From assembly GCA_965263035.1 (NCBI GenBank), contig OZ253580.1, positions 6,134,071 through 6,198,070 of the forward strand: a stretch of DNA of 64,000 bases, in the 5' to 3' direction. Source of the stretch: Acidobacteriota bacterium. GTDB taxonomy: Bacteria > Acidobacteriota > UBA6911 > RPQK01 > JAJDTT01. Shown here one piece after another: positions 1 to 64,000 of the stretch. Positions within the stretch are counted from its first letter, which is position 1; each line of letters starts with the position of its first letter. The notes under the pieces are model-generated. The model did not search any database. It saw only the letters and a program-made list of their open reading frames with translations, and was not told where the DNA came from. A program made the translations under genes and the position numbers.

Positions 1-2
1 CG

Positions 3-644
3 AAGCAGGCGGTCCAACTCCAGAAGCGGCTTCGCTCTCGCATCCACACCGATCTGCCCTTGTCTGACCCGGGAAGAATCGCCGGCGTGGACGTGGGGTA
101 CAGCCGGTCCCTCGGCCTTTCCGTCGCGACCGCGACGGTCCTTTCGTTCCCCTCCCTGGAACTTGTGGAATCGGCGGTGGCCACTACTCCCACGCCATTT
201 CCGTACGTCCCGGGATTGCTGAGCTTTCGGGAGCTGCCCCCCATTCTGGAGGCCCTCGACCAGCTCTCGGCGCCGCCGGAGATGATCCTGGTGGACGGCC
301 ATGGACGGGCCCATCCCAGGCGATTCGGCATCGCCTGCCACCTGGGCCTGTGGCTCCGGATTCCCACCATCGGCGTGGGCAAAACCCGCCTCTGCGGAGA
401 GTACGAGGAGCCGGGTCTGACCAAGGGATCGGCCAGTCCCCTGCGAGACGGATCCGAAACTCTGGGTGTGGTCCTGCGCACCCGCACCCGGGTCCGGCCC
501 GTCTTCGTTTCGGTGGGATACGGGCTGCCCCTGGAAGCCTGCGTGAATTGGACCCTGGCCGTCACTCCCCGTTACCGAATTCCCGAACCGGTCCGCCAAG
601 CCCACAACTTGGCGGCCCGGCAGACCGGGAACCGGCCGTGTTAG
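3..644 (+). CDS. nfi: Endonuclease V (deoxyinosine 3' endonuclease), 5' end outside the window
   Basis: Motifs IAGVDVGY, FPYVPGLLSFRE, LVDGHGRAHPRRFGIACHLG, PVFVSVG, YRIPEPVRQAH. The frame is open from base 3. Confidence 0.95.
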   Translation, partial: KQAVQLQKRLRSRIHTDLPLSDPGRIAGVDVGYSRSLGLSVATATVLSFPSLELVESAVATTPTPFPYVPGLLSFRELPPILEALDQLSAPPEMILVDGHGRAHPRRFGIACHLGLWLRIPTIGVGKTRLCGEYEEPGLTKGSASPLRDGSETLGVVLRTRTRVRPVFVSVGYGLPLEACVNWTLAVTPRYRIPEPVRQAHNLAARQTGNRPC

Positions 645-816
645 GAGTCTGCGCGGTAGAAATGATCGTAGCGAGAAAGTGGGGAATCGAGGCCGGATTT
701 TCTCGTTTTGGAGGTGCATAGTTGTTCTATTCGCCGAGAAATCGGGGAAATATGGACCGATCCTACCGCTTTCGCAGTAGATCAATTTCTGCGGCGCAGG
801 CTCCTAGGTCCGTATA

Positions 817-2091
817 ATGGCCCCCATGCCTGATCGAGAGGAAACCGAATCTGTACTGGCTCCCCTGGGACTCCACCGTCCTTCCGAGCTGATCTACCGA
901 GCCTGCTACGCGCCGGTGGACTTGGCGGGTCTGCTGGAGACGGCGGAGAACCGCTCCCGGATCCGGCGCCTGTCCGTGCCCCAGCTCTATTTCGGACTCA
1001 AGGAGCTGGGCGAGCACCAGGTCCACGCGCTGCTGCCCCACATCACCGAGACGCAATGGCAGGGGGTTCTGGATCTCGATCTCTGGAATCGGGACCGGGC
1101 CAACGCGGGTAAGTTTCTCTTCTGGGCGGGGCAGATCATCCAAGCCGAGAACCCGGTGGCCGCCAAGATCGTCCGGGGCACGGACCGTCAACTTCTGGAA
1201 CTCTGGTTCAAACGCCGGATCAGGATCGAGGAGATCGTCGAGGACGATCCGGGACTCGCTCCGAAAGGCGACTTTATGGAAACGCCGGACCGCTCCTTTC
1301 TGGTCCATCTGCCCAGGAACCCGGAGGAATCCCGGCTCGCTCGCGGCCTGCTGTTGAAGCTGTACGAGTTGAGCCCGGAGGAGACCAGCCTCTGGATCCA
1401 GGAATCCCGGTACCGGACCTCCATCGAGCTGGAGGAGAGCGCCTACCAGAATCGGAAACGGCGGATCGAGGTCATGGGATTCCAGGACTACTTCGACGCC
1501 TTGGACGTGTATACCTATCTTCCTCACGGAACGCCGCTTCCAGAGAAAATACGGGACAAATTGCGAGCCGTCGGCACCCTGCCCGCGCCAGTCGCCCGGA
1601 TGAAGTCGGGTCCCCTTCTCCTGTTCCAGGCCCTGGCCGCCTTCGCCCGGCCCCACGAGTTGGAACCGCTGATGGAGGAGCTGTTCTTCGTCTGCAACAA
1701 GATCCTCTCCGCCGACCGGACGCCTCCCAACCGAACCTCCCGGGTGAAGCGGGCCATTCGCAAGGCGCTCAGCGGCATCAACCTGGGACTGGAGATCTGG
1801 GCCGAAGGAGACCTGAACCGTGCTCGGGACGGACTCAGGCGCCACTACCTGCAGTCCTTCTTCCATACCGGCTACAGCCGGTTGGTGGAACTGCGCGACC
1901 GGGCCCGAGAGATTCGAGCGCAGGTCCCCCTCGAACCCGGGTCACCGCTGGATGACGCCCTGGCGGAGCTGGCCCGGAATTATCCGCTTCTGCTGGTGGA
2001 GATCCGGGAAAAGAGGCGGCGGCGATTCCTCAAGAACACCGCGGACCTGGAACGCGCCAGCGGTTATCTGGCGGCGGCCCAAGAGGCGTAG
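817..2091 (+). CDS. DUF6178-family hypothetical protein
   Basis: 424-aa ORF; LDLDLW..D, ELEESAYQNRKRRIEVMGFQDYFDALDVY and SGINLGLE match DUF6178 as I recall it. Confidence 0.7.
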   Translation: MAPMPDREETESVLAPLGLHRPSELIYRACYAPVDLAGLLETAENRSRIRRLSVPQLYFGLKELGEHQVHALLPHITETQWQGVLDLDLWNRDRANAGKFLFWAGQIIQAENPVAAKIVRGTDRQLLELWFKRRIRIEEIVEDDPGLAPKGDFMETPDRSFLVHLPRNPEESRLARGLLLKLYELSPEETSLWIQESRYRTSIELEESAYQNRKRRIEVMGFQDYFDALDVYTYLPHGTPLPEKIRDKLRAVGTLPAPVARMKSGPLLLFQALAAFARPHELEPLMEELFFVCNKILSADRTPPNRTSRVKRAIRKALSGINLGLEIWAEGDLNRARDGLRRHYLQSFFHTGYSRLVELRDRAREIRAQVPLEPGSPLDDALAELARNYPLLLVEIREKRRRRFLKNTADLERASGYLAAAQEA

Positions 2092-2099
2092 GGGCGCCC

Positions 2100-2494
2100 C
2101 TCGTGGGTACGGTGGTTCGCCGGGAGCGTTCATTTATCCAGACTTGATGATACGAGTGAGGTTTTCTCCAGAAGTTAACTTAAGATTTGTTCATCTTTTC
2201 TGTGTATCTCCGGTGGCTAGGAGCTACTTTTCGGAGAATACAACAGGGGCGCAGAAGACCATGTCTAAGATTAATCAGGCTATTCTTCGAGCCTTGCCGA
2301 TTCCCCTTCCGCCCCTCTCCGAGCAACGCCGCATCGTCGCCACGGTCGATGAACTCATGGCGCTCTGCGACCGGCTGGAGACCGGTCTTGCTACCGCAGA
2401 TGGCACTCGCAATCGCCTTCTCGAATCCCTTCTGCATGACGCTCTGGCATTCGCCATATACGAAGCCGCGATCGCCAGGAGGGTTGAGGCATGA
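2100..2494 (+). pseudogene. hsdS: Type I restriction-modification specificity subunit, C-terminal fragment
   Basis: GAQKTMSKINQAILRALPIPLPPLSEQRRIVATVDELMALCDRLE is the HsdS conserved helix region. No start or first TRD. Confidence 0.8.
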
Positions 2495-2602
2495 AGTACC
2501 TGGGCCGCGAGGGCACGAAGGGGAGACACCCCAACCAGGCGCTAGACTACTGCGGTGCGCGCTACGTCCGGTCCAGCCGGGATGGTGTCGCGAGGATAAG
2601 GG

Positions 2603-2860
2603 TATGATCCGCGTCCCAGTGCCCCCGAGATGTTTCGCTGGGCCTGCGAACGTGCCGGCTACGACATAACGCACGTTGTGGAGCGCATGCCACAACTCCC
2701 GGCCTGGGTCCGACGCGAGAGACAGCTGACGCTGAAGCAGCGGGAGAAGCTGGCCAAACTTACGCATACGCCGCTCGGCTACCTGTTCCTCCCCGAGCCC
2801 CCCGACGAATGCCTCCCGGTTCCTGACTATCGCACCTCACGGATGGATCAGGTGTGGTGA
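2603..2860 (+). pseudogene. Truncated XRE-HTH / ImmA-IrrE (DUF955) family protein N-terminus
   Basis: RWACERAG...LTLKQREKLAKLTHTPLGYLFLPEPP..LPVPDYRT. Frameshift near the start; the metallopeptidase domain is missing. Confidence 0.7.
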
Positions 2861-2903
2861 TGAGGGGTGACACCGCGAGGAAGAGGCTCCCAAGAGAGGT
2901 TCG

Positions 2904-4094
2904 CTACTGGGCGCGACGTGGACGCCTCGCTCTAGGCCGCAGGGTTAGCACCGTTTCAATGCGCATGCGGGTATCCAGAGCGTTCATGCCCTCGCCCGGC
3001 GGCGGCAAGTAGCGCCGCCGCGCGGGTATTTCCCGGATTCGTCGGTCTTGGACTCGGAAGCCAACCCTCATGGCCAACGCCTCGATCAGCGCCGCGTTGT
3101 TGACTATCGTCCCACGAATGAACGAGTTGCCGAGAACCATAACGACGTGCCCAGTCTGTTTGACGGTTCTGTGGACCTGCTTCAGTACGGCCTCCATGTC
3201 TGCCGCGTATCGCCGAATCCATCCCAAGTGGCGGGAACCGATGGTCGAGCCCTCAGCCTTCACCAAATAGGGTGAGAGCTCCAGCGACATCGCCGACGGC
3301 GAGAGAATTCTCTCTGCCCCGACGTTCGAGGCACGCGTGTGTCTCAGCGACGCCATCACATGCCCCATCCATACCAAGGCCAATCTGTGACCCCGGATGT
3401 AGTCGATTGCGTTCAGGTAAGGTGGCGATGTCAGCACTAGGTCGAATCCTTCGTCGCTAATGCCTTCAAGCGTACGTGCGTCACCAAGGCAAATGTTCGC
3501 CTTGCCAACGATGAGATCGGGTAGTAGTCGGCGGGCGACAAGCTGAGCGGACTGTCGGAACCCAGGATACACATCGAAAGGGTTCTCCTCGGCAACCTTA
3601 TGCGGCCGGCTGTGCGATGTGTCTCGTGCCAAAGATGCCATCATCTCCTTCGAAACGATGATTCTGCTCAGTGCGATCATCAAAGCTTGCTTTGTCGGTC
3701 CATCATGCCGTCCAAGAACCGTCGTAAGCCTTGCGATTTCGTCTTCCTGCTTGGCTGCGAACCAATAGAAGATGAACTTCCGGGTCTCGGCATCGGCCGG
3801 CCGCTGGACCGCGCTGGAAGAGAGCGACTCCGCTCTCTTCACGAGATCCCCAGCATCGACACGTATATCCTCTGGATCCAAACGACTGGTCCATACTTGG
3901 GACATCATCACGGCCAAAGGATCGATGTCAATGCCGACGCACCTGAGGCCTGTTTCTACGGCCGCGCGTGGAACAGTCCCGGAACCACACATCGGATCCA
4001 GAACCTGACCGCCTGGGGGAACCATCTTGAGCGCGTCACGTGCCAATTCCGGTGCCATGCGAGCCGGAAACGGATGTATGGTAGCGAGTTCCAT
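2904..4094 (-). CDS. Site-specific DNA methyltransferase, probably N4-cytosine, alpha-type motif order
   Basis: IHPFPARM, motif I LDPMCGSGT before motif IV LTSPPY. Start overlaps the stop of the upstream ORF at 4094. Confidence 0.88.
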   Translation of the reverse strand: MELATIHPFPARMAPELARDALKMVPPGGQVLDPMCGSGTVPRAAVETGLRCVGIDIDPLAVMMSQVWTSRLDPEDIRVDAGDLVKRAESLSSSAVQRPADAETRKFIFYWFAAKQEDEIARLTTVLGRHDGPTKQALMIALSRIIVSKEMMASLARDTSHSRPHKVAEENPFDVYPGFRQSAQLVARRLLPDLIVGKANICLGDARTLEGISDEGFDLVLTSPPYLNAIDYIRGHRLALVWMGHVMASLRHTRASNVGAERILSPSAMSLELSPYLVKAEGSTIGSRHLGWIRRYAADMEAVLKQVHRTVKQTGHVVMVLGNSFIRGTIVNNAALIEALAMRVGFRVQDRRIREIPARRRYLPPPGEGMNALDTRMRIETVLTLRPRARRPRRAQ

Positions 4095-4764
4095 TACTTA
4101 GGCTCCAGCTGACCGTGTCCATCTGGCGAATCCATTTTCCCAATCTGTCGGTCAAGCTCCGCCAGGATCTGCTCCCCTGTCTGATACATTACAACATCAT
4201 CAGAATCGTCTACCTGAAGCCATCTCTCACCGATAATGTTCTCCACCGCCTTCAGGCGGGCGGTCAGCCGACTCGGCGAAAATTCTCGTAGGCCCGGGGT
4301 CATTACACGAGCGACTTTAACGTTCGGTACAGCCTTTTTGTCATTCTTCAAGCGCTCAAGTGCCTCGATCAAGAAGGCGAGAGGGATTTCACTTTTCGAG
4401 AGGCTGTGTTGCTTTTCACCTATCCACTGGTCTACATGAGCGACGGTACGGCACTCTTCGAACATGTTCCAAAGGTCCGTCAGAGTCAGGCCATGGTGAA
4501 AGTGCAACCGGATCAGGCGATCCAGATGTACAATCTTGAGCAAGGTCAGGTACCGATAGGCTTTTCGGCGCGGTTCCGGGAACATCTTTCGATTAACCTT
4601 TCCCGCCGGATCGTCTTCCGCTGCGTACTTGGCCGCGATAAAGAAGCCGTACGCTGCGCATTCCTGCGAACGAAAGTCTTCCAGGCTCGATGGATCAATT
4701 TTGTCCGCCGGCACGGATGGTTTGTCGGTGTGCTTCGCATCGTAGACTAGCTTATAGTCCCTAT
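4094..4764 (-). pseudogene. 3' part of a MORC/GHKL ATPase-PD-(D/E)xK nuclease gene interrupted by IS1380
   Basis: Removing the IS and one CTAT gives in-frame ...ARDH-RDYKLVYDAK..., joining this to 6530..8301. Confidence 0.8.
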
Positions 4765-6529
4765 CCTGCATTTCTCATCAGTAGAACAATAAACGGAAGT
4801 TGAACCGTCGTCTGGGTGATTCTTTATCCATACGAGTTCAAGAGGCAGTTTTCGTGCTCGAACGTGCCGACCAACGGCCAGATGCAGCGCTTCTCCAGAG
4901 CCTTTTGACGCCCATCCTGCGCTTCTGAGCGACGACTCTCGACCCGGTGCCCACTCCGGGGCGCAGTCCATCCTGGGGACTCCCAAGTCGCCATCGTCCA
5001 AAGAGTTCTTTCCATCCGTTGCTAACAGCGAAGCGGGAGGGCTTGCACTTGCGTCAGAGCCGTCCTCAACAGCGCCGCATACGGATAGCTCTCGGAAAAG
5101 GACAACCAGACCTTGCGGCTGGTGATCCGGACCTGTGCCCCGATCTTCAGCAATCTCACCCGCAGGGTCCAGCTCTGCGCCCGCGCCAGCTTCGTCCCCG
5201 CCAGCCCCACCCGTCGCAACGTCTCCATCATCACGTAGGCGAATGCCGAGAAATACAACCGCAGTTGATTCCCCGCCAGCTTCCGGGTCGACGTGCGGTC
5301 CGCAAACAGACCCATCTGCTGTTCCTTTATCCGATTCTCCATGTCTCCCCGCGCGCAGTAGACCTCCTCGTACAATCTTCGCCCATCGCATTCCTGGACC
5401 GGGACCGAAGTCACGATGAATCGCGGGTTCTTTCCCCGGGGCAGGTGCTCCACCTTCGCCACCACCCGGCGCTCGCACGACCAACTCTTGTGCGTCTGAT
5501 AGCGCAGTTCCTGGAACTGCCTCACGGCCTTCCCGATCGCCCGCTGCAACTGCCGGACGGTCTCCATCCGGGTCGCGATCCTCCGCTTCAGCCGATCGTT
5601 CTGCGCCAACCCCAGGACGTAATCGATCCCTTCCTTCTCGCACCAGACCATCAACTCGTCGTTGGAGAAGGCACTGTCCCCTCGAACCGTGATCCGCACC
5701 TGGGGCCACGCTTCACGCAGCCGCCTCACGATTGGTTCCAACTCCGCCACCACCCCGTGGGCCGCGCCTCGATCCGCCGTGCGCAGCCGCGCACGCAACA
5801 GGTGTTCCCCACAGAAGACGTACAGCGGCAGGTAGCAGTAGCGTTTGTAATAGCCGTGGAAGAACCGTCCCTCCTGCTTCCCATGCAGCGGATCGTCCGT
5901 GGCGTCTACATCCAGGATCACCTCCTCCGGGGGCTCCGGATGCGCTTCCACAAACACCTCCAGCAGCAGCTCGTCCATCCCCGCCGGGTCGGCCACGATC
6001 TTCTTGTACGCGCCCTCCGGTCCCTCCAACGGAGTCCGCTCCAGTCGGTTCAGGGTGCTCTTGCCTGCCAGCGGCTTGCCTCGATCCGACTCCACGCGCC
6101 GGAACTCCCCCGTCAGATCATCTCGATCACACAACAGCGCCAAGAGCCGGTCCCGGCACAACTCGTCGTGGTCGTTGAGGTCCTCGTAGCCCAGGCACAG
6201 CCCCAGCACCCGCTGTTTGATCAACGCCTCCACCGGGTGTTCGACTCGATCCGAGTCTCGATAGTCGGTGAAGCATTCGCTCAGACGACCCAGAATCCGG
6301 GTCCGCTGCTCCACTTCGCGCAGGAGCACGCCACCGGCGTCGGAGGTGATCTCGCCGCCGTCGAACCGGCCCACGACATCCCGTCCGTCCAGGCCCTGAA
6401 ATCTGAGCTTTATTCTGGTACACTCTGCGGTCATAAGGTCGCGTCCCTTCTGCTTTGTAAGTTATTGATTACACAACACTTATAGCAGAAAACGCGGCCT
6501 TTATCAATCTTTCTGATGAGATATCCGGG
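4765..6529 (-). mobile_element. IS1380-family insertion sequence (1765 bp)
   Basis: TIRs CCTGCATTTCTCATCAG / CCCGGATATCTCATCAG (14/17 match); 4-bp target duplication CTAT at 4761-4764 and 6530-6533. Confidence 0.93.
5022..6434 (-). CDS. IS1380-family DDE transposase
   Basis: FDGGEITSDAG, GYEDLNDHD, LDVDATDDPLHG.QEG.FFHGYY, VRGDSAF, YCARGDMENRIKEQ. Confidence 0.95.
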   Translation of the reverse strand: MTAECTRIKLRFQGLDGRDVVGRFDGGEITSDAGGVLLREVEQRTRILGRLSECFTDYRDSDRVEHPVEALIKQRVLGLCLGYEDLNDHDELCRDRLLALLCDRDDLTGEFRRVESDRGKPLAGKSTLNRLERTPLEGPEGAYKKIVADPAGMDELLLEVFVEAHPEPPEEVILDVDATDDPLHGKQEGRFFHGYYKRYCYLPLYVFCGEHLLRARLRTADRGAAHGVVAELEPIVRRLREAWPQVRITVRGDSAFSNDELMVWCEKEGIDYVLGLAQNDRLKRRIATRMETVRQLQRAIGKAVRQFQELRYQTHKSWSCERRVVAKVEHLPRGKNPRFIVTSVPVQECDGRRLYEEVYCARGDMENRIKEQQMGLFADRTSTRKLAGNQLRLYFSAFAYVMMETLRRVGLAGTKLARAQSWTLRVRLLKIGAQVRITSRKVWLSFSESYPYAALLRTALTQVQALPLRC

Positions 6530-8301
6530 CTATGGTCACGGGCTGCATCGCCATGCCGGCCCAAACGGGCAAAGAGTACTCCATCCGTTCCGGGCTTGCT
6601 GCCTCCCCTCCGCTCGTATTCGAATCCAAGAACACGAAACGCGGCACCGGTGGCGCGCTCAAGTACGTTCTCATTCTGATTGGCAACCTGGAGTAACCTA
6701 ACGGCTTCGCTCGCGGTTGGCGGTGCTTCGCCTGCCATGAGCCTCAGGATACGGTCCCGATCGCGAAGGATCTCCGCAATCGCGCCGGTTTCGACGCCTT
6801 GCTCTTGAAGCAGTCCTTCCAGTAGCACTTCTGATGGAGCGAACAGCTTTGCCGGATTTCGATTCTTGCCGTCACCTGTGAGCTTGTCGACAAATGGATG
6901 CTCAAGATTGATTGCGAGGCGCCGCGTACTGGGATCGTAGCGAACCGCAGCGGCGTGAGGGCCATATCGGCCGAAAGTAGGATCTTCAAATGGCCTACTC
7001 GTGACCTCGTCGCAAAAACCGTCGAACCAATCGGAGGCATCGTCTTCGGCCACGTCCTTGGGAGCGGCGATGTAAAACGACTCCTCACCGGATTCTACTG
7101 TGGTGCGAACCCCACGAAGCAGAGGCTCGAGGATATGAGTGCTAGGCTCGTCAGACAGGAGCAAATGGATATCCAGATCCTTGACTTGTGTTCGCAGCCA
7201 CTCCTCATACGCGCTGCGACATTGATTGAAAACCGTCAACAAGTACTGACGGAACTCGCGCACAAGCTTCGAATCCCTTACCCCTTCGCGTGACGACAGA
7301 AGATGGTTCCGCAGTCCTTCGGCGCGCACCTCCAAGGCGAATCGAGCCCATGCGGCGTAATTTGGCTGAGTGATTCCGAACAGTTCATCTTCGAGGTTAA
7401 TGACACGTTCTCGGACTCGTACGAAGAATCCGTGACTCCGGGCAAGGTCGGCTGATTTTCCTCCGGTCAGAGGTTTTTCGTATATCCGAGCGTCGCCTTT
7501 AATGACTCCGATGCCTGACAAGTTCTCATCGATCTCGATAGTCTTTATTGGCTCAAGCCTCTCCTTGCTGGAAACGACACGCTCACCGTCGAGATAGATT
7601 TGAAAATCTAAATGGAGTGGCAAACCGGTGCTCAACACCCATCGCAATGTCCCGACCGAAAGCTGATTATAGAGATCCCGAAAGTCAGATAATCCGGCCA
7701 CTGTCCACGATCTATCTCGGCCATTCACGCCAAATAAGAGGTCCCACGCAATCGCATCGCGTTCTTCGACGTCAGCCAGAAGGGCCCTAGCCGTTTGCTC
7801 GTCAACTTCACGAAGCGAGATTGTGGCTGGCTCAGGGTTGTCGGCTTGCCGTCCCGTGACCGTTCGAAAATCCATCACTGTCAAGAGGAAGCGATCGCGG
7901 ACACGACTTAGATGCATGAGATGCCATGCAAGGACGTAGGCGGCAAGCTTTCCGATGCCGAATTGCCCAATGGGAAGACGCCCATTGGATGGAGATGCGT
8001 CGGTCTTGTCGGAGTCAGCCACCCGCCAGAGCTGGTGGAATCCATCGGCATTCATGCCGTGTCCGTCGTCAATAACCCAGAGGGGTGAGAGGGGAGTGAC
8101 CTCGTTTTGGGGGTCCGGAAGCAGCACATGAACGCTGCCGGCCCCGGCGTCATAGCTGTTGCTAACGAGTTCCTCAATTGCCTTGTGCGGACTCTTATAC
8201 AGGCCTTCCGAAAAGAGGCGAATGATGTCGTAGCTTATGAAAACAGAAATCTCGTCGACTTCATCGCCGACGTGCCCGAAGTCCGACATGGCCGAGGTCA
8301 T
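6530..8301 (-). pseudogene. 5' part of a MORC/HSP90-like (GHKL) ATPase fused to a restriction-endonuclease-like domain
   Basis: GHKL motifs AIEELVSNSYDA, IDDGHGM, GQFGIGKLA; nuclease start GTDGVL just before the IS. Reconstructed length about 812 aa. Confidence 0.85.
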
Positions 8302-8900
8302 TGCTTTCTCCTTTCATCTCGCTCCAAGTTGCCAAACGGATCCGGCATCGTGTCTACGATCTTCTCGGTCTCGAATCTGAAGCAGACAATCCGCACGATG
8401 GTTAGTGACCGAGTCGTTGGGGTGGGGGGGGAAGAAATTCGTTGGCGTCGTTCACCGTTGCGCTTGTCGGTGGTGGTCGTGTAGGAGTAGATCAGCCACT
8501 TAGAAAGCGTTCGTCCGTTGACGGCGTAGCAGTGGGCTTCCACGGGACTCCCGGTCAGCCGCGCGCGGTCGTTCAGGATCAGGATGGCGCGAGCCTTGTC
8601 GGCCGGACCCATCCGACCCGTCCCGAGACGGTAGTCGCCGGGCCGAAGCGTGTGGCCCGTGGAGGACAGGACTTCGAACGGATGCTCCGGGAAGTCCGTG
8701 TCCTCGTATCGCAGGTGCAGTTTTGCCAGCGCGGCCCGTGTGTCAACGAAGGCGCGGAAGTCCGGAGCGAAGAGGATGCGCGGCAAGTCCTTGCCATCCT
8801 GTAGGTGTCGTGCAGGCTGTCTTTGGGGGTCGCCATGAAGCGCGCCGCGTATGTGTGCGCGATGCGAGTTTCTATCTCGGGTAAGCGCGGGTTGAGGTTG
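8298..8900 (-). pseudogene. Degenerate type ISP restriction-modification enzyme C-terminal (specificity) domain
   Basis: KDLPRILFAPDFRAF...LAKLHLRYE...YAVNGRTLSKWLI.SY.TTTDKRNG...ETEKIVDTMP resembles the LlaBIII/LlaGI-type C-terminus. Confidence 0.7.
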
Positions 8901-10019
8901 TCGTCTGCGGAGTTCTTCTGTCAAGCCGACCACGGGCAGATTGTCCAGGATCACCAGAATGGGCGGTTCTTCCGCCGCCAAGAGCGCGCGCTGTTCTCCG
9001 ACAAAAAGACCGTGCTCTGGGAGTTGTTCAGGTTGGACGTATCGGTTAGCACGGTTCCGCCAAGGGCTCTTGGCGGCGTTCGTCCCACGCCGCTCTCGGT
9101 ACGATTCCTCAACGTTTAACGCCGCAATGCAATAGTGACGGTTTCGCAAGACTCTCGTCGCCCACCCAGATCCATCCAAACACCGCTCCTTGTCCATTTG
9201 CCGACTCCTCGCGCGTCAAGCACGCTCCGCAAGAACTGGAAGATAGTCTACCGCCCCTCAAATGCGGCGATCAGCTCCGCCCACGCTCCCGGTTCGCAGT
9301 TCCAGTCGCTCTGCAGCCTGCACGTTGAACCACTTCTCCATGAAATACGGAAGGCCGGCCCCCGCCGGAATACCGTGGGCTAGCACCCCCGTGAGCGGAG
9401 GTGCCAAGCCACATGCGACGCCTCAATGTTACACGGGAATACAGGCGACCGGCCCGTTTCAGCCGTTCGAGTGAGGAGCCAGGGTGCTCGGTTTTCCCCT
9501 GAGAAACTGGAATCCTTTCGGACTATGTCGTTAAGTGTGTCCCGAATGGGAGGTCGGCCGCCAGGGCCTGGCTTAGGCGACATCAGTAAAACATCTTAAG
9601 GAAAGAACAGGGCTCGTGGAGGGCGGCGAGAGACTTGGCAAGAGGGTCGAGCACTTTGCGGACGGGTCCCTCCACAAATTCCGCCTTGTGGGGGAAGAGT
9701 AGTGTGGAGAGCCGGTTTCTCGCGACTTGGACGGGGCCGACGGCTCGTTCGGAGAACAGTCGGATCCGCGTCGCGGAAGATGATGGTGCCATCTTGGTGC
9801 TTGTCACGGGCGGGATAAGCGCGCTTGATACTCGGTAGCGTGCGCGTGCGCTGCGCTTGGGGCTCAACGCACGGATGCCCGGCCCACTGCGGCAGCGCAT
9901 GCTCCGGACCGGCCACATTGGATTGAGGGGATCGACCATGCATCATTCGATAAGAAGGGGGATTATAGACAAAGCTAGACGGTAGAACCCTGTCTGAGTG
10001 CTGCGCTGTATTTCTTTTT

Positions 10020-11034
10020 GTGAAAACCCACGCAGCTTTCCAATGCCGGGCGAAGCTCTCCAAACGGGGATTCCGCCGATTGGATTGGATCAGGGGCGTC
10101 CTGAATCGAATCTACAATTCCGCACTGGAGGAACGCAAGGCCGCTTGGGAAGACGACAAGCGTGGCATCAGCATGTACGACCAGATGAAGCGTCTGACGC
10201 AAGCGCGGAAATCGGACCCGGATGGGATCGGGTCCGTCTCCGTGACTGCGGAACGCGGGATGCTGCGCCGTCTGGAAGGGGCGTTCCAAGCCTTCTTCCG
10301 ACGCTACAAGGCGGGAGAGAATCCAGGTTACCCCCGGTTCCGTCCTCTGGCCCGGATGGAGACGATCGATCTCGTTGATCCGAGGACGACAATGGTCAAG
10401 AAGCGGGCACGTGGGTACGCCATCAAGCCCAAAGGGTTCCCGACGATCCGCATCTTTCCGTCCCGTCTCTTGCCGGCCGGCTGCCCGTTGAAGGCCCTGC
10501 GGATCGAACGCCGCCGGCGCGCCTGGCCGGAGATCAAGCGTCAGCAGAGAATGATTGCCCGTTGCAAGCGGGGATCGAACCTCCGAAAGAAGCGGGTCCG
10601 GCAACTGGCACGGCTCCACTACGGCGAGAGGGTCGGGAACCGGAATGCGTGCCACCGGGCCACGACTCGGATCGTCCGTTTTCACGGACTCATCGCCGTC
10701 GAGAAACTGAACGTCAAGGGGATGACCACCAAGGGCCTCAAGAAGAAGCGCCTGATTCGGGAGATCCTCACACAATCTTGGGGGCTTCTTCCAGTACAAG
10801 GCCGAGTGGGCCGGGCGGGAGTTCGTCGAAGTGGACCCGAAATACACGTCGCAGGACTGCCACCGGTGTGGTGCCAGGATCCGACCTGGGCGAAGCGAAC
10901 GGTACGCTTGCGCAGCCTGCGGACTCAGGATGGACAGGGACGAGAACACCGCCCTGAACATTCTCAGGGCAGGGGTTCTCGCCCTGGGTGCCGAAACGTG
11001 GGGCGTCAGCCCGTGCGTGGCACCGGAATTGTAG
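10020..11034 (+). pseudogene. tnpB: IS200/IS605-family TnpB, internally deleted and frameshifted
   Basis: N-terminal YNSALEERK and GENPGYPRFR; IAVEKLNVKGM; after a frameshift near 10790, VDPKYTSQDCHRCG...CAACG..MDRDENTALNIL. The RuvC-I GxDxG segment is absent. TCAA at 11038-11041 may mark the right end. Confidence 0.88.
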
Positions 11035-11044
11035 TCGTCAAGTA

Positions 11045-12184
11045 ATGTCTATAAGCCCCATAAGAAGCGTCGCCCGGAATGCCGACGCCCTGGCCGCGGT
11101 CTGGAGCGGTGGCGAACGGACCGATCTTCCCTACCTCTGGCTGCGCGACAATTGCGGTTGCAGCGAGTGCCGCGTCGTGCAGACCACGGAGAAGCGTTTC
11201 CACATCTTCCGGGTCGCCGGGGACCTGAGACCGCTACAGGTCAGCATCGAACGCGCCGGATCCGAGGACGAGGCGATCTCGATCATTTGGCCGGACGGGC
11301 ACCGCACCCGCTACCGGTCGAGCGAGATCCACGGCCATTTGAGCCAGCCTCGTTTCGACCTGCGCTACTGGGATTGCCGGTTCCAGCCGCGGCAGTTCGA
11401 CTATCGGCGGTTCCTGGCGAGCGACAGCAAAGCGGCGGAGCTGATCGCGGAGTTTCTGTGGACCGGGGTCTGCCTGCTGGTCGACGCCCCTACCGACCCC
11501 GATTCTTCGGAGCAGCTCGCGACCCGGTTGGGCCCGATCCGCGAGGTCGTGTTCGAGCGCATCCACAATGTCGTGGTCGACCCAAAGGGATACAGCATCG
11601 CACACACGGATCTGGCGATCGCACCGCATAACGACTTTACCAGCTACACCTGGCCGCCGAGCGTGCAGGTGCTGCACATGCTGGTGAACGAGTGCGAAGG
11701 CGGCGAGTCTCGCGTCGTGGACGGCTTCGGCGTGCTCAACGAGCTGCGCAACGATCACCCCGAAAAGTTCGACGTGCTTTGCGCGGTACCGGTGCCTTTC
11801 CGCGTCGTCAGCGAGGAATACGAGAGCTACGCGGCCAACCCCATGGTCGAGCTGGACAGCGACGGCGACGTCAGGTTGTTGCGCTTCAACACCCAGCAGA
11901 TGCAGGTCATTCCCCTCTCGGAACCTCGGCTGGCCGACTTCTACGCCGCGTACCACGAGTTCTACGCCGCGTACCACGAGCTGTCCAAGCGCGTCAATGC
12001 CGCCAGCGCCCAGGTTTCCGTCCGGTTGGAGGGCGGGCAGATTCTGCTGGCCGCCGGGCACCGGATGCTGCACGGTCGCACCGCCTTCCGCTCGATCGGG
12101 CGGCGCCACCTGCAGGACGCCTACTTCGAGCACGATAACGTGCGCAACCACCTGAGGCTGCTGCGCCGCACCGGCCGAATCTGA
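11045..12184 (+). CDS. TauD/TfdA-family dioxygenase (gamma-butyrobetaine/trimethyllysine hydroxylase-like)
   Basis: WLRDNCGCSEC Zn domain, HND iron motif (IAPHNDF), GGES..VDGF, RMLHGRTAF, RHLQDAY. Confidence 0.9.
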   Translation: MSISPIRSVARNADALAAVWSGGERTDLPYLWLRDNCGCSECRVVQTTEKRFHIFRVAGDLRPLQVSIERAGSEDEAISIIWPDGHRTRYRSSEIHGHLSQPRFDLRYWDCRFQPRQFDYRRFLASDSKAAELIAEFLWTGVCLLVDAPTDPDSSEQLATRLGPIREVVFERIHNVVVDPKGYSIAHTDLAIAPHNDFTSYTWPPSVQVLHMLVNECEGGESRVVDGFGVLNELRNDHPEKFDVLCAVPVPFRVVSEEYESYAANPMVELDSDGDVRLLRFNTQQMQVIPLSEPRLADFYAAYHEFYAAYHELSKRVNAASAQVSVRLEGGQILLAAGHRMLHGRTAFRSIGRRHLQDAYFEHDNVRNHLRLLRRTGRI

Positions 12185-12264
12185 AGGCCGCAAATCCGCG
12201 CTATCGGACGGACAGCCTGTCGAATCTGACCGTTTCTTGCCGCGGACAGGTCAACTCTTCTACC

Positions 12265-12553
12265 GTGTTTTTGCGGCGCAGACTCGGGGAGCTCGTCCAA
12301 AAACCGGCTGGCCAAGCCGGGGGTCACCTGGTGCAACTCCAGCCTCTCATCCTCGCGCCAGGCGAGGAACCGCCCCACCTGGGTGGGCGTAGGCGGTCCG
12401 GGTGTGGGGATTGGAGAGCCGGACGGAGAAGAACTCATCGGCCGCGAAGCAGGCCGCCTTCCCGGCTCTCACGAGAACAGCCGGGAAGGCCCCTTCGAGG
12501 TCATTTCAGGAGAGCGAATCGGCGGTTTTCGGGAGGAGTTCCAAGTCCGCCAT
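12265..12553 (-). pseudogene. Tyrosine recombinase/integrase, N-terminal remnant
   Basis: MADLELLPKTADSLS*NDLEGAFPAVLVRAGKAACFAADEFFSVRLSNPHTRTAYAH/QVGRFLAWREDERLELHQVTPGLASRFLDELPESAP matches the EFF..ISNPHTR.AYA..V.RFL.W core-binding domain of phage-integrase-family recombinases. TGA at 12506-12508, frameshift near 12382, catalytic domain lost. Confidence 0.8.
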
Positions 12554-12559
12554 AAAAGA

Positions 12560-12582
12560 TACGTATAATATACTTTATCGTA
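12560..12582. repeat. Site B copy 1 (attI-like position, next to the recombinase start)
   Basis: TACGTATAA-TATACT-TTATCGTA; contains TATAAT at 12564-12569. Confidence 0.7.
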
Positions 12583-12800
12583 ATCTATACCATGCTCCGG
12601 ACCTTCTGATTTTGCGCGCCGGCCGATGTCCGGAGCCGTCCTCTCCTTCCCGCATCCGGTGATCCCACTGGGGTGAAAAACGAGGTCAGAGACCCATCCA
12701 TTGAGTCGGTGGCACCGTTTACACTTCGGCCAGAAAGGATTCCCCCGCATCCCTGAATACTGTTGCCGACGCTACCGTCTACCTGGAGGAACCGTTCCAG

Positions 12801-15083
12801 ATGTCAGTCCACTTTCCGAAGCCCTCGCATCTTAGCCGTCACTCCACGACTTCTCTAAGGGTCCTCGTTTTGAGCTTGGGCCTGCTGGCCACGCCAGAGG
12901 CAGCCACGGCTGAGATCGTCCCCGTCTGCGACCGGACCCCAGAGGTGCGCGACGAGATCGTGAAGCTCGTGCCAGAAGTCAGCGATTGTGCCGATGTGAC
13001 CGAGTCGCACCTAGCCGAGATTAGACGGGATTTCTTTCACGGCGGCCTGGAGCGAGTATACGTCTTAGGGTTTCCCAGTACTCGCAGGCTTCCCCCGCCC
13101 CCACTCAGAGAGTTGAAAGTGGGCGATTTTTCTGGACTTTCTTCACTGCGCACACTCTATTTGGATCGCACTGGATTGATGACCCTGCCGGAAGAGATTT
13201 TCTCCGGCCTCTCCTCCCTGGAAGCTCTCCTCCTGGGTAACAATGGGCTGAGCACCCTGCCGGCGGAGGTCTTCTCCGGCCTCTCCTCCCTGGAGACGCT
13301 CTACCTGCATAACAATGGGCTGAGCACCCTGCCGGCGGAGGTCTTCTCCGGCCTCTCCTCCCTGGTATATTTCCGCCTGGATGGCAACCTGGCGGCTCCC
13401 CTACCTGTCAACGTTTCATTGGAGTGGGTTGATCCCGGCCGATTCCAGGCCAGAGCGCCAACAGGCGCGCCCTTTGAGATCCACCTTCCTATAACTGTAA
13501 CCAACGGCATGCTTCACAGGGGGGCGTCCCATCTCACGATTCCCGCAGGGCGGGAATCCAGCGACGTGCTTTCGGTATCTCGACAGCCCGGAACGACCTC
13601 GCCGGTCACCGTCGAGATTGCACAATTCCCGGAGAAACCTGTGCGCCACATCGGTTACGAGCTGGTCAGACCCTCTTTGCCCCTGACTTTACTGACACCG
13701 CTTTCTCTGGACTTCCCCCATTTCGCCAACGGGGCGGCCATCACCTCCGAGTTGGTGATCGTGAATGTCGCGGCCACCCCCCTCCAGCCGGCCCTCTACT
13801 TCTTCGACAGAGAGGGAGACCTCATGGCCCCAGCATCCATGGTAGACGTCGGGGAAGACTGGTTCATCCGGTCCGACGGAGCCTTGACCGTGAGGAAGGA
13901 AATAGAGCCCCTGGGAGAGCTCACGATCTCGACCCACGGGCGAGGACCGTTGGTGACCGGCTCGGCGAGGGCCCTGGCCGACGGTCCCATAGGCGGGGTC
14001 TTGCGCTTTGACAGCCCGGATATCGGCGTCGCCGGGGTGGGAACGGGGTCCCCCTCACCCGACGCCATCTTCCCCGTGCGCCGCCAGGAATCCGGAATCA
14101 ACACCGGGGCGGCGATTCGGAATCTGGGAGACGATCCAGTGACCGTCCAATGCCAACTAATGCAAGATGGCCAGGTCTTGGAAGAGAGGGACATTCCCCT
14201 GGCCGGCGAGGGGCAGACCGCCCGGTTCATCGACGAGTTGTTCCCTGCGACCGATACGTTGGACTTTGTGGGATCGGTGCGCTGCACCGAATCCGAAGGC
14301 GGCCTGTTCACCGGCGTGGCTTTGGAGATGGATTTCCAGAACCGGGTGTTCACCACCTTGCCTGTAGTCCCCGTTCCGCCGATGCGGACCCAGGATTACA
14401 CGCAACTGCACTTCGCCCATTTTGCCAACGGTGCCTCCATCACTTCCGACCTGGTATTCGTGAACGTGGCCAACACGGCCGTGGCGCCGGCCATCTATTT
14501 TTACGATGGCTCAGGCCGTCTCATCGCCCCGGAAATGGTGGTGGACGTCGGGGAAGATCTCCAGGTCCGGATGGACGGATCTCTGACCGTTCAGGCGGAC
14601 GTGGCCCCGCTGGGGGAACTCACGGTCTCCACCCACGGCCGGGGGAATCTGGTGACCGGGTCGGTGAAAGTCATCGCCAATGGTCCCATCGGTGGATTCC
14701 TGCGCTTCGACAACCCCGAGATCGGAGTCGCGGGGGTCGGGGCCAGCGGGGCGGTCCAGGACGCGATCTTCCCGGCTCGACATCAGGCGGGAGGAATCCG
14801 CACGGGAGTGGCCATCCGCAATCTGAAGCCGGCCGCCATCGAAGTCAGCTGCCAACTGATGCAAAACGGCAGGGGTGTGGAAGAGAAGGAAATCCCTCTG
14901 TCCGGCAATGGGCAGACGGCCCAGTTCATCCACGAGTTGTTCACCAAGACCATCACAGCCGACTTTGTGGGATCGGTGCGCTGCACCGCCTCAGAGGACG
15001 GGAGGTTCACCGGATTGGCGCTGGAGATGGACGAGGACAACCGCATCTTCACCACCTTGCCCGTGGTGCCGGTCCGGCGATGA
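12801..15083 (+). CDS. Secreted LRR protein with two constant C-terminal ~230-aa domains (family I)
   Basis: Signal-like N-terminus, PVCDRT..V.DCADVT cap, typical-class LRRs (LSTLPAEVFSGLSSL), 2x LDFPHFANG...NRIFTTLPVVP. Confidence 0.88.
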   Translation: MSVHFPKPSHLSRHSTTSLRVLVLSLGLLATPEAATAEIVPVCDRTPEVRDEIVKLVPEVSDCADVTESHLAEIRRDFFHGGLERVYVLGFPSTRRLPPPPLRELKVGDFSGLSSLRTLYLDRTGLMTLPEEIFSGLSSLEALLLGNNGLSTLPAEVFSGLSSLETLYLHNNGLSTLPAEVFSGLSSLVYFRLDGNLAAPLPVNVSLEWVDPGRFQARAPTGAPFEIHLPITVTNGMLHRGASHLTIPAGRESSDVLSVSRQPGTTSPVTVEIAQFPEKPVRHIGYELVRPSLPLTLLTPLSLDFPHFANGAAITSELVIVNVAATPLQPALYFFDREGDLMAPASMVDVGEDWFIRSDGALTVRKEIEPLGELTISTHGRGPLVTGSARALADGPIGGVLRFDSPDIGVAGVGTGSPSPDAIFPVRRQESGINTGAAIRNLGDDPVTVQCQLMQDGQVLEERDIPLAGEGQTARFIDELFPATDTLDFVGSVRCTESEGGLFTGVALEMDFQNRVFTTLPVVPVPPMRTQDYTQLHFAHFANGASITSDLVFVNVANTAVAPAIYFYDGSGRLIAPEMVVDVGEDLQVRMDGSLTVQADVAPLGELTVSTHGRGNLVTGSVKVIANGPIGGFLRFDNPEIGVAGVGASGAVQDAIFPARHQAGGIRTGVAIRNLKPAAIEVSCQLMQNGRGVEEKEIPLSGNGQTAQFIHELFTKTITADFVGSVRCTASEDGRFTGLALEMDEDNRIFTTLPVVPVRR

Positions 15084-15123
15084 CCTGCCGGGAATAGCTG
15101 GAGTTGGCGACTCTCTTTAGGAC

Positions 15124-15147
15124 GTCCGTTAACTGAAATTATCGGAC
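15124..15147. repeat. Site A copy 1
   Basis: GTCCGTTAA-CTGAAA-TTATCGGAC, followed by the conserved GGGAAAAGGGAGG...GAATCAGCCCC tail. Confidence 0.85.
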
Positions 15148-15475
15148 GGTCCCCCGGGAAAAGGGAGGATGTCGGGGGGGTGCGAATCAGCCCCAAGCTG
15201 CCCGAAAACATGGGTCAGAAGAAGACGGCTCGTCCCCGTCATTTTTCATCCCTCTTCGTCGCTGAGACTCAGGATCAGCAGCTCAGAAATGGCTGGAGTG
15301 GGCTCCATTCCAGCCGCGGGATGTCCGCTCGGATTTACTCCTCTGGCCAAGTCACGGACCCGATCTTCCCGAAACCGACGTCGTTGGCAGGCCAGACTTC
15401 GATGCGGCGAACGACCACCGACACTCAGCGCATGGCTCGATCGCAAAATGTGGAGAACGCCACTATCATTCGGCC

Positions 15476-16987
15476 ATGAGACAAATACTGCTAGCTGTAT
15501 TCCTGCTGGCCCCGCTCGCCCGAGAGGTTCAGAGCAAGGACCAGACCGATCCACCCTATGCGGGCACCGTCTGGATCGACCCGGACATCATCACACCATC
15601 AGATCCGACTGCGCTCGTGAGCGTGACGGATGCCGGACGGGGACAACGGACGATGTTCGACCTGCGGGTCAAGGACTGGATCGTGGTCAACGCCTATTTG
15701 TTCATGGCCCGATTTGATGATGGCCTGACCGCGGAGATTCAGGTCAACCCAGAGTTCGGCAGTGCATCGGACGCGATGGTGGAAGCAAGCAAATATGGGA
15801 GATCCATCGGCCAATTGCCGACGCTACTTCGAACCAATGTCGAGACGGTCTGGATCCATAAAGGAAATGCGCCTCTCGGGGGTGGAAACAACAGTATTCT
15901 CATCCATACAGATTTTCCGGACGAGTATTTGGAGGAGGGATTGGTCCACGAGGGGGCGCACACTTCCCTGGACCCACCCTGGATGGGGATTGTCAACGCC
16001 GTCGATTGGCGCGCCGCCCAGACGGCCGATGATAACTTCATTTCCGACTACGCACGAGATCATCCGGACCGAGAAGACATCGCCGAGTCGTTCCTGCCGT
16101 ACCTGGCTGTCCGATATCGTTCGGCTCGAATCTCCCGATCTTACGAGCGGACAATATTGGAGACGATGCCGAATCGGATCGCTTACCTTGACCGACTTCT
16201 CCAGGCTCAATCGGACAACGCGTTGCATCCAATCACGTTGGACCTTCGACAGTATCTGAGCTTTGCGCATTTCGGGAATGGAGGGTCCATCACCTCGGAC
16301 CTGGTGTTAGTGAACGTGGAGCCCTCGGCGACTTACCCGGCCATCTACTTCTACGATCGAATGGGTGAACTCATCGACCCCGAATCGGTGGTGGACGTGA
16401 CGGAAGATCTGGAAGTCCGGGAGGATGGAGCGTTGACCGCCCGGACGGGGATTGAGCCTCTGGGTGAACTGGTGATTTCGACCCATGGACGAGGGAAGTT
16501 GGTGACCGGATCGGTGACGGTGTTCTCCGACATCGTGCGCTCTAATCTCTGGGGCGACAAAAACCGAGAGGACGCGGGCGGCGCGGCCCGCATCGGCGGG
16601 GTCCTGCGGTTCGACGCCCCGTCCCTGGGCGTGGCCGGCGTGGGGGCCAGTGCGCCCGTAAACGACGTCATTTTCCCGGCGCGCCGCCAAGAGGGCGGAA
16701 TCAACACCGGAGCCGCAATCCGGAACCTGGGAGAGAACCCGATCGAAGTGAGTTGCCAATTGATGAAAAAAGGCGCGGTATTGGAGATGAAGGACATTTC
16801 ACTGGCCGGTAACGGCCAGACGGCCAAGTTCATCCACGAGTTGTTCACCCAGACCGATACGTCCGATTTCGTCGGGTCGGTTCGTTGCACCGCTCCTGAT
16901 GGTGAACGATTCACCGGAATCGCCCTGGAGTTGGATGATAGAAACCGGATCTTCACTACCTTGCCAGTGGTGCCCATCCAGCGATGA
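15476..16987 (+). CDS. Secreted zincin-like metallopeptidase with one constant C-terminal domain (family I)
   Basis: Signal peptide, HEGAH plus downstream EDIAES, then LSFAHFGNG...NRIFTTLPVVPIQR. Confidence 0.82.
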   Translation: MRQILLAVFLLAPLAREVQSKDQTDPPYAGTVWIDPDIITPSDPTALVSVTDAGRGQRTMFDLRVKDWIVVNAYLFMARFDDGLTAEIQVNPEFGSASDAMVEASKYGRSIGQLPTLLRTNVETVWIHKGNAPLGGGNNSILIHTDFPDEYLEEGLVHEGAHTSLDPPWMGIVNAVDWRAAQTADDNFISDYARDHPDREDIAESFLPYLAVRYRSARISRSYERTILETMPNRIAYLDRLLQAQSDNALHPITLDLRQYLSFAHFGNGGSITSDLVLVNVEPSATYPAIYFYDRMGELIDPESVVDVTEDLEVREDGALTARTGIEPLGELVISTHGRGKLVTGSVTVFSDIVRSNLWGDKNREDAGGAARIGGVLRFDAPSLGVAGVGASAPVNDVIFPARRQEGGINTGAAIRNLGENPIEVSCQLMKKGAVLEMKDISLAGNGQTAKFIHELFTQTDTSDFVGSVRCTAPDGERFTGIALELDDRNRIFTTLPVVPIQR

Positions 16988-17180
16988 CCTGTCGAGAGTA
17001 ACTGCAGACGGTGGTCAGAAGGCACTAGGATGTTGTCTTCTGGATTTTGGAGGATGGGGAGTCGATAGCGATCGGTCAGAAAGCTGTTGATCCGGCCTTC
17101 TCAGGCGGAGGAAGGATCAGCCCCGAACTGGCCGGAAACATGGGCTAGAAGAAGAGGCCCAGACCCCTCTCGGAGGGTCC

Positions 17181-17211
17181 AGAGTACGATAATTGCACTT
17201 TATCGTACTCT
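17181..17211. repeat. Site B copy 2
   Basis: Perfect 12-bp inverted repeat AGAGTACGATAA-TTGCACT-TTATCGTACTCT. Confidence 0.88.
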
Positions 17212-17420
17212 CCACCACGCTCCTGACTGCCTCGGGAGAGCGTCCCTCGGCATCGGTCTGGAAACCGCTGTCGCCTCTCTGGTGGACGTCGCCCGCCGGT
17301 ACCGGTGGCCTGAGCCACCCCTTCGGCAAGTCGTTTCCGAGTTTTGGTCCCTGGGGCGGCGGGCTGGTATTCTCCAAGGCACGCCATGTCCACTCGTTCC
17401 AGGCGGCAGCAGGAGTCCGC

Positions 17421-20400
17421 TTGATCAGTCCTCTACTCGGTTCATTCTCGGTTCCGTTTTTTGCCTGGTGGCTGTTTTTCGTCCTGTCGCCACCGCAAAC
17501 CGGCGGCCCCTCGTCAGAGCACGGGCGCCGGACGGACGACTCGATCGCACCTCAGGCGCAGGAACCGGGGGAGACGATTCTGTACTTCCCGGATTACGTG
17601 GATGGGGGCGGCTGGTCGGTGCAGCTGGTGCTCAGCAACGTCGACCCGGAGACCGCGGCCGAGGTTCGGGTGGATGTCTACGACCCGGACGGACAGCCGG
17701 TCCGGGATCTGTTCGATTCCGATTTGACGTTGGAAATCCCCTCACTGGGCAGTCGAGTCTTGAGAAGCGCCGGCTCCGGAGCCCTTCGGCGAGGGTGGAT
17801 CGAGGTCCAGACCCGTTCGGCCGCAGTGAGTGGATTGTTGACCTACCGAGACACCCAATCGGGGATCGAAGTCGGCGTCAAACCCGTTGCGTTGGGACAA
17901 CGGTTCGCTTTGTTCGTGGAGGAATCGCCGACGGTCGGCGCCGGAGTCGCCGTGTACAAGACGGACGCCGCGGCCCGCGTCGAGCTTCGAATCCGCAACG
18001 AGGAAGGCCACGACCCCATGGAGGGAGGGGTCGTCCGCTGGGGGGATTTCCGCCAAGCGGCTCGGACGCTTCCGGAATGGTTCGATGTCCCCGGGGTCGA
18101 CACGGAATTCCTGAGGGATTTTCGCGGCCTGTTGTTCCTGGAGACCGAGGACGATTCCCGGTTCGCCCCGCTGGGGTTGCGGTTCGGGAAGGGAACCTCT
18201 TCGCTTTCGGCGGTACCGGCGATCCGGACCCAGAGTCAGGAACCTCAAGAGGCGGCCCTGGTCTTTCCCGACTACGTGGATGGCGGCGGCTGGTCGGTGC
18301 AGTTGGTGCTCAGCAACGTCGACCCGGATGCTGCGGCCGAGGTTCGGGTGGATGTCTACGACCCGGACGGACAACCGGTCCGGAATCTGCTCGATTCCGA
18401 TTTGACGTTCGAGGTTCCGAGCCAGGGCAGTCGAGTCTTGAGAAGTGCCGGCTCGGGCGCCATTCGGCGAGGTTGGATTCAGGTCGAGACCGATGCGGCC
18501 GCAGTCGGTGGACTGTTAACCTACCGAGACGCCCGAACGGGGATCGAGGTCGGCGTCGAGCCCATCCGGTTGGGGAATGAATTCGCTCTGTTCGTGGAGG
18601 AATCGGAGACGATCGGGGCGGGTCTGGCCCTCTTCAACCCGGAGGCGTCATCCAGGATCGAACTGAGGCTCCGCGACGAGGAAGGCAACGATCCGTTGGA
18701 CGGAGTGTACGTCCCCTGGAGAGACTTCCACCAGGCGGCGCGCACACTCCCGGAATGGTTCGACGTCGAAGGCGTGGATACGGGATTTCTGAGGGACTTT
18801 CGCGGTCTCCTGTTCCTGCGAACGGAGGACGAATCCGGGTTCGCCCCGCTGGGGCTGCGGTTCGGGAAGAGGTCCTCGTCGCTCTCGGCGGTGCCGGCGA
18901 TTCGGATCCCGGAGGGAGGCGGGATCGACGGCGGCCAGGCCCCGCCCCCGACGGTGACGCTTTCGGCATCGCCGCCGTCGATCGATCGGGGCCAGAGCAC
19001 GACGTTGACCTGGTCGTCCACGAATGCGGAGAGCGCCGAGATCACTCCGGACATCGGCGGGGTGCCGACTTCGGGCACGCGGAAGGTGTCGCCGAACGTG
19101 ACCACGACCTACCGCATCACGGCGACGGGAGCCGACGGACAGACGGCGACGGCATCGGCGACGGTGACGGTGGCCGTTTCCGAGCGGGCGGCGCTGAGGG
19201 CGCTGTTCGATGCGCTGGGCGGATCGGGTTGGAGCCACAGTAACAACTGGCTGACGGACACTCCCCTGGGCGACTGGTACGGGGTCGAAGTCGATAGCCA
19301 GGGGCGGGTGATCGGACTGCGGATGGCGGTCTGGGTCGATACTGAAGACGGTGGAAGAGAAAAACTCGGGAACGGATTGACCGGGGTGATCCCGCCGGAA
19401 CTGGGTTCGCTCCCCCACCTGAGGGTCCTGGATCTCAGTCATAACCGACTGGAGGGGCCGATCCCGGCGCAACTCGGGAGCCTCTCCAGCCTGCAGGTGC
19501 TGGACCTCAGTGGGAACCAGCTGACGGGCCCGATCCCGCCCGAACTGGGGAGCCTTTCCAACCTGCAGCGGCTGAACCTCGGGGGGAACCGGCTGACGGG
19601 CCCGATCCCGCCCGAACTCGGTTCGCTTTCCAATCTGCAGTGGCTGTTCCTCAGTGGGAACCAGCTGACGGGCCCGATCCCGCCCGAACTCGGTTCGCTT
19701 TCCAATCTGCAGTGGCTGTTCCTCAGTGGGAACCAGCTGACCGGTCCGATCCCGCCCAGTTTTTTGCAGCTTGAGCAACTAGGATATTTCTATTTCTCCG
19801 ATAATTTGGGACTCTGCGCCCCCGGTACAACCGGTTTCGTCGATTGGCTGAAAGGGATCGAGCAACACGACGGTCCGTACTGTAACCAGTCCGACGTGGC
19901 CGTGATCGAGTCCCTCTACCAAGCCACCGGCGGAGCGAATTGGACGAACTCCGACGGCTGGCTCGGGGAGGGCGCCGTGAGTGATTGGTACGGGATCCGA
20001 GCCGACTCCCTGGGACGGGTGACGGGTCTCGATCTGAGTGACAACGGACTGGAGGGCCGGGTTCCGGGCAACTTGGGCCAACTGTCGCAGATGACCGAGT
20101 TGCGGATCGGTGGCAACGCCCTTTCCGGCCGGTTGCCGCTCATCTTGACCCGCCTCCCTCTTCACGAGTTCCATTACGCGGACACCGAGTTGTGTGCTCC
20201 GACCGAGGCGTCGTTCCAGGCTTGGCTGAACGCCATTCCGTCGCACGACGGAACCAACATGGATTGTGCGCCGCTCACGGACCGCGACATCCTCGTGTCG
20301 CTCTACGACGCAACTGGCGGGCCGGACTGGACCAACAACGAGAACTGGCTGACCGATACGTCGCTGGGAGATTGGTCCGGGGTCGAGGTCGATGGCCGAG

Positions 20401-22718
20401 GTCGAGTGATCGGGCTACGCTTCTCCCAAAACGGTCTAGCGGGCCCGATCCCGCCCGAACTCGGTTCGCTTTCCAATCTGCAGTCGCTGTCCCTCGGGGG
20501 GAACCAGCTAGCGGGCCCGATCCCGCCCGATCTCGGTTCGCTTTCCAATCTGCAGAGGCTGGACCTCAGTGAGAACCAGCTGACGGGCCCGATCCCGCCC
20601 GATCTCGGTTCGCTTTCCAATCTGGGGTCGCTGTACCTCTGGGAGAACCAGCTGACCGGTCCCATCCCGCCCGATCTCGGTTCGCTTTCCAATCTGCGGT
20701 GGCTGGACCTCGGGGGGAACCAGCTAACCGGTCCCATCCCGCCCGATCTCGGTTCGCTTTCCAATCTGGGGTCGCTGTACCTCTGGGAGAACCAGCTGAC
20801 CGGTCCCATCCCGCCCGATCTCGGTTCGCTTTCCAATCTGGGGGCGCTGTACCTCAGTGGGAACCAGCTGACCGGTCCCATCCCGCCCGATCTCGGTTCG
20901 CTTTCCAATCTGCGGACGCTGTACCTCAGTGGGAACCAGCTGACCGGTCCCATCCCGCCCGATCTCGGTTCGCTTTCCAATCTGCGGGCGCTGTCCCTCG
21001 ATGGGAACCAGCTGACCGGTCCCATCCCACCGGAACTGGGCGGAATGGAGCACCTGCGCACCCTGTCCCTGTCGAGGAACGCCGAGATGTCCGGAGCACT
21101 GCCCGCCCGCCTGACCGATCTGCTCCGTCTCGAAGCGCTTCTGGCTGGGGACACCCGTCTTTGCGTCCCCTCCGACGCACGCTTCCAGAACTGGCTGGAG
21201 CGGGTCTGGAAACGGCGGATTGCCCCTTGCTTCCGCGACGGCCTGCCGAAGGCGTACTTGACCCAGGCCGTGCAGTCACGAGAGTTTCCGGTGCCGCTTG
21301 TTGCCGGCGAGGACGCCCTGCTGCGGATGTTCGTGACGGCCCCGCGAGCGGGCGGGCATAAGATGCCCCCGGTCCGGGCCCGATTCTACGTCGATGGACG
21401 GGAAACGCACGTGTTAGACATCCCGGGAAAGTCCACTCCGGTACCGACCGGAGTGGACGAGGGAGCGCTTTCGGCTTCGGCCAACGCCGAAGTTCCAGGA
21501 GAGATCGTGCAGCCAGGCCTTGAAATGGTGATCGAGGTCGATCCGGAGGGGATACTGGACCCTGGACTGGGGGTGACGAAGCGCATTCCCGAGGAGGGCC
21601 GCCTCGCGGTGGACGTCCAAACGATGCCTCTTTTCGACCTGACGCTGATTCCGTTCCTCTGGAGCCAGGATCCCGATTCGTCGATTGTGGACTTGGTCGA
21701 GGCTATGGCCGAGGACGCCGAGGGCCACGAAATGCTCTGGCAGACCCGAACGCTGCTGCCGATCGGCGAGCTGGAGGTAACCGCCCACGAACGGGTTCTG
21801 AGCACGAGCAACAATGCGTTCGACCTGCGCGCTAACGCAGGGGCCATCCGGGCCATGGAGGGCGGAACGGGTTATTACATGGGATTGATGTCAAGGCCCG
21901 TCACGGGCGCGTCGGGAGTCGGGTTCATCGCCGGCTGGGTGAGTTTCTCGATTCCTTACGTCGCCACCATCGCACACGAACTCGGCCATAACCTGAGTCT
22001 TCACCACGCGCCGTGCGGGGGCGCCGGCGGTCCAGACCCGTCGTATCCCCAGACCGACGGTTCCATCGGTGCGTGGGGGTACGATTTGCACGAGGGCGGA
22101 CAACTGGTGCCGCCGTCACGACCCGATCTGATGAGCTATTGTGGCCCCTATTGGATTAGCGATTACCATTTCACCAACGCGCTCCGGTACCGGTTGCACA
22201 CCGCCGCCAGTGGCGGACCGTCGTCCCTGGTGGCCGCCCCGGCGAGATCCCTCCTGCTGTGGGGCGGCGTGGACGCCGGAGGGACACCGTTCCTGGAACC
22301 GGCGTTCGTGGTCGAGGCCCCGGCGTCACTGCCCCGTTCCACCGGTGAGTACGAGATCGTCGGACGAACCGCCGACGGAGACGAGTTGTTCTCGCTTCCA
22401 TTCCAGATGCCAGAGGTGGCCGACGGAGACGGGAGTTCCTCCTTCGCCTTCGTCCTTCCCGTACAGCCCGAATGGCCGGAATCCCTGGCCAGTATCACCC
22501 TCTCCGGACCCGGCGGTTCGGCCACGCTGGATGACAAGACCGACCGTCCGGTGACCATCCTGCGCAATTCCCGGACCGGTCAGATTCGCGGCATCCTGCG
22601 CGATGGGTCAGCCGCTGCCCTGGCCCGCGATGATGCGGTCTCCGCGTTGTCTCGGGAGCCGGACATGGAGGCGTTGAACAGCCGCGGAATCCCGGATTCG
22701 GAAGACTGGACGCGATAG
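17421..22718 (+). CDS. Large secreted protein: 2x constant N-terminal domain, Ig/PKD-like domain, three LRR blocks, M66-like metallopeptidase (family II)
   Basis: ORF open from 17193; start chosen by alignment to the 37348 paralog. 2x YFPDYVDGGGWSVQLVLSN; LTGPIPPELGSLSNL repeats; AYLTQAVQ; HELGHNLSLHHAPCG; DLMSYC. Confidence 0.88.
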   Translation: MISPLLGSFSVPFFAWWLFFVLSPPQTGGPSSEHGRRTDDSIAPQAQEPGETILYFPDYVDGGGWSVQLVLSNVDPETAAEVRVDVYDPDGQPVRDLFDSDLTLEIPSLGSRVLRSAGSGALRRGWIEVQTRSAAVSGLLTYRDTQSGIEVGVKPVALGQRFALFVEESPTVGAGVAVYKTDAAARVELRIRNEEGHDPMEGGVVRWGDFRQAARTLPEWFDVPGVDTEFLRDFRGLLFLETEDDSRFAPLGLRFGKGTSSLSAVPAIRTQSQEPQEAALVFPDYVDGGGWSVQLVLSNVDPDAAAEVRVDVYDPDGQPVRNLLDSDLTFEVPSQGSRVLRSAGSGAIRRGWIQVETDAAAVGGLLTYRDARTGIEVGVEPIRLGNEFALFVEESETIGAGLALFNPEASSRIELRLRDEEGNDPLDGVYVPWRDFHQAARTLPEWFDVEGVDTGFLRDFRGLLFLRTEDESGFAPLGLRFGKRSSSLSAVPAIRIPEGGGIDGGQAPPPTVTLSASPPSIDRGQSTTLTWSSTNAESAEITPDIGGVPTSGTRKVSPNVTTTYRITATGADGQTATASATVTVAVSERAALRALFDALGGSGWSHSNNWLTDTPLGDWYGVEVDSQGRVIGLRMAVWVDTEDGGREKLGNGLTGVIPPELGSLPHLRVLDLSHNRLEGPIPAQLGSLSSLQVLDLSGNQLTGPIPPELGSLSNLQRLNLGGNRLTGPIPPELGSLSNLQWLFLSGNQLTGPIPPELGSLSNLQWLFLSGNQLTGPIPPSFLQLEQLGYFYFSDNLGLCAPGTTGFVDWLKGIEQHDGPYCNQSDVAVIESLYQATGGANWTNSDGWLGEGAVSDWYGIRADSLGRVTGLDLSDNGLEGRVPGNLGQLSQMTELRIGGNALSGRLPLILTRLPLHEFHYADTELCAPTEASFQAWLNAIPSHDGTNMDCAPLTDRDILVSLYDATGGPDWTNNENWLTDTSLGDWSGVEVDGRGRVIGLRFSQNGLAGPIPPELGSLSNLQSLSLGGNQLAGPIPPDLGSLSNLQRLDLSENQLTGPIPPDLGSLSNLGSLYLWENQLTGPIPPDLGSLSNLRWLDLGGNQLTGPIPPDLGSLSNLGSLYLWENQLTGPIPPDLGSLSNLGALYLSGNQLTGPIPPDLGSLSNLRTLYLSGNQLTGPIPPDLGSLSNLRALSLDGNQLTGPIPPELGGMEHLRTLSLSRNAEMSGALPARLTDLLRLEALLAGDTRLCVPSDARFQNWLERVWKRRIAPCFRDGLPKAYLTQAVQSREFPVPLVAGEDALLRMFVTAPRAGGHKMPPVRARFYVDGRETHVLDIPGKSTPVPTGVDEGALSASANAEVPGEIVQPGLEMVIEVDPEGILDPGLGVTKRIPEEGRLAVDVQTMPLFDLTLIPFLWSQDPDSSIVDLVEAMAEDAEGHEMLWQTRTLLPIGELEVTAHERVLSTSNNAFDLRANAGAIRAMEGGTGYYMGLMSRPVTGASGVGFIAGWVSFSIPYVATIAHELGHNLSLHHAPCGGAGGPDPSYPQTDGSIGAWGYDLHEGGQLVPPSRPDLMSYCGPYWISDYHFTNALRYRLHTAASGGPSSLVAAPARSLLLWGGVDAGGTPFLEPAFVVEAPASLPRSTGEYEIVGRTADGDELFSLPFQMPEVADGDGSSSFAFVLPVQPEWPESLASITLSGPGGSATLDDKTDRPVTILRNSRTGQIRGILRDGSAAALARDDAVSALSREPDMEALNSRGIPDSEDWTR
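20436..21030 (+). repeat. Eight near-identical 72-bp LRR-coding tandem repeats
   Basis: GGTCCCATCCCGCCCGATCTCGGTTCGCTTTCCAATCTG-(variable)-AACCAGCTGACC repeated with period 72. Confidence 0.92.
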
Positions 22719-22763
22719 GAGGGACGGATCGTCCTCCACTCGGATAACAAACTCCGTAGACTG

Positions 22764-22791
22764 ACGTCCGTTAACTGAAATTGACGGACGT
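22764..22791. repeat. Site A copy 2
   Basis: ACGTCCGTTAA-CTGAAA-TTGACGGACGT. Confidence 0.88.
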
Positions 22792-22878
22792 TCTCTGGGA
22801 AAAGGGAGGATGCCGGGGGGTGCGAATCAGCCCCAAGCCGACCGGAAACACGGGTCAGAAGAAGACGGCCTGTCCCCG

Positions 22879-23331
22879 TCAGGAGGGATCAGGATACGAT
22901 AATTGCACTTTATCGTAATGAGGAGCGACTGGATCGAGGACCTGGAGCCCCAGTGATCCACCGGCGCCAGACCAGATCGAACTATTTGAGGTCTTCTCGG
23001 GAAATAGATTGCCGATTCGTGGAGACTGATCCCCAACCGTCGGACCGGAAGGCCATCGATGGCCTTCCACCCGGAGTCCCCAGGGCCAGTCAACTGCCCC
23101 TGGAACCGAAGGTTCCAACACACGCGGCCCATCCTCGGCGGCCCTCTGGAGACCCATGTAGACCCTGTTCACGCGCCCAGGGAAGTAAATCAGCAGGAGG
23201 TCACCTTTCTTCACATGCTTCCTTAACCGGCGGCCTGTGTCCTCGCTGAAGTGCTGATGCCGGAGATCGTTGCAAATCCACTCCTGCTTTGGGTTTTCGT
23301 TGGCCCCTTTCATCGCTTGCCAGATAGCCAT
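22879..23331 (-). CDS. Hypothetical protein, possibly EVE/PUA-like; its 3' end reads through site B3
   Basis: 150-aa ORF with VKKGDLLLIY; the last residues (HYDKVQLSYPDPS) are encoded by the site B element itself. Confidence 0.5.
   Translation of the reverse strand: MAIWQAMKGANENPKQEWICNDLRHQHFSEDTGRRLRKHVKKGDLLLIYFPGRVNRVYMGLQRAAEDGPRVLEPSVPGAVDWPWGLRVEGHRWPSGPTVGDQSPRIGNLFPEKTSNSSIWSGAGGSLGLQVLDPVAPHYDKVQLSYPDPS
22895..22917. repeat. Site B copy 3
   Basis: TACGATAA-TTGCACT-TTATCGTA. Confidence 0.88.
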
Positions 23332-23377
23332 TGACGGTCCTCTCCTCTTGACATTCCTGCCCAGTCGAAAATACTCT

Positions 23378-23399
23378 CCGGGTAACGTACTTTACCGTA
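23378..23399. repeat. Site B copy 4 (hybrid type)
   Basis: CCGGGTAA-CGTACT-TTACCGTA, followed by the same ~220-bp leader that follows B1 (12583-12800). Confidence 0.7.
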
Positions 23400-23617
23400 A
23401 TCTAAACCACGCCCCTGACCTTCTGATTTTGCGCGCCGGCCGACGTCCGGAGCCGTCCTCTTTTTCCCGCATCCGGTGAGCCCATTGGGGTGAAAAACGA
23501 GGCCAGGACCTGATCCGCCGAGTCGGGGATCCGTTCTACACTTCGGCCAGAAGGAGCTTCCCCGCATCCCTGAATACTGTTGCAGGCGCTCCCATCCACC
23601 TGGAGGAACCGTTCTGG

Positions 23618-26600
23618 ATGTCAGTCCACACCCCGAAGACCTCGCATCTTTGCCGCCGCCGATCCCCGACTTTTCTCCCGGCCATTGCCCTGACCGTGGG
23701 TCTACTGGTCACAACGAAGCACGCCACGGCGCAGATCGTCCCCGTCTGCGACCGGACCCCGGACGTGCGCGCCGAGATCGTGAGGCTTGTGCCCGGAGTC
23801 AGCGATTGTGCCGACGTGACCGAGGCGCATCTGGCTGCGATTGAGGGAGAGTTTTTCCACGGCGGCTGGTATGACGCTTTGCCCACTTGGGCTGGCGGAC
23901 CCCACCTCGCGCGGGGGGCCCCTCCACAGGTAGAAAAGTTGAGAGCCGGAGATTTTTCTGGTCTCTCCTCGCTGAAAATTCTCTATTTGGACCGAACTCC
24001 ATTAGCCAGTTTGCCCCAGGGAGTCTTCGCTGGCCTTTCCTCGTTGGAAGAGCTCCACCTTGATCGCACTCAGTTGAGCACGTTGCCGGAGGGGGTCTTC
24101 GTCGGCCTCTCCTCACTGAAACGGCTCAATCTGTTCCAAAGCCAGTTAACTATCCTGCCGGAGGGGGTCTTCGCCGGCCTCTCCTCATTGGAACGCCTTA
24201 CCCTGAGTCACAATCAATTGGACACTCTGCCAAAGGGGATTTTCTCCGACCTGGCCTCGTTGAAGGAACTCGATCTGAATAACAATGATCTGATCAGTCT
24301 CCCAGTCAACGTCTTTTCGAGTCTCTCCTCCCTGGAACGGCTCAATCTGAATCACAATTTGCTGGACACTCTGTCACAGGGGGTCTTTGCTGGACTCTCT
24401 GCGCTCGAATCACTCAACCTGTCGGCCAATCAACTGACCCAGCTACCCGCTGGGGTCTTTGCCGTCCTCTTCTCGCTGGAAGGTCTCTCGCTGAGTCACA
24501 ATCAACTGACCCGTCTACCGGTCGGGGTCTTTGCTGGACTCTCTGCGCTCAAATCACTCTCCCTTTCGACCAATCAACTAACCCAGTTACCCGCTGGGGT
24601 CTTCGCCGGACTCTTCTCGCTGGAAGGTCTCTCGCTGAGTCGCAATCAATTGACCCATTTACCGGTTAGGGTCTTTGCTGGACTCTCTGCGCTCGAATCA
24701 CTCGACCTGTCGGACAATCAACTGACCCAGCTACCCGCTGGGGTCTTTGCCGTCCTCTTCTCGCTGGAATATCTCTCGTTGAGTCGCAATCAATTGACCC
24801 ATTTACCGGTTGGGGTCTTCTCAGGTCTTTTTGCGCTTAAAAAGCTCCTTCTGGATCACAATCGCCTGACCCATTTTCCGGAGGGCATCTTCTCCGGCCT
24901 CTCCAGTCTAAGAGAGGTGGAGGCAGAGAGAAACGCCGCGACCCCCTTGGGCATTCGGGTTTCACTGGAGCGGGTGGGAAGAGGCCGGTTCAAAGCCAGG
25001 GCTGACACTGGAGCCCCCCGCACTATCTTCGTGACGGTTTCTGTCGTCAATGGTGTCATCAATGGTGGCTCAAACAGCATCGTTATTCCCACTGGAAGCA
25101 TGGAAAGCTCCGTCGTCACGGTCTCCCGCCACCCAAGAACATCCGCCGCCGTCTCCGTGGATATCGACAGCTTTCGCCGGAACCACTATCTTTATTCCTA
25201 TCCCTATCTTCCGGGCCTCGAACCCGTCAGGTCCCCCGATTTGCCGCTGGTCGTTTTGGAGCCTGGTGTTGATCCGGTTGTTGATCTGACCTTTGCACAT
25301 TTTGGGAACGGAACATCGATCCGATCCGAACTCGTGCTGGTGAACCTGGGCTCGCTCCCGCTTCTTCCCGCCATCTTCTTTTACGACAAGGCGGGACACC
25401 TCATTGACTCAACTTCGGTGGTGGATATCCGGAACAATCTGTATCTCCGAGCCGACGGAGGCTTGGGCGTGTGGACAGCCATCCCCCCCCTGGGAGAGCT
25501 TACGATCTCCACCCATGGGAGAGGAGATTTGATCACGGGATCGGCAAGGGTTGTGGCAGCCGGTCCCATGGGCGGGGTCTTGCGCTTTGACGGCTCGGAT
25601 CTCGGAGTCGCCGGAGTCGGGTCCAGCCCGGCCCTCCAAGACATCGTCTTCCCCGTGCGCCGCCAACTCTCAGGAGTCAATACCGGAGCAGCATTCCATA
25701 ACCTGGAGCCCCATCCCACGATTGTGAACTGCCAACTGATGCAAGACGGAGAGATGCTTGAAGAAACGGCGGTTCTGCTGGCCGCCAACGGTCAAACAGC
25801 TCGGTTCATTGATGAGATGTTCTCTGCAACCGAGACATCGAGCTTTGTAGGGTCAGTGCGCTGTGCTGCTCCTGGAGATGAGTTGTTCACCGGCTTGGCC
25901 CTGGAGATGGACTTCCAGAACCGAGTGTTCACCACCTTGCCGATGGTCCCTGTTCCGGCGGGGCGGACACAAGACTACACGCAACTGCACTTCCCTCATT
26001 TCGCCAACGGTTCCTCCATCACTTCCGACCTGGTGTTCGTGAACGTGGCCGCAGGACCGATTCACCCGGCCATCTATTTCTACGATCGTGCAGGCCGTCT
26101 CATTGCCCCGGAATTAGTGGTGGACATCGGGGAAGACCTTCAGGTCCGCGCGGACGGAGCCCTGACCATGCAGGCGGAAGTGGCCCCGCTGGGAGAACTC
26201 ACGATCTCCACGCACGGGCGGGGAGATCTGGTGACCGGGTCGGTGAAAGTCATTGCCGATGGTCCCATCGGTGGGTTCCTGCGATTCGACAACCCCGAGA
26301 TCGGAGTCACTGGGGTCGGCGCCAGTGAGGATGTCCACGCCGCCATCTTTCCAGTTCGACACCAAGCGAGGGGAATCCGTACCGGAACGGCAATCCGCAA
26401 TCTGCAGGACAATTCGGTGCCAGTCACATGCCAACTGACACAGTCTGGCAGGGTGCTGGAAGAGAAGAAATTTCGTCTGCCGAGCAACGGACAGACCACC
26501 CGGTTCGTTGACGAGTGGTTCCCTGAGGCCGTTACATCCGACTTTGAGGGAGCGGTGCGTTGTACCGTACCCGACCGCGGTAGGTTCACCGGATTGGCTC

Positions 26601-26662
26601 TGGAGATGGATGCCGACAACCGCATCTTCACAACGTTGCCGGTGGTGCCGTTTCGGCGTTGA
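23618..26662 (+). CDS. Secreted LRR protein (~14 LRRs) with two constant C-terminal domains (family I)
   Basis: PVCDRT cap, long L..LP.GVF.GL..L array, 2x constant domain. Confidence 0.9.
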   Translation: MSVHTPKTSHLCRRRSPTFLPAIALTVGLLVTTKHATAQIVPVCDRTPDVRAEIVRLVPGVSDCADVTEAHLAAIEGEFFHGGWYDALPTWAGGPHLARGAPPQVEKLRAGDFSGLSSLKILYLDRTPLASLPQGVFAGLSSLEELHLDRTQLSTLPEGVFVGLSSLKRLNLFQSQLTILPEGVFAGLSSLERLTLSHNQLDTLPKGIFSDLASLKELDLNNNDLISLPVNVFSSLSSLERLNLNHNLLDTLSQGVFAGLSALESLNLSANQLTQLPAGVFAVLFSLEGLSLSHNQLTRLPVGVFAGLSALKSLSLSTNQLTQLPAGVFAGLFSLEGLSLSRNQLTHLPVRVFAGLSALESLDLSDNQLTQLPAGVFAVLFSLEYLSLSRNQLTHLPVGVFSGLFALKKLLLDHNRLTHFPEGIFSGLSSLREVEAERNAATPLGIRVSLERVGRGRFKARADTGAPRTIFVTVSVVNGVINGGSNSIVIPTGSMESSVVTVSRHPRTSAAVSVDIDSFRRNHYLYSYPYLPGLEPVRSPDLPLVVLEPGVDPVVDLTFAHFGNGTSIRSELVLVNLGSLPLLPAIFFYDKAGHLIDSTSVVDIRNNLYLRADGGLGVWTAIPPLGELTISTHGRGDLITGSARVVAAGPMGGVLRFDGSDLGVAGVGSSPALQDIVFPVRRQLSGVNTGAAFHNLEPHPTIVNCQLMQDGEMLEETAVLLAANGQTARFIDEMFSATETSSFVGSVRCAAPGDELFTGLALEMDFQNRVFTTLPMVPVPAGRTQDYTQLHFPHFANGSSITSDLVFVNVAAGPIHPAIYFYDRAGRLIAPELVVDIGEDLQVRADGALTMQAEVAPLGELTISTHGRGDLVTGSVKVIADGPIGGFLRFDNPEIGVTGVGASEDVHAAIFPVRHQARGIRTGTAIRNLQDNSVPVTCQLTQSGRVLEEKKFRLPSNGQTTRFVDEWFPEAVTSDFEGAVRCTVPDRGRFTGLALEMDADNRIFTTLPVVPFRR

Positions 26663-26785
26663 TCTGTCGAGAATAGCCACCGCCGCCAGCGTTTTGGAGA
26701 ATATTCGTTCGTTCAAGGAGCTACGGGCCAAGATGGACTCTCCTCCGCGCTTTCCAGGACTGGATAGACCTCGAGAATTAAGAAC

Positions 26786-27142
26786 ATGATCTGGAACCTG
26801 GTTCTCATTGGGGGATTTCTTCACTTAGCCGTCGTCCTCCAGAGCCAAATCCGGTTCCTGAAACAGATGGAGTCGCGCTTGGATGTCCGCATCACCAAAC
26901 TGGAGACACTACTCGGAGATCTGCGGGATTGCGTCCACCGGATCGAGGAAACGCTGGCTGCGTCCAAAGAGTCCTGCGGAGGAACTGTTTCGGATGCCCG
27001 CGCGCTCGCCCCCGATCCACAGACCTTGTTCTGGGATTCGGCCTGGAGGGGTTCCCCTGCATCAATGAAAGTGAGGTATAGATCCGAATGCCAGCCGACG
27101 CCCGAAGCAAACCGCATCTCCTACGGTCGAAATTCCCGATAG
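26786..27142 (+). CDS. Small hypothetical protein (hydrophobic N-terminus plus coiled coil)
   Basis: MIWNLVLIGGFLHLAVVL...RLDVRITKLETLLGDLRDCVHRIEE; similar architecture to 46532..46798. Confidence 0.45.
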   Translation: MIWNLVLIGGFLHLAVVLQSQIRFLKQMESRLDVRITKLETLLGDLRDCVHRIEETLAASKESCGGTVSDARALAPDPQTLFWDSAWRGSPASMKVRYRSECQPTPEANRISYGRNSR

Positions 27143-28587
27143 TTCTCTTGGCTGCAATGCTGAGAGTAAGCCTGTTGACTGCGACGCCGGCCCAGGAACT
27201 CCCGACTTATAAGGTGCAGTTCTTTCTACCGATGGATCTGTATCGAGAATCCAAAACGCCCGAACAGCTGAATCCTGCTGCAGTCAGCCGGATGCGAGAT
27301 CAGATCCGAGAGATCGATCCGAGGGTCACACAGCTCGGCACCCTCCCTACCTGGGTCTTCCCACTCTTTGCGCACGCGGCTTTGGAGCCGAACTTCGATC
27401 CACATCGCGACATCACTGGCGTTGACACGCCCGAGGCATTGGTGCAGTGCATTCCGTCCCTCAAGAGTCCCGAATATCGCCGATTGATCGGCATTCGAAA
27501 TCGAGTGTGGGCCGCAATCGTTAGGGAATTCCCTGAAATCAATAACTGGCTTGTGGGTGTAGAAGAGGGTCTCGACAGGAAAGGTGTCCACTCTCCACTC
27601 GTTGACTGCCAAGGGAGATACCTTACGGACACCGATCTCATTGAGTTTATCGTCGACACCCTGGAGGAACTGTACCCCACCATCAAGCAGGGGAATCGCT
27701 GCGCCAAGGTTATCGCCTTTTTTACGAATGGCCCCCTCGATATCGAGCCCTACATTGATATTCCCCGCTTAATCCAAGTGGAAATTCAGCGCCGGGGGAA
27801 TGACCCAATGGAGTACTATGACCTGTTCGCGGACCAGCTGGCACCTCAGTTCGAGTTCCTCCCTTGGGGGGGAGTCCTGTTGGATCGCTTTCCCGACGGA
27901 CGTTGCACGTTGGACTTTGCCCATTTCGGGAACGGATCTTCAATCCGTTCCGATTTGGTGCTGGTAAACCGAACCACCTCGGCAGTACGTCCCTTCGTAT
28001 TTTTTTTCGATCAGAAAGGAAATCCGGTACCCCCCGACTCGTTGGCCGACGTGGCGGAAGGTTTGGAATTCGACCAGGGTGGTGCCTTGAGCGTTCGGAC
28101 GGAGTTGGCGCCCTTAGGGGAGACGACAATTACGACCCATGGTCGAGGCGGCCTGGTGACCGGTTCGGTGAGGATTGTCTCCGACGGTCCCGTCGGCGGG
28201 GCGCTGCGTTTCAATGTTTCGAATGTCGGCGTGTCCGGGGTGGGTATCAGTCGACCCGTCGATGACGCGCTATTTCCGGTCCGGCGACAAGAAGGCGGTG
28301 TCCGTACCGCGGCAGCTATCCACAACCTCAGTACGAAGAAGATTGAGTTGACCTGCCAATTGATGAAGGAGGGCATCATCCTGGAAGAAGTCGGGGTCTC
28401 TGTGGAAGCCAACGGACAGGTGGCCCGGTTCATCGAAGAAATGTTCACCGAGACCGATACATCGGACTTCGCTGGGTCGGTAAGGTGTACGGCTCCATGG
28501 AGGGAGTTGTTCACCGGAGTGGCGGTAGAAATGGATGCCAATAATCGAATCTTCACCACACTGCCCATAGTGCCGGTCCGGCGGTGA
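27088..28587 (+). CDS. Secreted protein, unknown N-terminal domain plus one constant C-terminal domain (family I)
   Basis: Signal-like segment; LDFAHFGNG...NRIFTTLPIVPVRR at the C-terminus. Confidence 0.8.
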   Translation: MPADARSKPHLLRSKFPIVLLAAMLRVSLLTATPAQELPTYKVQFFLPMDLYRESKTPEQLNPAAVSRMRDQIREIDPRVTQLGTLPTWVFPLFAHAALEPNFDPHRDITGVDTPEALVQCIPSLKSPEYRRLIGIRNRVWAAIVREFPEINNWLVGVEEGLDRKGVHSPLVDCQGRYLTDTDLIEFIVDTLEELYPTIKQGNRCAKVIAFFTNGPLDIEPYIDIPRLIQVEIQRRGNDPMEYYDLFADQLAPQFEFLPWGGVLLDRFPDGRCTLDFAHFGNGSSIRSDLVLVNRTTSAVRPFVFFFDQKGNPVPPDSLADVAEGLEFDQGGALSVRTELAPLGETTITTHGRGGLVTGSVRIVSDGPVGGALRFNVSNVGVSGVGISRPVDDALFPVRRQEGGVRTAAAIHNLSTKKIELTCQLMKEGIILEEVGVSVEANGQVARFIEEMFTETDTSDFAGSVRCTAPWRELFTGVAVEMDANNRIFTTLPIVPVRR

Positions 28588-28625
28588 GCAGCCGGGATTA
28601 GCTGGCGGGGCGATCTCTGGAGAAC

Positions 28626-28649
28626 CTCCTTTAACTGAAATTAACGGCC
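28626..28649. repeat. Site A copy 3
   Basis: CTCCTTTAA-CTGAAA-TTAACGGCC. Confidence 0.78.
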
Positions 28650-28775
28650 GTCCCCCGGAAAAAAGGGAGGCTGGCGGCGTTTCTCCGCTTCTCTCGGAGG
28701 TCGTGAATCAGCCTCGATCTGCCCGCAAAACGGTCCAGAAGAAGATGGCCAGACGCCCCCAGAAAAGGGTCAGCT

Positions 28776-28798
28776 TACAATAAGATCAACTTATCGTA
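28776..28798. repeat. Site B copy 5
   Basis: TACAATAA-GATCAAC-TTATCGTA. Confidence 0.8.
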
Positions 28799-29005
28799 CC
28801 CTATAGCCTGTCAGAACAGCCCCCGCTGGGCCTGGTACTGCCGGGGGGCCTCCAGCTTCTCTGTTCCAGCGCCCAACGAATTCGTACCCTGTGGATACCA
28901 ATCTCTGTGCCCAGGGGGGACCTCGTAGATTTTTCGCATCCAAGGAATGAGGGAAACAGACTTCGCTCTGCCCTGTCCTTCGTCCATTTGGTGGTCCCCG
29001 AAAAA

Positions 29006-29455
29006 TCACCTCGAGCGGCCACGTCGCACAAGCCGAAGAAATACGAACCAGACCAAGGGGATGCAGTAAACAGCAAGTGCCGACCAGTGACCGAGGCGGA
29101 AGTCGAAGCCAAGCTCGGTGGCCCAAAGCACACCCGCCACTAGGAAGAATCCTCCTGTATACAGCTTGTCCTGGCGGGTCCAGGTGAATCTCGGTCTTGT
29201 CCAGATGTGGGAAGCGACCACTGCGAACGCCACAAACCAGAGGAAGTGGGCGGGCCGATAAAACGTGGGAATCACATACTCATCGAGCCGATCCCAGGTC
29301 TTAGTCAGGGGCTGCATCCAGACCGCCAGAGAGAAGGCCACGACCGTGCGCAGGATCCTCAGAAGTATCTTCACGATCGACCACTCCCGACTCATCTCTC
29401 CCCCCTCCTCATTCGCAGCGGCCCGAGTGTTCGTGATCTTCCGGGTGCTGCACAA
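29006..29455 (-). CDS. Hypothetical membrane protein
   Basis: Three to four hydrophobic segments; a likely internal ATG follows GAGGAGGGGG. Confidence 0.55.
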   Translation of the reverse strand: MCSTRKITNTRAAANEEGGEMSREWSIVKILLRILRTVVAFSLAVWMQPLTKTWDRLDEYVIPTFYRPAHFLWFVAFAVVASHIWTRPRFTWTRQDKLYTGGFFLVAGVLWATELGFDFRLGHWSALAVYCIPLVWFVFLRLVRRGRSR

Positions 29456-29566
29456 CTGAATCCTCCGGTTCCCTCAGTTTTATCGATGGCGTGATGCTCT
29501 ACACTACACCGCGTCACGCGCCAGAACCTGTGAGCAGACGGCGGACCATCAAATGAAGAAACGAGC

Positions 29567-29692
29567 ATGTCGAGAAAAGTCGCAGACGTAGCCACATTTC
29601 AGAAATACCTCCAGCGCGTGATAGACCGCACTCTCCATCACGGCCACAACGTGCAGGCGATCCTCCTCACCCTGGCTGTGTCCGTTAACTGA
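29567..29692 (+). pseudogene. Truncated VCH_CASS14-like (integron cassette protein family) N-terminus
   Basis: MSRKVADVATFQKYLQRVIDRTLHHGHNVQAILLTLA resembles, from memory, MALTVKDVNILSQYISGVMARADHHAGNVEEIALALA. The ORF runs into site A4. Confidence 0.55.
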
Positions 29693-29704
29693 AATTAACG
29701 GACA
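29679..29704. repeat. Site A copy 4
   Basis: Perfect TGTCCGTTAA-CTGAAA-TTAACGGACA. Confidence 0.9.
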
Positions 29705-29857
29705 GTCTCTGGGAAAAGGGAGGATGCCGGGGGCGGGGTCGAATCAGCCCCGATCCGCCGAGTCGGTGGTCCATTCTAGAATTCGGCCAGAAGGAACTCC
29801 CCTGCATCCCTGAATACTGTTGCCGACGCTCCCATCTACCTGGAGGAACCATTCCGG

Positions 29858-32839
29858 ATGTCAATTCACTCCCCGAAGACCTCGTATCCTAGGCCTCAGC
29901 GATCCACGAGTTCTCTCCTGGCAGTGACGTTGGTCCTGCTGGCCGCTCCAGAGCCTGCCACAGCACAAATCGTCCCCGTCTGCGACCGGACCCCGGCAGT
30001 GCGCGACGGGATCGTGAATCTAGTGCCAGAGGTAAATGACTGCGCCGATGTCACCGAGGCGCATCTGGTCGAAGTCCACGGCACCCTCGACTTGAGGGGG
30101 CCGGAGTTGCGTAGGGATATATTGAGCGGTACACCCTATCAGGTGGGTCTTCCCAAACCCATCGGGGAGTTGAAGGCGGGGGATTTTTCTGGACTGACCG
30201 GACTACAACATCTCATGTTGTCTCGCAACCGCTTTACCACACTGCCGACGGGACTCTTTGCCGGCCTCTTATCGCTGAAGACACTCGACTTGGCCGGCAA
30301 CAACCGACTGACCACGCTGCCGGAGGGGGTCTTCTCCGGACTCCCCTCGCTAAATTCGCTCAGTCTTGTGCTGGACGATGATTACCCGAACAGTATTCTG
30401 TTAGATCTTTTCTCTGAGCTCTACTCACTCCCATCATTGGAAGGCTTCTCGCTGGCCTACAATCGAGTGTATGCGCTCCCGGCAGGGATCTTCTCGGGCT
30501 TCTCCTCCCTTACAGAACTGACCCTATACAGCGCCGCGGGCGTTCTGCCGGAGGGGCTTTTGTCGGGGCTATCCTCGCTCCAGCGCCTCCACCTAGGAGT
30601 CTATTCCCTGTTCAAATTTCCAGAGGGACTTTTGTCGGAACTGCCTTCACTTCAGCATCTCCACCTAGTGGCCCGCCGCCAAACCACCCTCCCGCCGGAC
30701 ATCTTCTCAGACCTCCCTTCACTGAAATCGCTCAAGATCAATATCAACAGACTGATGGCTTCGGGATCGTATCGGGAACCGACAATCCTCCCAGCCCGGA
30801 TCTTCTCGGGGCTAAGCTCGTTACAACACCTCGACCTGGAGCACATCGGACTGTCCTCCCTCCCGGCGGACATCTTTTCCAACCTCCACGCATTGACGAC
30901 ACTCAACTTACGGTTCAACCAAATGAAAACGCTCCCGCCGGGAATATTCTCGGGTCTCTCCTCGCTGACGACACTCAACTTGAAATCCAATTGGCTACGT
31001 ACACTGCCGGAAGGCCTATTCTCCGGCCTCTCCGCCCTCGAAGAACTCTATCTGGAAGACAATGCAATAAAATCTCTGCCGGAGGGGATCTTCTCCGGTC
31101 TTTTCTCGCTGAAGCAGCTTCGGCTGCGCAATAATCGAAAGGCTCCCATTTACTACCTGCCCATATTTGTTTCATTGGAGCAGGTGGGGGAGGATGGATT
31201 CCAGGCTCGCGTCAATACTGGCGCACCCTTTGATATCGTTCTCCCACTCACTGTGGCCAACGGTACTGTCGACGTGGGGTCAGACCTCCTCACGATCCCC
31301 ACGGGTCACGAGACCAGCCGCGTCCTTTCGGTATCTCGGCTTCCCGGTACGACCTCTGCCGTGACCGTCGACGTTTTACGGTTCCCATACCCGCCTCGAG
31401 ACCAGAGTGGGTACACTCTCGTAAGGGCGTTCAACTTTCCAGAGACTGTCTTGGAAACTCATTCCCTAGACTTTCCCCATTTCGTCAACGGGTTCTCCAT
31501 CACTTCTGACCTAGTGTTTGTGAATGTCGCTGCGACCCCAATCCAGCCCGCCCTCTTCTTTTTCGACAAGCAGGGAGATCTCATAGACCCCGCATCGGTG
31601 GTGGATGTCGGCCAAGACCTTCAGGTCCGGGGGGATGGCGGCCTGACCGTGCGGACGGAAATAGAACCCCTGGGAGAACTCACGATTTCTACCCACGGCC
31701 GAGGGAGGCTCGTGACCGGTTCGGTGCGAGTCGCGGCCGACGGTCCCATTGGTGGGGCCCTGCGTTTCAACAACCCGACGGTCGGGGTCGCTGGCGTGGG
31801 AACGGGATCCCCCGTGCAGGACGCTATCTTCCCCGTGCGCCGCCAGCAATCAGGAATCAATACTGGTGCAGCGATCCGTAACCTGGGAGAGGATCCGATG
31901 ACCGTGACATGCCAACTAATGAAACGCGGCAGGGTATTGGAAGAGACGGATATTCCCCTGGCCGGCCACGGACAGACCGCCCAGTTCATCGGCGAGTTGT
32001 TCGCTGCGACCGATACGTCGGACTTTGTGGGGTCCGTGCGCTGCACTGCTCCCGAAGCCGGCCTGTTTACCGGCGTGGCCTTGGAGATAGACTTCGAGAA
32101 CCCGGTGTCCACCACCTTGCCGCTGGTTCCCGTTCCACAGATGCGGACACGGGATTACACGCAACTGCACTTCGCCCATTTCGCCAACGGGACGTCCATC
32201 ACTTCCGATCTGGTGTTCGTGAATGTGGCCTCGAAGCCGATTCGTCCCGTCATCTATTTCTACGATGGCACAGGCCATCTCATTGCCCCGGAATCGGTGG
32301 TGGACCTGGATTACTTTGAGGCCTATGCGGATGGAGGCCTGACCATACGGTCGGACATTGCCCCGCTGGGGGAACTCACGATTTCGACCCACGGGCGGGG
32401 GCGTCTGGTGACCGGATCGGTGAAAGTCATCGCCCCTGGTCCTATCGGTGGATTCCTGCGGTTTGACAACCCCAACGTCGGAGTCGCCGGAGTCGGGGCC
32501 AGTGAGGCTGTCCAGGATGCGATCTTTCCAGCTCGACACCAGGCGCGAGGAATTCGCACGGGAATGGCCATCCGCAACCTGAAAAAGGACGCGATCGACA
32601 TCATCTGCCAACTGATGCGCGACGGCAGGGGTTTGGAAGAGAAGGAAATCCCCTTGGCCGGCCACGGACAGACCGCCCAATTCATCCACGAGCTATTCCC
32701 CCAGACCGTCACCTCCGATTTCGTGGGATCGGTGCGCTGCACCGCACCAGAGGACGGCAGGTTCACGGGATTGGCCCTGGAGATGGACGTCGGCAACCGC
32801 ATCTTCACGACCTTGCCCGTGGTGCCGGTCCGGCGATGA
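29858..32839 (+). CDS. Secreted LRR protein with two constant C-terminal domains (family I)
   Basis: PVCDRT cap, about 12 divergent LRRs, 2x constant domain ending NRIFTTLPVVPVRR. Confidence 0.9.
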   Translation: MSIHSPKTSYPRPQRSTSSLLAVTLVLLAAPEPATAQIVPVCDRTPAVRDGIVNLVPEVNDCADVTEAHLVEVHGTLDLRGPELRRDILSGTPYQVGLPKPIGELKAGDFSGLTGLQHLMLSRNRFTTLPTGLFAGLLSLKTLDLAGNNRLTTLPEGVFSGLPSLNSLSLVLDDDYPNSILLDLFSELYSLPSLEGFSLAYNRVYALPAGIFSGFSSLTELTLYSAAGVLPEGLLSGLSSLQRLHLGVYSLFKFPEGLLSELPSLQHLHLVARRQTTLPPDIFSDLPSLKSLKININRLMASGSYREPTILPARIFSGLSSLQHLDLEHIGLSSLPADIFSNLHALTTLNLRFNQMKTLPPGIFSGLSSLTTLNLKSNWLRTLPEGLFSGLSALEELYLEDNAIKSLPEGIFSGLFSLKQLRLRNNRKAPIYYLPIFVSLEQVGEDGFQARVNTGAPFDIVLPLTVANGTVDVGSDLLTIPTGHETSRVLSVSRLPGTTSAVTVDVLRFPYPPRDQSGYTLVRAFNFPETVLETHSLDFPHFVNGFSITSDLVFVNVAATPIQPALFFFDKQGDLIDPASVVDVGQDLQVRGDGGLTVRTEIEPLGELTISTHGRGRLVTGSVRVAADGPIGGALRFNNPTVGVAGVGTGSPVQDAIFPVRRQQSGINTGAAIRNLGEDPMTVTCQLMKRGRVLEETDIPLAGHGQTAQFIGELFAATDTSDFVGSVRCTAPEAGLFTGVALEIDFENPVSTTLPLVPVPQMRTRDYTQLHFAHFANGTSITSDLVFVNVASKPIRPVIYFYDGTGHLIAPESVVDLDYFEAYADGGLTIRSDIAPLGELTISTHGRGRLVTGSVKVIAPGPIGGFLRFDNPNVGVAGVGASEAVQDAIFPARHQARGIRTGMAIRNLKKDAIDIICQLMRDGRGLEEKEIPLAGHGQTAQFIHELFPQTVTSDFVGSVRCTAPEDGRFTGLALEMDVGNRIFTTLPVVPVRR

Positions 32840-32879
32840 CCTGCCGGGGATAGCGGGAGACGGCGACACTCTGGAGAGC

Positions 32880-32903
32880 GTCCGCTAATTGAAATTAACG
32901 GAC
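32880..32903. repeat. Site A copy 5
   Basis: GTCCGCTAA-TTGAAA-TTAACGGAC; the element's tail is replaced by foreign DNA right after the arm. Confidence 0.82.
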
Positions 32904-33092
32904 GTCGACCCTCTCCCACACCTGAATCGGAACCCTAAACACCGTAACCACTCTCGGTTTCAGTGAGCCCCTTAGCCCAAAAAAATCACATTTCTCGGTG
33001 TCGTGAAGATGAAGTCATTTCGGGAAACCAGTCGGGGAGAACCACGGACCCGCTCCGTGGGTCCCCGGTTCCCCAAGACAGGAGGAAGACCT

Positions 33093-33641
33093 ATGAAGCG
33101 ATGGAGTCAAAATGAAGGAACCCGTCGGCATCTATGGAACCGGGCCCTCATCCTGCCGCTGTGCGCTTGCCTGGTACTCGCCAGCAGTGCGACGCATCCC
33201 GTCTGGTCCGCCGGAGCATCCAAGGACGATCGGCTGCAGGATCAGCTCCAGGGCCAAACGGTTCAAGTTGCCTTCAAGGGCTACGGCTTCATGGAGGGCC
33301 AAGTACTGGACGTCCAGAAGAACGCCCTGAGAATCGATGTCACTAAGAGTTTCAATCCCAGTTTGATTTCGACTGGGGTTCAGGACATCCCCATCGAGCG
33401 GATTTCCACCGTGCGCTGGACGGCAGGGTCCAAGAACAGAAAGATTTTCTTCACGGTGGGCTTTGCAATCGGAATTGTTGGGGGGCTTTGGCTTACGGGA
33501 AGTGGAGCTAATGTACTCGCATTTATGGGAACTACAGCGGGGGGAGGACTATTCGGTTACGCCGTGGGCTGGGGGCTGGACCAGAAAAGCATCACGTTGG
33601 AGACCCATCGACCGAAGGTGGCTCGCGCGACCAGGAAATAA
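33093..33641 (+). CDS. Hypothetical exported/membrane protein
   Basis: AGGAAG before ATG; signal peptide; glycine-rich hydrophobic C-terminal hairpin. Confidence 0.6.
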   Translation: MKRWSQNEGTRRHLWNRALILPLCACLVLASSATHPVWSAGASKDDRLQDQLQGQTVQVAFKGYGFMEGQVLDVQKNALRIDVTKSFNPSLISTGVQDIPIERISTVRWTAGSKNRKIFFTVGFAIGIVGGLWLTGSGANVLAFMGTTAGGGLFGYAVGWGLDQKSITLETHRPKVARATRK

Positions 33642-34032
33642 GAGTGCGAGCCAAGTGAAATCGCCCTACCGTACATGAACGGAAACCACAGCGATGACTT
33701 GTCGAGAACAGTTCAGAGGGGAACCCGAGTGACCACTGGGCGCGGTCCGGCCGCTGGTGCAGAGGGTTTAGGCCGCCAACTCAATCAGTCGTTTCTTGTC
33801 CTGAGTTTCCCCCTGCAGTATTCTTGGTTTCCCGAAGGCGAGCCCGCCAAGTGTAGCAGCACCCGGCAGGCTCTAAGCCAACTCGACCTATGCCGGAGGA
33901 AGAGCCAGCTTGGCAGATATTCTATTCCACCCCCCTCCCTGGTTTCATTCCGGCATAGGTCCCCTCATCGGAGTCAGGATCTTCCGACTGCGGAGAATGA
34001 AGTCCTCCAACCCGCGCCAAGCCCACTCCTAA

Positions 34033-36448
34033 TTGGGCACACATGGATCCCGACCCATTAACGAGGGAGAAACCATGACCACCTTTGAACAGACCGAAGG
34101 CAACCCCGTGTTTCGGTGCCGCTCCGGCTCGTGGGGAGGCGGATTTTTCCGAACGAGCATATTGCAAGACAAACTCGTCTCTTTCGTTTTGTCCTCGGCA
34201 GTGGGGTGCCTCACGGTCGTCTTGCTGCTGGCGGCGGCGCCCCCTTTGCAAGCCTGCGACGATGGTTGGACGGTGCCGAATCCCGAGAACAATCCCGGTC
34301 TGGTGGAGGACTGTAGAGTCCTTCTCGCTATACGCGATGACTTGGCCGGGACCGGCTTCTTGAACTGGGAGTTTGGTTTGCCCATGGACCGCTGGGGCGG
34401 TATCCGCGTCTCGGGATCTCCCAGCCGCGTGCGGCAGTTGGTCCTGTTTGGGGACGACCGGCCAGGGTCGATTCCGTCGGGACTGGGTCGGCTGTCCCAA
34501 CTGCAGACGTTGATGCTCTCTAGCCGGCAGCTGATGGGGCCGATTCCGCCGGAATTGGGACAACTGTCGAATCTGGAGGAGTTGAGCCTCTCCGGCGACC
34601 GGCTGGGATCGATTCCAGCCGAGTTGGGGCAGCTTTCCCGCCTCCGTCGGCTGGGACTCGTCGGCAATCAGTTAACGGGATCCATACCCGCCGAATTGGG
34701 ACGGTTGTCCAATCTCCAGCGCTTACACCTCGCTGACAATCAGCTGACGGGGCCAATCCCGCCAGAACTAGGCCAACTGCTTCAGTTGAAGGCAATGACG
34801 CTTGACGACAATCAGCTCACGGGGCCGATACCGCCCGAACTGGGGCAACTCTCTTCGTTGGCGGATCTTCACCTTCAGAACAATCAGTTGACGGGATCGA
34901 TACCGGCCGAACTGGGACAGCTCTCTTCGCTGTTTGAATTACAACTCCAAAACAACGAGCTGTCAGGATCGATCCCGCCGGAGCTAGGGCAACTCTCCTC
35001 GTTGTTCGAGCTGGATCTCCAATACAACCAACTCACGGGGCCGATACCGGCCGAACTGGGACGATTGTCCCAACTCCGGAGAGGATTATATCTCCACAGC
35101 AATGAACTGACAGGATCGATTCCGGCCGAGTTGGGGCAACTCTCCCAGCTGTGGCGCTTGCACCTCCAGAACAACGAGTTGACAGGATCGATTCCGGCCA
35201 AACTCGGGCAACTCTCCGAGTTACAGGAGTTCAGTTTCCGGGGCAACCGGCTGACGGGAGCGGTTCCCACCGAGTTGGGTCATTTGCCCGATGTGTACGT
35301 ATTGAACTTGGCCGCGCGCCGGATCACCCCAGAACAAGTTAAGGTCACCTGGGATGATCCGGGTGACCCCAGTGCCAGTTACGAGTACCGGCTCGTGCTG
35401 CGGGATGAGAACCTGAACTATACGGTGACAGACTGGACCGAAATTGAAGATCCGGAGGCGACACTGGGTCCGGGCGAAGGAATCACCATCGAATGGATTT
35501 TGACGAACCTGCCAGCCGATCTCGATGTCGTCTCCGTCCGTTTGAGGGCGAAGAACGAGAACGGACCAAGTCCGCCAACATCGGCTCCAGTCGAACCCCT
35601 CCAGGTTTCCGAGGATGCGGATCTCCCCTACTGCCGTTCGCTGTGGACGGGACGGGCGCGTTGCACCACCACTGCCGTCCTGCCACACGTCTTCATGGGA
35701 CCTCTCGGCGAGGATCAGGCCCGAGCCGAAATCCTTATTACCAACCGCAGCGGGTTTGTAGCTTGCGACCTGGCGCTGCTCTTTCACCAGGGAACTTCCG
35801 AAGCTCCGCAGGTATTGTTCGACAACGAGCCGCTCGAGGGGAACCTGTTCGAGGCCACTTTTTCCAGGAGAACTGCACGGATCCTGACCTTGACGTCGGA
35901 TTCGGAAGAGCTGGTGGTCGGGGCAGTCTCGGTCTTCGTCCGCGCGCCCTGCTCGATCACCTCGTTCCAGATTCGGGGACGCTACCTCGTGGAAGAGTCG
36001 GATGAACGGGGATATCCAAGAGCTCTTTTCCGTTCCCGGCCAGTCTCCGCGGGAGTGGCTCGGAAATGGGGATTGTCAAGTCTTGACCGGAGTCTTCGGC
36101 CCGGGGCGAAATCTCGGTTTTGCCTCGGTGACGACCGAACCGGGGCTTGGTGCTCCGGCCGGGACCCAACTCCATCTCCAGGCCTTCGATCTGGAGGGGA
36201 ATCCCGTAGAGAGCCCACCCAGCATGGAGGTCTCCGGCGCACAGACCGCCTCCTTTCCCTGGAGCTTCCAGGAACCCACCATCCTCAAGATGTGCCTGGA
36301 GGTTCCGGACCCGGACAGTCAATTCCAGCTCTCGACCATCGCCATCGGCGTCGTCCAGAAGGGGGATAACGTGCAGTGGAGTGATGAACCCGCCGTGGAA
36401 GTTGAGCCATCAGATCACCCGTCGCCATGGCCGAACGTCGGTCCCTGA
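34033..36448 (+). pseudogene. Secreted LRR + FN3-like protein with a divergent constant-like domain; frameshift near 36000
   Basis: NPGLVEDC..LL cap, about 11x LTGxIPxELGQLSxL, VTWDDP...VRLRAKN, AVLPHVFMG. The frame continues in 36002..36448. Confidence 0.75.
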
Positions 36449-36989
36449 ACACCAGAAACACCCATCAGGGGTAAAGAGTGGCTACGGTGGGGGAACTCTG
36501 ACCACTTTTAGGTAGGTTCAAAAAATTGTTGGGATTGCCGATATGAAGGAGGCGACACTATGATCACTGAATCCGCCATCTTTCCTGACCTGCCCCGCGG
36601 CAGGATCCAACCCAGCCAGTCCCACCCGAGTCGACTCCCGGTGGGTTGACCCTCCCCACCCGGTGAGCCCATCCCAACCCAAAACTCACATCTCCTTGCA
36701 TCGGGCCGGAGGAAGGGCCCGCCCTCAGAAGCCTTCGGCTTCGAGGACACGCCTGCCGGGTGTAGCAGCACCCGTCAGGCTCTCACCTCGACGTGGGCCT
36801 CCCCCTGGACGGACAGCTCCCCTTCCCTGGAGTCCTTCGCCCGGCGGGACACAACGGCACGGGCCAAGCGTCGAAGCGGAGCGTCTCTTCCGGGGTCTTC
36901 ACAGCGGCCTTCCCGCAGGGATCAATGAGAAGTGAGCGCCCCCCCGCAGGGCAAGGGTGTGTTACACAGACGGGGATCTTCTGGACAAC

Positions 36990-37013
36990 ATCCGTTAACT
37001 GAAATTAACAGAC
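36990..37013. repeat. Site A copy 6
   Basis: ATCCGTTAA-CTGAAA-TTAACAGAC; tail present, but site B is deleted near 37090. Confidence 0.82.
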
Positions 37014-37347
37014 GTTCTCTGGAAAAAGGAAGGAAGCCAGGGGGTGCGAATCAGCCCCAATCCTCCGGGAAACACGGTCCAGGAAAAGACCACCACGCCC
37101 CTGACTTCCCCGTGTTCTGCGGTGCCCGCCAAGGGCGAGTGTCCTTCGGCATCGGTCCGGAAACCGCTGTTGCCTCGCTGGTGGATGTCGCCCGCCGGTT
37201 CTGGTGGTCTGAGCCACCCCTTCGCTGAGTCATTTCCGGGTCTGGTCCCCGGGCCGTATGGCTAGTATTCTCCAAGACCGGCGTCCGGGTGGGAGAGGAC
37301 CCGGGAAACGCTATGTCCACTCGTTCTAGACTGCAGTAGGAGTCCGC

Positions 37348-40300
37348 TTGATCAATCCTCTACTCGGCTCATTCTCGAGTTCTTTTTTTGCCTGGTGGCT
37401 GTTTTTCGTTCTGTCGCCGCCGCAAGCCGGCGGCCCCCCGTCAGAGCAAGGTCACCCGACGGACGACTCAATTTCCCGTCAGGCGCAGGAACCGGGGGAG
37501 ACGATTCTGTACTTCCCGGATTACGTGGATGGGGGCGGATGGTCGGTGCAGTTGGTCCTCAGCAACGTCGACCCGGACGCCGCGGCCGAGGTCCTGGTGG
37601 AAGTCTACGACCCGGACGGGCAACCGATCCTGGATCTGTTCAATTCTGATTTGACGTTGGAGATTCCAGCGCTCGGCAGTCGCGTCTTGAGAAGCACCGG
37701 ATCAGGGGCCATTCGGCGGGGTTGGATCCAGGCCGAGACCGATGCGGATACGATCAGTGGACTATTGGCCTACCGGAACGCCCAATCGGGGATCGAAGTC
37801 GGCGTCAAACCCGTCGAGTTGGGCCCGCAGTTCGCCTTGTTCGTTGAGGAATCGCCGACGGTCGGCGCCGGAGTCGCCGTTTACAAGCCGGACGCCTCGT
37901 CTCGCCTCGAGCTTCGAATCCGCGACGAGGATGGGAGCGATCCCCTGGAGGGTGGGTTCGTCCCCTGGGGGGACTTCCACCAATCGGCGCTCACACTCCC
38001 GGAATGGTTCGCAGTGGAAGGAGTCGATACGGGATTCCTGACGGACTTTCGCGGGCTGTTGTTCCTGGAGACCGAGGACGAGTCTGAGTTCGCCCCGCTC
38101 GGTCTTCGGTTCGGGAAGCGGACCTCCTCGCTCTCGGCGGTGCCGGCGATCCGGACCCAAAGCGAGGAACCTCAAGAGACGCTTCTGGTCTTTCCCGACT
38201 ACGTGGACGGAGGTGGGTGGTCGGTGCAGCTGGCGCTGACCAACGTCGATCCGGACGCCGCGGTCGAGGTTCGGGTTGAAGTCTATGACCCGGACGGACA
38301 GCCCGTCCTGGATCTGTTCGATTCCGATTTGACGTTCGAGATCCCGTCCCAGGGCAGTCGAGTCTTGAAGAGTGCCGGCTCCGGAGCCATTCGGCGGGGT
38401 TGGATCCAGGTCGGGACCGATGCGCCCACGATCAGTGGACTATTGACCTACCGGCACTCCCAATCGGGGATCGAAGTCGGCGTCGAGCCCGCCCGGTTGG
38501 GGAAGCAATTCGCTCTGTTCGTGGAGGAATCGGGAACCGTCGGGGCGGGACTGGCCCTCTTCAAACCAGATGCAGAATCCAGGATCGATCTGAGAATCCG
38601 CGACGAGGAGGGAAACGACCCGTTGAACGGGGTGTTCCTCCCCTGGAGAGACTTCCACCAAGCGGCTCGCACGCTCCCGGAATGGTTCGATGTGCACGGA
38701 GTGGATGCGGGATTTCTGGCAGACTTTCGAGGCCTCCTGTTCCTGCGCACCGAGGACGAGTCTCCGTTCGCCCCGCTCGGGCTGCGGTTCGGGAAGGAGA
38801 CCTCCTCGCTCTCGGCAGTGCCGGCGATCGGGATCCCGGACGGAGGCGGGATCGACGACGGCCGCGCTCCCCCTCCCACGGTGACGCTGTCAGCATCGCC
38901 GAAGTCGATCGATCGGGGCCAGAGCACGACGTTGACCTGGTCGTCCACGAATGCGGAAAACGCCGAGATCACCCCGGACATCGGCAGGGTGCCGACATCC
39001 GGGTCTCGGACGGTGTCGCCGAGCGTCACCACGACCTACCGCATCACGGTGACGGGAGCGGACGGACAGACAGCCCCGGCGGCGGTCACGGTGACGGTGG
39101 CCGTTTCCGAGCGGGCGGCGCTGGTCGCGCTGTACGAAGCGCTGGGCGGATCGATGTGGACCCACAGCGAGAACTGGCTGACGGACGCCCCGCTGGGGGA
39201 GTGGTACGGGGTCGAGGTCGATATCCAGGGCCGGGTGATCGGACTGCAATTATTCACAGTGATTGAGACTGAAGAGGGGCACCGAATAAAAATAGGGATC
39301 GGATTGACCGGCGTGCTCCCGCCGGAACTGGGTTCGCTTTTCCACCTGAGGGTCCTGGATCTCAGTGAGAACCAAGTGGAGGGGCCGATCCCGCCGGAAC
39401 TGGGCGCGCTCGGCCAACTGGAGTTCCTGTCTCTCGGGGGGAACAATCTGACAGGGGAGATTCCAGCGGAGTTGGGCGCGCTTGCCCAACTGAAGACCCT
39501 GTATCTCAGGTTGAATCAGCTGACGGGGGCGATCCCACCGGAGCTGGGCGCGCTCGCCGAACTGAGGACCCTGAATCTTGGTGAGAACCAGCTGACGGGA
39601 GAGATCCCGGTTGAGCTGGGCGCGCTCGCCCAACTGGAGCTCCTGTCTCTCGCCGGGAACCAGCTGGCGGGAGAGATCCCGCCAAGTTTCCTGAATCTGG
39701 ACCAACTCAACAACTTTAACTTTCACGATCTTAGAGCCGCAGGTCTTTGCGTCCCCGGTACGTCCGATTTCGTCACATGGCTGCAAGGGATGGAACGATA
39801 CAATGGATCGTACTGTAACGAGTCTGACGGGGCCGTGCTCGACTACCTGTACCGAAGTACCGGCGGAGAGGATTGGACAAACTCTGACGGCTGGGTTGAG
39901 GATGGCGCATTGGGTGAACGGTACGGGGTTCAGACCGACTCGCTGGGACGCGTAACAGGACTCGACCTGAGCGGCAACGGACTTGCGGGGCGGTTCCCGG
40001 GTAGCTTGCTTCGCCTGGGCCAGTTGACTGAATTGCGGGTCGACGGAAACGCCCTCTCTGGCCGGTTACCGTGGTCTTTGACCCGTCTGTCCCTGCAAGA
40101 ATTCCACTACGCGAACTCGGATCTGTGTGTCCCGAACGAGGCATCGTTCCGCTCTTGGTTGGACACCATTCCCTCTCACGAAGGCACAGGAATGACGTGC
40201 GGACCGCCTTCGAGCCGAGATTTCCTGATGGCGCTGTACGATATGACCGACGGACCGAACTGGGCTCAGGACGACCAGTGGGGAGCCCCTGCTCCACTGA

Positions 40301-42246
40301 AGGATTGGCACGGGGTCCGGGTAGACGAAAGCGGTCAAGTGACCGCGTTGATTCTCGGATGGAACCGACTGGAGGGTGAGATCCCGGCGGCACTCCTCTC
40401 GCTCTCCAAGCTGAGGCACCTGAATCTCAGTGGAAACAACCTGACAGGGGAGATCCAGGTGGAACTAAGCCGCCTCTCCAACCTGGAAGTGCTGTATCTC
40501 GATGGAAACGAACTGACGGGTTCTGTGCCCCCGGAACTCGGTCAGATGCGCACTCTAAAAACGTTGGGCCTGACGAACAACACTCGGTTGTCGGGGGACC
40601 TGCCAGCCAGCTTGACTTCTCTTAGCCGGCTCGAAGCGTTTCTGGCGGGAGGCACCGATCTCTGCGCTCCCGCCGACGCCAGATTCCGGAACTGGTTGGA
40701 CGGTGTCTGGAAGCGGCAGATCGTCCCCTGCTCCCGTGATGGTCTGCCGAAGGCGTATCTGACCCAAGCCGTCCAGTCGCAGGAGTTCCCGGTTCCGCTG
40801 GTCGCTGGGGAGAAAGCCCTGCTCCGGGTGTTCGTAACGTCCGAACGCGACACTGACGTCACTCTCCCACCGGTGCAAGCGACATTCTATCGGGATGGAG
40901 CGCCGCCGCACGTGGTGAACATCCCAGGAAAATCAGCTTCCATCCCGAACGAAGTGGAGGAGGGAGACCTGACCGACTCCGTCAACGCCGAGATCCCTGA
41001 CTGGGTAATTCAGCCGGGGCTCGAGATGGTCGTCGACATCGACCCGCAGGGGACACTGGATTCCAGCCTGGGTGTGACGAAGAGGATCCCGGAGAGTGGT
41101 CGTTTGGCAGTCGAAGTTCAGATGATGCCCGACTTTCATTTGACGGTGATCCCCCTTTTGTGGCGTCAGAACCCCGATTCATCGACCGTGGACATGGCCA
41201 AGGCCATGGAGCAGGATCCTGAAAGCCACGAATTGCTCCAGGACACGCGGACTCTTCTGCCCATCAGCAAGCTTGAAGTTACGGCCCACGCTCCCGTATT
41301 GACCTCAACCAACAATACCGCTGAGTTGGAACTCGAATTGAGAGTAATTCGTGCCATGGAGGGCTCCAGTCGCTATTACCTGGGCATGATAACAGGAGCA
41401 TTTGATGGTATAGCCGGAAGGGCCTCCCTTCCCGGCTGGACGGCTGTCACGACACCCAATTCGGAAGTGATCGCGCACGAACTCGGACACAACCTGAATC
41501 TCCGGCACGCGCTGTGCGGCGGTACTCCAAATGCGGATCCCTCGTTTCCCGACACCTACGGGTCCATCGGCACTTGGGGATACGACTTCCGCGAGGGCGG
41601 CCGACTTGTGCCGCCGCAATGGCGAGATCTGATGGTCTATTGCGACGTCAAATGGATCACCAATTATCATTTCACCAAATGGATCGGCGATTATCATTTC
41701 ACCAACGCGCTCCGTTACCGCTTGCAGACGGCAACCCGAAGTGAACTGTCCTCCCTGGTCGCCGCGCCGGCGAATGCTCTTATGCTCTGGGGCGGCGTGG
41801 ACTCTGCGGGGGTTCCTTTCCTGGAACCAGCGTTCGTCGTAGATGCTCCCGCGTCGCTGCCGCGGTCCACTGGTGATTATAAGATCACCGGACGAACCTC
41901 CGCCGGTGGCGAGTTGTTCTCACTGAGCTTCGACATGCCGGAATTGGCTGACGAGGATCGAAGATCCTCTTTCGCCTTCGTCCTTCCTGCAAAACCCGAG
42001 TGGGCCGAGCAGTTGGCCAGCATCGCGCTCTCCGGCCCCCACAGCTGGGTCACCCTGGATAAGAACACGGATCGTCCGGTCACCCTCCTGCGCGATCCAA
42101 AGTCCGGGCAGATTCGCGGCATCCTCCGCGACGCGGCCCCCGATGCCCTGACCCGGGACAATGCGGCGTCCGCGCTGTCGTTGGACCCGGGCCTGGAGAT
42201 GTTGACCAGCCAGGGAATTCCGGATCCGGACGACTGGGGCCTGTAG
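37348..42246 (+). CDS. Family II protein: 2x constant domain, Ig-like, LRR blocks, M66-like metallopeptidase
   Basis: Paralog of 17421..22718; HELGHNLNLRH. Confidence 0.9.
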   Translation: MINPLLGSFSSSFFAWWLFFVLSPPQAGGPPSEQGHPTDDSISRQAQEPGETILYFPDYVDGGGWSVQLVLSNVDPDAAAEVLVEVYDPDGQPILDLFNSDLTLEIPALGSRVLRSTGSGAIRRGWIQAETDADTISGLLAYRNAQSGIEVGVKPVELGPQFALFVEESPTVGAGVAVYKPDASSRLELRIRDEDGSDPLEGGFVPWGDFHQSALTLPEWFAVEGVDTGFLTDFRGLLFLETEDESEFAPLGLRFGKRTSSLSAVPAIRTQSEEPQETLLVFPDYVDGGGWSVQLALTNVDPDAAVEVRVEVYDPDGQPVLDLFDSDLTFEIPSQGSRVLKSAGSGAIRRGWIQVGTDAPTISGLLTYRHSQSGIEVGVEPARLGKQFALFVEESGTVGAGLALFKPDAESRIDLRIRDEEGNDPLNGVFLPWRDFHQAARTLPEWFDVHGVDAGFLADFRGLLFLRTEDESPFAPLGLRFGKETSSLSAVPAIGIPDGGGIDDGRAPPPTVTLSASPKSIDRGQSTTLTWSSTNAENAEITPDIGRVPTSGSRTVSPSVTTTYRITVTGADGQTAPAAVTVTVAVSERAALVALYEALGGSMWTHSENWLTDAPLGEWYGVEVDIQGRVIGLQLFTVIETEEGHRIKIGIGLTGVLPPELGSLFHLRVLDLSENQVEGPIPPELGALGQLEFLSLGGNNLTGEIPAELGALAQLKTLYLRLNQLTGAIPPELGALAELRTLNLGENQLTGEIPVELGALAQLELLSLAGNQLAGEIPPSFLNLDQLNNFNFHDLRAAGLCVPGTSDFVTWLQGMERYNGSYCNESDGAVLDYLYRSTGGEDWTNSDGWVEDGALGERYGVQTDSLGRVTGLDLSGNGLAGRFPGSLLRLGQLTELRVDGNALSGRLPWSLTRLSLQEFHYANSDLCVPNEASFRSWLDTIPSHEGTGMTCGPPSSRDFLMALYDMTDGPNWAQDDQWGAPAPLKDWHGVRVDESGQVTALILGWNRLEGEIPAALLSLSKLRHLNLSGNNLTGEIQVELSRLSNLEVLYLDGNELTGSVPPELGQMRTLKTLGLTNNTRLSGDLPASLTSLSRLEAFLAGGTDLCAPADARFRNWLDGVWKRQIVPCSRDGLPKAYLTQAVQSQEFPVPLVAGEKALLRVFVTSERDTDVTLPPVQATFYRDGAPPHVVNIPGKSASIPNEVEEGDLTDSVNAEIPDWVIQPGLEMVVDIDPQGTLDSSLGVTKRIPESGRLAVEVQMMPDFHLTVIPLLWRQNPDSSTVDMAKAMEQDPESHELLQDTRTLLPISKLEVTAHAPVLTSTNNTAELELELRVIRAMEGSSRYYLGMITGAFDGIAGRASLPGWTAVTTPNSEVIAHELGHNLNLRHALCGGTPNADPSFPDTYGSIGTWGYDFREGGRLVPPQWRDLMVYCDVKWITNYHFTKWIGDYHFTNALRYRLQTATRSELSSLVAAPANALMLWGGVDSAGVPFLEPAFVVDAPASLPRSTGDYKITGRTSAGGELFSLSFDMPELADEDRRSSFAFVLPAKPEWAEQLASIALSGPHSWVTLDKNTDRPVTLLRDPKSGQIRGILRDAAPDALTRDNAASALSLDPGLEMLTSQGIPDPDDWGL

Positions 42247-42280
42247 AACAGATGGATCCCCTAACCTGAGATCGAACTCA

Positions 42281-42295
42281 CTGAAATTAATGGAT
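42281..42295. repeat. Site A half copy (left arm deleted)
   Basis: CTGAAA-TTAATGGAT plus tail; about 19 bp missing relative to 56395-56436. Confidence 0.65.
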
Positions 42296-42469
42296 GTCCT
42301 CTGGAAAAAGGGGGGAACTGCCGAGGTCCCACCGTCTCTCACGGGGGCGGGGATCCGCCCCGCGCCGACCGGAACGCGGACCAGAAAAAGCCGACCAGAC
42401 GCCTCCGGGAGGGAGAGGCCGACGGCGTCGGTTCGGAAACCGCTGTCGCTCGGCCCCGATTGAACCGAT

Positions 42470-44899
42470 TCAGTTTCGCCCGATAAACGGTGAGCTCCGC
42501 AGGATTGCCTTCTCATCAGGACGTAGATAAGTGTTCGGGTACGCATCATACCCAGACGACATCAGCGCCTCATGATCACATGTCGAAAGCCCTTCATTAC
42601 ACCCCGGTGGGTGAGAAAGTCCCAGCGCATGGCCAAGCTCATGTCCGAGTCCGCCAATCCAGCGTCCAATGGGACCGGCCCATGGTCCTCCGCCACACTT
42701 GGTGTAGACGAGCTTTTCGCCAATCAGGCCCTCCAAGTTTTCGCGAGAGAGTATGGTGAGGCCCAGCGCCCCCCTTCCAAGTTGGTCGTACCCCTGATTC
42801 CACTCACCTAAACTGCCATCCGGAGCGCATGGGAGCTCCACATCAACATATACGACCCACGCGAAGGTTGACGTCCCCCCTCTCACGGGGGCGCAATGCT
42901 GCACGCCATCGACTACCTTCTGCCAGGAGTACCGCCCGTAGAAGTCCTCGGCCTCGCTCAATTGGCACTGCTCCGGAGTCGCGTTGTAAAGCGAGAACGT
43001 CAGTCCTCCGAGTTCCCGGCGATACCAGGACTGAAGATCCACAATGGCATGCTGAATGGCCTCCCTGTAGTCGGATCGAAACTCCCGGTCCGTCGGTACC
43101 GCGTACAAGACGCGCACCGTACCCGTCTCGCGCACCGAAATATGTACGGACATAGGCGCATCAGCTGTTAGGCCCTCATAATCGGCGGTAATCGTCGCAT
43201 TCCCTCCTCCGACTGCGGTCACGGCACCCTCAAGTACCATGGCCACGGCGAGGTCGGAAGATTGCCACTGGACGAGCTCATTCTCGACAGCCTGGCGTGA
43301 ACCGTCTGACATGTTGGCGGTCACGGAGAGTTGTATCGTCTCACCGATGGATGTCAACGACGCCATCCCGGATACCTCCACAGAGACGGCCATAGGTGGG
43401 GGCTCGGGGATCTTGACCACTGGAACTGACGAGAGCGAACCCTTCCGCTTCCCGAACCGCAGCCCCAGCGGGGCGAACGGGGACCCGTCCTCGGTCCGCA
43501 AGAACAGGAGACCCCGAAAGTCTCTGAGGAATTCCGTATCGACTCCATCCACGTCGAACCACTCTGGGATGGTTCGAGCTCGTTGGTGAAAGTCCTCCCG
43601 GGGAACAAACACTCCTCCCAGAGGATCTCTCCCCTCTTCGTCCCGAATGAGGAGTTCGATCTCGGAAGACGAATCCGGTTTCAAGATGGCCAGACCGGTG
43701 CCGATGTCGGTCGACTCCTCGACGAACAGCGCAAAGTGATCTCCCAACTCGACCGAATCGACGCCGACCTCGATCCCCGTTAGGGAATTCCTGTAGATTA
43801 GCAATCCCGTGACCAAGACCGGATCGGCCTTGACCTCGATCCAGCCGCGCCGAATTGCTCCCGCTCCAGCGTTTCTCAAGAGCTGGCTGCCCAAGGCGGG
43901 AATCTCGAAACTGTTCTCGGAGTCGAAGAACCTCGAAACGGATTGGCCTTGTGAATCGTAGACCTCGACGACGACCGGGGCGCTCCGGTCCGGGTCGAGG
44001 TTGCCGAGCACCAGCTGCACCGACCATCCCTCCCCCTCCACGTAGTCGGGGAAGTAAAGTGGATCCTCCGTCGCCTGGGACGGCTGGGGAGAACGGCGGC
44101 CCTCCGCTCCCACCACGATCGGGATCACCGGGACCGCCGAGAGCGAACCCTGCCGCTTCCCGAACCGTAGCCCAAGTGGTGCGAACGAAGAGCCGTCCGC
44201 CGTTCGCAAGAACAGAAGGCCCCGAAAATCCCTGAGAATCTCCGGATCGGTCCCCTGGAACCATTCCGCAAGGGTTCGAGCCCGTTGCTGGAAATCCCCC
44301 CGCATCAGAGCCTCTCCAAGCGGGTCCATTCCCGCTTCGTCACGGATTCGAAACTCGATCTCAGGGGATGCCTCCGGCTTGAAGATCGCCAGGCCGGTGC
44401 CGATGCCGCTCGACTCCTCGACGAACAGCGCGAAGTGATCTCTCAGTCGCACCGGTTCGACGCCCACCTCGATCCCGGTTCCGGCTTCTCGATAGGTCAA
44501 CAATCCCCGAACTGAAGCGGTCTCGCTCTTGACCTCGATCCAGCCCCGCCGAGCAGCGCTTCCTGTGCCAGCACTTCTCAAGACTCGACTGCCCCGGGCC
44601 GGAATCTCGAAGCGGCTCCCAGAGTCGAAGAGTTCCGAAACCTCCCGACCTTGGGGATCGTAGGCGGTCACGACCACCGATGCGTTCCGGCTTGGGTCGA
44701 GGTTGCTGAGCGCCAGCTGTATGGACCACCACCCCCCATCCACGTAGTCGGGAAAGTAGAGCGTTGTCCCGGACGGCGTCTGGTGTTGGATCGAGTCGCC
44801 GGACGGAAGCACGTTTTCCAGCGCCGCGGCCGAGCTTGGCTCTGCAGACAGGGCTGACAACAGCATCCCCATCCCCAACGAGGCATAGAGTTTCCTCAT
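42470..44899 (-). CDS. Family II variant: 2x constant domain, Big_2-like Ig domain, zincin metallopeptidase (inverted relative to the array)
   Basis: Signal peptide, 2x YFPDYV.G.GWS.QL, WQSSD.AVA.V..G.VTAVG.G.ATITA, HELGHALGLSH. Confidence 0.85.
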   Translation of the reverse strand: MRKLYASLGMGMLLSALSAEPSSAAALENVLPSGDSIQHQTPSGTTLYFPDYVDGGWWSIQLALSNLDPSRNASVVVTAYDPQGREVSELFDSGSRFEIPARGSRVLRSAGTGSAARRGWIEVKSETASVRGLLTYREAGTGIEVGVEPVRLRDHFALFVEESSGIGTGLAIFKPEASPEIEFRIRDEAGMDPLGEALMRGDFQQRARTLAEWFQGTDPEILRDFRGLLFLRTADGSSFAPLGLRFGKRQGSLSAVPVIPIVVGAEGRRSPQPSQATEDPLYFPDYVEGEGWSVQLVLGNLDPDRSAPVVVEVYDSQGQSVSRFFDSENSFEIPALGSQLLRNAGAGAIRRGWIEVKADPVLVTGLLIYRNSLTGIEVGVDSVELGDHFALFVEESTDIGTGLAILKPDSSSEIELLIRDEEGRDPLGGVFVPREDFHQRARTIPEWFDVDGVDTEFLRDFRGLLFLRTEDGSPFAPLGLRFGKRKGSLSSVPVVKIPEPPPMAVSVEVSGMASLTSIGETIQLSVTANMSDGSRQAVENELVQWQSSDLAVAMVLEGAVTAVGGGNATITADYEGLTADAPMSVHISVRETGTVRVLYAVPTDREFRSDYREAIQHAIVDLQSWYRRELGGLTFSLYNATPEQCQLSEAEDFYGRYSWQKVVDGVQHCAPVRGGTSTFAWVVYVDVELPCAPDGSLGEWNQGYDQLGRGALGLTILSRENLEGLIGEKLVYTKCGGGPWAGPIGRWIGGLGHELGHALGLSHPPGCNEGLSTCDHEALMSSGYDAYPNTYLRPDEKAILRSSPFIGRN

Positions 44900-45876
44900 G
44901 GGAACGATCCTCTCCATAATCCGAACGGTCGGGATGGCGCCGGACGGACGATGCCGACCCGCTCGATGGCCAGCACGTAATCCAAAGTGGCGATGGATTC
45001 CACCTGGTCGTAGGCCAGGCTGGCCGTGTAGGCTCGCAGGTCCGGATCGAACCGGGCCACCACCACGCCCTGGTCCTCCAATGACCGCCGCCACCGGCCG
45101 TCGGGATCGTCCGTCATCAGGGTTATGAATACCGGTGCCTGTTCCTGCGGAGGCGCCTCCCGGGCCTCGCGGACGAACCTCTCGGAGAGCTTCCTGTCTA
45201 CGGGCACAGCGCCCAGTCCATCGACTTCCGGCAAGGCCGCGATCTCCTGCAACAGGGCCGGTTCGCCCGGCAGTTGCGCGCGCACGAGATGGCCCGAGGA
45301 ACCGAGGGCGGTCGCGCCGAACTTGGAGAGCAGCCCGGTCACCTCGTTCGGCTTCGCGTCCTCGGCCAGCCGGACCCAGCCGAAGGACCAGTCCCGTCCG
45401 GCGGCAGACGCCTGGGTGGCGAGGACCTCGATGGAAGTGACCGCATCCAGCCAGTCCGGACCAGGACCCGCCGGCTCGTCTCCAGCGTCGACCTCGACTG
45501 CGATTCGTGCCCGGGGCATCTCTCCGTGGTAGGAGACGAAGGAATATCCTTCGGGCGGCGAGTGCACCGTCTCCTCCGCGGAGCCGTCGAGGAGGGGCGG
45601 CGTTTCAGAAGATCGGGGCGGGGCCTGGAGCTGCGGCTCCAAGACGATTCCTCGGCTCTCGGCTTCGATTCGGGCCAGGGCAGCGCGCGACGCCTTGACC
45701 TCCCCGGTCAGGGACGGCTCCGGCTCTTCTCCGGGCGCCCGGTAGTAGGCGATCAGCCCCGCCAGGGTCGCGACCAAGGCCAACGACACCAAGCCTCGGA
45801 GTGTTCTCTTGTTTTTTGGCCTGTGCTTCTGAGGTCCCGAGCCGGCACTGTCGTTTCTGTAAGGAGTTCTGATCAT
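44896..45876 (-). CDS. Hypothetical membrane-anchored protein, possibly a peptidase propeptide-like region
   Basis: 326-aa ORF with an N-terminal TM segment; its stop overlaps the next ATG (ATGA). Confidence 0.6.
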   Translation of the reverse strand: MIRTPYRNDSAGSGPQKHRPKNKRTLRGLVSLALVATLAGLIAYYRAPGEEPEPSLTGEVKASRAALARIEAESRGIVLEPQLQAPPRSSETPPLLDGSAEETVHSPPEGYSFVSYHGEMPRARIAVEVDAGDEPAGPGPDWLDAVTSIEVLATQASAAGRDWSFGWVRLAEDAKPNEVTGLLSKFGATALGSSGHLVRAQLPGEPALLQEIAALPEVDGLGAVPVDRKLSERFVREAREAPPQEQAPVFITLMTDDPDGRWRRSLEDQGVVVARFDPDLRAYTASLAYDQVESIATLDYVLAIERVGIVRPAPSRPFGLWRGSFP

Positions 45877-46531
45877 GATCCGAACTCCTTATCCAGGGTG
45901 AAATCGGATGGGCTCACTCTCCGAAGCCGCGATCCGGCGGACTTGGAGCTTGATCGCCGCCGGGAGGCTTGTCGTCGCCAACGATCCTCCGGCGCAAGAA
46001 TTAGAGTAGCAGCAGACGGGAAAACGGGAAAATATGAAGGCACAAGCTACCTTACACGACTCACGTGATATTGAGGTGAATTTACAGTCTAATATGGTGA
46101 AATATTAGTGAAATCTTGCCTCAATGCGCGATCCGTGCCGCTTACCGGGTTCGGTACGGCTCGAACTCGGTCCCTCCATCGAGCCGGCGGATGGCGACGC
46201 TGAACCGGGTTTCGCCCCGGGGTCCGACGAGGTTGGACCATGGAAGAGGGCCGAAGAACTGAGGCGAGAGAACCCGACTCCCACAACAGAGGGCGCATGA
46301 GCACCTGAGAGGGAGGCCCGGAGACGCGCCATCCACTCCTCACAGCTAAGCGGTGGCTTCACAGTTCACCCTCCCCTAAAAGCCTCTTTCTCTGACCGGT
46401 ACGGTCGCGCCCGGATGGGGCGCGCAGGACTGGGCGGGTCTCTTCACTCGCGAAGCGTCTTGGGACCGCTCTTGGCCCTAGCGGATTCTGTCCTGGTCCG
46501 TGACTCGGGCAAGGAATAGACTGGAGACGAC

Positions 46532-46798
46532 ATGTCCAACGAACAACTGCTGACCATCATCGTCTCGCTGGGTGGCCTCATCCTGACCGTTGCCATCGCT
46601 CTCGCTGGCCTCATCCTGGCCCAGTCTCGCGCCACGCGCACAGAACTGCGAGACATCCACGATCGCATGGATACCCAGATCGCTGATCTCCGGCAACATA
46701 TGAACCTTCAGATCGGAGAACTTCGGGAACGAATGGCGCACCTGGAGGGTCTGCTAGAAGGCTTGCGCGAAGCCATTACCCGCCGCAACGTCGCTTGA
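46532..46798 (+). CDS. Small TM plus coiled-coil hypothetical protein
   Basis: GGAG before ATG; ...IGELRERMAHLEGLLEGLREAI. Confidence 0.7.
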   Translation: MSNEQLLTIIVSLGGLILTVAIALAGLILAQSRATRTELRDIHDRMDTQIADLRQHMNLQIGELRERMAHLEGLLEGLREAITRRNVA

Positions 46799-47071
46799 TT
46801 TTCCAGTCGCGGAGGAGGAGGAGACTTAGACCTAGGGCGCTGTCCTCCCTTCTTCCTCGCTGAGGCCATGGTGCGCCAGTGTCGCGAGGGCGTCGCGTTC
46901 CATAGTCATCAGAGAGGTGTCCGCTCGGATTTGCTCCTCTGGCCAAGTCACGGACCCGATCTTCCCGAAACCGACGTCGTTGGCAGGCCAGACTTCGATG
47001 CGGCGAACGACCACCGACACTCAGCGCATGGCTCGGTCGCAAAATGTGGAGACCGCCACTACCATTCGGCC

Positions 47072-48577
47072 ATGAGACAAATACTGCTAGCTGTATTCCT
47101 GCTGGTCACGCTCGGACGAGAGGTTCAGAGCAAGGACCAGACCGATCCACCCTATGCGGGCACCGTCTGGATCGACCCGGACATCATCACGCCATCAGAT
47201 CCGACTGCGCTCGTGAGCGTGACGGATGCCGGGCGAGGGGAACGAGTGATGTACGATCGGCGGGTCGAGGCCTGGATCATGGTCAATGCCTATCTGTTCG
47301 ACGCCCGGTATGACGATGGACTGGCGATAGAGATTCAGATCAATCCGGAGATCGGTAATATTTCTGCCGCTCAGGCGGAGGCCGACAAGCACGGACGAGT
47401 CATCGGGCAATTGCCGACGGTTCTTCGAACCGGTGTCGAGACCGTTTGGATTCATAAAGGCGACGACGAGGGAGGGGGTGGAAATAAAAATATTCTCCTC
47501 TACACGGATGATGCAGAAAGGGGTCTGAAGTCGGGGTATTGGGAAGAGGCTCTCGTTCACGAGGCGGCACATACCAGCCTGGATCCGGTGCATGGGAAGG
47601 CTCCCGACTGGCTCGCTGCTCAGGCTGCGGATGGCAACTTCATCTCCACCTACGCCCATGATAATCCAGAGCACGAAGACATCCCCGAGTCGTTTTTGTC
47701 GTACCTGGCTGTCCGCTATCGCTCGGCTCGAATCTCTCGGTCGTACGAAGGGTCGATATTGGAAACGATCCCGAACCGGATCGCCTATTTCGACTCACTT
47801 CTTCAAGCCCAATCGGACGACGCCACCTATCCGATCACGGAGGACCTCCGGCCGTCTCTGGACTTTGCGCATTTCGGGAATGGAGAGTCCATCTCCTCGG
47901 ACCTGGTGTTGGTGAACGTAGAGACCGTGACAGCTCACCCGGCTATCTACTTCTACGATCAGATGGGCGAGGTCATCGACCCCGAATCAGTGGTGGACGT
48001 GAGGGGAAATCTGGGAGTCCGGGAGGATGGAGCTTTGACCGACCGGACCGGGATTGAGCCCTTGGGCGAACGGGTGATTTCGACCCATGGACGAGGGGAG
48101 TTGGTGACCGGATCGGTGAAGGTGTTCTCTGACGTCTTGAAGTCTGGGCCCTGGGACGATGAGGTGGGAGGAGGGGGCCGCATCGGCGGGGTCCTGCGGT
48201 TCGACGTCCCGTCCCTAGGCGTGGCCGGCGTGGGGGCCAGTGCGCCCGTAAACGACGTCATTTTCCCGGCGCGCCGCCAAGAGGGCGGAATCAACACCGG
48301 AGCCGCGATCCGGAACCTGGGAGAGAATCCGATCGAAGTGAGTTGCCAATTGATGAAAGATGGCATGGTCTTGGAAACGAAGCCGATTCCATTGGCCGGC
48401 AACGGTCAGACGGCCAAGTTCCTTCACGAATTGTTCACCCAGACCGATACGGCGAACTTCGCGGGGTCGGTTCGCTGCACCGCTCCTGATGGTGAACGAT
48501 TCACCGGAGTCGCCCTGGAGTTGGATGATAGAAACCGGATCTTCACCACCTTGCCAGTGGTGCCCATCCAGCGATGA
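47072..48577 (+). CDS. Secreted zincin-like metallopeptidase plus constant domain; paralog of 15476..16987
   Basis: Same signal peptide, HEAAH, EDIPES, same C-terminal domain. Confidence 0.85.
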   Translation: MRQILLAVFLLVTLGREVQSKDQTDPPYAGTVWIDPDIITPSDPTALVSVTDAGRGERVMYDRRVEAWIMVNAYLFDARYDDGLAIEIQINPEIGNISAAQAEADKHGRVIGQLPTVLRTGVETVWIHKGDDEGGGGNKNILLYTDDAERGLKSGYWEEALVHEAAHTSLDPVHGKAPDWLAAQAADGNFISTYAHDNPEHEDIPESFLSYLAVRYRSARISRSYEGSILETIPNRIAYFDSLLQAQSDDATYPITEDLRPSLDFAHFGNGESISSDLVLVNVETVTAHPAIYFYDQMGEVIDPESVVDVRGNLGVREDGALTDRTGIEPLGERVISTHGRGELVTGSVKVFSDVLKSGPWDDEVGGGGRIGGVLRFDVPSLGVAGVGASAPVNDVIFPARRQEGGINTGAAIRNLGENPIEVSCQLMKDGMVLETKPIPLAGNGQTAKFLHELFTQTDTANFAGSVRCTAPDGERFTGVALELDDRNRIFTTLPVVPIQR

Positions 48578-48770
48578 CCTGTCGAGAGTAACTGCAGACG
48601 GTGGTCGGAAGGCACTAGGATATTGTCTCCCGGATTTTGGAGGATGGGGAGTCGATAGCGATCGGTCAGGAAGCTGTTGATCCGGCCTTCTCAGGCGGAG
48701 GAAGGATCAGCCCCGAACTGGCCGGAAACATGGGCTAGAAGAAGAGGCCCAGACCCCTCCTGGAGGGTCC

Positions 48771-48801
48771 AGGGTACGATAATTCCACTTTATCGTACCC
48801 T
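48771..48801. repeat. Site B copy 6
   Basis: Perfect AGGGTACGATAA-TTCCACT-TTATCGTACCCT. Confidence 0.88.
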
Positions 48802-49131
48802 AGACCACGCCCCTGACTGCCCCGTGTTCTGCGGTGCCTGCCCCGGGAGAGCGTCCCTCGGCATCGGACTGGACAACCGCTGTCGCCTCGCCGCTGGACA
48901 TCGCCCGCCGGGACCGGTCGTCTGAGCCACCCCTTCGGCAAGTCGTTTCCGAGTTTTGGTCCCTGGGGCGGACGGCTGGTATTCTCCAAGACCGCCGGAC
49001 GGGTGGGGGAGGGCCCGGGACACACTATGTCCACTCGTTCCAGGCGGCAGCAGGAGTCCGCTTGATCAGTACTCGGATATTCTAGGGACTGGAGAGAGGA
49101 GATTAGCCCACATTTGAAGCCGATAAATAAA

Positions 49132-49372
49132 ATACTAAGACTGATCCGCATAGCTACTGCCGTGCTCGTGGCGGGTGGCCTTGCCGTCGTGGTGCTCTCG
49201 GCACAGGACGATCTCGACACGCTCCGCTAAGCCGCCGAGCAGGGTGACGACGTCGGGCAGTTCAGCCTCGGGTTCATGTACCACGAGGGGAAGGGCGTCC
49301 CGAAGGACGATGTCGAAGCGGTACGCTGGTTCCGACTCGCCGCCAAGCAAGGCTCCGCCAAGACGCAATTCT
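49132..49372 (+). pseudogene. Sel1-like repeat protein fragment
   Basis: ...SAQDDLDTLR*AAEQGDDVGQFSLGFMYHEGKGVPKDDVEAVRWFRLAAKQG with an internal stop. Confidence 0.8.
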
Positions 49373-49513
49373 GCGAGGAGGCAGTCCCATGAAGGATCGA
49401 GGCCACCCCCGTTCGCGCGCGGTTGGTTCGGTGCGCCCCGTGATGGGGGACGACCCTGGTCGCCCGCCACCCGCGGCTTTGTCGAGGCGTTGCCGAAGAA
49501 GACCGAAGGCGCT

Positions 49514-52500
49514 GTGATCTCGGTAATTCGGACAGTCCTTGCCTTCCTTCTGATCATTGGCGTCGGAGATGTCGGCCTCGCTCTCGACCGCGTTCGTGTT
49601 GAAACGAGTGTCGACAAGGCTGTCGCCGCGTTGGGCGTGTCTGGAGCGGGCGTCATCGTCGCAATTCTGGACCGCGGCATCGACTGGGAGAGCAACGATT
49701 TCCGCAACGAGGATGGCAGCACGCGGATCGCCTACATCTTCGACCTCTTCGACGATTCCGCCGCCGCCGCCCCGGGCAACTCCTACGGACGCGGCACCAT
49801 TTACACCAGGGAGCAGATAGATCAGGCGCTCTTCTCCGGCACCAGGCTGCCGACCCGGGATGCCGTCGGCCACGGGACCACAACCACCGGCATTGCCGCC
49901 GGGAACGGGCGCAACAGCGCCGACGGGAAGTACCGAGGCATTGCCCCCAACGCCACGATCATCTCCGTGAAGATCGCCACCGGTGCCCCGGCGCATGGGA
50001 ATGAGCCAGCCGAGCCCCCCTGGTACGTGGGCACCGCGGGTGTAAACGTCGCAATGGATTTTGTGGTGGACAAGGCGCGAGAACTGTCGATGCCGGTGGT
50101 GATGCTCCTCAATGTCGGATCGATCGGCGGACCGACCGACGGCACGAGCGCATTCTGTCGAAGGATCGATGAGACCGTCGGCCCCGATCACCCCGGCATT
50201 GTGTTCGTTAACGGAACCGGGGACGATGGGACTCCGGCGAAGCCGCCAAGGCGAGCGGCAGGAGACGTGCCCAACGGTGGGACTCTTGACCTGCGACTCG
50301 CGCTCGATACGGGCGAGGGCGTCCTTGAGGTGTGGTACGAGCAGAGCCAGGAGTTTGCCGTGTCGATTCATACCCCGATGGGCATGCTCGGTCCGTTCCC
50401 AGCCTCGCAGTTCACGGCAAAGGGCACTGGTGTCAATGTGTACCACTATCGTGGAGGAACGGACCACTGGGGTTCGACGAACGGCAACCGGCTGCAGCTT
50501 ATCCATTTCGATGGGGCCGCTGGACCAGGCGATTACCTTCTGAGATTGGATCACACAGCCAGCTCCGCCGGTTCCAGCATCCACTTCGACGCCTCGCTCA
50601 ACGCGGCCAATTTTTCAGGCCGATTCCTGAATTTCGTGACGCCGGGCAGCATATCGGACGGGGCGACGGCGTTTCGCAATGTAGCGCCCAACAGCTACGT
50701 CATTCGCACCAAGTGGAAAGACATTGATGGTGTCGACCGTGGGCTGATCGGTGAAGGCAACGTTGGCGAGTTCTGGACCGGCAGCAGCGTTGGACCTACG
50801 GTCGACGGGCGGGTCGGCGTAGACGTCTCGGCCCCGGGAGATCGTATTGTGACGACATACGCACCTCGGTCGGCCTGGGGCGTCAGCAGGTGGCTCCTGA
50901 TCGAGGGCGGGGGCGGGTTGTACGGAATGGCGGGGGCGGTGAGTGCCGCGGCGCCGATCGTGACCGGCATCATTGCCCTGATGCTTGAGGTCGACCCAAC
51001 GCTCGACGCTCTCTCGGTCAAGAAGATCTTGCAAGAGACAGCCCGAGCCGACGAGTTCACGGGGCCGACCCCGAACCCATTGTGGGGGTATGGCAAGGTG
51101 GACGCGTTCGAGGCGCTCATGGCGGTGCGGCTGCAGGCCCAGGACGATACAGCTCCCGCCGGAACCGAATCGTTTTCATTTCTGTACTTCCCGGATTACG
51201 TGGATGGGGGCGGATGGTCGGTGCAGCTGGTGCTCAGCAACGTCGACCCGGAGGCCGCGGCCGAGGTTCAGGTGGACGTCTACGACCCGGACGGACAGCC
51301 GGTCCTGGATCTGTTCGATTCCGATTTGACCTTGGAGATTCCGTCCCTGGGGAGCCGAGTCTTGAAAAGTGCCGGCTCAGGGACCATTCGGAGGGGTTGG
51401 ATCCAGGTCGAGACCGGTACGGCCGCGGTGAGTGGATTGTTGACCTACCGAGACGCCCAATCGGGGATCGAAGTCGGCGTCAAACCCGTTGAGTTGGGAC
51501 AACAGTTCGCTCTGTTCGTGGAGGAATCGCCGAGTGTCGGCGCCGGAGTCGCCGTGTACATGACGGACGCCGCGGCCCGCGTCGAGCTTCGAATCCGCAA
51601 CGAGGAAGGCCACGACCCCTTGGAGGGAGGGGTCGTCCGCTGGGGGGATTCCCGCCAAGCGGCTCGGACGCTTCCGGAATGGTTCGCCGGGGAAGGAGTC
51701 GATACGGAATTCCTGAGGGATTTTCGCGGCCTGTTGTTCCTGGAGACCGAGGACGATTCCCCGTTCGCCCCGCTGGGGTTGCGGTTCGGGAAGGGAACCT
51801 CTTCCCTCTCGGCGGTGCCGGCGATCCGGACCCAGAGTCAGGAACCTCAAGAGGCGGCCCTGGTCTTTCCCGACTATGTGGATGGAGGGGGATGGTCGGT
51901 GCAGCTGGTGCTCAGCAACGTCGACCCGGAGGCCGCGGCCGAGGTTCAGGTGGACGTCTACGACCCGGACGGGCAACTGGTCCGGGATCTGTTCGATTCC
52001 GATTTGAGGTTGGAGATTCCGGCGCTGGGGAGCCGAGTCTTGAGAAGCGCCGGCTCCGGATCCATTCGGCGGGGTTGGATCCAGGTCCAGACCGGTGCGG
52101 CCACAGTCGGTGGACTGTTGACCTACCGAGACGTCCAATCGGGGATCGAGGTCGGCGTCGAGCCCGTTCAGTTGGGGCATGAATTCGCTCTTTTCGTCGA
52201 GGAATCGGGGACGATCGGAGCAGGTCTGGCCCTCTTCAAGCCGGACGTGTCGTCCAGGATCGAGCTGAGACTCCGCGACGAGGAAGGCAACGACCCGTTG
52301 GAGGGGGTGTTTCTGCCCTGGCGAGACTTCCACCAAGCGGCGCGCACACTTCCAGAATGGTTCGATGTCTCCGGAGTGGATACGGGATTTCTGGCGGACT
52401 TTCGAGGCCTCCTGTTCCTGCGAACCGAGGACGATTCCCGGTTCGCCCCGCTCGGGCTCCGGTTTGGGAAGGGAACCTCTTCGCTCTCGGCGGTGCCGGC

Positions 52501-55500
52501 GATCCGCATCACTGAAGGAGGCGGGATCGACGGCGGACACCCACCCCCTCCGACGGTGACGTTGTCGGCTTCTCCGAAGTCGATCGATCGGGGCCAGAGC
52601 ACGACATTGAGTTGGTCGTCGACAAGCGCGGAGAGCGCGGAGATCGAACCGGACATCGGGGAGGTTCCCACGTCGGGCACACGGCGGGTGTCGCCGAACG
52701 CGACCACGACCTACCGCATAACGGTGACGGGAGCGGACGGACAGACGGCCACGGCATCGGTGACGGTGACGGTGGCCGTTTCGGAGCGGGCGGCGCTGAG
52801 GGCGCTGTTCGATGCGCTGGGCGGATCGGGTTGGAGCCACAGTAACAACTGGCTGACGGACACTCCCCTGGGCGACTGGTACGGGGTCGAAGTCGATAGC
52901 CAGGGGCGGGTGATCGAACTGCGGATGGCGGTCTGGGTCGATACTGAAGACGGTGGAAGCGAAAAACTCGGGAACGGATTGAACGGGGTGATCCCGCCGG
53001 AACTGGGTTCGCTCGCCCACCTGAGGGTCCTGGACCTCAGTGAGAACCAACTGGAGGGGCCGATCCCGGCGCAACTCGGGAGCCTCTCCAGCCTGCAGGT
53101 GCTGGACCTCGGGGGGAACCAGTTGACGGGCCCGATCCCGCCCGAACTGGGCAGCCTTTCCAACCTGACGTGGCTGGCCCTCCGTGGGAACCAGTTGACG
53201 GGCCCCATCCCGCCCGAACTGGGCAGCCTTTCCAACCTGCAGCGGCTGTCCCTCTGGGGGAACCAGCTGACGGGCCCCATCCCGCCCGAACTGGGCAGGC
53301 TCGCCGACCTAGAGTCGCTGGATGTCTTCGGTAACGACCTTACGGGTCCGATTCCGCCTGAGCTGGGTCAACTTGCCAGCCTGACCCGGTTGCAGCTCGG
53401 CTCGAACAGCTTGACGGGTACGATCCCGCGGAGCCTTCTGGATCTCACCAGGCTCACCCGTTTCTACTTTGAGCGAAACGAGGATCTCTGCGCGCCCGGC
53501 GTTGCCGCTTTTGCCGACTGGCTGGGAGCGATGGAGGATACCTCCGGACCGTACTGCAACGAGTCAGACGTGGAGGCGCTGGAGCTGCTCTTCGAGACCG
53601 CAGGCGGCACCGGCTGGACCAGGGCAGATGGCTGGCGTGCTACCCATGTGCTGGGGGAATGGCACGGCGTGACGGCCGACGCCCTCGGTCGGGTGGAAGC
53701 ACTTGACCTCAGGGGCAACGGGCTTGCCGGAGAGATGCCGAACTGGCCCCGGGGAGCACTGGCCAACATGACCGACCTGAGGATAGGCGCCAACGCCGGC
53801 CTTGCCGGCCGACTGCCGCTGTCACTCGCCGATTTGTCCCTTCGTGTGCTCGACTATGCGGGTACGGAACTGTGTGCTCCTGCCGACGCGGCCTTCACCA
53901 GATGGCTCAATACCGTTTCGTCGCACCAGGGGACCGGGGTCGAGTGCGCTCCGCTGTCGGACCGCGAGATCCTCGAAAGCTTCTATGAAGCGACCGGCGG
54001 GCCGAACTGGTACCACAACGACAACTGGCTTACGGATGCGCCGCTCGGAGATTGGTACGGCGTCGAAGTCGACGGGCAGGATAGGGTCACCGAACTGGAA
54101 ATCCAATTGAATCGCTTGACGGGCCAGCTCCCGCCCGAACTCGGCGGCCTGGCCAATCTGCGGTCGCTCTTCATCTGGCTGGACGGAACAACCGGTCCCA
54201 TCCCGCCCGAGCTCGGCAACCTCGCCAACCTGCGGTCCCTGCGCCTCATGAGCTTCGCCGACACCCCCCACCTGACCGGCCCCATCCCGCCGGAACTCGC
54301 CAACCTCGCCAACCTGCAAGTCCTGGAACTCTGGAACAACGACCTGACGGGTCCCATCCCGCCGGAACTCGGCGACCTGGCCCGCCTGAGGCACCTGGGC
54401 CTCGACCAGAACCGCCTGACCGGCCCGATCCCGACCGAGCTCGGCCGTCTCGCCAACCTGAATTCCCTGCATCTCTCGAAAAACGACCTGACCGGTCCGA
54501 TCCCGACCGGGCTGGGCGGCCTGGCCAACATGCGGTCGCTGAATCTCGCTTCGAATCGCCTTTCGGGCCCAATCCCGACCGGGCTGGGTGGCCTGGCCAA
54601 TGTGGAGTCTGTGTACCTTGGCGACAACGAGTTGACGGGTCCGGTGCCGGCGGTGTTGGGCGGCCTGATTCACCTGCGCCACCTCGCCCTGCAGGCGAAC
54701 CCCGGCATGTCCGGAGCCCTTCCGGCCAGCCTGACGAACCTCGCGTCCCTTGAGACGTTGCAGACCGGCGGCACGGACCTCTGCGCGCCCTCCGACGCCG
54801 GGTTCCTCGACTGGTTGGAGCGCGTCGCGAACCGACAGGTGGCTCTCTGCGGCCATGAACCCGCGATGGCCTATCTCGTCCAGGCGGTCCAGTCGCGGGA
54901 GTTCCCGGTTCCGCTCGTTGCCGGCAGGGAGGCGCTGCTGCGCGTCTTCGTCACCGCCGGCCGTGACAACGACGAGCGGCTTCCCCCGGTGCGGGCCTCG
55001 TTTTACCTGAACGGCGCCCTCGCGCACGTCGCCGAGATCGCCGGCGGCCCGGGCCCGATCCCCACCCAGGTCGACGAGGGATCTCTGGCGACATCGGCCA
55101 ACGCCGCGGTTCCGGCGGAGTTGGTTCAGCCAGGCTTGGAGATGGTGGTCGAGATCGACCCGGACGGAACGCTCGAGTCCGGGCTTGGCGTGGCGAGGCG
55201 GATCCCGAATACGGGCCGAGCGGCGGTCGACGTGCGGGCCGTTCCGCTTCTCGATCTCACGCTGGTGCCGTTCCTGTGGGCGGCGGATCCGGACTCGACA
55301 ATTCTGGAGCCGGTCGTCGAGATGGCCGCCGACCCCGAGGGCCACGAGCTGCTCGAGTTCATGCGCACGGTGCTCCCGGTGGGCGACCTGGACGTAAAGG
55401 CTCACGAGCCCGTGCTCAGCTCGACCAACGACGGATTCGAACTGGTCGAACAGGTCCGGGCGATCCGGGTGATGGAGGGCGGGACCGGGTACTGGATGGG

Positions 55501-56368
55501 CACGATGGCGGGGCGCTGGGGTACTGCCATCGTCGGTACTGGGGGCATCGGCCGGGGCGTGGTGAGTTTCGTCCTTCTGGACAAAGCGCAGGATGTCGGA
55601 CCCAACCGTCACTTCGCCCGCGTCACCGCGCACGAGTTCGGCCACAACTTCAGCCTCGGGCACGCGCCGTCGTGTGGGGCGGGTCTCCCGGACTCGGCGT
55701 ATCCGCAGCCGGACGGGTCGACAGGGGTATGGGGATACGACTTCCGCGATGGCAGTCTGGTACCGCCAAGCTGGACCGACGTGATGGGCTACTGTGAGGG
55801 TGACCCCGAATGGATCAGCGACTACCACTTTTCCAAAGCGCTTCACTTCCGCCTCTTCGACGATCACCGGGCGAGCGTGACCGCTCAAGAAGCAGAGTCC
55901 CTCCTCCTGTGGGGCGGTGCAGACGCCGACGGCGAACTCTACCTGAATCCGGCCTTCGTGATCGATGCCGCGCCCGTGCTGCCCGATGCCGCTGGTGAAC
56001 ACCGGATCGCCGGACGCACGGCCGACGGTGCCGAGCTCTTCTCCCTCAGCTTCGCCATGCCCGAGACCGCCGATGGCGATGGCAGTTCGTCTTTCGTGTT
56101 TGCCCTGCCCCTGCACCCCGAGTGGTCCGGCCAGTTGGCGCGCATCACCCTGTCCGGCCCCGCCGGATCGGACACGCTGGATGAGGAAACCGACCGTCCG
56201 GTGACCATCCTGCGCAATTCCCGGACCGGCCAGATTCGCGGTATCCTGCGCGGCTCGGCCGCCACCCCCCCCAACCTGGACATCACAGTGTCCGCATTGT
56301 CGTTGGACCCGGGATTGGAGAGGTTGACCAGCCGCGGCATACCGGATCCGGACGACTGGGCGCAATAG
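49514..56368 (+). CDS. S8 subtilase fused to a family II protein (2x constant domain, LRRs, M66-like peptidase)
   Basis: ORF open from 49175. VAILDRGID, GHGTTTTGIAAG, GAVSAAAPIVTG (atypical catalytic Ser motif), WGYGKVD; HEFGHNFSLGH. Confidence 0.88.
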   Translation: MISVIRTVLAFLLIIGVGDVGLALDRVRVETSVDKAVAALGVSGAGVIVAILDRGIDWESNDFRNEDGSTRIAYIFDLFDDSAAAAPGNSYGRGTIYTREQIDQALFSGTRLPTRDAVGHGTTTTGIAAGNGRNSADGKYRGIAPNATIISVKIATGAPAHGNEPAEPPWYVGTAGVNVAMDFVVDKARELSMPVVMLLNVGSIGGPTDGTSAFCRRIDETVGPDHPGIVFVNGTGDDGTPAKPPRRAAGDVPNGGTLDLRLALDTGEGVLEVWYEQSQEFAVSIHTPMGMLGPFPASQFTAKGTGVNVYHYRGGTDHWGSTNGNRLQLIHFDGAAGPGDYLLRLDHTASSAGSSIHFDASLNAANFSGRFLNFVTPGSISDGATAFRNVAPNSYVIRTKWKDIDGVDRGLIGEGNVGEFWTGSSVGPTVDGRVGVDVSAPGDRIVTTYAPRSAWGVSRWLLIEGGGGLYGMAGAVSAAAPIVTGIIALMLEVDPTLDALSVKKILQETARADEFTGPTPNPLWGYGKVDAFEALMAVRLQAQDDTAPAGTESFSFLYFPDYVDGGGWSVQLVLSNVDPEAAAEVQVDVYDPDGQPVLDLFDSDLTLEIPSLGSRVLKSAGSGTIRRGWIQVETGTAAVSGLLTYRDAQSGIEVGVKPVELGQQFALFVEESPSVGAGVAVYMTDAAARVELRIRNEEGHDPLEGGVVRWGDSRQAARTLPEWFAGEGVDTEFLRDFRGLLFLETEDDSPFAPLGLRFGKGTSSLSAVPAIRTQSQEPQEAALVFPDYVDGGGWSVQLVLSNVDPEAAAEVQVDVYDPDGQLVRDLFDSDLRLEIPALGSRVLRSAGSGSIRRGWIQVQTGAATVGGLLTYRDVQSGIEVGVEPVQLGHEFALFVEESGTIGAGLALFKPDVSSRIELRLRDEEGNDPLEGVFLPWRDFHQAARTLPEWFDVSGVDTGFLADFRGLLFLRTEDDSRFAPLGLRFGKGTSSLSAVPAIRITEGGGIDGGHPPPPTVTLSASPKSIDRGQSTTLSWSSTSAESAEIEPDIGEVPTSGTRRVSPNATTTYRITVTGADGQTATASVTVTVAVSERAALRALFDALGGSGWSHSNNWLTDTPLGDWYGVEVDSQGRVIELRMAVWVDTEDGGSEKLGNGLNGVIPPELGSLAHLRVLDLSENQLEGPIPAQLGSLSSLQVLDLGGNQLTGPIPPELGSLSNLTWLALRGNQLTGPIPPELGSLSNLQRLSLWGNQLTGPIPPELGRLADLESLDVFGNDLTGPIPPELGQLASLTRLQLGSNSLTGTIPRSLLDLTRLTRFYFERNEDLCAPGVAAFADWLGAMEDTSGPYCNESDVEALELLFETAGGTGWTRADGWRATHVLGEWHGVTADALGRVEALDLRGNGLAGEMPNWPRGALANMTDLRIGANAGLAGRLPLSLADLSLRVLDYAGTELCAPADAAFTRWLNTVSSHQGTGVECAPLSDREILESFYEATGGPNWYHNDNWLTDAPLGDWYGVEVDGQDRVTELEIQLNRLTGQLPPELGGLANLRSLFIWLDGTTGPIPPELGNLANLRSLRLMSFADTPHLTGPIPPELANLANLQVLELWNNDLTGPIPPELGDLARLRHLGLDQNRLTGPIPTELGRLANLNSLHLSKNDLTGPIPTGLGGLANMRSLNLASNRLSGPIPTGLGGLANVESVYLGDNELTGPVPAVLGGLIHLRHLALQANPGMSGALPASLTNLASLETLQTGGTDLCAPSDAGFLDWLERVANRQVALCGHEPAMAYLVQAVQSREFPVPLVAGREALLRVFVTAGRDNDERLPPVRASFYLNGALAHVAEIAGGPGPIPTQVDEGSLATSANAAVPAELVQPGLEMVVEIDPDGTLESGLGVARRIPNTGRAAVDVRAVPLLDLTLVPFLWAADPDSTILEPVVEMAADPEGHELLEFMRTVLPVGDLDVKAHEPVLSSTNDGFELVEQVRAIRVMEGGTGYWMGTMAGRWGTAIVGTGGIGRGVVSFVLLDKAQDVGPNRHFARVTAHEFGHNFSLGHAPSCGAGLPDSAYPQPDGSTGVWGYDFRDGSLVPPSWTDVMGYCEGDPEWISDYHFSKALHFRLFDDHRASVTAQEAESLLLWGGADADGELYLNPAFVIDAAPVLPDAAGEHRIAGRTADGAELFSLSFAMPETADGDGSSSFVFALPLHPEWSGQLARITLSGPAGSDTLDEETDRPVTILRNSRTGQIRGILRGSAATPPNLDITVSALSLDPGLERLTSRGIPDPDDWAQ

Positions 56369-56412
56369 AAGAAGTGGATCGTCCACCCAGAGAACGAACT
56401 CCGTAGACGGAT

Positions 56413-56436
56413 GTCCGTTAACTGAAATTAAAGGAC
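56413..56436. repeat. Site A copy 7
   Basis: GTCCGTTAA-CTGAAA-TTAAAGGAC. Confidence 0.85.
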
Positions 56437-56568
56437 GTCCTCAGGAAAAAGTGAGGGAGTTGCCGGGGTTTCTCTGTTTCTCTCGGGAGGCGTGGATCAG
56501 CCCTCGGTAGCGGTGGGGATTGTGGCCGATCGGGCGTTGACGGTAGGGTCCACAAATGAAGCGAGATT

Positions 56569-57076
56569 ATGATGCCTAAAAAGAATCTTCGTGGTGACCG
56601 CTGGGATACGGATTCGATGAATTGGAACGCCAAGTCGTTGCAACGGGTGGTGAAGGAATTGGAACGGTACGGATCCGAGTCTTCGACGGCGGACCCCTTG
56701 CTTTTCCAGGGATCGGGATTGGCCGGACCGATCCTCTTGTCGCTGGCGACAGAGATCGCACTGAAGGCTTGGCAGTGTCGAGAGCGGAAGAACGCGCCTG
56801 ATCGCACTCATGACTTGCTGGATTTGTTCATGGGGTTGGAACCGGATACCCAAGAACTGCTCCAAGCAAGGATGCCAGGGTGGCCCGAGATTCTGGAGGG
56901 GACGCCATTTCGTATACGGGTCGTTGCCCGAGCTGTTGTGGTCTCATCGGGATTCCCATACCGACTGGAGGTACCTCCACGAAAAGCGTTGGGGCGTGTT
57001 TCGAACCAGTGAACTCAGTCAAGCCTTAACCGTGATACTCAACGCCTACGGTAAGCGGTGGGGCGATTCCGCCTAA
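56569..57076 (+). pseudogene. HEPN-like domain protein, frameshifted near 56910
   Basis: LATEIALKAW...THDLLDLF, then HRDSHTDWRYLHE in the second frame. Confidence 0.6.
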
Positions 57077-57116
57077 AGCGCGGACACTTATTGGTGAGTC
57101 GCCTGCCGAGAGACTA

Positions 57117-58335
57117 GTACCCCGTAACACTTAAAGTTGTGGATACAGGCTCTTCAGCTTGATCCGTGCATCCTCCGTCTTGAACTGCCAGTCGATCTCG
57201 GTTTGCCGTTGGTTCCGATCCGCAACCCAAGCCCCGATCTCACGTTGCATCCCGGCCAGGCTTGGAATCCGGCGGTCCAGGCATTGTCCGCACAGCGCGC
57301 TCAATTCGATTTCTGCAATGTTGAGCCAACTGCCGTGCTTAGGCGTGTAGTGGATTTCCAGTCGTTGTGCCAGTTGGCGAGCGTGTCGAGGCTCGTAGGT
57401 CGCGTACAGCGATTCGATTCCGTGCGGGTTCAGGTTGTCCAAGACCAGGACCACCCGCTCGGCCTCCGGGTATCGCCTCTCCAACATGCCCTCGATCCAC
57501 CGGGCCCAATCCTGTCGCGTGCGCCGCTCGGTCGCCTCCACATGGCAGCGGCCGGTCAGTGGCTCCACCTCCAGGAAGATCTGCGCGACCCCGTTGCGCA
57601 CATACTCATGCTCGACTCGCTCCGGCTGGCCGGGCGCGACCGGCAAAGGCTCCCGCACTTCTCCGATCAACTGCTTGTTGGTCTCGTCCATGCAGACCAC
57701 CGGACGACGGGGGTCGTACGGACGGGCATAGACTTCTAAAACGTCCTCCATGCAGGCTACGAATGCGGCGCTGCCCCGGGGCGGGATCCGCCAATACTTC
57801 TTCCGATGAGGCTGCAGTTGGTTTTTTTTAGCGTCCGCTGCACCGTCATCACCGACACCCGCTCGACCCAGCCCAGTTCCACTACTTTCTCCGCCAGCAG
57901 GCGCAGGGTCCAGCGCTTCCGTCCTGGCGGGGCCGGGGAGCAGGCCAAGGCGACCAAGCGAGCCTCGAACGCGCCGTCGAAGATCACTTTCCGCGGCGGC
58001 TGCACCCGCCGCTTGCGCTCCAAGGCGAACTCCAAACCCTGCTCCACAAACCGCCGTTTCAAGTGCTCGATCGTGCGGGCCGAGACGCCCAGCGCCTCGG
58101 CCACCCGGGCCACGGTCCATCCCGGCCCTTCCGGCCCGCGGTCGCACAACAACAGAGCCCGCGCGTACAGGAACCGCTTGCCGGTGGTCTTGGTCGCGGC
58201 CCGGGTCAAGGCCTTCAATTCTGAGCGCTCTTCCACAGTGAGCGTGACACGATAGCGTGGTGCCATGAGAACTCCTCCTTCCGAGTCCTCCAGCCTCCCA
58301 CCATAGTATACGAACAATTACATGTTATTGGGTAC
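57117..58335 (-). mobile_element. IS630-family insertion sequence
   Basis: TIRs GTACCCCGTAACA / GTACCCAATAACA; TA duplication within CTAG (57115-57116, 58336-58337). Confidence 0.92.
57131..58266 (-). CDS. IS630 transposase, two ORFs joined by a -1 frameshift at A8 (57822-57829)
   Basis: HTH ORF (GRKRWTLRLLA) plus DDE ORF (VVCMDE, VLDNLNPH, YTPKHGSWLNIAEIE). Confidence 0.92.
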
Positions 58336-58754
58336 TAGCCTGCACTGCCCCGTCGCTGAAGAGGACTCTGCGTCGCCTCCCTTGTGGTGGAGCCTTTTCC
58401 TCCACTGGATCGCGGAAACGTACTTTGCCGACAATAATTTGCCCCCCACCGAGCCGGCTCGCAGGAGGCCCGTAGCGCTTCCGGACCTGGCGCTGGAGCG
58501 CCAGGCGTCGGGCCGTTTCGCCGGTCCCGGGCCGATTTCGGCCGATCCCGAAAAAAGAGGCACCCTCAGAGGGCGTGTGGGGTGCGTCCGGACTAAGGGT
58601 GAGGCATAGGCCTCTGGCGCTTGCGGGCCGGGAACGCGCCGCACTCCGGGACCGCCTGGGACAGCTCGAAGGGCGCATGGCCCGCCTCAACGAGACATCG
58701 GACAAAACAATGGGCGATTCGCGGTCGGGTGCCCAGTCTTGTTCGCCCGACGCG

Positions 58755-59497
58755 CTACCTTCGGACTCCGCTCCGCCCGCTAACGTGATTGAGCCGGTGC
58801 TCGAAGTACCGGCGGAACACTTCGTTCTCGGGATACGCTGCCGGATCGGCCCAGATTGCCCCAAGGCGTCCCACCAATCCGGCAATCCAATCCGCTGCCT
58901 GGAGGGTCTGATACCGGTGGCTTTCCAGATGGAACGGCGGCTCGATAAGACGCCGGCGGCGTTCCGTCCTCGCATACATGCTCCGTGCCGCCTCGGTGAT
59001 CAGGGCAGATCGTTGATCGTGTTCATCGAGAATCAGGAAAAAATCCCGGGCGGATTACAATCCTCTTCGCAAAATCCATCAATCCGCTTGATTGCCTCAA
59101 GAAATACCCGTGTGTAGAGCCTGTTCGAATTGTGCGCCCTTGGCGGCGCAGTCTTTTTGAGACCGACATAGAAGACGAATCCGCCGAGCGCTTCGATCTT
59201 GTTGAACAGCCGGTTGGTGAAATTCCTGAGTTCTGCGGACCGCGTCACGTTCTTGACAGTGTAGAGGCTCGCCCTCTTCTCTTCCCATAGGGCCGGATGT
59301 TTCCCCGACCGGTTGATCTCAAATTCGAGAAGCTCGCACTTGCGCCGGAAGAACCAGGTTCCGAACCCACGCACCACTTCGGAAGCGAGGACGAAGCCCG
59401 CCAGGCCAAACACTGGACTGTCCTTGTACCTTCGGTCTCGCCTGCTGACGTAGGGGCCGATATGCCCGAATTCATCAAGGTATGCGAAATACGTCAC
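58755..59497 (-). pseudogene. DUF3800-domain protein, frameshifted near 59040
   Basis: YFAYLDEFGH at the N-terminus; LESHRYQTLQAADWIAG in the downstream frame. Confidence 0.75.
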
Positions 59498-59643
59498 CGA
59501 CGGGGTCTCCGGAAACACGAAAGCCCGTGCCGGAGCACGGGCCTCGGAAAGAGAGCAAGACAAGCTTGCATCTCATAGATAACTATACCTCTTAAAAAGA
59601 TGACCTGTCGAGAATGGCTGGAGACGGCGATACTCTGGAGAAC

Positions 59644-59667
59644 GTCCGTTAACTGAAATTAACGCAC
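59644..59667. repeat. Site A copy 8
   Basis: GTCCGTTAA-CTGAAA-TTAACGCAC. Confidence 0.85.
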
Positions 59668-59783
59668 CTTCTGCGGGAAAAGGGAGGATTTCACCGTTTC
59701 TCTCGGGGGCTGTGGATCGGACCTGAGCCGACTGAAACATGATCCGAGAGAAGCGGCCCAGATGGCTCCAGGAGGGATCTGGA

Positions 59784-59806
59784 TCCAACAAGATCAACTT
59801 ATTGGA
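59784..59806. repeat. Site B copy 7
   Basis: TCCAACAA-GATCAAC-TTATTGGA, at the expected position in the A-B element. Confidence 0.72.
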
Positions 59807-59855
59807 CTCTATATATGTTCTGCGGAGGAGGCCAGGGTCAGCTATTCTCGGTAGA

Positions 59856-61586
59856 TCATCGTGGAATGGGAACGACGGGCAGGGTCGTGAAGATGCGGTT
59901 GACGGCGTCCAGCTCCAGGGCCACTCCCGTGAACCTTCCCCCTCCTGACACCGTACAGCGTACCGATCCTTCAAAGTCGGACGTATCGGTCTCGGGGAAC
60001 ATCTCGTGGATGAATTGCGCCGACTGTCCGTCGGCTGCTAGCGGGATTTCCGTCTCTTCCAACACGAGGCCCCCCTGCATCAATCGGCACATCACAATCA
60101 TCTCGAGGCCGGTCAAGTTGCGGACCGCGGCTCCGGTGTTGATTCCGCCCTCCTTTCGGCGCGCCGGGAAGATCACATCGCTGACCGGTGGACTCGTCCC
60201 CACGCCAGCCACTCCCAGCCCTGGACTGTCGAAGCGCAGGAACCCACCGAAAGGGCCATTCGCGACGACCTGCACGGATCCGGTCACCAGGTCCCCCCGG
60301 CCGTGGGTCGAAAAGGTCCGCTCTCCCAGCGGAGCCAACTCCGTCTGGGTGCCCAAAGCCCCATCCTCATGGATTTCCAAGTCTCCAGAGACGTCCACTA
60401 CCGATTCGGCAGCAATGGGGGTCCCCACCGTATCGTAAAAGTAGATGGCGGGTCGGATAGCCGTGGTTCCTATATTCACCAGCACCAAGTCGGAGAATGT
60501 GGACTCCCCATTGGCGAAATGGGGAAAGCTCAGACCCAGTGCGTCATGAACGATCAAGGGCAAATTGGGAGACTTGACCAGCTCGTAACCGTGATGGAAT
60601 CGCGGCAAGCGCGGCAAATCAGTAATGTCTACAGTGACGGCTGAGATCGTGTCGGGACGACGGGCGATCGTGTGGACGGCGCTTTCGAGGCTCCCGGCAA
60701 GAATAACGATACTGCTTGTGCTGCCTTCAATCTCTCCACTAACCAAAGTGGTGGGCAGGACGATTTCAAAGGGCGCACCCGTATGTGCCTTCGCCAAGAA
60801 TTGACTCTCCCCGACTCGTTCCAGTGATACGACAATGGGCGGCCTCCAAAAATTCACCTGCTCCAGCCGACGCTCTCTCTGCTGCAGCCGAAGCTCTCTC
60901 AGCGAGGAGAGGCCAACGAAGAGCCCGTCCGGCAGGCTGGTCAATTGATTTTCATCCAGGTAGAGATTGGCCAGCTCCGAGAGACCGGAAAAGATACCCT
61001 CCGGCAGGCTGGTCAATCGGTTGCCGTCCAGGTAGAGATCTCTCAGCGAGGCGAGGCCGGAGAAGATGTCCGGCGGCAGACTGGTCCGTCGAATTCCACC
61101 CATCCCAAGAACTTGCAATGAGGCGAGGCCGGAGAAGATGTCTGGCGGCAGGCTCTCCAGTGGATTCGAGGTCATCGAAAGGTATTCCAATGAGCCGAGG
61201 CCGGAGAAGATGTCCGGCGGCAGGCTCTCCAGTTCGTTGTAATTTATCTCGAGTTTTTCCAGCGACTTCAGCCCGGAGAAATCCCCCGACCTTAACTCAT
61301 AAATGGGTGTGGGGCGGCCGTGGTGTGTCGCAAATACAATATACGGACCTGTGAGGATGAGGAACCGAATCTCGCCCAGATGGGCCTCGGTCACATCAGC
61401 GCAATCGCTGACTCCCGGCACCCACTTCACGATCTCATCGCGCACTTCCGGGCTCCGGTCGCAGACTGGAGTGATTTGCGCCATGGTCGATCCCGGTGCG
61501 ACTAACAGGCCTACAGTCAAGAGTGCCGTCAGAAGGGAGGATATGGATTGTTGTCGACGGCGAATTGGAGTCCACTCGGACGACAT
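59856..61586 (-). CDS. Family I LRR protein with one constant domain (inverted relative to the array)
   Basis: PVCDRSPEVRDEIV cap, LESLPPDIFSGL repeats, LSFPHFANG...NRIFTTLPVVPIPR. ORF open from 61961; start uncertain. Confidence 0.87.
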   Translation of the reverse strand: MSSEWTPIRRRQQSISSLLTALLTVGLLVAPGSTMAQITPVCDRSPEVRDEIVKWVPGVSDCADVTEAHLGEIRFLILTGPYIVFATHHGRPTPIYELRSGDFSGLKSLEKLEINYNELESLPPDIFSGLGSLEYLSMTSNPLESLPPDIFSGLASLQVLGMGGIRRTSLPPDIFSGLASLRDLYLDGNRLTSLPEGIFSGLSELANLYLDENQLTSLPDGLFVGLSSLRELRLQQRERRLEQVNFWRPPIVVSLERVGESQFLAKAHTGAPFEIVLPTTLVSGEIEGSTSSIVILAGSLESAVHTIARRPDTISAVTVDITDLPRLPRFHHGYELVKSPNLPLIVHDALGLSFPHFANGESTFSDLVLVNIGTTAIRPAIYFYDTVGTPIAAESVVDVSGDLEIHEDGALGTQTELAPLGERTFSTHGRGDLVTGSVQVVANGPFGGFLRFDSPGLGVAGVGTSPPVSDVIFPARRKEGGINTGAAVRNLTGLEMIVMCRLMQGGLVLEETEIPLAADGQSAQFIHEMFPETDTSDFEGSVRCTVSGGGRFTGVALELDAVNRIFTTLPVVPIPR

Positions 61587-63015
61587 CGATATGGGCGGGA
61601 TACTGTCAATTGCCGGTTGGGGCCAGCGAGAGGGAGTTCGGCCCGGACAGGAACACATACTCCGCATCTTTTGCATTTGATCCATCAGGCCAGAAAGCGT
61701 TTGGAAGAGGCCAAATCCGTGGAGCAAGGCCATCTTTCCACCACTCTCTATTCCGGGTAAACCCAATAGGCGGTTGCAACTCGCTCGACATTGATCCCAA
61801 TGCTGGGACTTCGCCTGGTCAAACAATCCTCTAGAGATTCGCCAGGCATTCGTTCTGGATCTCTGTCTGCACATTGAGAATCCAAGGATCCCAATCCAAC
61901 GGCAAGCTTCGATTCTCCCAACCGTGGGATCTCGATGCCGTAGATGTCGCGTATGGTCCACTCATCGTACCAACCGCTGTCACCGACTAGATCAACGTTA
62001 TCGCCGCCGGGATCCTTCCAAACTTGGGCACGCCAATATAGACGATAACTCTCATCAGAAGTATATCTTTTCTTCTCGATGATTTGGACTCGATAGAGCG
62101 TACTTGAATTGTCCCAAAGGAGGCCTGTCATCCTGCACTGTTCGGTCTGCTGTCTCCCGCTTGAGGCCGTGTCTTCCTCTTGAGGGATCCGCACTGGAAA
62201 GTTGAACAGTTTCAGTCGCCTCTCTGTCTTCCCCTCATGCAAACTATCCGAGGAATAGACATCATCGCCAGTGATTTGCAAGGATCCGCACCACAAATTG
62301 CAACATCCCCGTGCCGTATTTCGCCCGAAGACAAAGGCCCCAAAGCGAGTTTGGTTCGGATAGCCGCCCCATGTTCGGTCCCGGACTCGGAGAAAGACGG
62401 CCGCATGAGCTGCGGTGGAGTTGTTATCGTTGACCGCATAGAAATTGAAGGTGTCCCGTTTACGTGGACGGTTTATTAGTGCGGTTTACGTTGGTCTTGG
62501 TTGTAATACTCCTTCTGTCGTTGGGGAGCAAGACTTCCACCCGCTGAATGTCAATGGCCATAGAAAATGTCAGGGTTTTGACCATTGACAGAGCGTTCTT
62601 TCTTCTGTGGGGGGACTGATGGAGGCGTCAGCAAAAGGGCTCCCGTTGTGGGAAATCTCTGATTTTCCACAATGGGATACCGCGTAACGAGGGGGCCTCG
62701 GCGCTCTCTTTCCAGGGATTTAAGAGTGGTGTGTATCTCTTTGCATCCGGGGGTCTCAGGGGGGCAGCGCCCCCCTGCCCTCTTCAATCGTGTCGCGCGC
62801 GACGCTTGGTGCGACGGTGATGGTGCTGGCTTCGTGGTCGAGCAGCGCGAAAACGAACCGGTTCGTGAGGCGGCGTCAGTCCTTCTGAGCCTCCCGGCCC
62901 GCAGGACCGGCATTGGAGGCAGGAAAGACGACCCCAGCAGGTCATCACTGCACTCGGCGAGAGCACGAATCGAGGATCTCGTCGTCCGGATCGAGTTTCG
63001 ACGACGCCGTGGGTC

Positions 63016-64000
63016 CTACGCTGCCTGCTGCTCGTAGCGGACCGGCGACTCGTAGCCCAGCGCCGAGTGTCGGCGGCGCCGGTTGTAGAATCCCTCAATG
63101 AAGTCGAAGACGGCCCGCCTCGCCTGATTCGGATTCCGGAACTGGTGACGGTCCAGCAACTCGCACTCCAGCGTCGCGAAGAAGCTCTCGCACATGGCGT
63201 TGTCGTAAGCGTCCCCCACCGAGCCCATCGACGGCCGCACCCCGGCCTCCCGGCATCTCTTCCCGAAGGCAGTCGAGGTGTACTGCGCCCCTTGGTCCGA
63301 GTGGTGGATCACCTGCTTCGGCTGCCGCCGTATCACCGCCATGGCGAGCGCCTTCTCGACCAGTTCGGACCGCAGATGGGTCTCCATCGCCCAGCCCACG
63401 ACCAAGCGGCTCCAAGCGTCCAGGACCACGGCCACATACAACCAGCCCGCCTTCGTGCGGACATACGTCAGGTCCGCCACCCAGAGCTGATCCGGTCCCT
63501 CAGCCGCGAAGTTCCGGTTCACCAAGTCCGGTGCTGGACGGGCCTCCCGGTCCCTCCGGGTGAGCCCGGCCTTCCGGTGTCTCCGGCTCGCCCCCTGAAT
63601 CCCGGCTTCCCGCATCAATCGACCGACACGCTTCGGGCTCGTCCGTTCCCCTCGAGCTCTCAGTTCGGCATGCAGACGAGGCCGACCGTAAACTCTCCGG
63701 TTCTCGTTCCAGATCTGCACGATCTTTTCCCGAAGCGCCTGGTCCTGGCGAGCTCGATTCGAGGGCAGACGTTTCAACCAGGCGTAGTACCCACTGGGGG
63801 AGAGACCCAACACGCGGCACATCACCCGAATCGGAAACTGGGCCCGGTGCGCCTTTACGAACTCGAATCCTTTCCTGGGATCGAGTCGCTCTCCCGGGCG
63901 AACCAAGCCGCGGCTTTTTTTAGGATGTCCCGCTCCATCCGCAGGCGCTTGATCTCCCGCCTCGCCTGACGCAACTCCTGGCGCTCGAACGTCGTCAACC
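63016..64000 (-). mobile_element. IS3-family element (orfB 63016..63906; orfA runs off the window)
   Basis: VYGRPRL, WVADLTY, HHSDQGAQY, DNAMCESFFATLECE; A7G slippery site near 63914-63921. Ends not resolved. Confidence 0.92.

Follow-up and report, generated by a model that had tools for sequence, protein, structure and literature searches.

A candidate site-specific module system of Xer-like recombinase genes and dif-like palindromes in an uncultured acidobacterium

What assembled the long array of large LRR- and protease-type genes in this acidobacterial chromosome, and did the recombinase remnant at its left edge have a part in it? The window analyzed here, the whole stretch of 64,000 nucleotides, contains an array of about 46 kb that starts after a palindrome termed B1 and carries eight copies of a palindrome A and six B-type sites. 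A preliminary description had proposed an integron-like cassette array built by a tyrosine recombinase other than IntI, with the palindromes delimiting the cassettes.

The remnant (12265..12553, minus strand) is a decayed gene for an Xer-like tyrosine recombinase, here named RecB. BLASTX of positions 12100-12600 (minus strand) against the ORFs of the genome matched residues 1-64 and 65-103 of intact paralogues of 327-334 aa in two frames. In translation, codon 16 is an in-frame TGA, the frame shifts once, and nothing is left past about residue 104, a TauD-like gene (10988-12184) occupying the place of the missing part. Both analyses agree with the truncated, leftward-reading recombinase that had been described, and the first palindrome also lies where it had been placed: 6 nt separate B1 (12560..12582, plus strand; TACGTATAATATACTTTATCGTA) from the ATG at 12553. 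The same truncation was found in the congeners G007, G003, and G002. The window copy is an old pseudogene, and activity in the window would therefore have to come in trans from intact paralogues.

Such paralogues exist: the genome holds four intact RecB and two intact RecB' genes, which form two subfamilies with about 60% identity. RecB carries the Pfam domains Phage_integrase and SAM_1, and its six catalytic residues (R, K, H, R, H, Y) all align with the XerD structure 1a0p, i.e., it combines the SAM-like N-terminal domain and the catalytic domain of the Xer family. Against the XerC/XerD equivalog models, RecB and RecB' reached only 114 to 128 bits at cut-offs of 330 to 335 (RecB on XerD, 114 versus 330), which, together with the six intact copies, speaks against an identity as XerC or XerD of dimer resolution. 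The host encodes its own XerD, which passes the cut-off, and an XerC-like gene, and has a separate dif candidate at 5.875 Mb, close to the GC-skew maximum. On the IntI model TIGR02249, the scores were 57 to 65 bits (RecB, 57) against a cut-off of 265, and a profile search of the genome returned no IntI match above that cut-off; the recombinase is thus Xer-like and not IntI, as had been supposed. With dN/dS values of 0.19 to 0.29 within the two subfamilies, the intact paralogues are under purifying selection and could provide the service in trans that the preliminary description had envisaged.

We then asked how closely sites and recombinase genes are linked. B1 is located 6 nt from the start codon in all five RecB copies (the four intact ones and the decayed window copy), and the related site B' 7 nt from the start codon in both RecB' copies; the suggestion that intact homologues might sit beside site B was borne out by every intact paralogue of the genome, each abutting a B-type site at its start codon. 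Within the genus, B1 is found at the start of five of six intact orthologues, the exception being G006, with B1 1.7 kb upstream. Genome-wide, a recombinase gene or fragment is found no further than 25 kb away for 21 of the 26 A sites and for 24 of the 29 B-type sites (random positions, 9%), and the distance is at most 3.2 kb in 10 of 14 site clusters. In several phyla, the core motif occurs no more than 130 nt upstream of the recombinase start in 33 of 78 loci, and by our own count a dyad lies within about 0.7 kb upstream in about 50 of 80 loci. Arm changes across loci are symmetric (CGATAA/TTATCG versus TGATAA/TTATCA). A palindrome that is kept beside the recombinase across phyla and changes symmetrically fits the site of a dimeric recombinase, and the near-perfect dyad fits a homodimeric enzyme. 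The sites are hence tied to the recombinase family in the genome, the genus, and across phyla, with no REP-like scatter.

The unit of recombinase plus site has at least 1,745 database relatives, and no paper describing it was found in the literature searched. In Planctomycete plasmids, the recombinase is located near stability genes, and outside the genus there is usually one site per 13-kb recombinase locus and no array; a single site per locus and such plasmid neighbors fit a role in multimer resolution and speak against the module system favored below.

An explanation that dispenses with the recombinase, and that we consider unlikely, is that duplication and homologous recombination through RecA produced the paralogues, with A and B as regulatory DNA (e.g., an operator or promoter common to the recombinase and the array genes, or a 3' hairpin). 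The cross-phyla adjacency of palindrome and recombinase and the symmetric arm changes argue against it. A TATAAT hexamer within B1 would suit a promoter; in a consensus scan for promoters and terminators, however, neither A nor B was flagged (B was not called a sigma-70 promoter, nor A a terminator), and four promoter-like sites were found versus 3.6 in shuffled sequence. In its favor, A is present in all nine genus genomes searched, including G004 and G005, which have recombinase fragments only, and G008, which has no match, so that A persists independently of intact RecB.

B-type sites follow the consensus CG(A/G)TAA-N6/7-TTA(T/C)CG, a low-GC, dif-like palindrome. The palindrome noted earlier as TAA-N6-TTA is thereby upheld, with a spacer of 6 or 7 nt: B1 has a 6-nt spacer (TATACT), and the B23 type, found internally, one of 7 nt (TTGCACT), so that B1 and the internal B sites are unlike in both spacer length and sequence. 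Tyrosine recombinases usually require matching spacers, and exchange between B1 and B23 is therefore doubtful. Among 41 genomes searched, the perfect B23 type with its 7-nt spacer is limited to G000 (eight sites) and G004 (two sites). In a geometry similar to that of pdif (two arms, 6-nt spacer), the sites have arms of 8 to 11 nt and spacers of 6 to 7 nt, with arms that are symmetric and not XerC/XerD-specific. The inner ATAA/TTAT, the low GC content, the palindromic form, and the 6- to 7-nt spacer are all named as features of dif in PMC2731167.

In the window, all A and B-type sites have the same orientation (plus strand). The eight A sites, called over 24 nt with at most three mismatches, are located at 15124..15147, 22766..22789, 28626..28649, 29680..29703, 32880..32903, 36990..37013, 56413..56436, and 59644..59667; the 20-nt A core with up to two mismatches occurs 23 times in the genome, versus 0 for a reversed control pattern. 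The six B-type sites are B1, B23 (17185..17207; TACGATAATTGCACTTTATCGTA), a second B23 (22895..22917), a hybrid (23378..23400) whose left half is of B' type and whose right half and flank are of B type, a B variant (28776..28798; TACAATAAGATCAACTTATCGTA), and a B23 variant (48775..48797) with the spacer TTCCACT. A B' remnant lies at 58411..58433 (plus strand). A and B23 form one complete element with the mid part between them (22766..22917), and the B variant stands behind the A at 28626 and a variant mid part (element 28626..28798). Other copies are incomplete: the A at 29680 is followed by a truncated mid part fused to a family I leader at an off-site junction, the A at 32880 is fused straight to a leader with B absent, and behind the A at 36990 the mid part enters a family II leader directly, B missing. 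An orphan element (59610..59830, plus strand) comprises the A at 59644 and a decayed B at about 59806, with no gene in front.

A reading of A-mid-B as structured RNA was considered and set aside: the consensus fold of nine copies consists of the two palindromes and a short hairpin, i.e., local hairpins only (-17 kcal/mol over 233 columns, covariation term +1.14), and lacks covariation support. No Rfam family matched in the window, and no conserved frame for a small ORF in the mid part was found across copies.

The array genes include two families, I and II, and every array gene has a conserved leader of 220 to 400 nt. The first family I leader (12583..12800) begins at B, is 86% identical to 23385-23617, and also matches 29749-29857 and a locus at 2.088 Mb; it precedes a family I LRR protein of 760 aa (12801..15083). 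A 503-aa family I protein (15476..16987) with a signal-peptide-like N terminus, a HEGAH motif, and the family I C-terminal domain follows, and then a giant family II LRR/PKD protein, whose listed ORF (17193..22718) begins inside site B, so that the true start should be further downstream. Behind the complete element lies an inserted module of 478 bp (22920..23397, minus strand; small ORF 22879-23331, minus strand) that shares 96% identity with a copy at 2.1029 Mb. Next come family I proteins of 1,014 aa (LRR; 23618..26662), 499 aa (27088..28587), and 993 aa (LRR; 29858..32839) and a two-gene module encoding a 212-aa ORF and a 778-aa LRR protein (33003..36369). That module is 89 to 90% identical to 6.021-6.0245 Mb and is preceded by A in the window and by B in the other copy. 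The right part holds a family II LRR/PKD protein of 1,632 aa (37348..42246), a 569-aa family I protein (46868..48577), and a giant family II protein of 2,397 aa (49175..56368) with subtilase S8, PKD, and LRR domains. All these genes are on the plus strand apart from the 478-bp module. The mostly co-oriented array with recurring A and B that had been described is thus present, with the exceptions of an inverted, broken family II-like gene (42470..45876, minus strand; two overlapping ORFs of 874 and 326 aa) and an IS630-family insertion sequence with a DDE_3 transposase (57113..58337, minus strand), whose position is taken by an intact RecB' gene in the congener G007. The family I C-terminal domain had no PDB sequence match and was found in the Atlas only in unnamed acidobacterial clusters; for the host-interaction role once suggested for the cargo, a MAG of free-living type offers no basis.

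The sites are also points of mosaicism: flanks left and right of A and B sites assort independently. For 29 B-type sites (406 pairs), 64 pairs matched on the left only, 29 on the right only, and 6 on both sides; for 25 A sites (300 pairs), the numbers were 8, 36, and 2. In three discordant B-type pairs, identity of 95 to 99% reaches right up to the site. A joint within a site is seen when the module at 22920-23397 is compared with the 2.10 Mb copy: homology stops inside the core ACTTTACCG, past which the window copy has the B flank, followed by a family I leader, and the other copy the flank found beside RecB' at 2.914 Mb. At this hybrid B'/B joint, only about 9 to 17 nt of identity are shared, which is short for RecA. 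The contention that the element follows unrelated gene ends also held, since homology among copies begins a few nucleotides before A behind family I, family II, and other ends, and one copy (59610-59830) is without a gene. Most paralogues lack the element: out of 29 ends of family I/II genes, 6 have A within 450 nt (window, 5 of 9; elsewhere, 1 of 20). The element is thus not a co-duplicated gene flank, a further point against duplication with RecA.

Other observations speak for RecA. Leaders to the right of B can be aligned over 50 to 220 nt between gene families, and no other conserved stretch is as long as B with its 25-nt right flank, where crossovers of the RecA type would likewise be expected to concentrate. 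The regions 15.4-22.7 kb and 46.8-56.4 kb look segmentally duplicated, their B flanks matching at 97% (left) and 90% (right), and several junctions are off-site, at about 29.75 kb, 37.09 kb, and 42.4 kb.

Alternatively, the A-mid-B unit of about 155 nt could itself be a miniature non-autonomous mobile element, mobilized by RecB/RecB' and inserting between genes that are not cassettes. Two copies of a 156-nt unit, at 22764-22919 and at 2.108 Mb, share 98% identity and are unrelated in the flanking DNA to either side, and at 5.709 Mb a RecB' gene sits between A and B', resembling an autonomous version. In almost every copy, however, conservation does not stop at B but extends into the leader, A and B are also found separately (e.g., in the A-leader fusions at 32880 and 6029681), and neither empty-site pairs nor target duplications were found. 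A conserved site at the recombinase 3' end, as in a self-mobile cassette, was seen in only one of seven genes examined, as an A behind the stop codon. We regard this explanation as improbable.

Comparison between species places breakpoints at the sites. The TauD-like gene, recombinase fragment, and B1 are 90 to 95% identical in G007, G003, G002, and G006, and synteny with these four congeners is lost 5 nt past B1, homology ending at 12587 in G007 and at 12588 in G003. After B1, G007 has only about 5 kb, followed by an intact RecB' gene, B', and a homologue of 58413-59617 at 93% identity, i.e., homology picks up again within the B' remnant. Breakpoints at B1 and B' are in line with the earlier expectation that they would be related to the sites. 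Array content differs between relatives from the primary site onward, and in relatives the island is closed by the second recombinase subfamily, RecB', with its own site. G004 has two arrays with the order B, gene, A, B, gene, A.

In the public runs, no excised circle, deletion junction, or capture event was seen; six rows contain the stretch, all of them assembled contigs and none RNA. The four runs compared yielded numerous joints that stem from paralogous repeats. Two joints connecting one site to another (12587>22767 and 22919>29680) were set aside, their sides being 22 to 28 nt long and the content between them unknown. In a relative, a contig (X1, record 2) has 22424-22790 fused to 29930-31999, about 6.9 kb between two A sites being absent, which is no more than a weak hint.

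The gene beside B1 is sometimes inverted in congeners, and other loci of the genome have opposed sites, e.g., B1 (+) at 2.088 Mb and B23 (-) at 2.108 Mb. Mycoplasma vpma/Xer1, vsa/HvsR, and shufflons work by inversion between opposed sites, with a single promoter. Both observations would suit an expression-site switch of the vpma/Xer1 or shufflon type, in which inversions bring a silent surface-protein gene behind one promoter, as would a recombinase beside a surface-protein-like gene family whose conserved 5' leaders carry the site, a likeness to all three systems. In the window, however, the eight A and all B-type sites are direct repeats, recombination between which deletes and does not invert; no inverted sites surround invertible segments there, and nothing indicates a single promoter. 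A switch is therefore very improbable.

On balance, we favor a site-specific module system served in trans by intact paralogues, closest to integrons and Acinetobacter dif modules yet distinct from both. The window would be one of about ten loci of this system, its enzyme an accessory Xer-like tyrosine recombinase with a cognate dif-like palindrome immediately in front of its own start codon. In the genus, copies of B1, B23, and B' would bound modules together with the second palindrome A. A gene module would start in the right half of B, take in leader, gene, and 3' flank, and end with the left half of A; between the right half of A and the left half of B would lie a short module of about 130 nt, whose place is taken by a recombinase gene at one locus. 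The recombinase would cut these sites, and recombination between like sites would excise, insert, or swap modules, which may move as circles or by double exchange. The predicted outcome is a hypervariable island of large secreted LRR/protease-type proteins with B1 as left and RecB'-B' as right edge. We also offer a tentative and more specific history, in which the RecB-plus-site unit spread over phyla, likely as a plasmid resolution module, and was turned by one acidobacterial genus into a multi-locus system, a third natural cassette platform next to integrons and dif modules; two or three mutually incompatible sites (A, B, and B') would alternate there, so that double exchange, as a natural counterpart of recombinase-mediated cassette exchange, could swap entire genes for giant secreted proteins from island to island, with excision and reinsertion as a further route, and the roughly 130 nt beside B may be a cer/psi-like accessory sequence.

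If the favored reading is correct, cassette platforms arose more than once, and the diversification of large secreted LRR/protease-type proteins in such soil bacteria would be explained. The system would be chromosomal and multi-locus, with a different recombinase family and simple palindromic sites. It would also provide a new recombinase/site pair, probably free of accessory factors and with natural heterospecific variants, as a candidate tool for genome engineering.

Among known systems, Cre/loxP is a single-recombinase unit with its site beside the gene. The XerS/difSL system likewise links a recombinase gene to its own palindromic site, according to PMC2731167. The units described here share this linkage and have plasmid-borne relatives beside stability genes, whereas those two systems have one site per replicon for dimer resolution and this genome has about 29 B-type and 26 A sites. 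The array resembles Acinetobacter dif modules in its dif-like sites with spacers of the 6-nt class, which would here too bound modules of shuffled content and order; for the Acinetobacter modules, reactions between sites with identical or near-identical spacers are reported (PMC13141974). Those modules have so far been described as unique to Rep_3 plasmids of Acinetobacter, and their pdif sites, served by the XerC/XerD of the host, alternate in orientation; neither alternating orientation nor a Rep_3 plasmid backbone was found here, where the setting is chromosomal, the window sites have one orientation, two site types alternate, dedicated recombinase paralogues stand at the island edges, and the cargo is giant and secreted.

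Integrons are the textbook recombinase-built gene arrays. As in an integron, the tyrosine recombinase gene is divergent from a primary site next to it, an array of co-oriented genes delimited by sites follows, and content varies between relatives; this part of the proposed integron layout stands. A plain integron does not, given two to three alternating site types, an island closed by RecB', and long leaders. The Xer-like enzyme fails the IntI model, two separate, independent, perfect palindromes take the place of the imperfect repeats of a folded, single-hairpin attC, and cassettes of 1.5 to 7 kb with long conserved leaders occupy many loci per genome.

The tyrosine recombinase fragment on the minus strand at 12265-12553 corresponds to residues 1 to 103 of intact paralogues; it lacks the catalytic domain and is broken by an in-frame stop as well as by a frameshift. 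Site B1 (12560-12582) lies six bases from its ATG. The preliminary description had proposed a decayed recombinase gene next to B1 followed by a site-bearing array, and this layout was recovered, with eight A sites (GTCCGTTAA-CTGAAA-TTAACGGAC type) and six B-type sites in the window, besides one remnant of B', the palindrome that accompanies the recombinase subfamily RecB'. All of these sites have identical orientation. At the usual junction, ~45 nt separate the gene stop from A, the mid part between A and B measures ~105 nt, and a conserved leader of 220 to 400 nt connects B to the next gene.

The genome is a single contig of 6.198 Mb (62% GC), of which the window forms the final 64 kb, and nine large plus-strand genes lie between 12.8 and 56.4 kb of the window. 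Family I products (760, 503, 1014, 499, 993, and 569 aa) have in common a C-terminal domain of ~233 aa, in one or two copies each, for which no relative was found in Pfam or PDB and no named one in Atlas. Family II products comprise 1841, 1632, and 2397 aa. Most of the nine products contain 24-residue leucine-rich repeats, and some have PKD, M66-like, or subtilase parts. The family I product of 503 aa combines a signal-peptide-like N terminus with a HEGAH motif; since this HExxH-like motif follows such a start in both short family I proteins (15476-16987 and 46868-48577), the sequences suggest that these proteins join a secreted metalloprotease head to the shared C-terminal domain. The family II-like gene at 42470-45876 is inverted and broken into two overlapping open reading frames; a locus at 30 kb of the same genome (30449-31928) matches its 5' portion and the DNA upstream of it (44937-46410) at 98% identity.

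Four intact RecB genes (at 2.087, 3.683, 5.547, and 5.656 Mb), two intact RecB' genes (2.913 and 5.708 Mb), and several recombinase fragments were found in the genome, which also retains its own XerD and an XerC-like gene. In this genome, the intact homologues expected beside site B are all site-adjacent: B1 lies 6 nt from the start of every RecB, and B' (TACGGTAACGTACTTTACCGACA) 7 nt from that of every RecB'. Five of the six intact genus orthologues likewise have the site at their start, the exception being that of congener G006 (1.7 kb off). RecB and RecB' are Xer-like as judged by their Phage_integrase and SAM_1 domains and by the alignment of all six catalytic residues with XerD. Their scores fall far under the XerC/XerD and IntI model cut-offs and no IntI was found in the genome, in line with the non-IntI recombinase postulated earlier. 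Within one subfamily, dN/dS between paralogues is 0.19 to 0.29. The RecB at 5547269-5548477 (396 aa) has a C terminus ~70 residues longer than other copies. A third, distant tyrosine recombinase (5660620-5661893, 340 aa, 26% identical to RecB') ends ~235 nt from an A site and has its own AT-rich inverted repeat upstream of its start.

Genome-wide, 26 A and 29 B-type sites are grouped in 14 clusters; for ten of these, a recombinase gene or fragment is no more than 3.2 kb away, a distribution unlike that of REP elements. Of the A sites, 21 of 26 lie within 25 kb of such a gene or fragment, as do 24 of 29 B sites, compared to 9% of random points; the B figure is partly circular because nine B sites are the recombinase-adjacent ones themselves. 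Eight clusters fall in 5.17-6.19 Mb, around the presumed terminus; a dif candidate (ACGTCGCATAATGAATATTATGTAAACT) is located at 5875243, near the cumulative GC-skew maximum (~5.84 Mb). A was present in all nine genus genomes searched and in none of 32 outside the genus, and the perfect B23 type (7-nt spacer) only in this genome (8 sites) and congener G004 (2 sites). An A lies within 450 nt of only 6 of the 29 family I/II gene ends (window, 5/9; elsewhere, 1/20). The A-B element therefore does not belong to the cargo families as such, and, as already proposed, it is not mere co-duplicated gene flank.

Among 406 pairs of B-type sites, flanks matched on the left only (148 nt) in 64, on the right only (149 nt) in 29, and on both sides in 6; three discordant pairs are near-identical up to the site (left-only, 95% and 98%; right-only, 99%). 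For A sites (300 pairs), the counts were 8, 36, and 2, respectively. The clearest joint bounds module 22920-23397. A copy of this module at 2.10 Mb matches it at 96% identity, with homology ending inside ACTTTACCG; beyond that core, the window copy enters a B flank and family I leader, and the other copy a flank also found after RecB' at 2.914 Mb. Further near-identical modules are common to distant loci. At the edge of module 22920-23397, an inserted segment of 478 bp, a sigma-70-like match (TTGACA-16-AATACT, 23348-23375) points rightward into a hybrid B site and is also kept in the 2.10 Mb copy.

Congeners G007, G003, G002, and G006 carry the TauD-like gene and a recombinase fragment with the same truncation, both 90 to 95% identical to the window. 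In G007 and G003, homology ends five bases beyond B1 (12587/12588); in G002 and G006, it ends earlier. The DNA past this end differs in each species. In G007, a stretch of ~5 kb containing a single family I-type gene precedes intact RecB', B', and then a homologue of 58413-59617 (93%). In the window, an IS630-family element (57113-58337; DDE_3 transposase, CTAGTACCC-type inverted ends; 15 more genome copies, 92 to 99.8% identity) occupies the place of RecB', and only the right part of B' is left. With breakpoints at B1 and B' and differing content, 12588-58412 is, by this comparison, a hypervariable island. Smaller versions exist at other RecB loci of this genome and congeners, and G004 has two arrays, ordered B, gene, A, B, gene, A. 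Outside the island, ~9 kb (2110-11060) is absent from the syntenic place in G007, G003, G002, and G006 and contains an element (~9975-10961) with many repeats in G007; an IS3-family transposase gene (rve, HTH_21; 63016-63906) lies at the window end.

At E ≤ 1e-20, the recombinase family numbers at least 1745 relatives, all bearing generic names. The 80 loci retained from 393 found in genome_contigs belong to Acidobacteriota, Planctomycetota, Chloroflexota, Latescibacterota, Verrucomicrobiota, Binatota-type, and other MAGs. In 33 of 78 loci, the 130 nt before the start contain the core CGATAAAGT (≤1 mismatch), and ~50 of 80 (by our count) have a (C/T)GATAA-N6-TTATC(G/A) dyad within ~0.7 kb upstream, mostly one per locus outside the genus. 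Arm changes are paired across loci, which fits a putative dimer-binding site. Gene neighbors outside the genus include IS elements, ParA genes, and defense-like genes. RecB relatives were found on several Isosphaeraceae plasmids, and ParDE adjoins relatives on Planctomycete plasmids, as on Paludisphaera borealis plasmid PALBO2 (42.5 kb), where a relative 55% identical to RecB lies next to this toxin-antitoxin pair.

Recombinase-site linkage, breakpoints at B1/B', and flank mosaicism uphold part of the integron-like system suggested initially. On balance, we lean toward a site-specific module system, a variant whose nearest counterparts are integrons and dif modules. Against this reading, the B1 spacer differs from that of B23 in length and sequence, A is kept in genomes where no intact RecB was found, arrays are an exception within the family, and part of the array junctions lies off sites; homologous crossovers could also be drawn to the conserved B region; the sequencing runs containing window DNA were contigs, in which recombination events themselves were not observed. 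Our literature searches found no published description of a RecB/site module system. By analogy with XerS/difSL, in which the recombinase gene has its site beside it (PMC2731167), we infer that the ancestral unit was a resolution-type recombinase with a site adjoining its gene. The recombinase-adjacent site shares the features described for dif: low GC content, a palindromic layout with inner ATAA/TTAT, and a short spacer (PMC2731167).

Follow-up and report, generated by a model that had tools for sequence, protein, structure and literature searches.

Across the window, the whole 64,000-nucleotide stretch of DNA analysed, LRR protein genes are interspersed with two families of short palindromic sites, A and B, in the order recombinase (reading leftward), B, leader, gene, A, linker, B, leader, gene, A and so on. 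This is the largest such array, and it begins with a decayed recombinase copy (12265-12553). The features are as follows.

12265..12553, minus strand: recombinase remnant, truncated and frameshifted, residues 1-96 of ~327 (tblastn with the paralogues of this genome, 64-80% identity, two frames)
12560..12582, plus strand: B site, TACGTATAA-TATACT-TTATCGTA, 6-bp spacer class TATACT
12801..15083, plus strand: LRR protein gene, 760 aa (Pfam LRR_8 and related families), ending in the common C-terminal domain
15125..15146, plus strand: A site, TCCGTTAA-CTGAAA-TTATCGGA, 41 nt past the stop codon of 12801..15083, followed by a partial linker
15476..16987, plus strand: 503-aa gene without a Pfam or NCBIfam family, with the C-terminal domain common to the LRR proteins
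17181..17211, plus strand: B site, 12-bp arms AGAGTACGATAA / TTATCGTACTCT, 7-bp spacer TTGCACT
17193..22718, plus strand: giant LRR protein gene, ORF open from inside B site 17181, likely start ~210 nt downstream of the site
22767..22917, plus strand: complete junction module (A site 22767-22788, 106-bp linker with hairpins, B site 22895-22917)
22895..22917, plus strand: B site, 8-bp arms, spacer TTGCACT, right end of the preceding module
22920..23377, minus strand: 150-aa ORF segment bounded by two B sites
23380..23401, plus strand: B site, CCGGGTAA-CGTACT-TTACCGTA, 6-bp spacer, part of a three-way flank mosaic
23618..26662, plus strand: LRR protein gene, 1014 aa (Pfam)
27088..28587, plus strand: 499-aa gene of the family with the C-terminal domain in common
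28627..28798, plus strand: junction module (degenerate A site 28627-28648, long-variant linker, B site 28776-28798)
28776..28798, plus strand: B site, TACAATAA-GATCAAC-TTATCGTA, 1 mismatch
29681..29702, plus strand: A site, left flank unrelated, partial linker fused to a cassette leader upstream of the next gene
29858..32839: LRR gene, downstream of A site 29681
32881..32902, plus strand: A site, 41 nt past the LRR gene stop, right flank unrelated
36991..37012, plus strand: A site with linker, B site missing, upstream of the next gene
37348..42246: LRR gene, downstream of A site 36991
48771..48801, plus strand: B site, spacer TTCCACT, arms 12 bp (17 bp if 1 mismatch is allowed)
49175..56368: LRR/subtilase gene, 2397 aa, between B site 48771 and A site 56414
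56414..56435, plus strand: A site, 45 nt past the stop of the 2397-aa gene
59645..59806, plus strand: gene-less junction module (last ~46 nt of a cassette 3' end, A site 59645-59666, linker, B site 59784-59806)
59784..59806, plus strand: B site, TCCAACAA-GATCAAC-TTATTGGA, 1 mismatch

A sequence-only reading had reported seven palindromes, at 12560, 17181, 22895, 23378, 28776, 48771 and 59784; all are real and lie where it placed them, and its spacer classes (TTGCACT/TTCCACT, GATCAAC twice, and the 6-bp TATACT/CGTACT) and the unrelated left flank of both 6-bp-spacer copies are borne out by the sequence. The layout is that of a core site, with inverted arms of 8-12 bp (5 bp at 23380) around spacers of 6 or 7 bp, all asymmetric. 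Site 12560-12582 has one surplus base in its left arm and, with that base included, is of the type that precedes intact recombinase genes, while at 23380-23401 symmetry is limited to GGTAA/TTACC, the left arm being CCGGGTAA. Site 17181 has the 3' half of a linker on its left and site 48771 sits upstream of the LRR/subtilase gene. The 6.2-Mb genome holds about 28 B sites, and about 50 sites when A and B are taken together. The pattern TACGATAA-N6-7-TTATCGTA with up to 2 mismatches finds 14 sites in this genome, while its reversed control finds 0 across all nine genomes of the genus, and a spacer-blind, arm-anchored pattern finds 26 sites (9 within the window) against 2 for its control, so that chance is excluded. 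Five spacer classes take in 25 of these 26 sites; they recur in other species on differing arms, the sequence classes being conserved across species. To the right of B lies a conserved stretch of 25-30 bp, whose strict motif matches 13 of the 28 sites.

The A family, TCCGTTAA-CTGAAA-TTAACGGA, is paired with the B sites, adjacent A and B being joined by a linker of ~105 bp. By reading, this linker lies left of all 14 B sites with a 7-bp spacer, and a strict linker pattern recovers it at 9 of these 14 versus none of the 14 with a 6-bp spacer. A co-oriented A site follows within 8.3 kb to the right of 18 of the 28 B sites. The module 22767..22917 has a 98% identical copy at genome position 2107856-2108011, with homology stopping at the right edge of B; the neighbouring segment 22920..23377 is 96% identical to 2102443-2102899, where the gene extends further. 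At A site 32881 homology likewise breaks at the site, since the right flank is unrelated, and after A site 36991 the B site has been deleted between short direct repeats CCA.GCCCCT. Module 59645..59806 is flanked by minus-strand genes on both sides. Site A probably represents a second, B-like core. The places taken by A (~40-50 nt past stops) and by B (in conserved leaders) would fit transcript-end and leader elements as well.

The genome encodes Xer-like tyrosine recombinase paralogues of ~326 aa, in seven full-length copies plus fragments; each full-length copy is preceded, 1-7 nt before its ATG, by a B site with a 6-bp spacer. The relative orientation is constant, with the spacer directed away from the gene and the conserved right flank leading to the downstream genes. 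The same arrangement is seen in five of the six congener copies examined, and the subfamily-2 copy of G007 likewise has a B site at its start codon; in two congeners (G004 and G005) sites are present and the recombinase occurs as fragments only. Recombinases from two other genera of the order (65-67% identical) have ACGATAA-N6-TTATCGT at the start codon, two of the six loci there being clear palindromes and four degenerate or displaced. Planctomycete plasmid homologues (52-56% identity) had no such palindrome upstream. In the window, the start codon of the remnant lies 6 nt from B site 12560. At 1-7 nt from a start codon, such a site could also serve as an autoregulatory operator. Adjacency is limited to 6-bp-spacer B sites; B sites with a 7-bp spacer and A sites had no recombinase gene as immediate neighbour, and for these we therefore infer the enzyme.

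Alignment to XerD (1a0p) shows conservation of the Arg, Lys, His, Arg, His and Tyr positions, which we take to be the XerD catalytic residues, and with this predicted intact set the recombinase looks active. Its best NCBIfam matches are XerD and XerC, both below cut-off. Sites of subfamily 1 read GATAA-TATACT/TATCCT/TATGCT-TTAT and those of subfamily 2 (3/3 copies) GGYAA-CGTACT-TTACC, so that each recombinase subfamily has arms and spacers of its own class (GATAA/TATACT versus GGTAA/CGTACT). An inner ATAA-N6-TTAT is typical of dif, and the 6-bp-spacer B sites have it too. A chromosomal dif site was rejected as a candidate, given ~28 B sites versus one per chromosome and the position of most modules off the terminus. 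The recombinase-site modules lie 1.0-1.1 Mb from the dnaA antipode in G002 and G003 and away from it in G001 too; G007 has its subfamily 1 away from the antipode and its subfamily-2 copy ~0.14 Mb from it. In the genome studied here (G000), one copy (5.547 Mb) is at the GC-skew maximum, the skew being flat from 5.5 to 6.0 Mb.

Comparison of flanks between loci bears directly on where the breaks fall. Locus P (2914426) has a recombinase on its left and flank R1 on its right, and locus Q (2102421) the 150-aa gene on its left and R1 on its right; P and Q are 99.3% identical over 1473 bp, beginning 4 nt left of the spacer. Window site 23380 combines the left side of Q (96% over 458 bp) with a right-hand LRR cassette, so that, on flank alignment, P, Q and the window site form a three-way mosaic at the CGTACT core. 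At the TauD locus, G000 and the other-species genome G007 are 95% identical through site 12560 (to 12587) and divergent beyond, with a cassette of ~0.8 kb in G007 versus a 2.5-kb LRR gene in G000 before the next A site. Of the 378 B-site pairs compared, six have only the left flank in common, one only the right, and none passes both thresholds. Hybrid sites, with one spacer on arms of different half-site types, occur in several genomes. The mosaics place the breakpoints within the core, both between loci and between G000 and G007. As judged from these alignments, loci, and also species, have exchanged core flanks, the arms moving along with their own flanks. The public data examined, which were short contigs only, contained no interpretable live recombination junction.

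These data make it fairly likely, as far as sequence can indicate, that the seven palindromes are duplex crossover sites of an Xer-like recombinase family, with classes coded by the spacer, and that they bound swappable LRR surface-protein cassettes in a sponge-associated Acidobacteriota genome. Core B would consist of two inverted recombinase-binding arms around an asymmetric crossover spacer of 6-7 bp, acting as double-stranded DNA. Recombinase dimers would bind both arms and pair two sites of the same spacer, and strands would be exchanged at the spacer borders. The spacer classes TATACT, CGTACT, TTGCACT and GATCAAC, and CTGAAA for A, would decide which sites recombine. This agrees with one of two earlier proposals, that of a dsDNA recombinase core with partner compatibility set by the spacer class, which fits the recombinase adjacency, the covariation of subfamily with site class and the flank breaks in the core. 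Neither the premise of selected or homogenised symmetry nor the other proposal, an attC-like folded ssDNA substrate, gained support.

The compensatory arm changes described earlier do exist as arm differences, but these are mostly differences from one site class to another and not compensation recurring inside one. Symmetry was thought to be selected, or homogenised by hairpin repair; against this, only 11 of 70 distinct sites are symmetric, many others having two half-site types as arms, and arm mismatches have no wobble bias (5 G.T, 7 A.C and 34 other in B; 3 G.T, 7 A.C and 18 other in A). The covariation check suggested at the time gives little, pairing inside spacer classes being 0.809 vs 0.787 in shuffles, a small excess, with the observed pairing reached by 566/2000 shuffles for A, 220/2000 for B7b and 46/2000 for B6. 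Folded as ssDNA, two of the seven window B copies do clearly better than shuffles (17181 at -9.7 and 48771 at -14.2 kcal/mol), three fold weakly (-1.8 to -4.9 kcal/mol) and the two with 6-bp spacers no better than shuffles. A structured RNA hairpin, at a leader or 3' end, was tried and rejected on the absent wobble bias, the weak within-class pairing and the lack of any Rfam match in the window. Arm symmetry and the class-wise differences may instead reflect recognition of both arms by one paralogue-specific protein and not hairpin pairing.

It is unlikely, on our assessment, that B is an operator or 5'-leader stem-loop (autoregulatory at the recombinase genes) and A a 3'-end stem-loop terminating or stabilising mRNA, both spread by gene-family duplication, with mosaics arising from homologous recombination at short conserved patches. 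The positions suit such elements, with A 39-48 nt past the stop codon of five large window ORFs, B in conserved leaders ~200-400 nt upstream of LRR genes, and the recombinase-proximal sites overlapping the necessary place of the recombinase promoter and ribosome-binding region. Extended arms also give strong hairpins at 17181, 48771 and A site 22767, and a promoter-like TTGACA-16-AATACT ends 5 nt left of site 23380, so that a transcript could begin in the palindrome; promoter-like matches are, however, at chance level (4 found vs 3.6 expected), and no terminator-like match was found at any A or B site in 12000-31000, nor a T-run in the flanks. The lack of G.T bias over A.C and the poor folding of most window copies argue against it, as do independent events that break inside the 22-bp core and a module (59645-59806) lying between minus-strand genes. 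So few spacer classes, recurring across species on differing arms, would be unusual for an operator.

That the sites act as folded single strands of attC type, with symmetry kept for hairpins and an integron-type mechanism, we regard as highly improbable. In its favour, the array is laid out like cassettes headed by a recombinase, arms reach 12-17 bp in some copies, and at class level two changes in one arm have their counterpart in the other; yet the recombinase is no integron integrase (TIGR02249 gives 57-65 bits vs a cut-off of 265, in the C-terminal part), hybrid arms are common, and foldability and within-class covariation are as weak as described. In attC it is the folded structure that is conserved and not the sequence, the reverse of the pattern here. 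An attC/IntI integron was accordingly dropped as a candidate. A selfish non-autonomous repeat of MITE or REP/BIME type, ending in A and B and uninvolved in cassette exchange, is extremely unlikely: the A-linker-B unit is compact (~150 bp), with sharp outer borders and several internal hairpins, and one copy (59645-59806) lies between unrelated genes, but there are only ~6 complete units per 6.2 Mb, restricted to LRR and variable islands, and A and B also occur singly at fixed positions relative to genes and recombinase. A non-systematic look noticed no target-site duplication. The sole two Y1-transposase matches (3.48 and 2.48 Mb), both partial, are far from the A/B islands, and with ~50 sites in total a REP/RAYT system was also discarded.

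The duplex-site reading can be set beside four known systems. The pdif/dif modules of Acinetobacter plasmids are discrete gene modules bounded by short Xer-type recombinase sites (PMC6449649, PMC7399989), and here too gene modules lie between short sites and vary in content among related replicons. Unlike pdif, the sites here are chromosomal near-palindromes, which suggests that one protein binds both arms; there are two site families and 7-bp spacers, the cargo is LRR and other secreted-protein genes, and the recombinase, encoded beside the site, seems to be a dedicated Xer-like paralogue in several copies and not the housekeeping XerC/XerD pair. XerS/difSL is a single-recombinase system genetically linked to its site (PMC2731167, PMC2965235), resembling the lone Xer-like gene with an immediately adjoining cognate site; the modules here, however, are multi-copy, lie off the dnaA antipode in G001, G002, G003 and for subfamily 1 of G007, and head accessory-gene arrays, so that they do not represent the chromosome-dimer resolution site.

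In the Mycoplasma Vpma/Vsp/Vsa loci, Xer1, Mbr or HvsR switch surface proteins by inversions that move one promoter between genes (PMC2268961). A surface-protein multigene family, sites in conserved 5' untranslated regions and a tyrosine recombinase gene in the locus are shared features. Here a second site family lies at gene 3' ends, and all ~14-15 window sites (7 B, 8 A) have the same spacer orientation; as direct repeats they would be expected to give excision, insertion or exchange, and inversion switching would not be possible there. With no inverted sites in the window, a Vpma/Vsa-type switch was excluded. Integrons, with intI, attI and attC cassettes (PMC3458562, PMC3053210), have in common with the array here a recombinase at one end reading away from a co-oriented cassette array, a platform site adjoining it and a repeated palindromic site after each cassette gene. 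They differ in that the enzyme here is not IntI, the short duplex-type sites conserve their sequence where attC conserves its fold, each junction has two sites and a linker, and cassettes are large (up to 7 kb) with long leaders.

Since the window contains the recombinase only as a pseudogene, its array could be relict or could rely on copies at other genomic loci. Under the duplex-site reading, a putatively lineage-specific recombinase family would act on the segments between sites, and LRR and other secreted-protein genes would thereby be excised, inserted or swapped.

The seven palindromes of the window, which we call B sites (two arms around a spacer of 6 or 7 bp, hence B6 and B7), are in our judgement reasonably likely to be core sites of an Xer-like tyrosine recombinase that bound cassettes of leucine-rich-repeat (LRR) genes. 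The window takes up the final 64 kb of one contig, 6.2 Mb long and 62% G+C, and two public runs that hold a 0.05-0.06 share of it are labelled sponge metagenome. It contains an array of large LRR protein genes with a family of ~500-aa genes in between, for which neither Pfam nor NCBIfam gave a match. Both kinds of protein have a common C-terminal domain with the end ..NRIFTTLPVVP; this domain (~240 aa, pattern FAHFGNG...CQLMK.G...NRIFTTLPVVP, likewise without a Pfam or NCBIfam match) may serve in sorting or anchoring. A leader of ~330 nt, 80-90% conserved, precedes three giant LRR genes (17212-17540, 37090-37350 and 48802-49175); it is non-coding, since the length of one indel (29 nt) is not divisible by three, and matches no Rfam family, while an Rfam search and a tRNA scan of the whole window returned nothing. 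The array sits amid many mobile elements, ~0.2 Mb from the dnaA antipode.

Genes and domains of the window
678-785 (-), 36-aa fragment of a different tyrosine recombinase family
14400-15083, 16300-16987, 27900-28587, 47900-48577 and other gene 3' ends, C-terminal domain of the LRR and ~500-aa proteins
57131-58147 (-), DDE_3 transposase gene
59033-59563 (-), DUF3800 gene

The places, arms and spacers of the B sites at 12560, 17181, 22895, 23380, 28776, 48771 and 59784 agree with the sequence-only reading, with three details corrected. The left arm at 12560 has one additional base (TACGTATAA), symmetry at 23380 is limited to GGTAA/TTACC, and the copies at 28776 and 59784 have one arm mismatch apiece. 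The pattern TACGATAA-N6-7-TTATCGTA, with up to two mismatches, occurs 14 times in this genome and 0-6 times in each of eight congeners, and its reversed control is absent from 9/9 genomes of the genus. With a spacer-blind pattern anchored on the arms we found 26 sites against 2 in the control; nine of these lie inside the window, and 25 of the 26 belong to five spacer classes. A chance origin of the B sites is excluded. The genome holds ~28 of them in total, together with ~23 sites of a second palindrome family (A), concentrated in variable islands. B sites open the conserved leaders that precede LRR genes, and most have the right flank nYCTnnnCCACGCCCCTGAC in common (strict pattern in 13/28). 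The A and B sites of the window are all direct repeats.

The candidate enzyme is a multi-copy family. Among 27 genome matches to the tyrosine-recombinase domain, nine form one paralogous family of ~326 aa, with fragments in addition, and fall into two subfamilies of 61-63% mutual identity. Homology among the paralogous loci covers the gene and ~50 bp upstream only, and all seven full-length copies have a B6 site at 1-7 nt from the ATG; the spacer invariably points away from the gene, and the usual B right flank lies beyond the site. The same arrangement is present in five of the six congener copies fetched, and likewise at the subfamily-2 copy of G007, one of the congeners. In other genera of the order (proteins 54-67% identical) a clear ACGATAA-N6-TTATCGT stands at the start codon in two of six loci, the remaining four having degenerate or displaced palindromes, and planctomycete plasmid homologues (52-56% identical) have no palindrome upstream. 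Alignment with XerD reveals conserved Arg, Lys, His, Arg, His and Tyr positions, which we take to be the XerD catalytic positions; in NCBIfam the protein comes closest to XerD and XerC without reaching the cut-off of either, and its score is far under the integron-integrase cut-off.

Sites and subfamilies co-vary. Subfamily 1 has GATAA-TATACT(-like)-TTAT, and subfamily 2 has GGYAA-CGTACT-TTACC in 3/3 copies. The contrast of GATAA/TTATC with GGTAA/TTACC, cited at 23378 as a compensatory change that preserves symmetry, thus reflects two distinct recombinase-specific classes of site. The copy of the enzyme in the window is itself a pseudogene, a truncated and frameshifted remnant (residues 1-96; 12265-12553, minus strand) directly left of site 12560, so that the array starts with a decayed unit of recombinase and site. 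In two congeners, G004 and G005, sites are present and the recombinase is found as fragments only. This finding, the pseudogene and the direct orientation of every window site count against the recombinase reading.

That exchange took place at the cores is supported by breaks in homology, as in a three-way mosaic and at the TauD locus. The mosaic is centred on a CGTACT core. At locus P (2914426) the recombinase stands left of the core and a flank, R1, right of it. At locus Q (2102421, reverse strand) R1 again lies on the right and a 150-aa gene occupies the left; from 4 nt left of the spacer onwards, Q and P share 99.3% identity for 1473 bp. Site 23380 of the window shares its left side with Q (96% identity across 458 bp) and is followed on the right by an LRR cassette. 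The outer part of every arm accompanies its flank. At the TauD locus, the sequences of this genome and of G007 agree at 95% across the recombinase remnant and site 12560 as far as 12587, beyond which they diverge, with ~0.8 kb before the next A site in G007 and a 2.5-kb LRR gene in this genome; of the region compared across five congeners (10000-29999) this locus alone was usable, the rest aligning mostly with paralogues at 65-90% identity. Within the genome, 22767-22917 is 98% identical to 2107856-2108011, homology ending at the right edge of the B site. Among 378 pairs of B sites the left flank alone is common to six and the right flank alone to one, and by reading of their flanks A sites have one-sided breaks like those of B.

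An ORF of 150 aa and of no known family occurs at three loci (window 22879-23331 (-), genome 2102443-2102899 and 4195203-4195428); the window copy is truncated precisely at the right-hand border of B site 22895. Four public runs, whose short Logan contigs on 11000-30999 break at repeats, showed neither excision nor inversion junctions that could be interpreted. In one sample, contigs of two runs join 12587 to 22767, combining a word of the B6a core with an A site and linker; the short side of this joint is just 28-31 nt, and it could come from another locus or from a rearranged form, so that nothing is concluded from it.

The A family has the form TCCGTTAA-CTGAAA-TTAACGGA, with arms extendable to ~15 bp (GAGAACG... 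/ ...CGTTCTC) and a spacer conserved across the genus, and lies 39-48 nt past the stop codon of five large ORFs of the window. With a hairpin-bearing linker of ~105 bp and a B7 site it forms a junction module, further copies of which occur elsewhere in the genome.

A sites and junction modules of the window
15125, 22767, 28627 (degenerate), 29681, 32881, 36991, 56414 and 59645, A sites
22767-22917, 28627-28798 and 59645-59806, junction modules

By reading of flanks, all 14 B7 sites in the genome have linker sequence at their left; the strict linker pattern is present at 9/14 B7 and 0/14 B6 sites. Along the arrays the first B site has the recombinase at its left and later ones the linker of the preceding cassette, an order that is the expected product of repeated insertion at a platform site. 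At 36991 the B site is gone through deletion between short direct repeats, and the region is thus plastic in general. A plasmid collection gave zero matches to the module. Neither A- nor B-type sites were found at 38 loci of C-terminal-domain relatives in other genomes, and orthologues of the 503-aa gene (82-90% identity) have no module downstream; the module is thus not simply part of this gene family. The linker (22789-22894 and equivalents) has two or three hairpins, one with a possible paired change (GGGG..CCCC vs GAGG..CCTC), and a long variant carries ~25 nt extra (28649-28775, 59667-59783); a small ORF within it was rejected on reading, the frame differing between copies. G007 has a doubly changed A copy, TCTGTTAA...TTAACAGA, and both single-change intermediates exist too.

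The sequence-only reading, which described compensatory changes in both arms, had offered either a double-stranded recombinase core or a folded single strand like attC. In the genus collection (94 sites, 70 distinct sequences, gathered partly by spacer) just 11 of the 70 are perfectly symmetric. Arm pairing was 0.81 against 0.72 with right arms shuffled across all sites (reached by 0/2000 shuffles) and against 0.787 within spacer classes (11/2000), all such shuffles ignoring the relatedness of sites. Taken singly, the observed pairing was reached by 566/2000 shuffles for A, 220/2000 for B7b and 46/2000 for B6, B7a being without variation. Within classes the covariation is weak, and the compensatory changes are for the most part differences from one site class to another. 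Many sites combine one spacer with arms from two different half-site types, and the mismatches between arms (5 G.T, 7 A.C and 34 other in B; 3, 7 and 18 in A) have no wobble bias. Single-strand folding is strong only at 17181 (-9.7 kcal/mol) and 48771 (-14.2 kcal/mol), is no better than shuffles at 12560 and 23380, and is weak at the other three copies. Taken together, these data indicate that hairpin formation is not a conserved property of the sites; what is conserved is half-site sequence and spacer class. Symmetry and folding argue against the attC-like form, whereas adjacency to the recombinase, co-variation with its subfamilies and the mosaics support the duplex core.

It is also conceivable, though we consider it improbable, that A and B are transcript-end and leader, or otherwise regulatory, elements. 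Their positions would suit such roles, those at start codons could act as operators, and a promoter-like match ends 5 nt before 23380; promoter-like matches in the region are not above chance, however, and A sites within 12000-31000 have zero terminator-like matches, in a window equally devoid of Rfam matches. By eye only, a sigma-54 or -10 reading of the spacers was unsupported. Other palindromes were considered separately. TCCGATAA-TTCCCG-TTATCGGA is single-copy in six congeners, in conserved context at the three loci compared. It was rejected as dif: its context is syntenic, its distance from dnaA is 0.77-0.96 Mb in the four genomes in which the two could be placed, and the corresponding place in this genome (2509.3 kb) lacks it. 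An operator built on the same half-site is one possibility. One copy of GGCCGTAA-GCAAGC-TTCCGGCC lies ~0.7 kb from a partial Y1-transposase match (2482924-2483100), the two possibly forming a REP/RAYT-like pair that has nothing to do with site B. The AT-rich word TTTATAAA-TCAATAG-TTTACAAA, at ~12 genome places (e.g. 35206, 166995, 669144, 2698953 and 4009657), is probably an insertion-sequence end, and several TCCCAGAA-N7-TTCTGGGA palindromes occur in the genome as well.

Other palindromes
G001:2579141, G002:2732083, G004:208931, G005:3851429, G006:C8:16711 and G007:C2:4141841, TCCGATAA-TTCCCG-TTATCGGA
76909, 653455, 2483829, 2495023, 3695750, 4264433 and 4765438 of this genome, GGCCGTAA-GCAAGC-TTCCGGCC

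In the recombinase-core reading, dimers of the enzyme would bind the two arms, sites of equal spacer would synapse with strand exchange at the spacer borders, and segments between sites could be excised, inserted or swapped. The analysis shows adjacency, co-variation, intact catalytic positions, mosaics and the order of the arrays; binding, cleavage positions and the role of spacers in setting compatibility are inferred, and A and B7 would presumably be served by the same enzymes as B6. As far as the portions of the literature available to us describe them, Acinetobacter dif modules and Xer-type sites are among the closest systems, the difference being that the recombinase here is a dedicated one, present in several copies and encoded beside its own site. 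XerS/difSL likewise pairs a recombinase with an adjacent site, but the sites here are not terminus-specific; mycoplasma Vpma/Xer1 loci have inverted sites rather than direct repeats, and, in contrast to integrons, the cores are duplex-type and conserved in sequence and the enzyme is not IntI. In the literature, supplements aside, on LRR proteins of sponge Acidobacteriota and on Xer-like cassette or surface-protein recombination, no account of the system was found.

Leucine-rich-repeat and other eukaryote-like proteins abound in sponge symbionts and are thought to mediate interaction with the host. We suggest, tentatively and with more doubt than attaches to the core sites, a cassette system not described before that would do the work of an integron from different parts, in which an Xer-like recombinase platform with B6 at its start codon might capture and reshuffle leader-gene-A-linker-B cassettes through duplex cores, with the spacer as compatibility code and the 'eukaryote-like' LRR surface proteins of sponge-associated Acidobacteriota as cargo, allowing the symbiont to vary its host-facing proteins. 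If true, this would be a third gene-cassette design, next to integrons and the dif modules of Acinetobacter. Spacer-coded sites at cassette borders, served by a recombinase of their own, would provide a concrete mechanism for the expansion and diversification of LRR and other eukaryote-like gene families. The enzyme and its short sites, whose spacer classes are orthogonal by nature, could also find use as recombination tools. Were the sites merely regulatory, what is left would be a promoter and terminator module conserved across a family of paralogous genes.

Follow-up and report, generated by a model that had tools for sequence, protein, structure and literature searches.

Organization of the locus

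The window, a 64,000-nucleotide stretch from the genome of an Acidobacteriota bacterium (here G000), contains a gene for a leucine-rich repeat (LRR)-metzincin protein whose reading frame is unbroken throughout. Its features are as follows.

17193..22718, + strand: ORF of the LRR-metzincin protein, the longest ORF (1841 aa), from the ORF list
17421..17495, + strand: hydrophobic N-terminus ISPLLGSFSVPFFAWWLFFVLSPP, mean Kyte-Doolittle hydropathy 1.34 over 24 residues
19377..19736, + strand: LRR block 1, five 72-bp units
20436..21011, + strand: LRR block 3, eight nucleotide-homogenised, in-frame 72-bp (24-aa) plant-type LRR units
20481..20501, + strand: first of eight hypervariable cassettes (unit codons 16-22, xxLxLxx), recurring each 72 bp to 20985-21005
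20592..20696, + strand: exact 105-bp repeat (second copy 20736-20840), spanning the GS-Y-WE cassette and both flanking frameworks
21012..21083, + strand: terminal diverged (ninth) LRR unit LTGPIPPELGGMEHLRTLSLSRNA, followed by a Cys-containing C-cap
21975..22007, + strand: zinc-binding motif HELGHNLSLHH (HExxHxxxxxH) of the metzincin domain, read from the sequence
22125..22142, + strand: putative Met-turn DLMSYC, with D615, M617 and C620 invariant in 21 sequences

The TTG at 17421 is likely the true start of the gene, as it matches the first residue of a related database protein (P0017) and has an AGGAG sequence upstream. The hydrophobic N-terminus that begins there may, from its hydropathy, be a signal peptide or a membrane anchor; it is followed along the ORF by three plant-type LRR blocks and a StcE/M66-like metzincin domain. 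A Pfam search of the 1841-aa ORF returned LRR families, Peptidase_M66 and a weak PKD-like domain, and nothing else. The last two units of block 1 (19593-19664 and 19665-19736) are mutually identical and have the framework of block 3, and block 1 carries a 78-bp exact repeat at distance 72. The terminal unit at 21012..21083 is nucleotide-identical to the terminal unit of the corresponding gene in a sister-species genome (G002). LRR matches were also obtained in 8 of the 16 ORFs of at least 350 aa that were searched with Pfam, in addition to the target gene itself, and within 40 kb there are three family members that have the protease C-terminus.

The C-terminal domain is the part of the protein that the preliminary description had called a fused protease, and this assignment is borne out: the domain matches M66 in Pfam, carries an invariant HExxHxxxxxH motif together with LMSY as a putative Met-turn, and has StcE as its best match in the fold search. 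The sequence match to PF10462 (M66) is marginal, at 21.5 bits against a cut-off of 20.6 (0.9 above) and covering 60 of 306 profile positions. The zinc-site residues H565, E566, H569 and H575 do not vary among 21 family members, and DLMSYC is presumably the Met-turn, by general knowledge of metzincins. In the fold search StcE (3ujz) ranked best (E=1.7e-10, probability 1.00), followed by adamalysin/ADAM catalytic domains, with TM-scores of 0.29-0.33, while a sequence search of the PDB with this domain gave no significant match, the best being adamalysin with an E-value of 0.096. Among 7999 scored candidates, 3179 database proteins matched the domain at E<=0.001, and matches were present in all eight sister genomes of the genus (8/8); one source labels relatives 'M66 family metalloprotease [Acidobacteriota bacterium]'.

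In the structure model (pTM 0.57, domain-domain geometry being left out of the interpretation), block-mean pLDDT is 94-98 over most units of block 3 and ~91 at the last. DSSP places strands every 24 residues, at unit codons 17-19, and it is from this strand register together with textbook LRR geometry that the hypervariable residues are predicted to lie on the concave face of the solenoid. The top fold matches of the LRR model are the ectodomains of the plant LRR receptors MIK2, ERL1, FLS2, PEPR1 and BRI1, at 27-40% identity.

Variation within block 3

The eight-unit array that had been described from a first inspection is real: its units start at 20436 and advance in steps of 72 in frame with ORF 17193-22718, a 72-bp period was detected by Tandem Repeats Finder (8.2 copies, 91% matches, 20440-21028), and the cassettes translate exactly as they had been listed, to QS-S-GG, QR-D-SE, GS-Y-WE, RW-D-GG, GS-Y-WE, GA-Y-SG, RT-Y-SG and RA-S-DG. 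The span originally given, 20436..21030, is right at its start, where the first unit begins, but not at its end; the eight units stop at 21011, and the former end cuts into another unit because the diverged ninth unit occupies 21012-21083. Mean identity between units of block 3 is 89.0% at the nucleotide level and 81.8% at the amino-acid level (range 75-100%, 192 residues).

Of the 72 columns of the unit, 16 are variable in block 3, and they are concentrated, as had been claimed, in the five codons assigned to the concave face (unit codons 16, 17, 19, 21 and 22, hereafter hypervariable or HV): 10 of 15 HV columns vary versus 6 of 57 others (Fisher p=2.8e-5), and the mean pairwise difference per site is 0.338 in HV codons versus 0.049 elsewhere. 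Of the six framework columns that vary, four are third positions where the change is synonymous; the remaining two give A/T at codon 2 and E/D at codon 8. The scaffold comprises 19 fixed and five variable positions, the latter rich in G, S, Q, R, W, Y and D. Changes do fall mostly at codon positions 1 and 2, codons 16, 17 and 19 varying nowhere else and codon 22 being restricted to position 2; in codon 21 the third position is variable as well. Among the 25 framework-type units available as DNA (G000 and G002), Leu18 is always CTG and Leu20 always CTC (25/25 each), and each HV residue type uses one codon, except Arg at codon 17, which is CGG once and AGG once. Zero synonymous changes among at least 19 steps has a probability of 0.006 under neutrality. 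Within the array, HV pN is 0.425, versus a framework pS of 0.126 and a framework pN of 0.017.

Comparison with related proteins and a sister species

The diversifying selection originally proposed for the HV codons is upheld by this excess within the array, by a corresponding excess between species and by related proteins, which differ chiefly at HV residues and in unit number. P0103, which was assembled independently, likewise has the 8-unit block 3, with 6 of the 8 cassettes identical and in the same order; its differences from the window protein affect 7/55 HV residues, 0/209 framework residues and 23/1359 of the rest (p=3.9e-5). P0017, in which block 3 has 7 units rather than 8, is 94.7% identical outside the arrays and differs at 28/50 HV residues, 7/190 framework residues and 79/1500 of the rest (p=7e-22). 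These two proteins could be alleles of closely related strains or more distant copies.

DNA was compared for the two genes with the block-3 framework (G000 and G002), and the other related genes were compared as proteins; pN and pS are counts and not estimates from a codon-site model. The syntenic genes that flank the locus are 88-91% identical in nucleotide sequence between G002 and G000, and the non-repeat gene parts adjoining the arrays have a pS of 0.103-0.109 and a pN of 0.023-0.027. No block-3 cassette is common to the two genes, and the HV codons have a pN of 0.242 between species versus a flank pS of 0.10, a figure that comes from nearest-cassette pairing, used because unit correspondence between genes is ambiguous, and that is conservative in that this pairing lowers both pN and pS. 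The array region as such is 90-99% identical, above the genomic background of 88-91%; because the arrays are more alike between the species than this background, their history must include recent, undated exchange. A search for the framework pattern had 0 matches in metagenome contigs and, in genome contigs, 3 overlapping loci, all in the G002 record and in no other genome. When the LRR region was searched at the protein level, the top ranks went to long multi-repeat LRR proteins that are unrelated, and no closely related gene was returned.

These comparisons bear on the possibility that the cassettes constitute a static code, in which purifying selection holds the variable residues to read one fixed extended ligand and only the framework is homogenised. 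The model for such a code is the TALE array, whose repeat-variable residues read a fixed DNA site. The preservation of six cassettes in order in P0103 is what a static code would predict, and unitigs from runs of two further studies likewise match several cassettes exactly; however, the extent of HV and unit-number change in P0017 against its conserved remainder, the absence of a common cassette in G002 and G000 and the excess of between-species HV pN over flank pS make this explanation quite unlikely.

A larger sample of units

It had been allowed at the outset that the pattern might dissolve if variation proved evenly spread in a larger sample. Among 63 units from six related genes (every unit inside the block spans fits the framework, and none was dropped), entropy instead peaks at the HV positions: it is zero at 15 framework positions, 0.12-0.90 bits at four others and 1.0-2.65 bits at the five HV positions, position 22 being only weakly variable because it is Gly in 50/63 units. 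The sample holds 41 distinct HV cassettes. Unit number also differs among the six genes, with 6, 7, 7, 8 or 8 units in block 3 and 1 to 7 framework-type units in block 1. Further family members (L029, L040) have independently homogenised arrays with other frameworks, and the 42 LRR blocks examined range from homogenised to fully diverged.

The same sample speaks to relaxed constraint, the idea that five solvent-exposed positions simply drift freely and that a recent expansion explains the identical framework. The x positions do vary in any LRR, and in the fully diverged paralog arrays the concave and convex x positions are both near saturation, with a ratio of 1.1-1.5. In the homogenised units, however, the convex-side x positions (codons 4, 7, 13 and 14), which are likewise exposed, are constant in 63/63 units. 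Because HV pN (0.24-0.43) is higher than the divergence at synonymous sites in this DNA (0.10-0.13), drift cannot account for the HV change, and we regard relaxed constraint as very unlikely.

Exact repeats and the source of variation

The preliminary description had offered two routes to this variability, selection with gene conversion at the level of the repeat and targeted mutagenesis, and the evidence favors the first, with repeats being duplicated or converted. Exact repeats of 105-195 bp cover whole cassettes, one of 105 bp in G000 and others of 195, 183 and 126 bp in G002, and because identical cassettes recur together with their flanks in these repeats, they indicate copying and not re-mutation. 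The 105-bp repeat at 20592..20696 marks a recent duplication or conversion. Cassette shuffling is visible on other scales as well: in a further related protein, P0055, two-unit motifs recur three times, in G002 one cassette both closes block 1 and opens block 3, and one 33-nt framework is found with 0 mismatches in 24 units of the two species.

A diversity-generating retroelement (DGR) or another site-directed mutator that rewrites five codons in each unit is a highly improbable source. The codon pattern is what lends it interest, since a fixed third position with variation at positions 1 and 2 resembles the AAY-codon design of DGR targets; moreover, synonymous change in the HV codons is essentially nil while non-synonymous change is abundant, and a position-targeted mutator would also be expected to give abundant changes at positions 1-2 while leaving the 60 nt at the 3′ end of the unit free of synonymous differences. 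The proposed search for a DGR reverse transcriptase and an adenine-rich template repeat was carried out on the genome, and neither was found. Seven of the eight RVT_1 matches in the genome lie within five intact genes and one split gene for group II intron reverse transcriptase/maturase, which match TIGR04416 and, where intact, have the GIIM domain; the eighth is a weak, unclassified match (30.7 bits) in a 1253-aa frame at 1.81 Mb, 4.3 Mb from the array. No DGR-type reverse transcriptase was recognised among these eight matches, the eighth being weak, in a single-contig genome that is 97% complete, and a blastn-short search of the genome with two units gave no match longer than 18 nt outside the LRR coding arrays. 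Adenine mutagenesis is also unlikely because mutagenesis of a copied template should hit the framework adenines at columns 13, 23, 40, 41, 67 and 68, which are invariant in 25/25 units. The exact repeats, which carry cassettes together with their flanks, argue against a mutator as well. DGR variable regions are usually single and 3′-terminal and occur in C-type-lectin or Ig folds, an architecture and fold other than eight tandem LRR units.

The comparison with an antibody-like or VLR-like repertoire holds as an analogy for where variation is located; as somatic assembly it fails, the gene being complete and silent LRR cassettes not being found in the genome by blastn-short, in which framework matches were confined to LRR genes and no fragments of the block-3 unit turned up outside them. 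The diversity that we observe separates paralogs from one another and genes of one assembly from those of another.

A collapsed or chimeric repeat is scarcely conceivable, since, although short-read unitigs break within the array and unit order is beyond their reach, the genome is one 6.2-Mb contig, the frame is intact, P0103 was assembled independently with the same 8-unit block, and unitigs of runs from two other studies (X2, X6) match 20598-20674, 20645-20696, 20814-20874 and 20886-20946 with 0 differences. Reads from four runs were compared with 20100-21400, the older ones as short unitigs and one raw-read run being Hi-C. In the Hi-C data, apparent variants at 20841-20845 and a loose end at 20888 were traced to block 1 and are read as reads placed on the wrong unit; an A>G at 20572 fits units 6 and 7 and is likewise read as misplaced reads.

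Interpretation

We propose, with a probability of about 0.72, that block 3 has been shaped by concerted evolution through intragenic recombination together with positive diversifying selection on its concave face, and that the array serves a probably secreted zinc metalloprotease of StcE/M66-like type as the surface for ligand recognition. The 24-residue units would be held near-identical in DNA by duplication, deletion and conversion, via homologous recombination or slippage between the 72-bp repeats, with exchange taking place inside a block, from one of blocks 1 and 3 to the other, and among related genes. In the five solvent-exposed xxLxLxx codons, point mutations would be retained by positive diversifying selection and then reshuffled as cassettes by recombination, so that the specificity of the concave face could turn over much faster than the rest of the protein. 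This face would bind a target and steer or tether the protease, and the selective agent would be a variable partner, e.g. a host or competitor surface (glyco)protein. It is possible but unlikely that the locus goes further and forms a re-programmable binder-protease system, in which recombination, perhaps with position-biased mutation, makes specificities that vary within a population in the manner of phase variation and retarget a StcE-like protease against host or competitor glycoproteins, the paralogs serving as a repertoire.

Several known systems share parts of this organization. StcE and other M66 proteases have in common with it the Pfam match, the HExxHxxxxxH motif and the best fold match, although StcE is not known to have an LRR domain. 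Plant LRR receptors and R proteins use the same 24-residue, plant-specific LRR class, and plant R genes are a textbook case of diversifying selection acting on xxLxLxx residues; their arrays, however, are not nucleotide-homogenised and are coupled to kinases or NB-ARC domains and not to a protease. The VLRs of lampreys and hagfish likewise combine an LRR scaffold with diversity on the concave β-sheet (a location that is predicted here), but a VLR gene is incomplete in the germline and is filled in somatically from flanking cassettes, and the Acidobacteriota gene is complete and without silent cassettes that we could find. TALEs resemble the array in the nucleotide-identical repeat framework, in variation at ligand-contacting residues and in recombinational reshuffling; TALE repeats, however, are helical, of 33-35 residues, and read one DNA base each, whereas the present units form an LRR solenoid with five variable residues per unit.

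The closest bacterial counterpart is perhaps the cell-surface LRR locus of Flavobacterium psychrophilum (Altae-Tran et al. 2020, PMC10392669), which, in the available portions of that report, is likewise a secreted LRR family: its scaffold is conserved, its hypervariable positions are concentrated on one face, strains differ in unit number, and there are signs that recombination has been extensive. Those portions describe ~22-residue repeats in short, T9SS-anchored tandem genes with broken fragments between them and mention no enzyme domain, while the Acidobacteriota protein has 24-residue plant-type LRRs in three blocks, is ~1800 aa long and ends in a metzincin domain. The highly internally conserved WD, ANK and TPR repeats of fungal NLRs (Paoletti 2007, PMC1805685; Dyrka 2014, PMC4986451), as presented in the accessible parts of these papers, are likewise near-identical and polymorphic in number; they evolve in concert, both inside a family member and across the family, and a few residues of their interaction surface are under positive selection. 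The same parts report no LRRs in fungal NLRs, which are intracellular NOD receptors, whereas the present protein is an apparently secreted protease with no NACHT or NB-ARC match in Pfam, and the fungal RIP mutator, as it figures there, is without counterpart in the Acidobacteriota system. By the fungal criterion, as worded in the available text (units >=85% identical over >=100 residues; PMC4986451), block 3 falls short at 81.8% amino-acid identity over 192 residues, entirely because of the five HV positions of 24, the 19 framework positions being nearly invariant. As far as the literature is openly searchable, we found in main texts no paper that describes hypervariable LRR arrays in Acidobacteriota or as part of an M66-like protease.

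An evolutionary regime known from fungal immune receptors and from one surface protein of a fish pathogen would thus act here on the targeting domain of a probably secreted Acidobacteriota protease. The protease family is large and uncharacterised. If the LRR face sets the choice of substrate or target, the family would amount to a natural library of retargetable proteases, and it would likewise be the sign of a molecular arms race still under way in an uncultivated Acidobacteriota lineage. In its resemblance to consensus-designed repeat binders, the scaffold may be of interest to protein engineers. Many metagenome proteins also join LRR blocks of the same class to domains of the reprolysin-like, subtilase and trypsin-like types.

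Hypervariability of the LRR array

The array lies in block 3, one of the LRR blocks of the target gene:

20436 onward, in 72-bp steps: eight 72-bp units, in the frame of ORF 17193–22718 (1841 aa)
21012–21083: ninth, diverged unit, closing block 3

At 20440–21028 Tandem Repeats Finder detects 8.2 copies with a 72-bp period and 91% matches, and the translated unit reads L[T/A]GPIPP[D/E]LGSLSNL-xx-L-x-L-xx-NQ. The x positions of its xxLxLxx segment, codons 16, 17, 19, 21 and 22 of the 24, are here termed hypervariable (HV), the other 19 codons the framework, and the five HV residues of one unit a cassette. Sixteen of the 72 columns of the unit alignment vary, 10 of them among the 15 columns of the HV codons and 6 among the 57 of the remaining codons (Fisher p = 2.8e-5), and the per-site pairwise difference is 0.338 in HV codons versus 0.049 elsewhere. 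The hypervariability is therefore real and statistically strong, confirming the preliminary description, which had placed it at five concave-face codons and whose list of variable residues matches the in-frame translation of the eight units exactly. Changes were also said to fall mostly at codon positions 1 and 2, which holds, except that codon 21 varies at position 3 as well; in the framework, synonymous third positions account for four of the six variable columns.

Independent sequence data bear on the assembly of the array. Four of its cassette-specific stretches were matched with 0 differences by unitigs that two other studies' runs yielded, and database protein P0103, from an independent assembly, likewise has an eight-unit block, with six cassettes identical and their order kept. 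Apparent variants checked in a raw-read run were traced to reads from block 1 placed on the wrong unit.

Variation among related genes

The framework is shared by five related proteins, taken from the database and the sister-species genome (G002). The exact 33-nt framework, at 0 mismatches, occurs in 10 units of the window's own genome (G000) and 14 of G002, and is absent from the remaining 7 genomes of the genus. Six genes, the window's included, hold 63 units with 41 distinct cassettes. The block spans are bounded by the first and last framework-type unit, and every one of the 63 units that they contain fits the framework, with none dropped. Over these units 15 framework positions have zero entropy and four have 0.12–0.90 bits, versus 1.0–2.65 bits at the five HV positions. 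Unit number across related genes ranges from 6 to 8 in block 3 and from 1 to 7 (framework-type units) in block 1.

Table. Residue differences of four database proteins from the aligned window protein
P0103: HV 7/55; framework 0/209; other 23/1359; Fisher p = 3.9e-5
P0017: HV 28/50; framework 7/190; other 79/1500; Fisher p = 7e-22
P0055: HV 18/37; framework 5/155; other 268/1509
P0019: block 3 wholly different; framework differences 58/209

The block 3 difference in P0019 is best read as a module swap. Compared with 20283–21100, both P0018 and P0019 have a C-terminus 89% identical to that of the window protein and an LRR block 3 that is completely different (LSGSIPPELGNL... type); from their sequences, family members appear to swap whole LRR blocks.

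Probable selection on the HV codons and conversion between repeats

Of the two explanations first offered for the pattern, diversifying selection with repeat-level conversion and targeted mutagenesis, the former is supported by the substitution rates and by long exact repeats. Within the array, pN at HV codons is 0.425 versus a framework pS of 0.126. Between G000 and G002, whose neighbouring syntenic genes are 88–91% identical, the HV codons have a pN of 0.242, even though each codon set was conservatively paired with the nearest cassette of the other species, versus a pS of 0.103 and 0.109 (pN 0.023 and 0.027) in the non-repeat gene parts beside the arrays. Over the 25 units available as DNA, a given residue type at an HV position is always encoded by one codon, the exception being Arg at codon 17 (CGG once, AGG once), and Leu18 and Leu20 are invariably CTG and CTC; finding zero synonymous changes among at least 19 steps has a probability of about 0.006 under neutrality.

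The 105 bp at 20592–20696, which carry the GS-Y-WE cassette, recur exactly 144 bp downstream, and in G002 stretches of 195, 183 and 126 bp are repeated exactly. A two-unit motif occurs three times in P0055, and one identical cassette both ends block 1 and starts block 3 in G002. In block 1 of the target gene, two adjacent units (19593–19736, QW-F-SG twice) are 100% identical in nucleotide sequence and carry the block 3 framework, which indicates that blocks 1 and 3, 800 bp apart, have exchanged sequence.

Less probably, a position-specific mutator of some kind other than a diversity-generating retroelement (DGR) may lie behind the HV pattern. Simple relaxation of constraint at the HV positions is disfavoured, because the convex-side x positions (codons 4, 7, 13 and 14), though as exposed as the HV positions, never vary in 63 units. 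Targeted mutagenesis by a DGR, for which a reverse transcriptase and a template repeat were sought, does not fit. Seven of the eight RVT_1 matches in G000 lie in group II intron RT/maturase genes (5 intact, 1 split), blastn-short with two units found no template copy in that genome, in that no match longer than 18 nt fell outside the LRR coding arrays, and six framework adenine columns are invariant. The eighth RVT_1 match (G000:C1:1809765–1813274) is weak (30.7 bits) and lies in a 1253-aa open frame 4.3 Mb away; NCBIfam ruled out its being a group II intron maturase. The VLR-type mechanism implied by the preliminary description is likewise not supported.

Mosaic structure of the gene and age of the array

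The target gene is a mosaic relative to its G002 counterpart, with 90–99% nucleotide identity over residues 800–1390, about 65% in the N-terminal part and 55–60% in the protease core. The stretch 21375–22080 (residues ~1394–1628, around and just upstream of HExxH) is 47–67% identical in amino acids to the G002 gene, with flanks at 88–98%, so that variation or mosaicism may also affect a second region, close to the active site; P0017 has a local segment differing from the window protein immediately before the HExxH motif.

The 42 LRR blocks of 23 family genes form a continuum from homogenised arrays to fully diverged ones; in the diverged arrays, concave and convex x positions alike are near saturation. 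Two further loci (L029 and L040) carry independent homogenised arrays with other frameworks. The block 3 array lies at the young, homogenised extreme of this process, which has occurred repeatedly within the family.

Protein architecture and the protease domain

The fusion of the array to a protease, also claimed at the outset, is supported by three lines of evidence. By Pfam the protein has three blocks of LRR families, a PKD-like domain with a weak match, and Peptidase_M66 (residues 1575–1634, E = 1.3e-4, 21.5 bits, cut-off 20.6); no Pfam match covers the N-terminal domain pair. A HELGHNLSLHH motif and a DLMSYC turn are invariant across 21 family members. The C-terminal 512 residues, modelled at a mean pLDDT of 76.5, have E. 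coli StcE (3ujz) as best fold match (E = 1.7e-10, probability 1.00, TM 0.33/0.29), followed by adamalysin/ADAM catalytic domains and O-glycopeptidases, whereas a PDB search with the sequence of this domain alone gave nothing significant (best E 0.096).

In a model of residues 1031–1841, block-mean pLDDT is 94–98 across most LRR units, a strand is predicted every 24 residues at unit codons 17–19, and the fold search matched ectodomains of plant LRR receptors such as MIK2, ERL1, FLS2 and BRI1 (27–40% identity). The start codon is likely the TTG at 17421, with AGGAG upstream, and the hydrophobic stretch directly after it would be a signal peptide or anchor. Given these domains and this N-terminus, the protein is best taken as an LRR-metzincin that is secreted or sits at the surface. 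Binding of a target by the concave face, which would direct the protease, is a reasonable inference.

Relation to known systems

TALEs and VLRs are systems analogous to this array. The same regime is described for fungal NLR WD, ANK and TPR repeats (PMC1805685; PMC4986451), for a Flavobacterium psychrophilum LRR surface-protein locus and for a Dictyostelium LRR family (both PMC10392669, which also mentions TALEs and VLRs), and a preprint applies the idea to NLR repeats of bacteria as well (10.1101/2020.01.06.895854). The present array differs from these cases in its 24-residue plant-type unit, its three-block architecture, its Acidobacteriota host and its attachment to a StcE-like protease. 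Our literature search found no description of such LRR arrays fused to a StcE-like protease in Acidobacteriota.

Distribution in the genome and family

The G000 assembly is one 6.2-Mb contig, in which a regular expression for the unit picks out 71 plant-type LRR units at about ten places. The window holds an LRR island (12801–61961), with LRR matches in 8 of the 16 ORFs of at least 350 aa sent to Pfam and the target gene as a ninth. ORF 49175–56368 joins an N-terminal S8 subtilase, a PKD-like domain and LRR blocks to a metzincin C-terminus like that of the target, and ORF 37348–42246 is a third member of the LRR-metzincin family in the window. The adjoining ORF 23618–26662 (+ strand, 1014 aa) has a different LRR class (LxxLPxGVFxGL), near-identical units of which alternate with a 48-residue period; its C-terminal end has two ~240-aa domains that by eye resemble the pair at the N-terminus of the target protein.

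The protease C-terminus was matched in 10 of 41 genomes searched: G000, each of the genus's 8 other genomes (3–14 matches apiece) and, with a partial, weak match, one more. In the large protein database, 7999 candidates were scored with this query and 3179 of them reached E ≤ 0.001; one bears the source name 'M66 family metalloprotease [Acidobacteriota bacterium]'; the G002 record is titled as an Acidobacteriota MAG. Another sister genome has at least 8 matches inside 45 kb (G001:C1:3753887–3798100), where two loci (L039 and L040) are open frames with two HExxH domains. A ~165-bp element at 642–810 of the window, with 28 matching places in G002 (71–95% identity), resembles small dispersed repeats such as those of the MITE or REP type.
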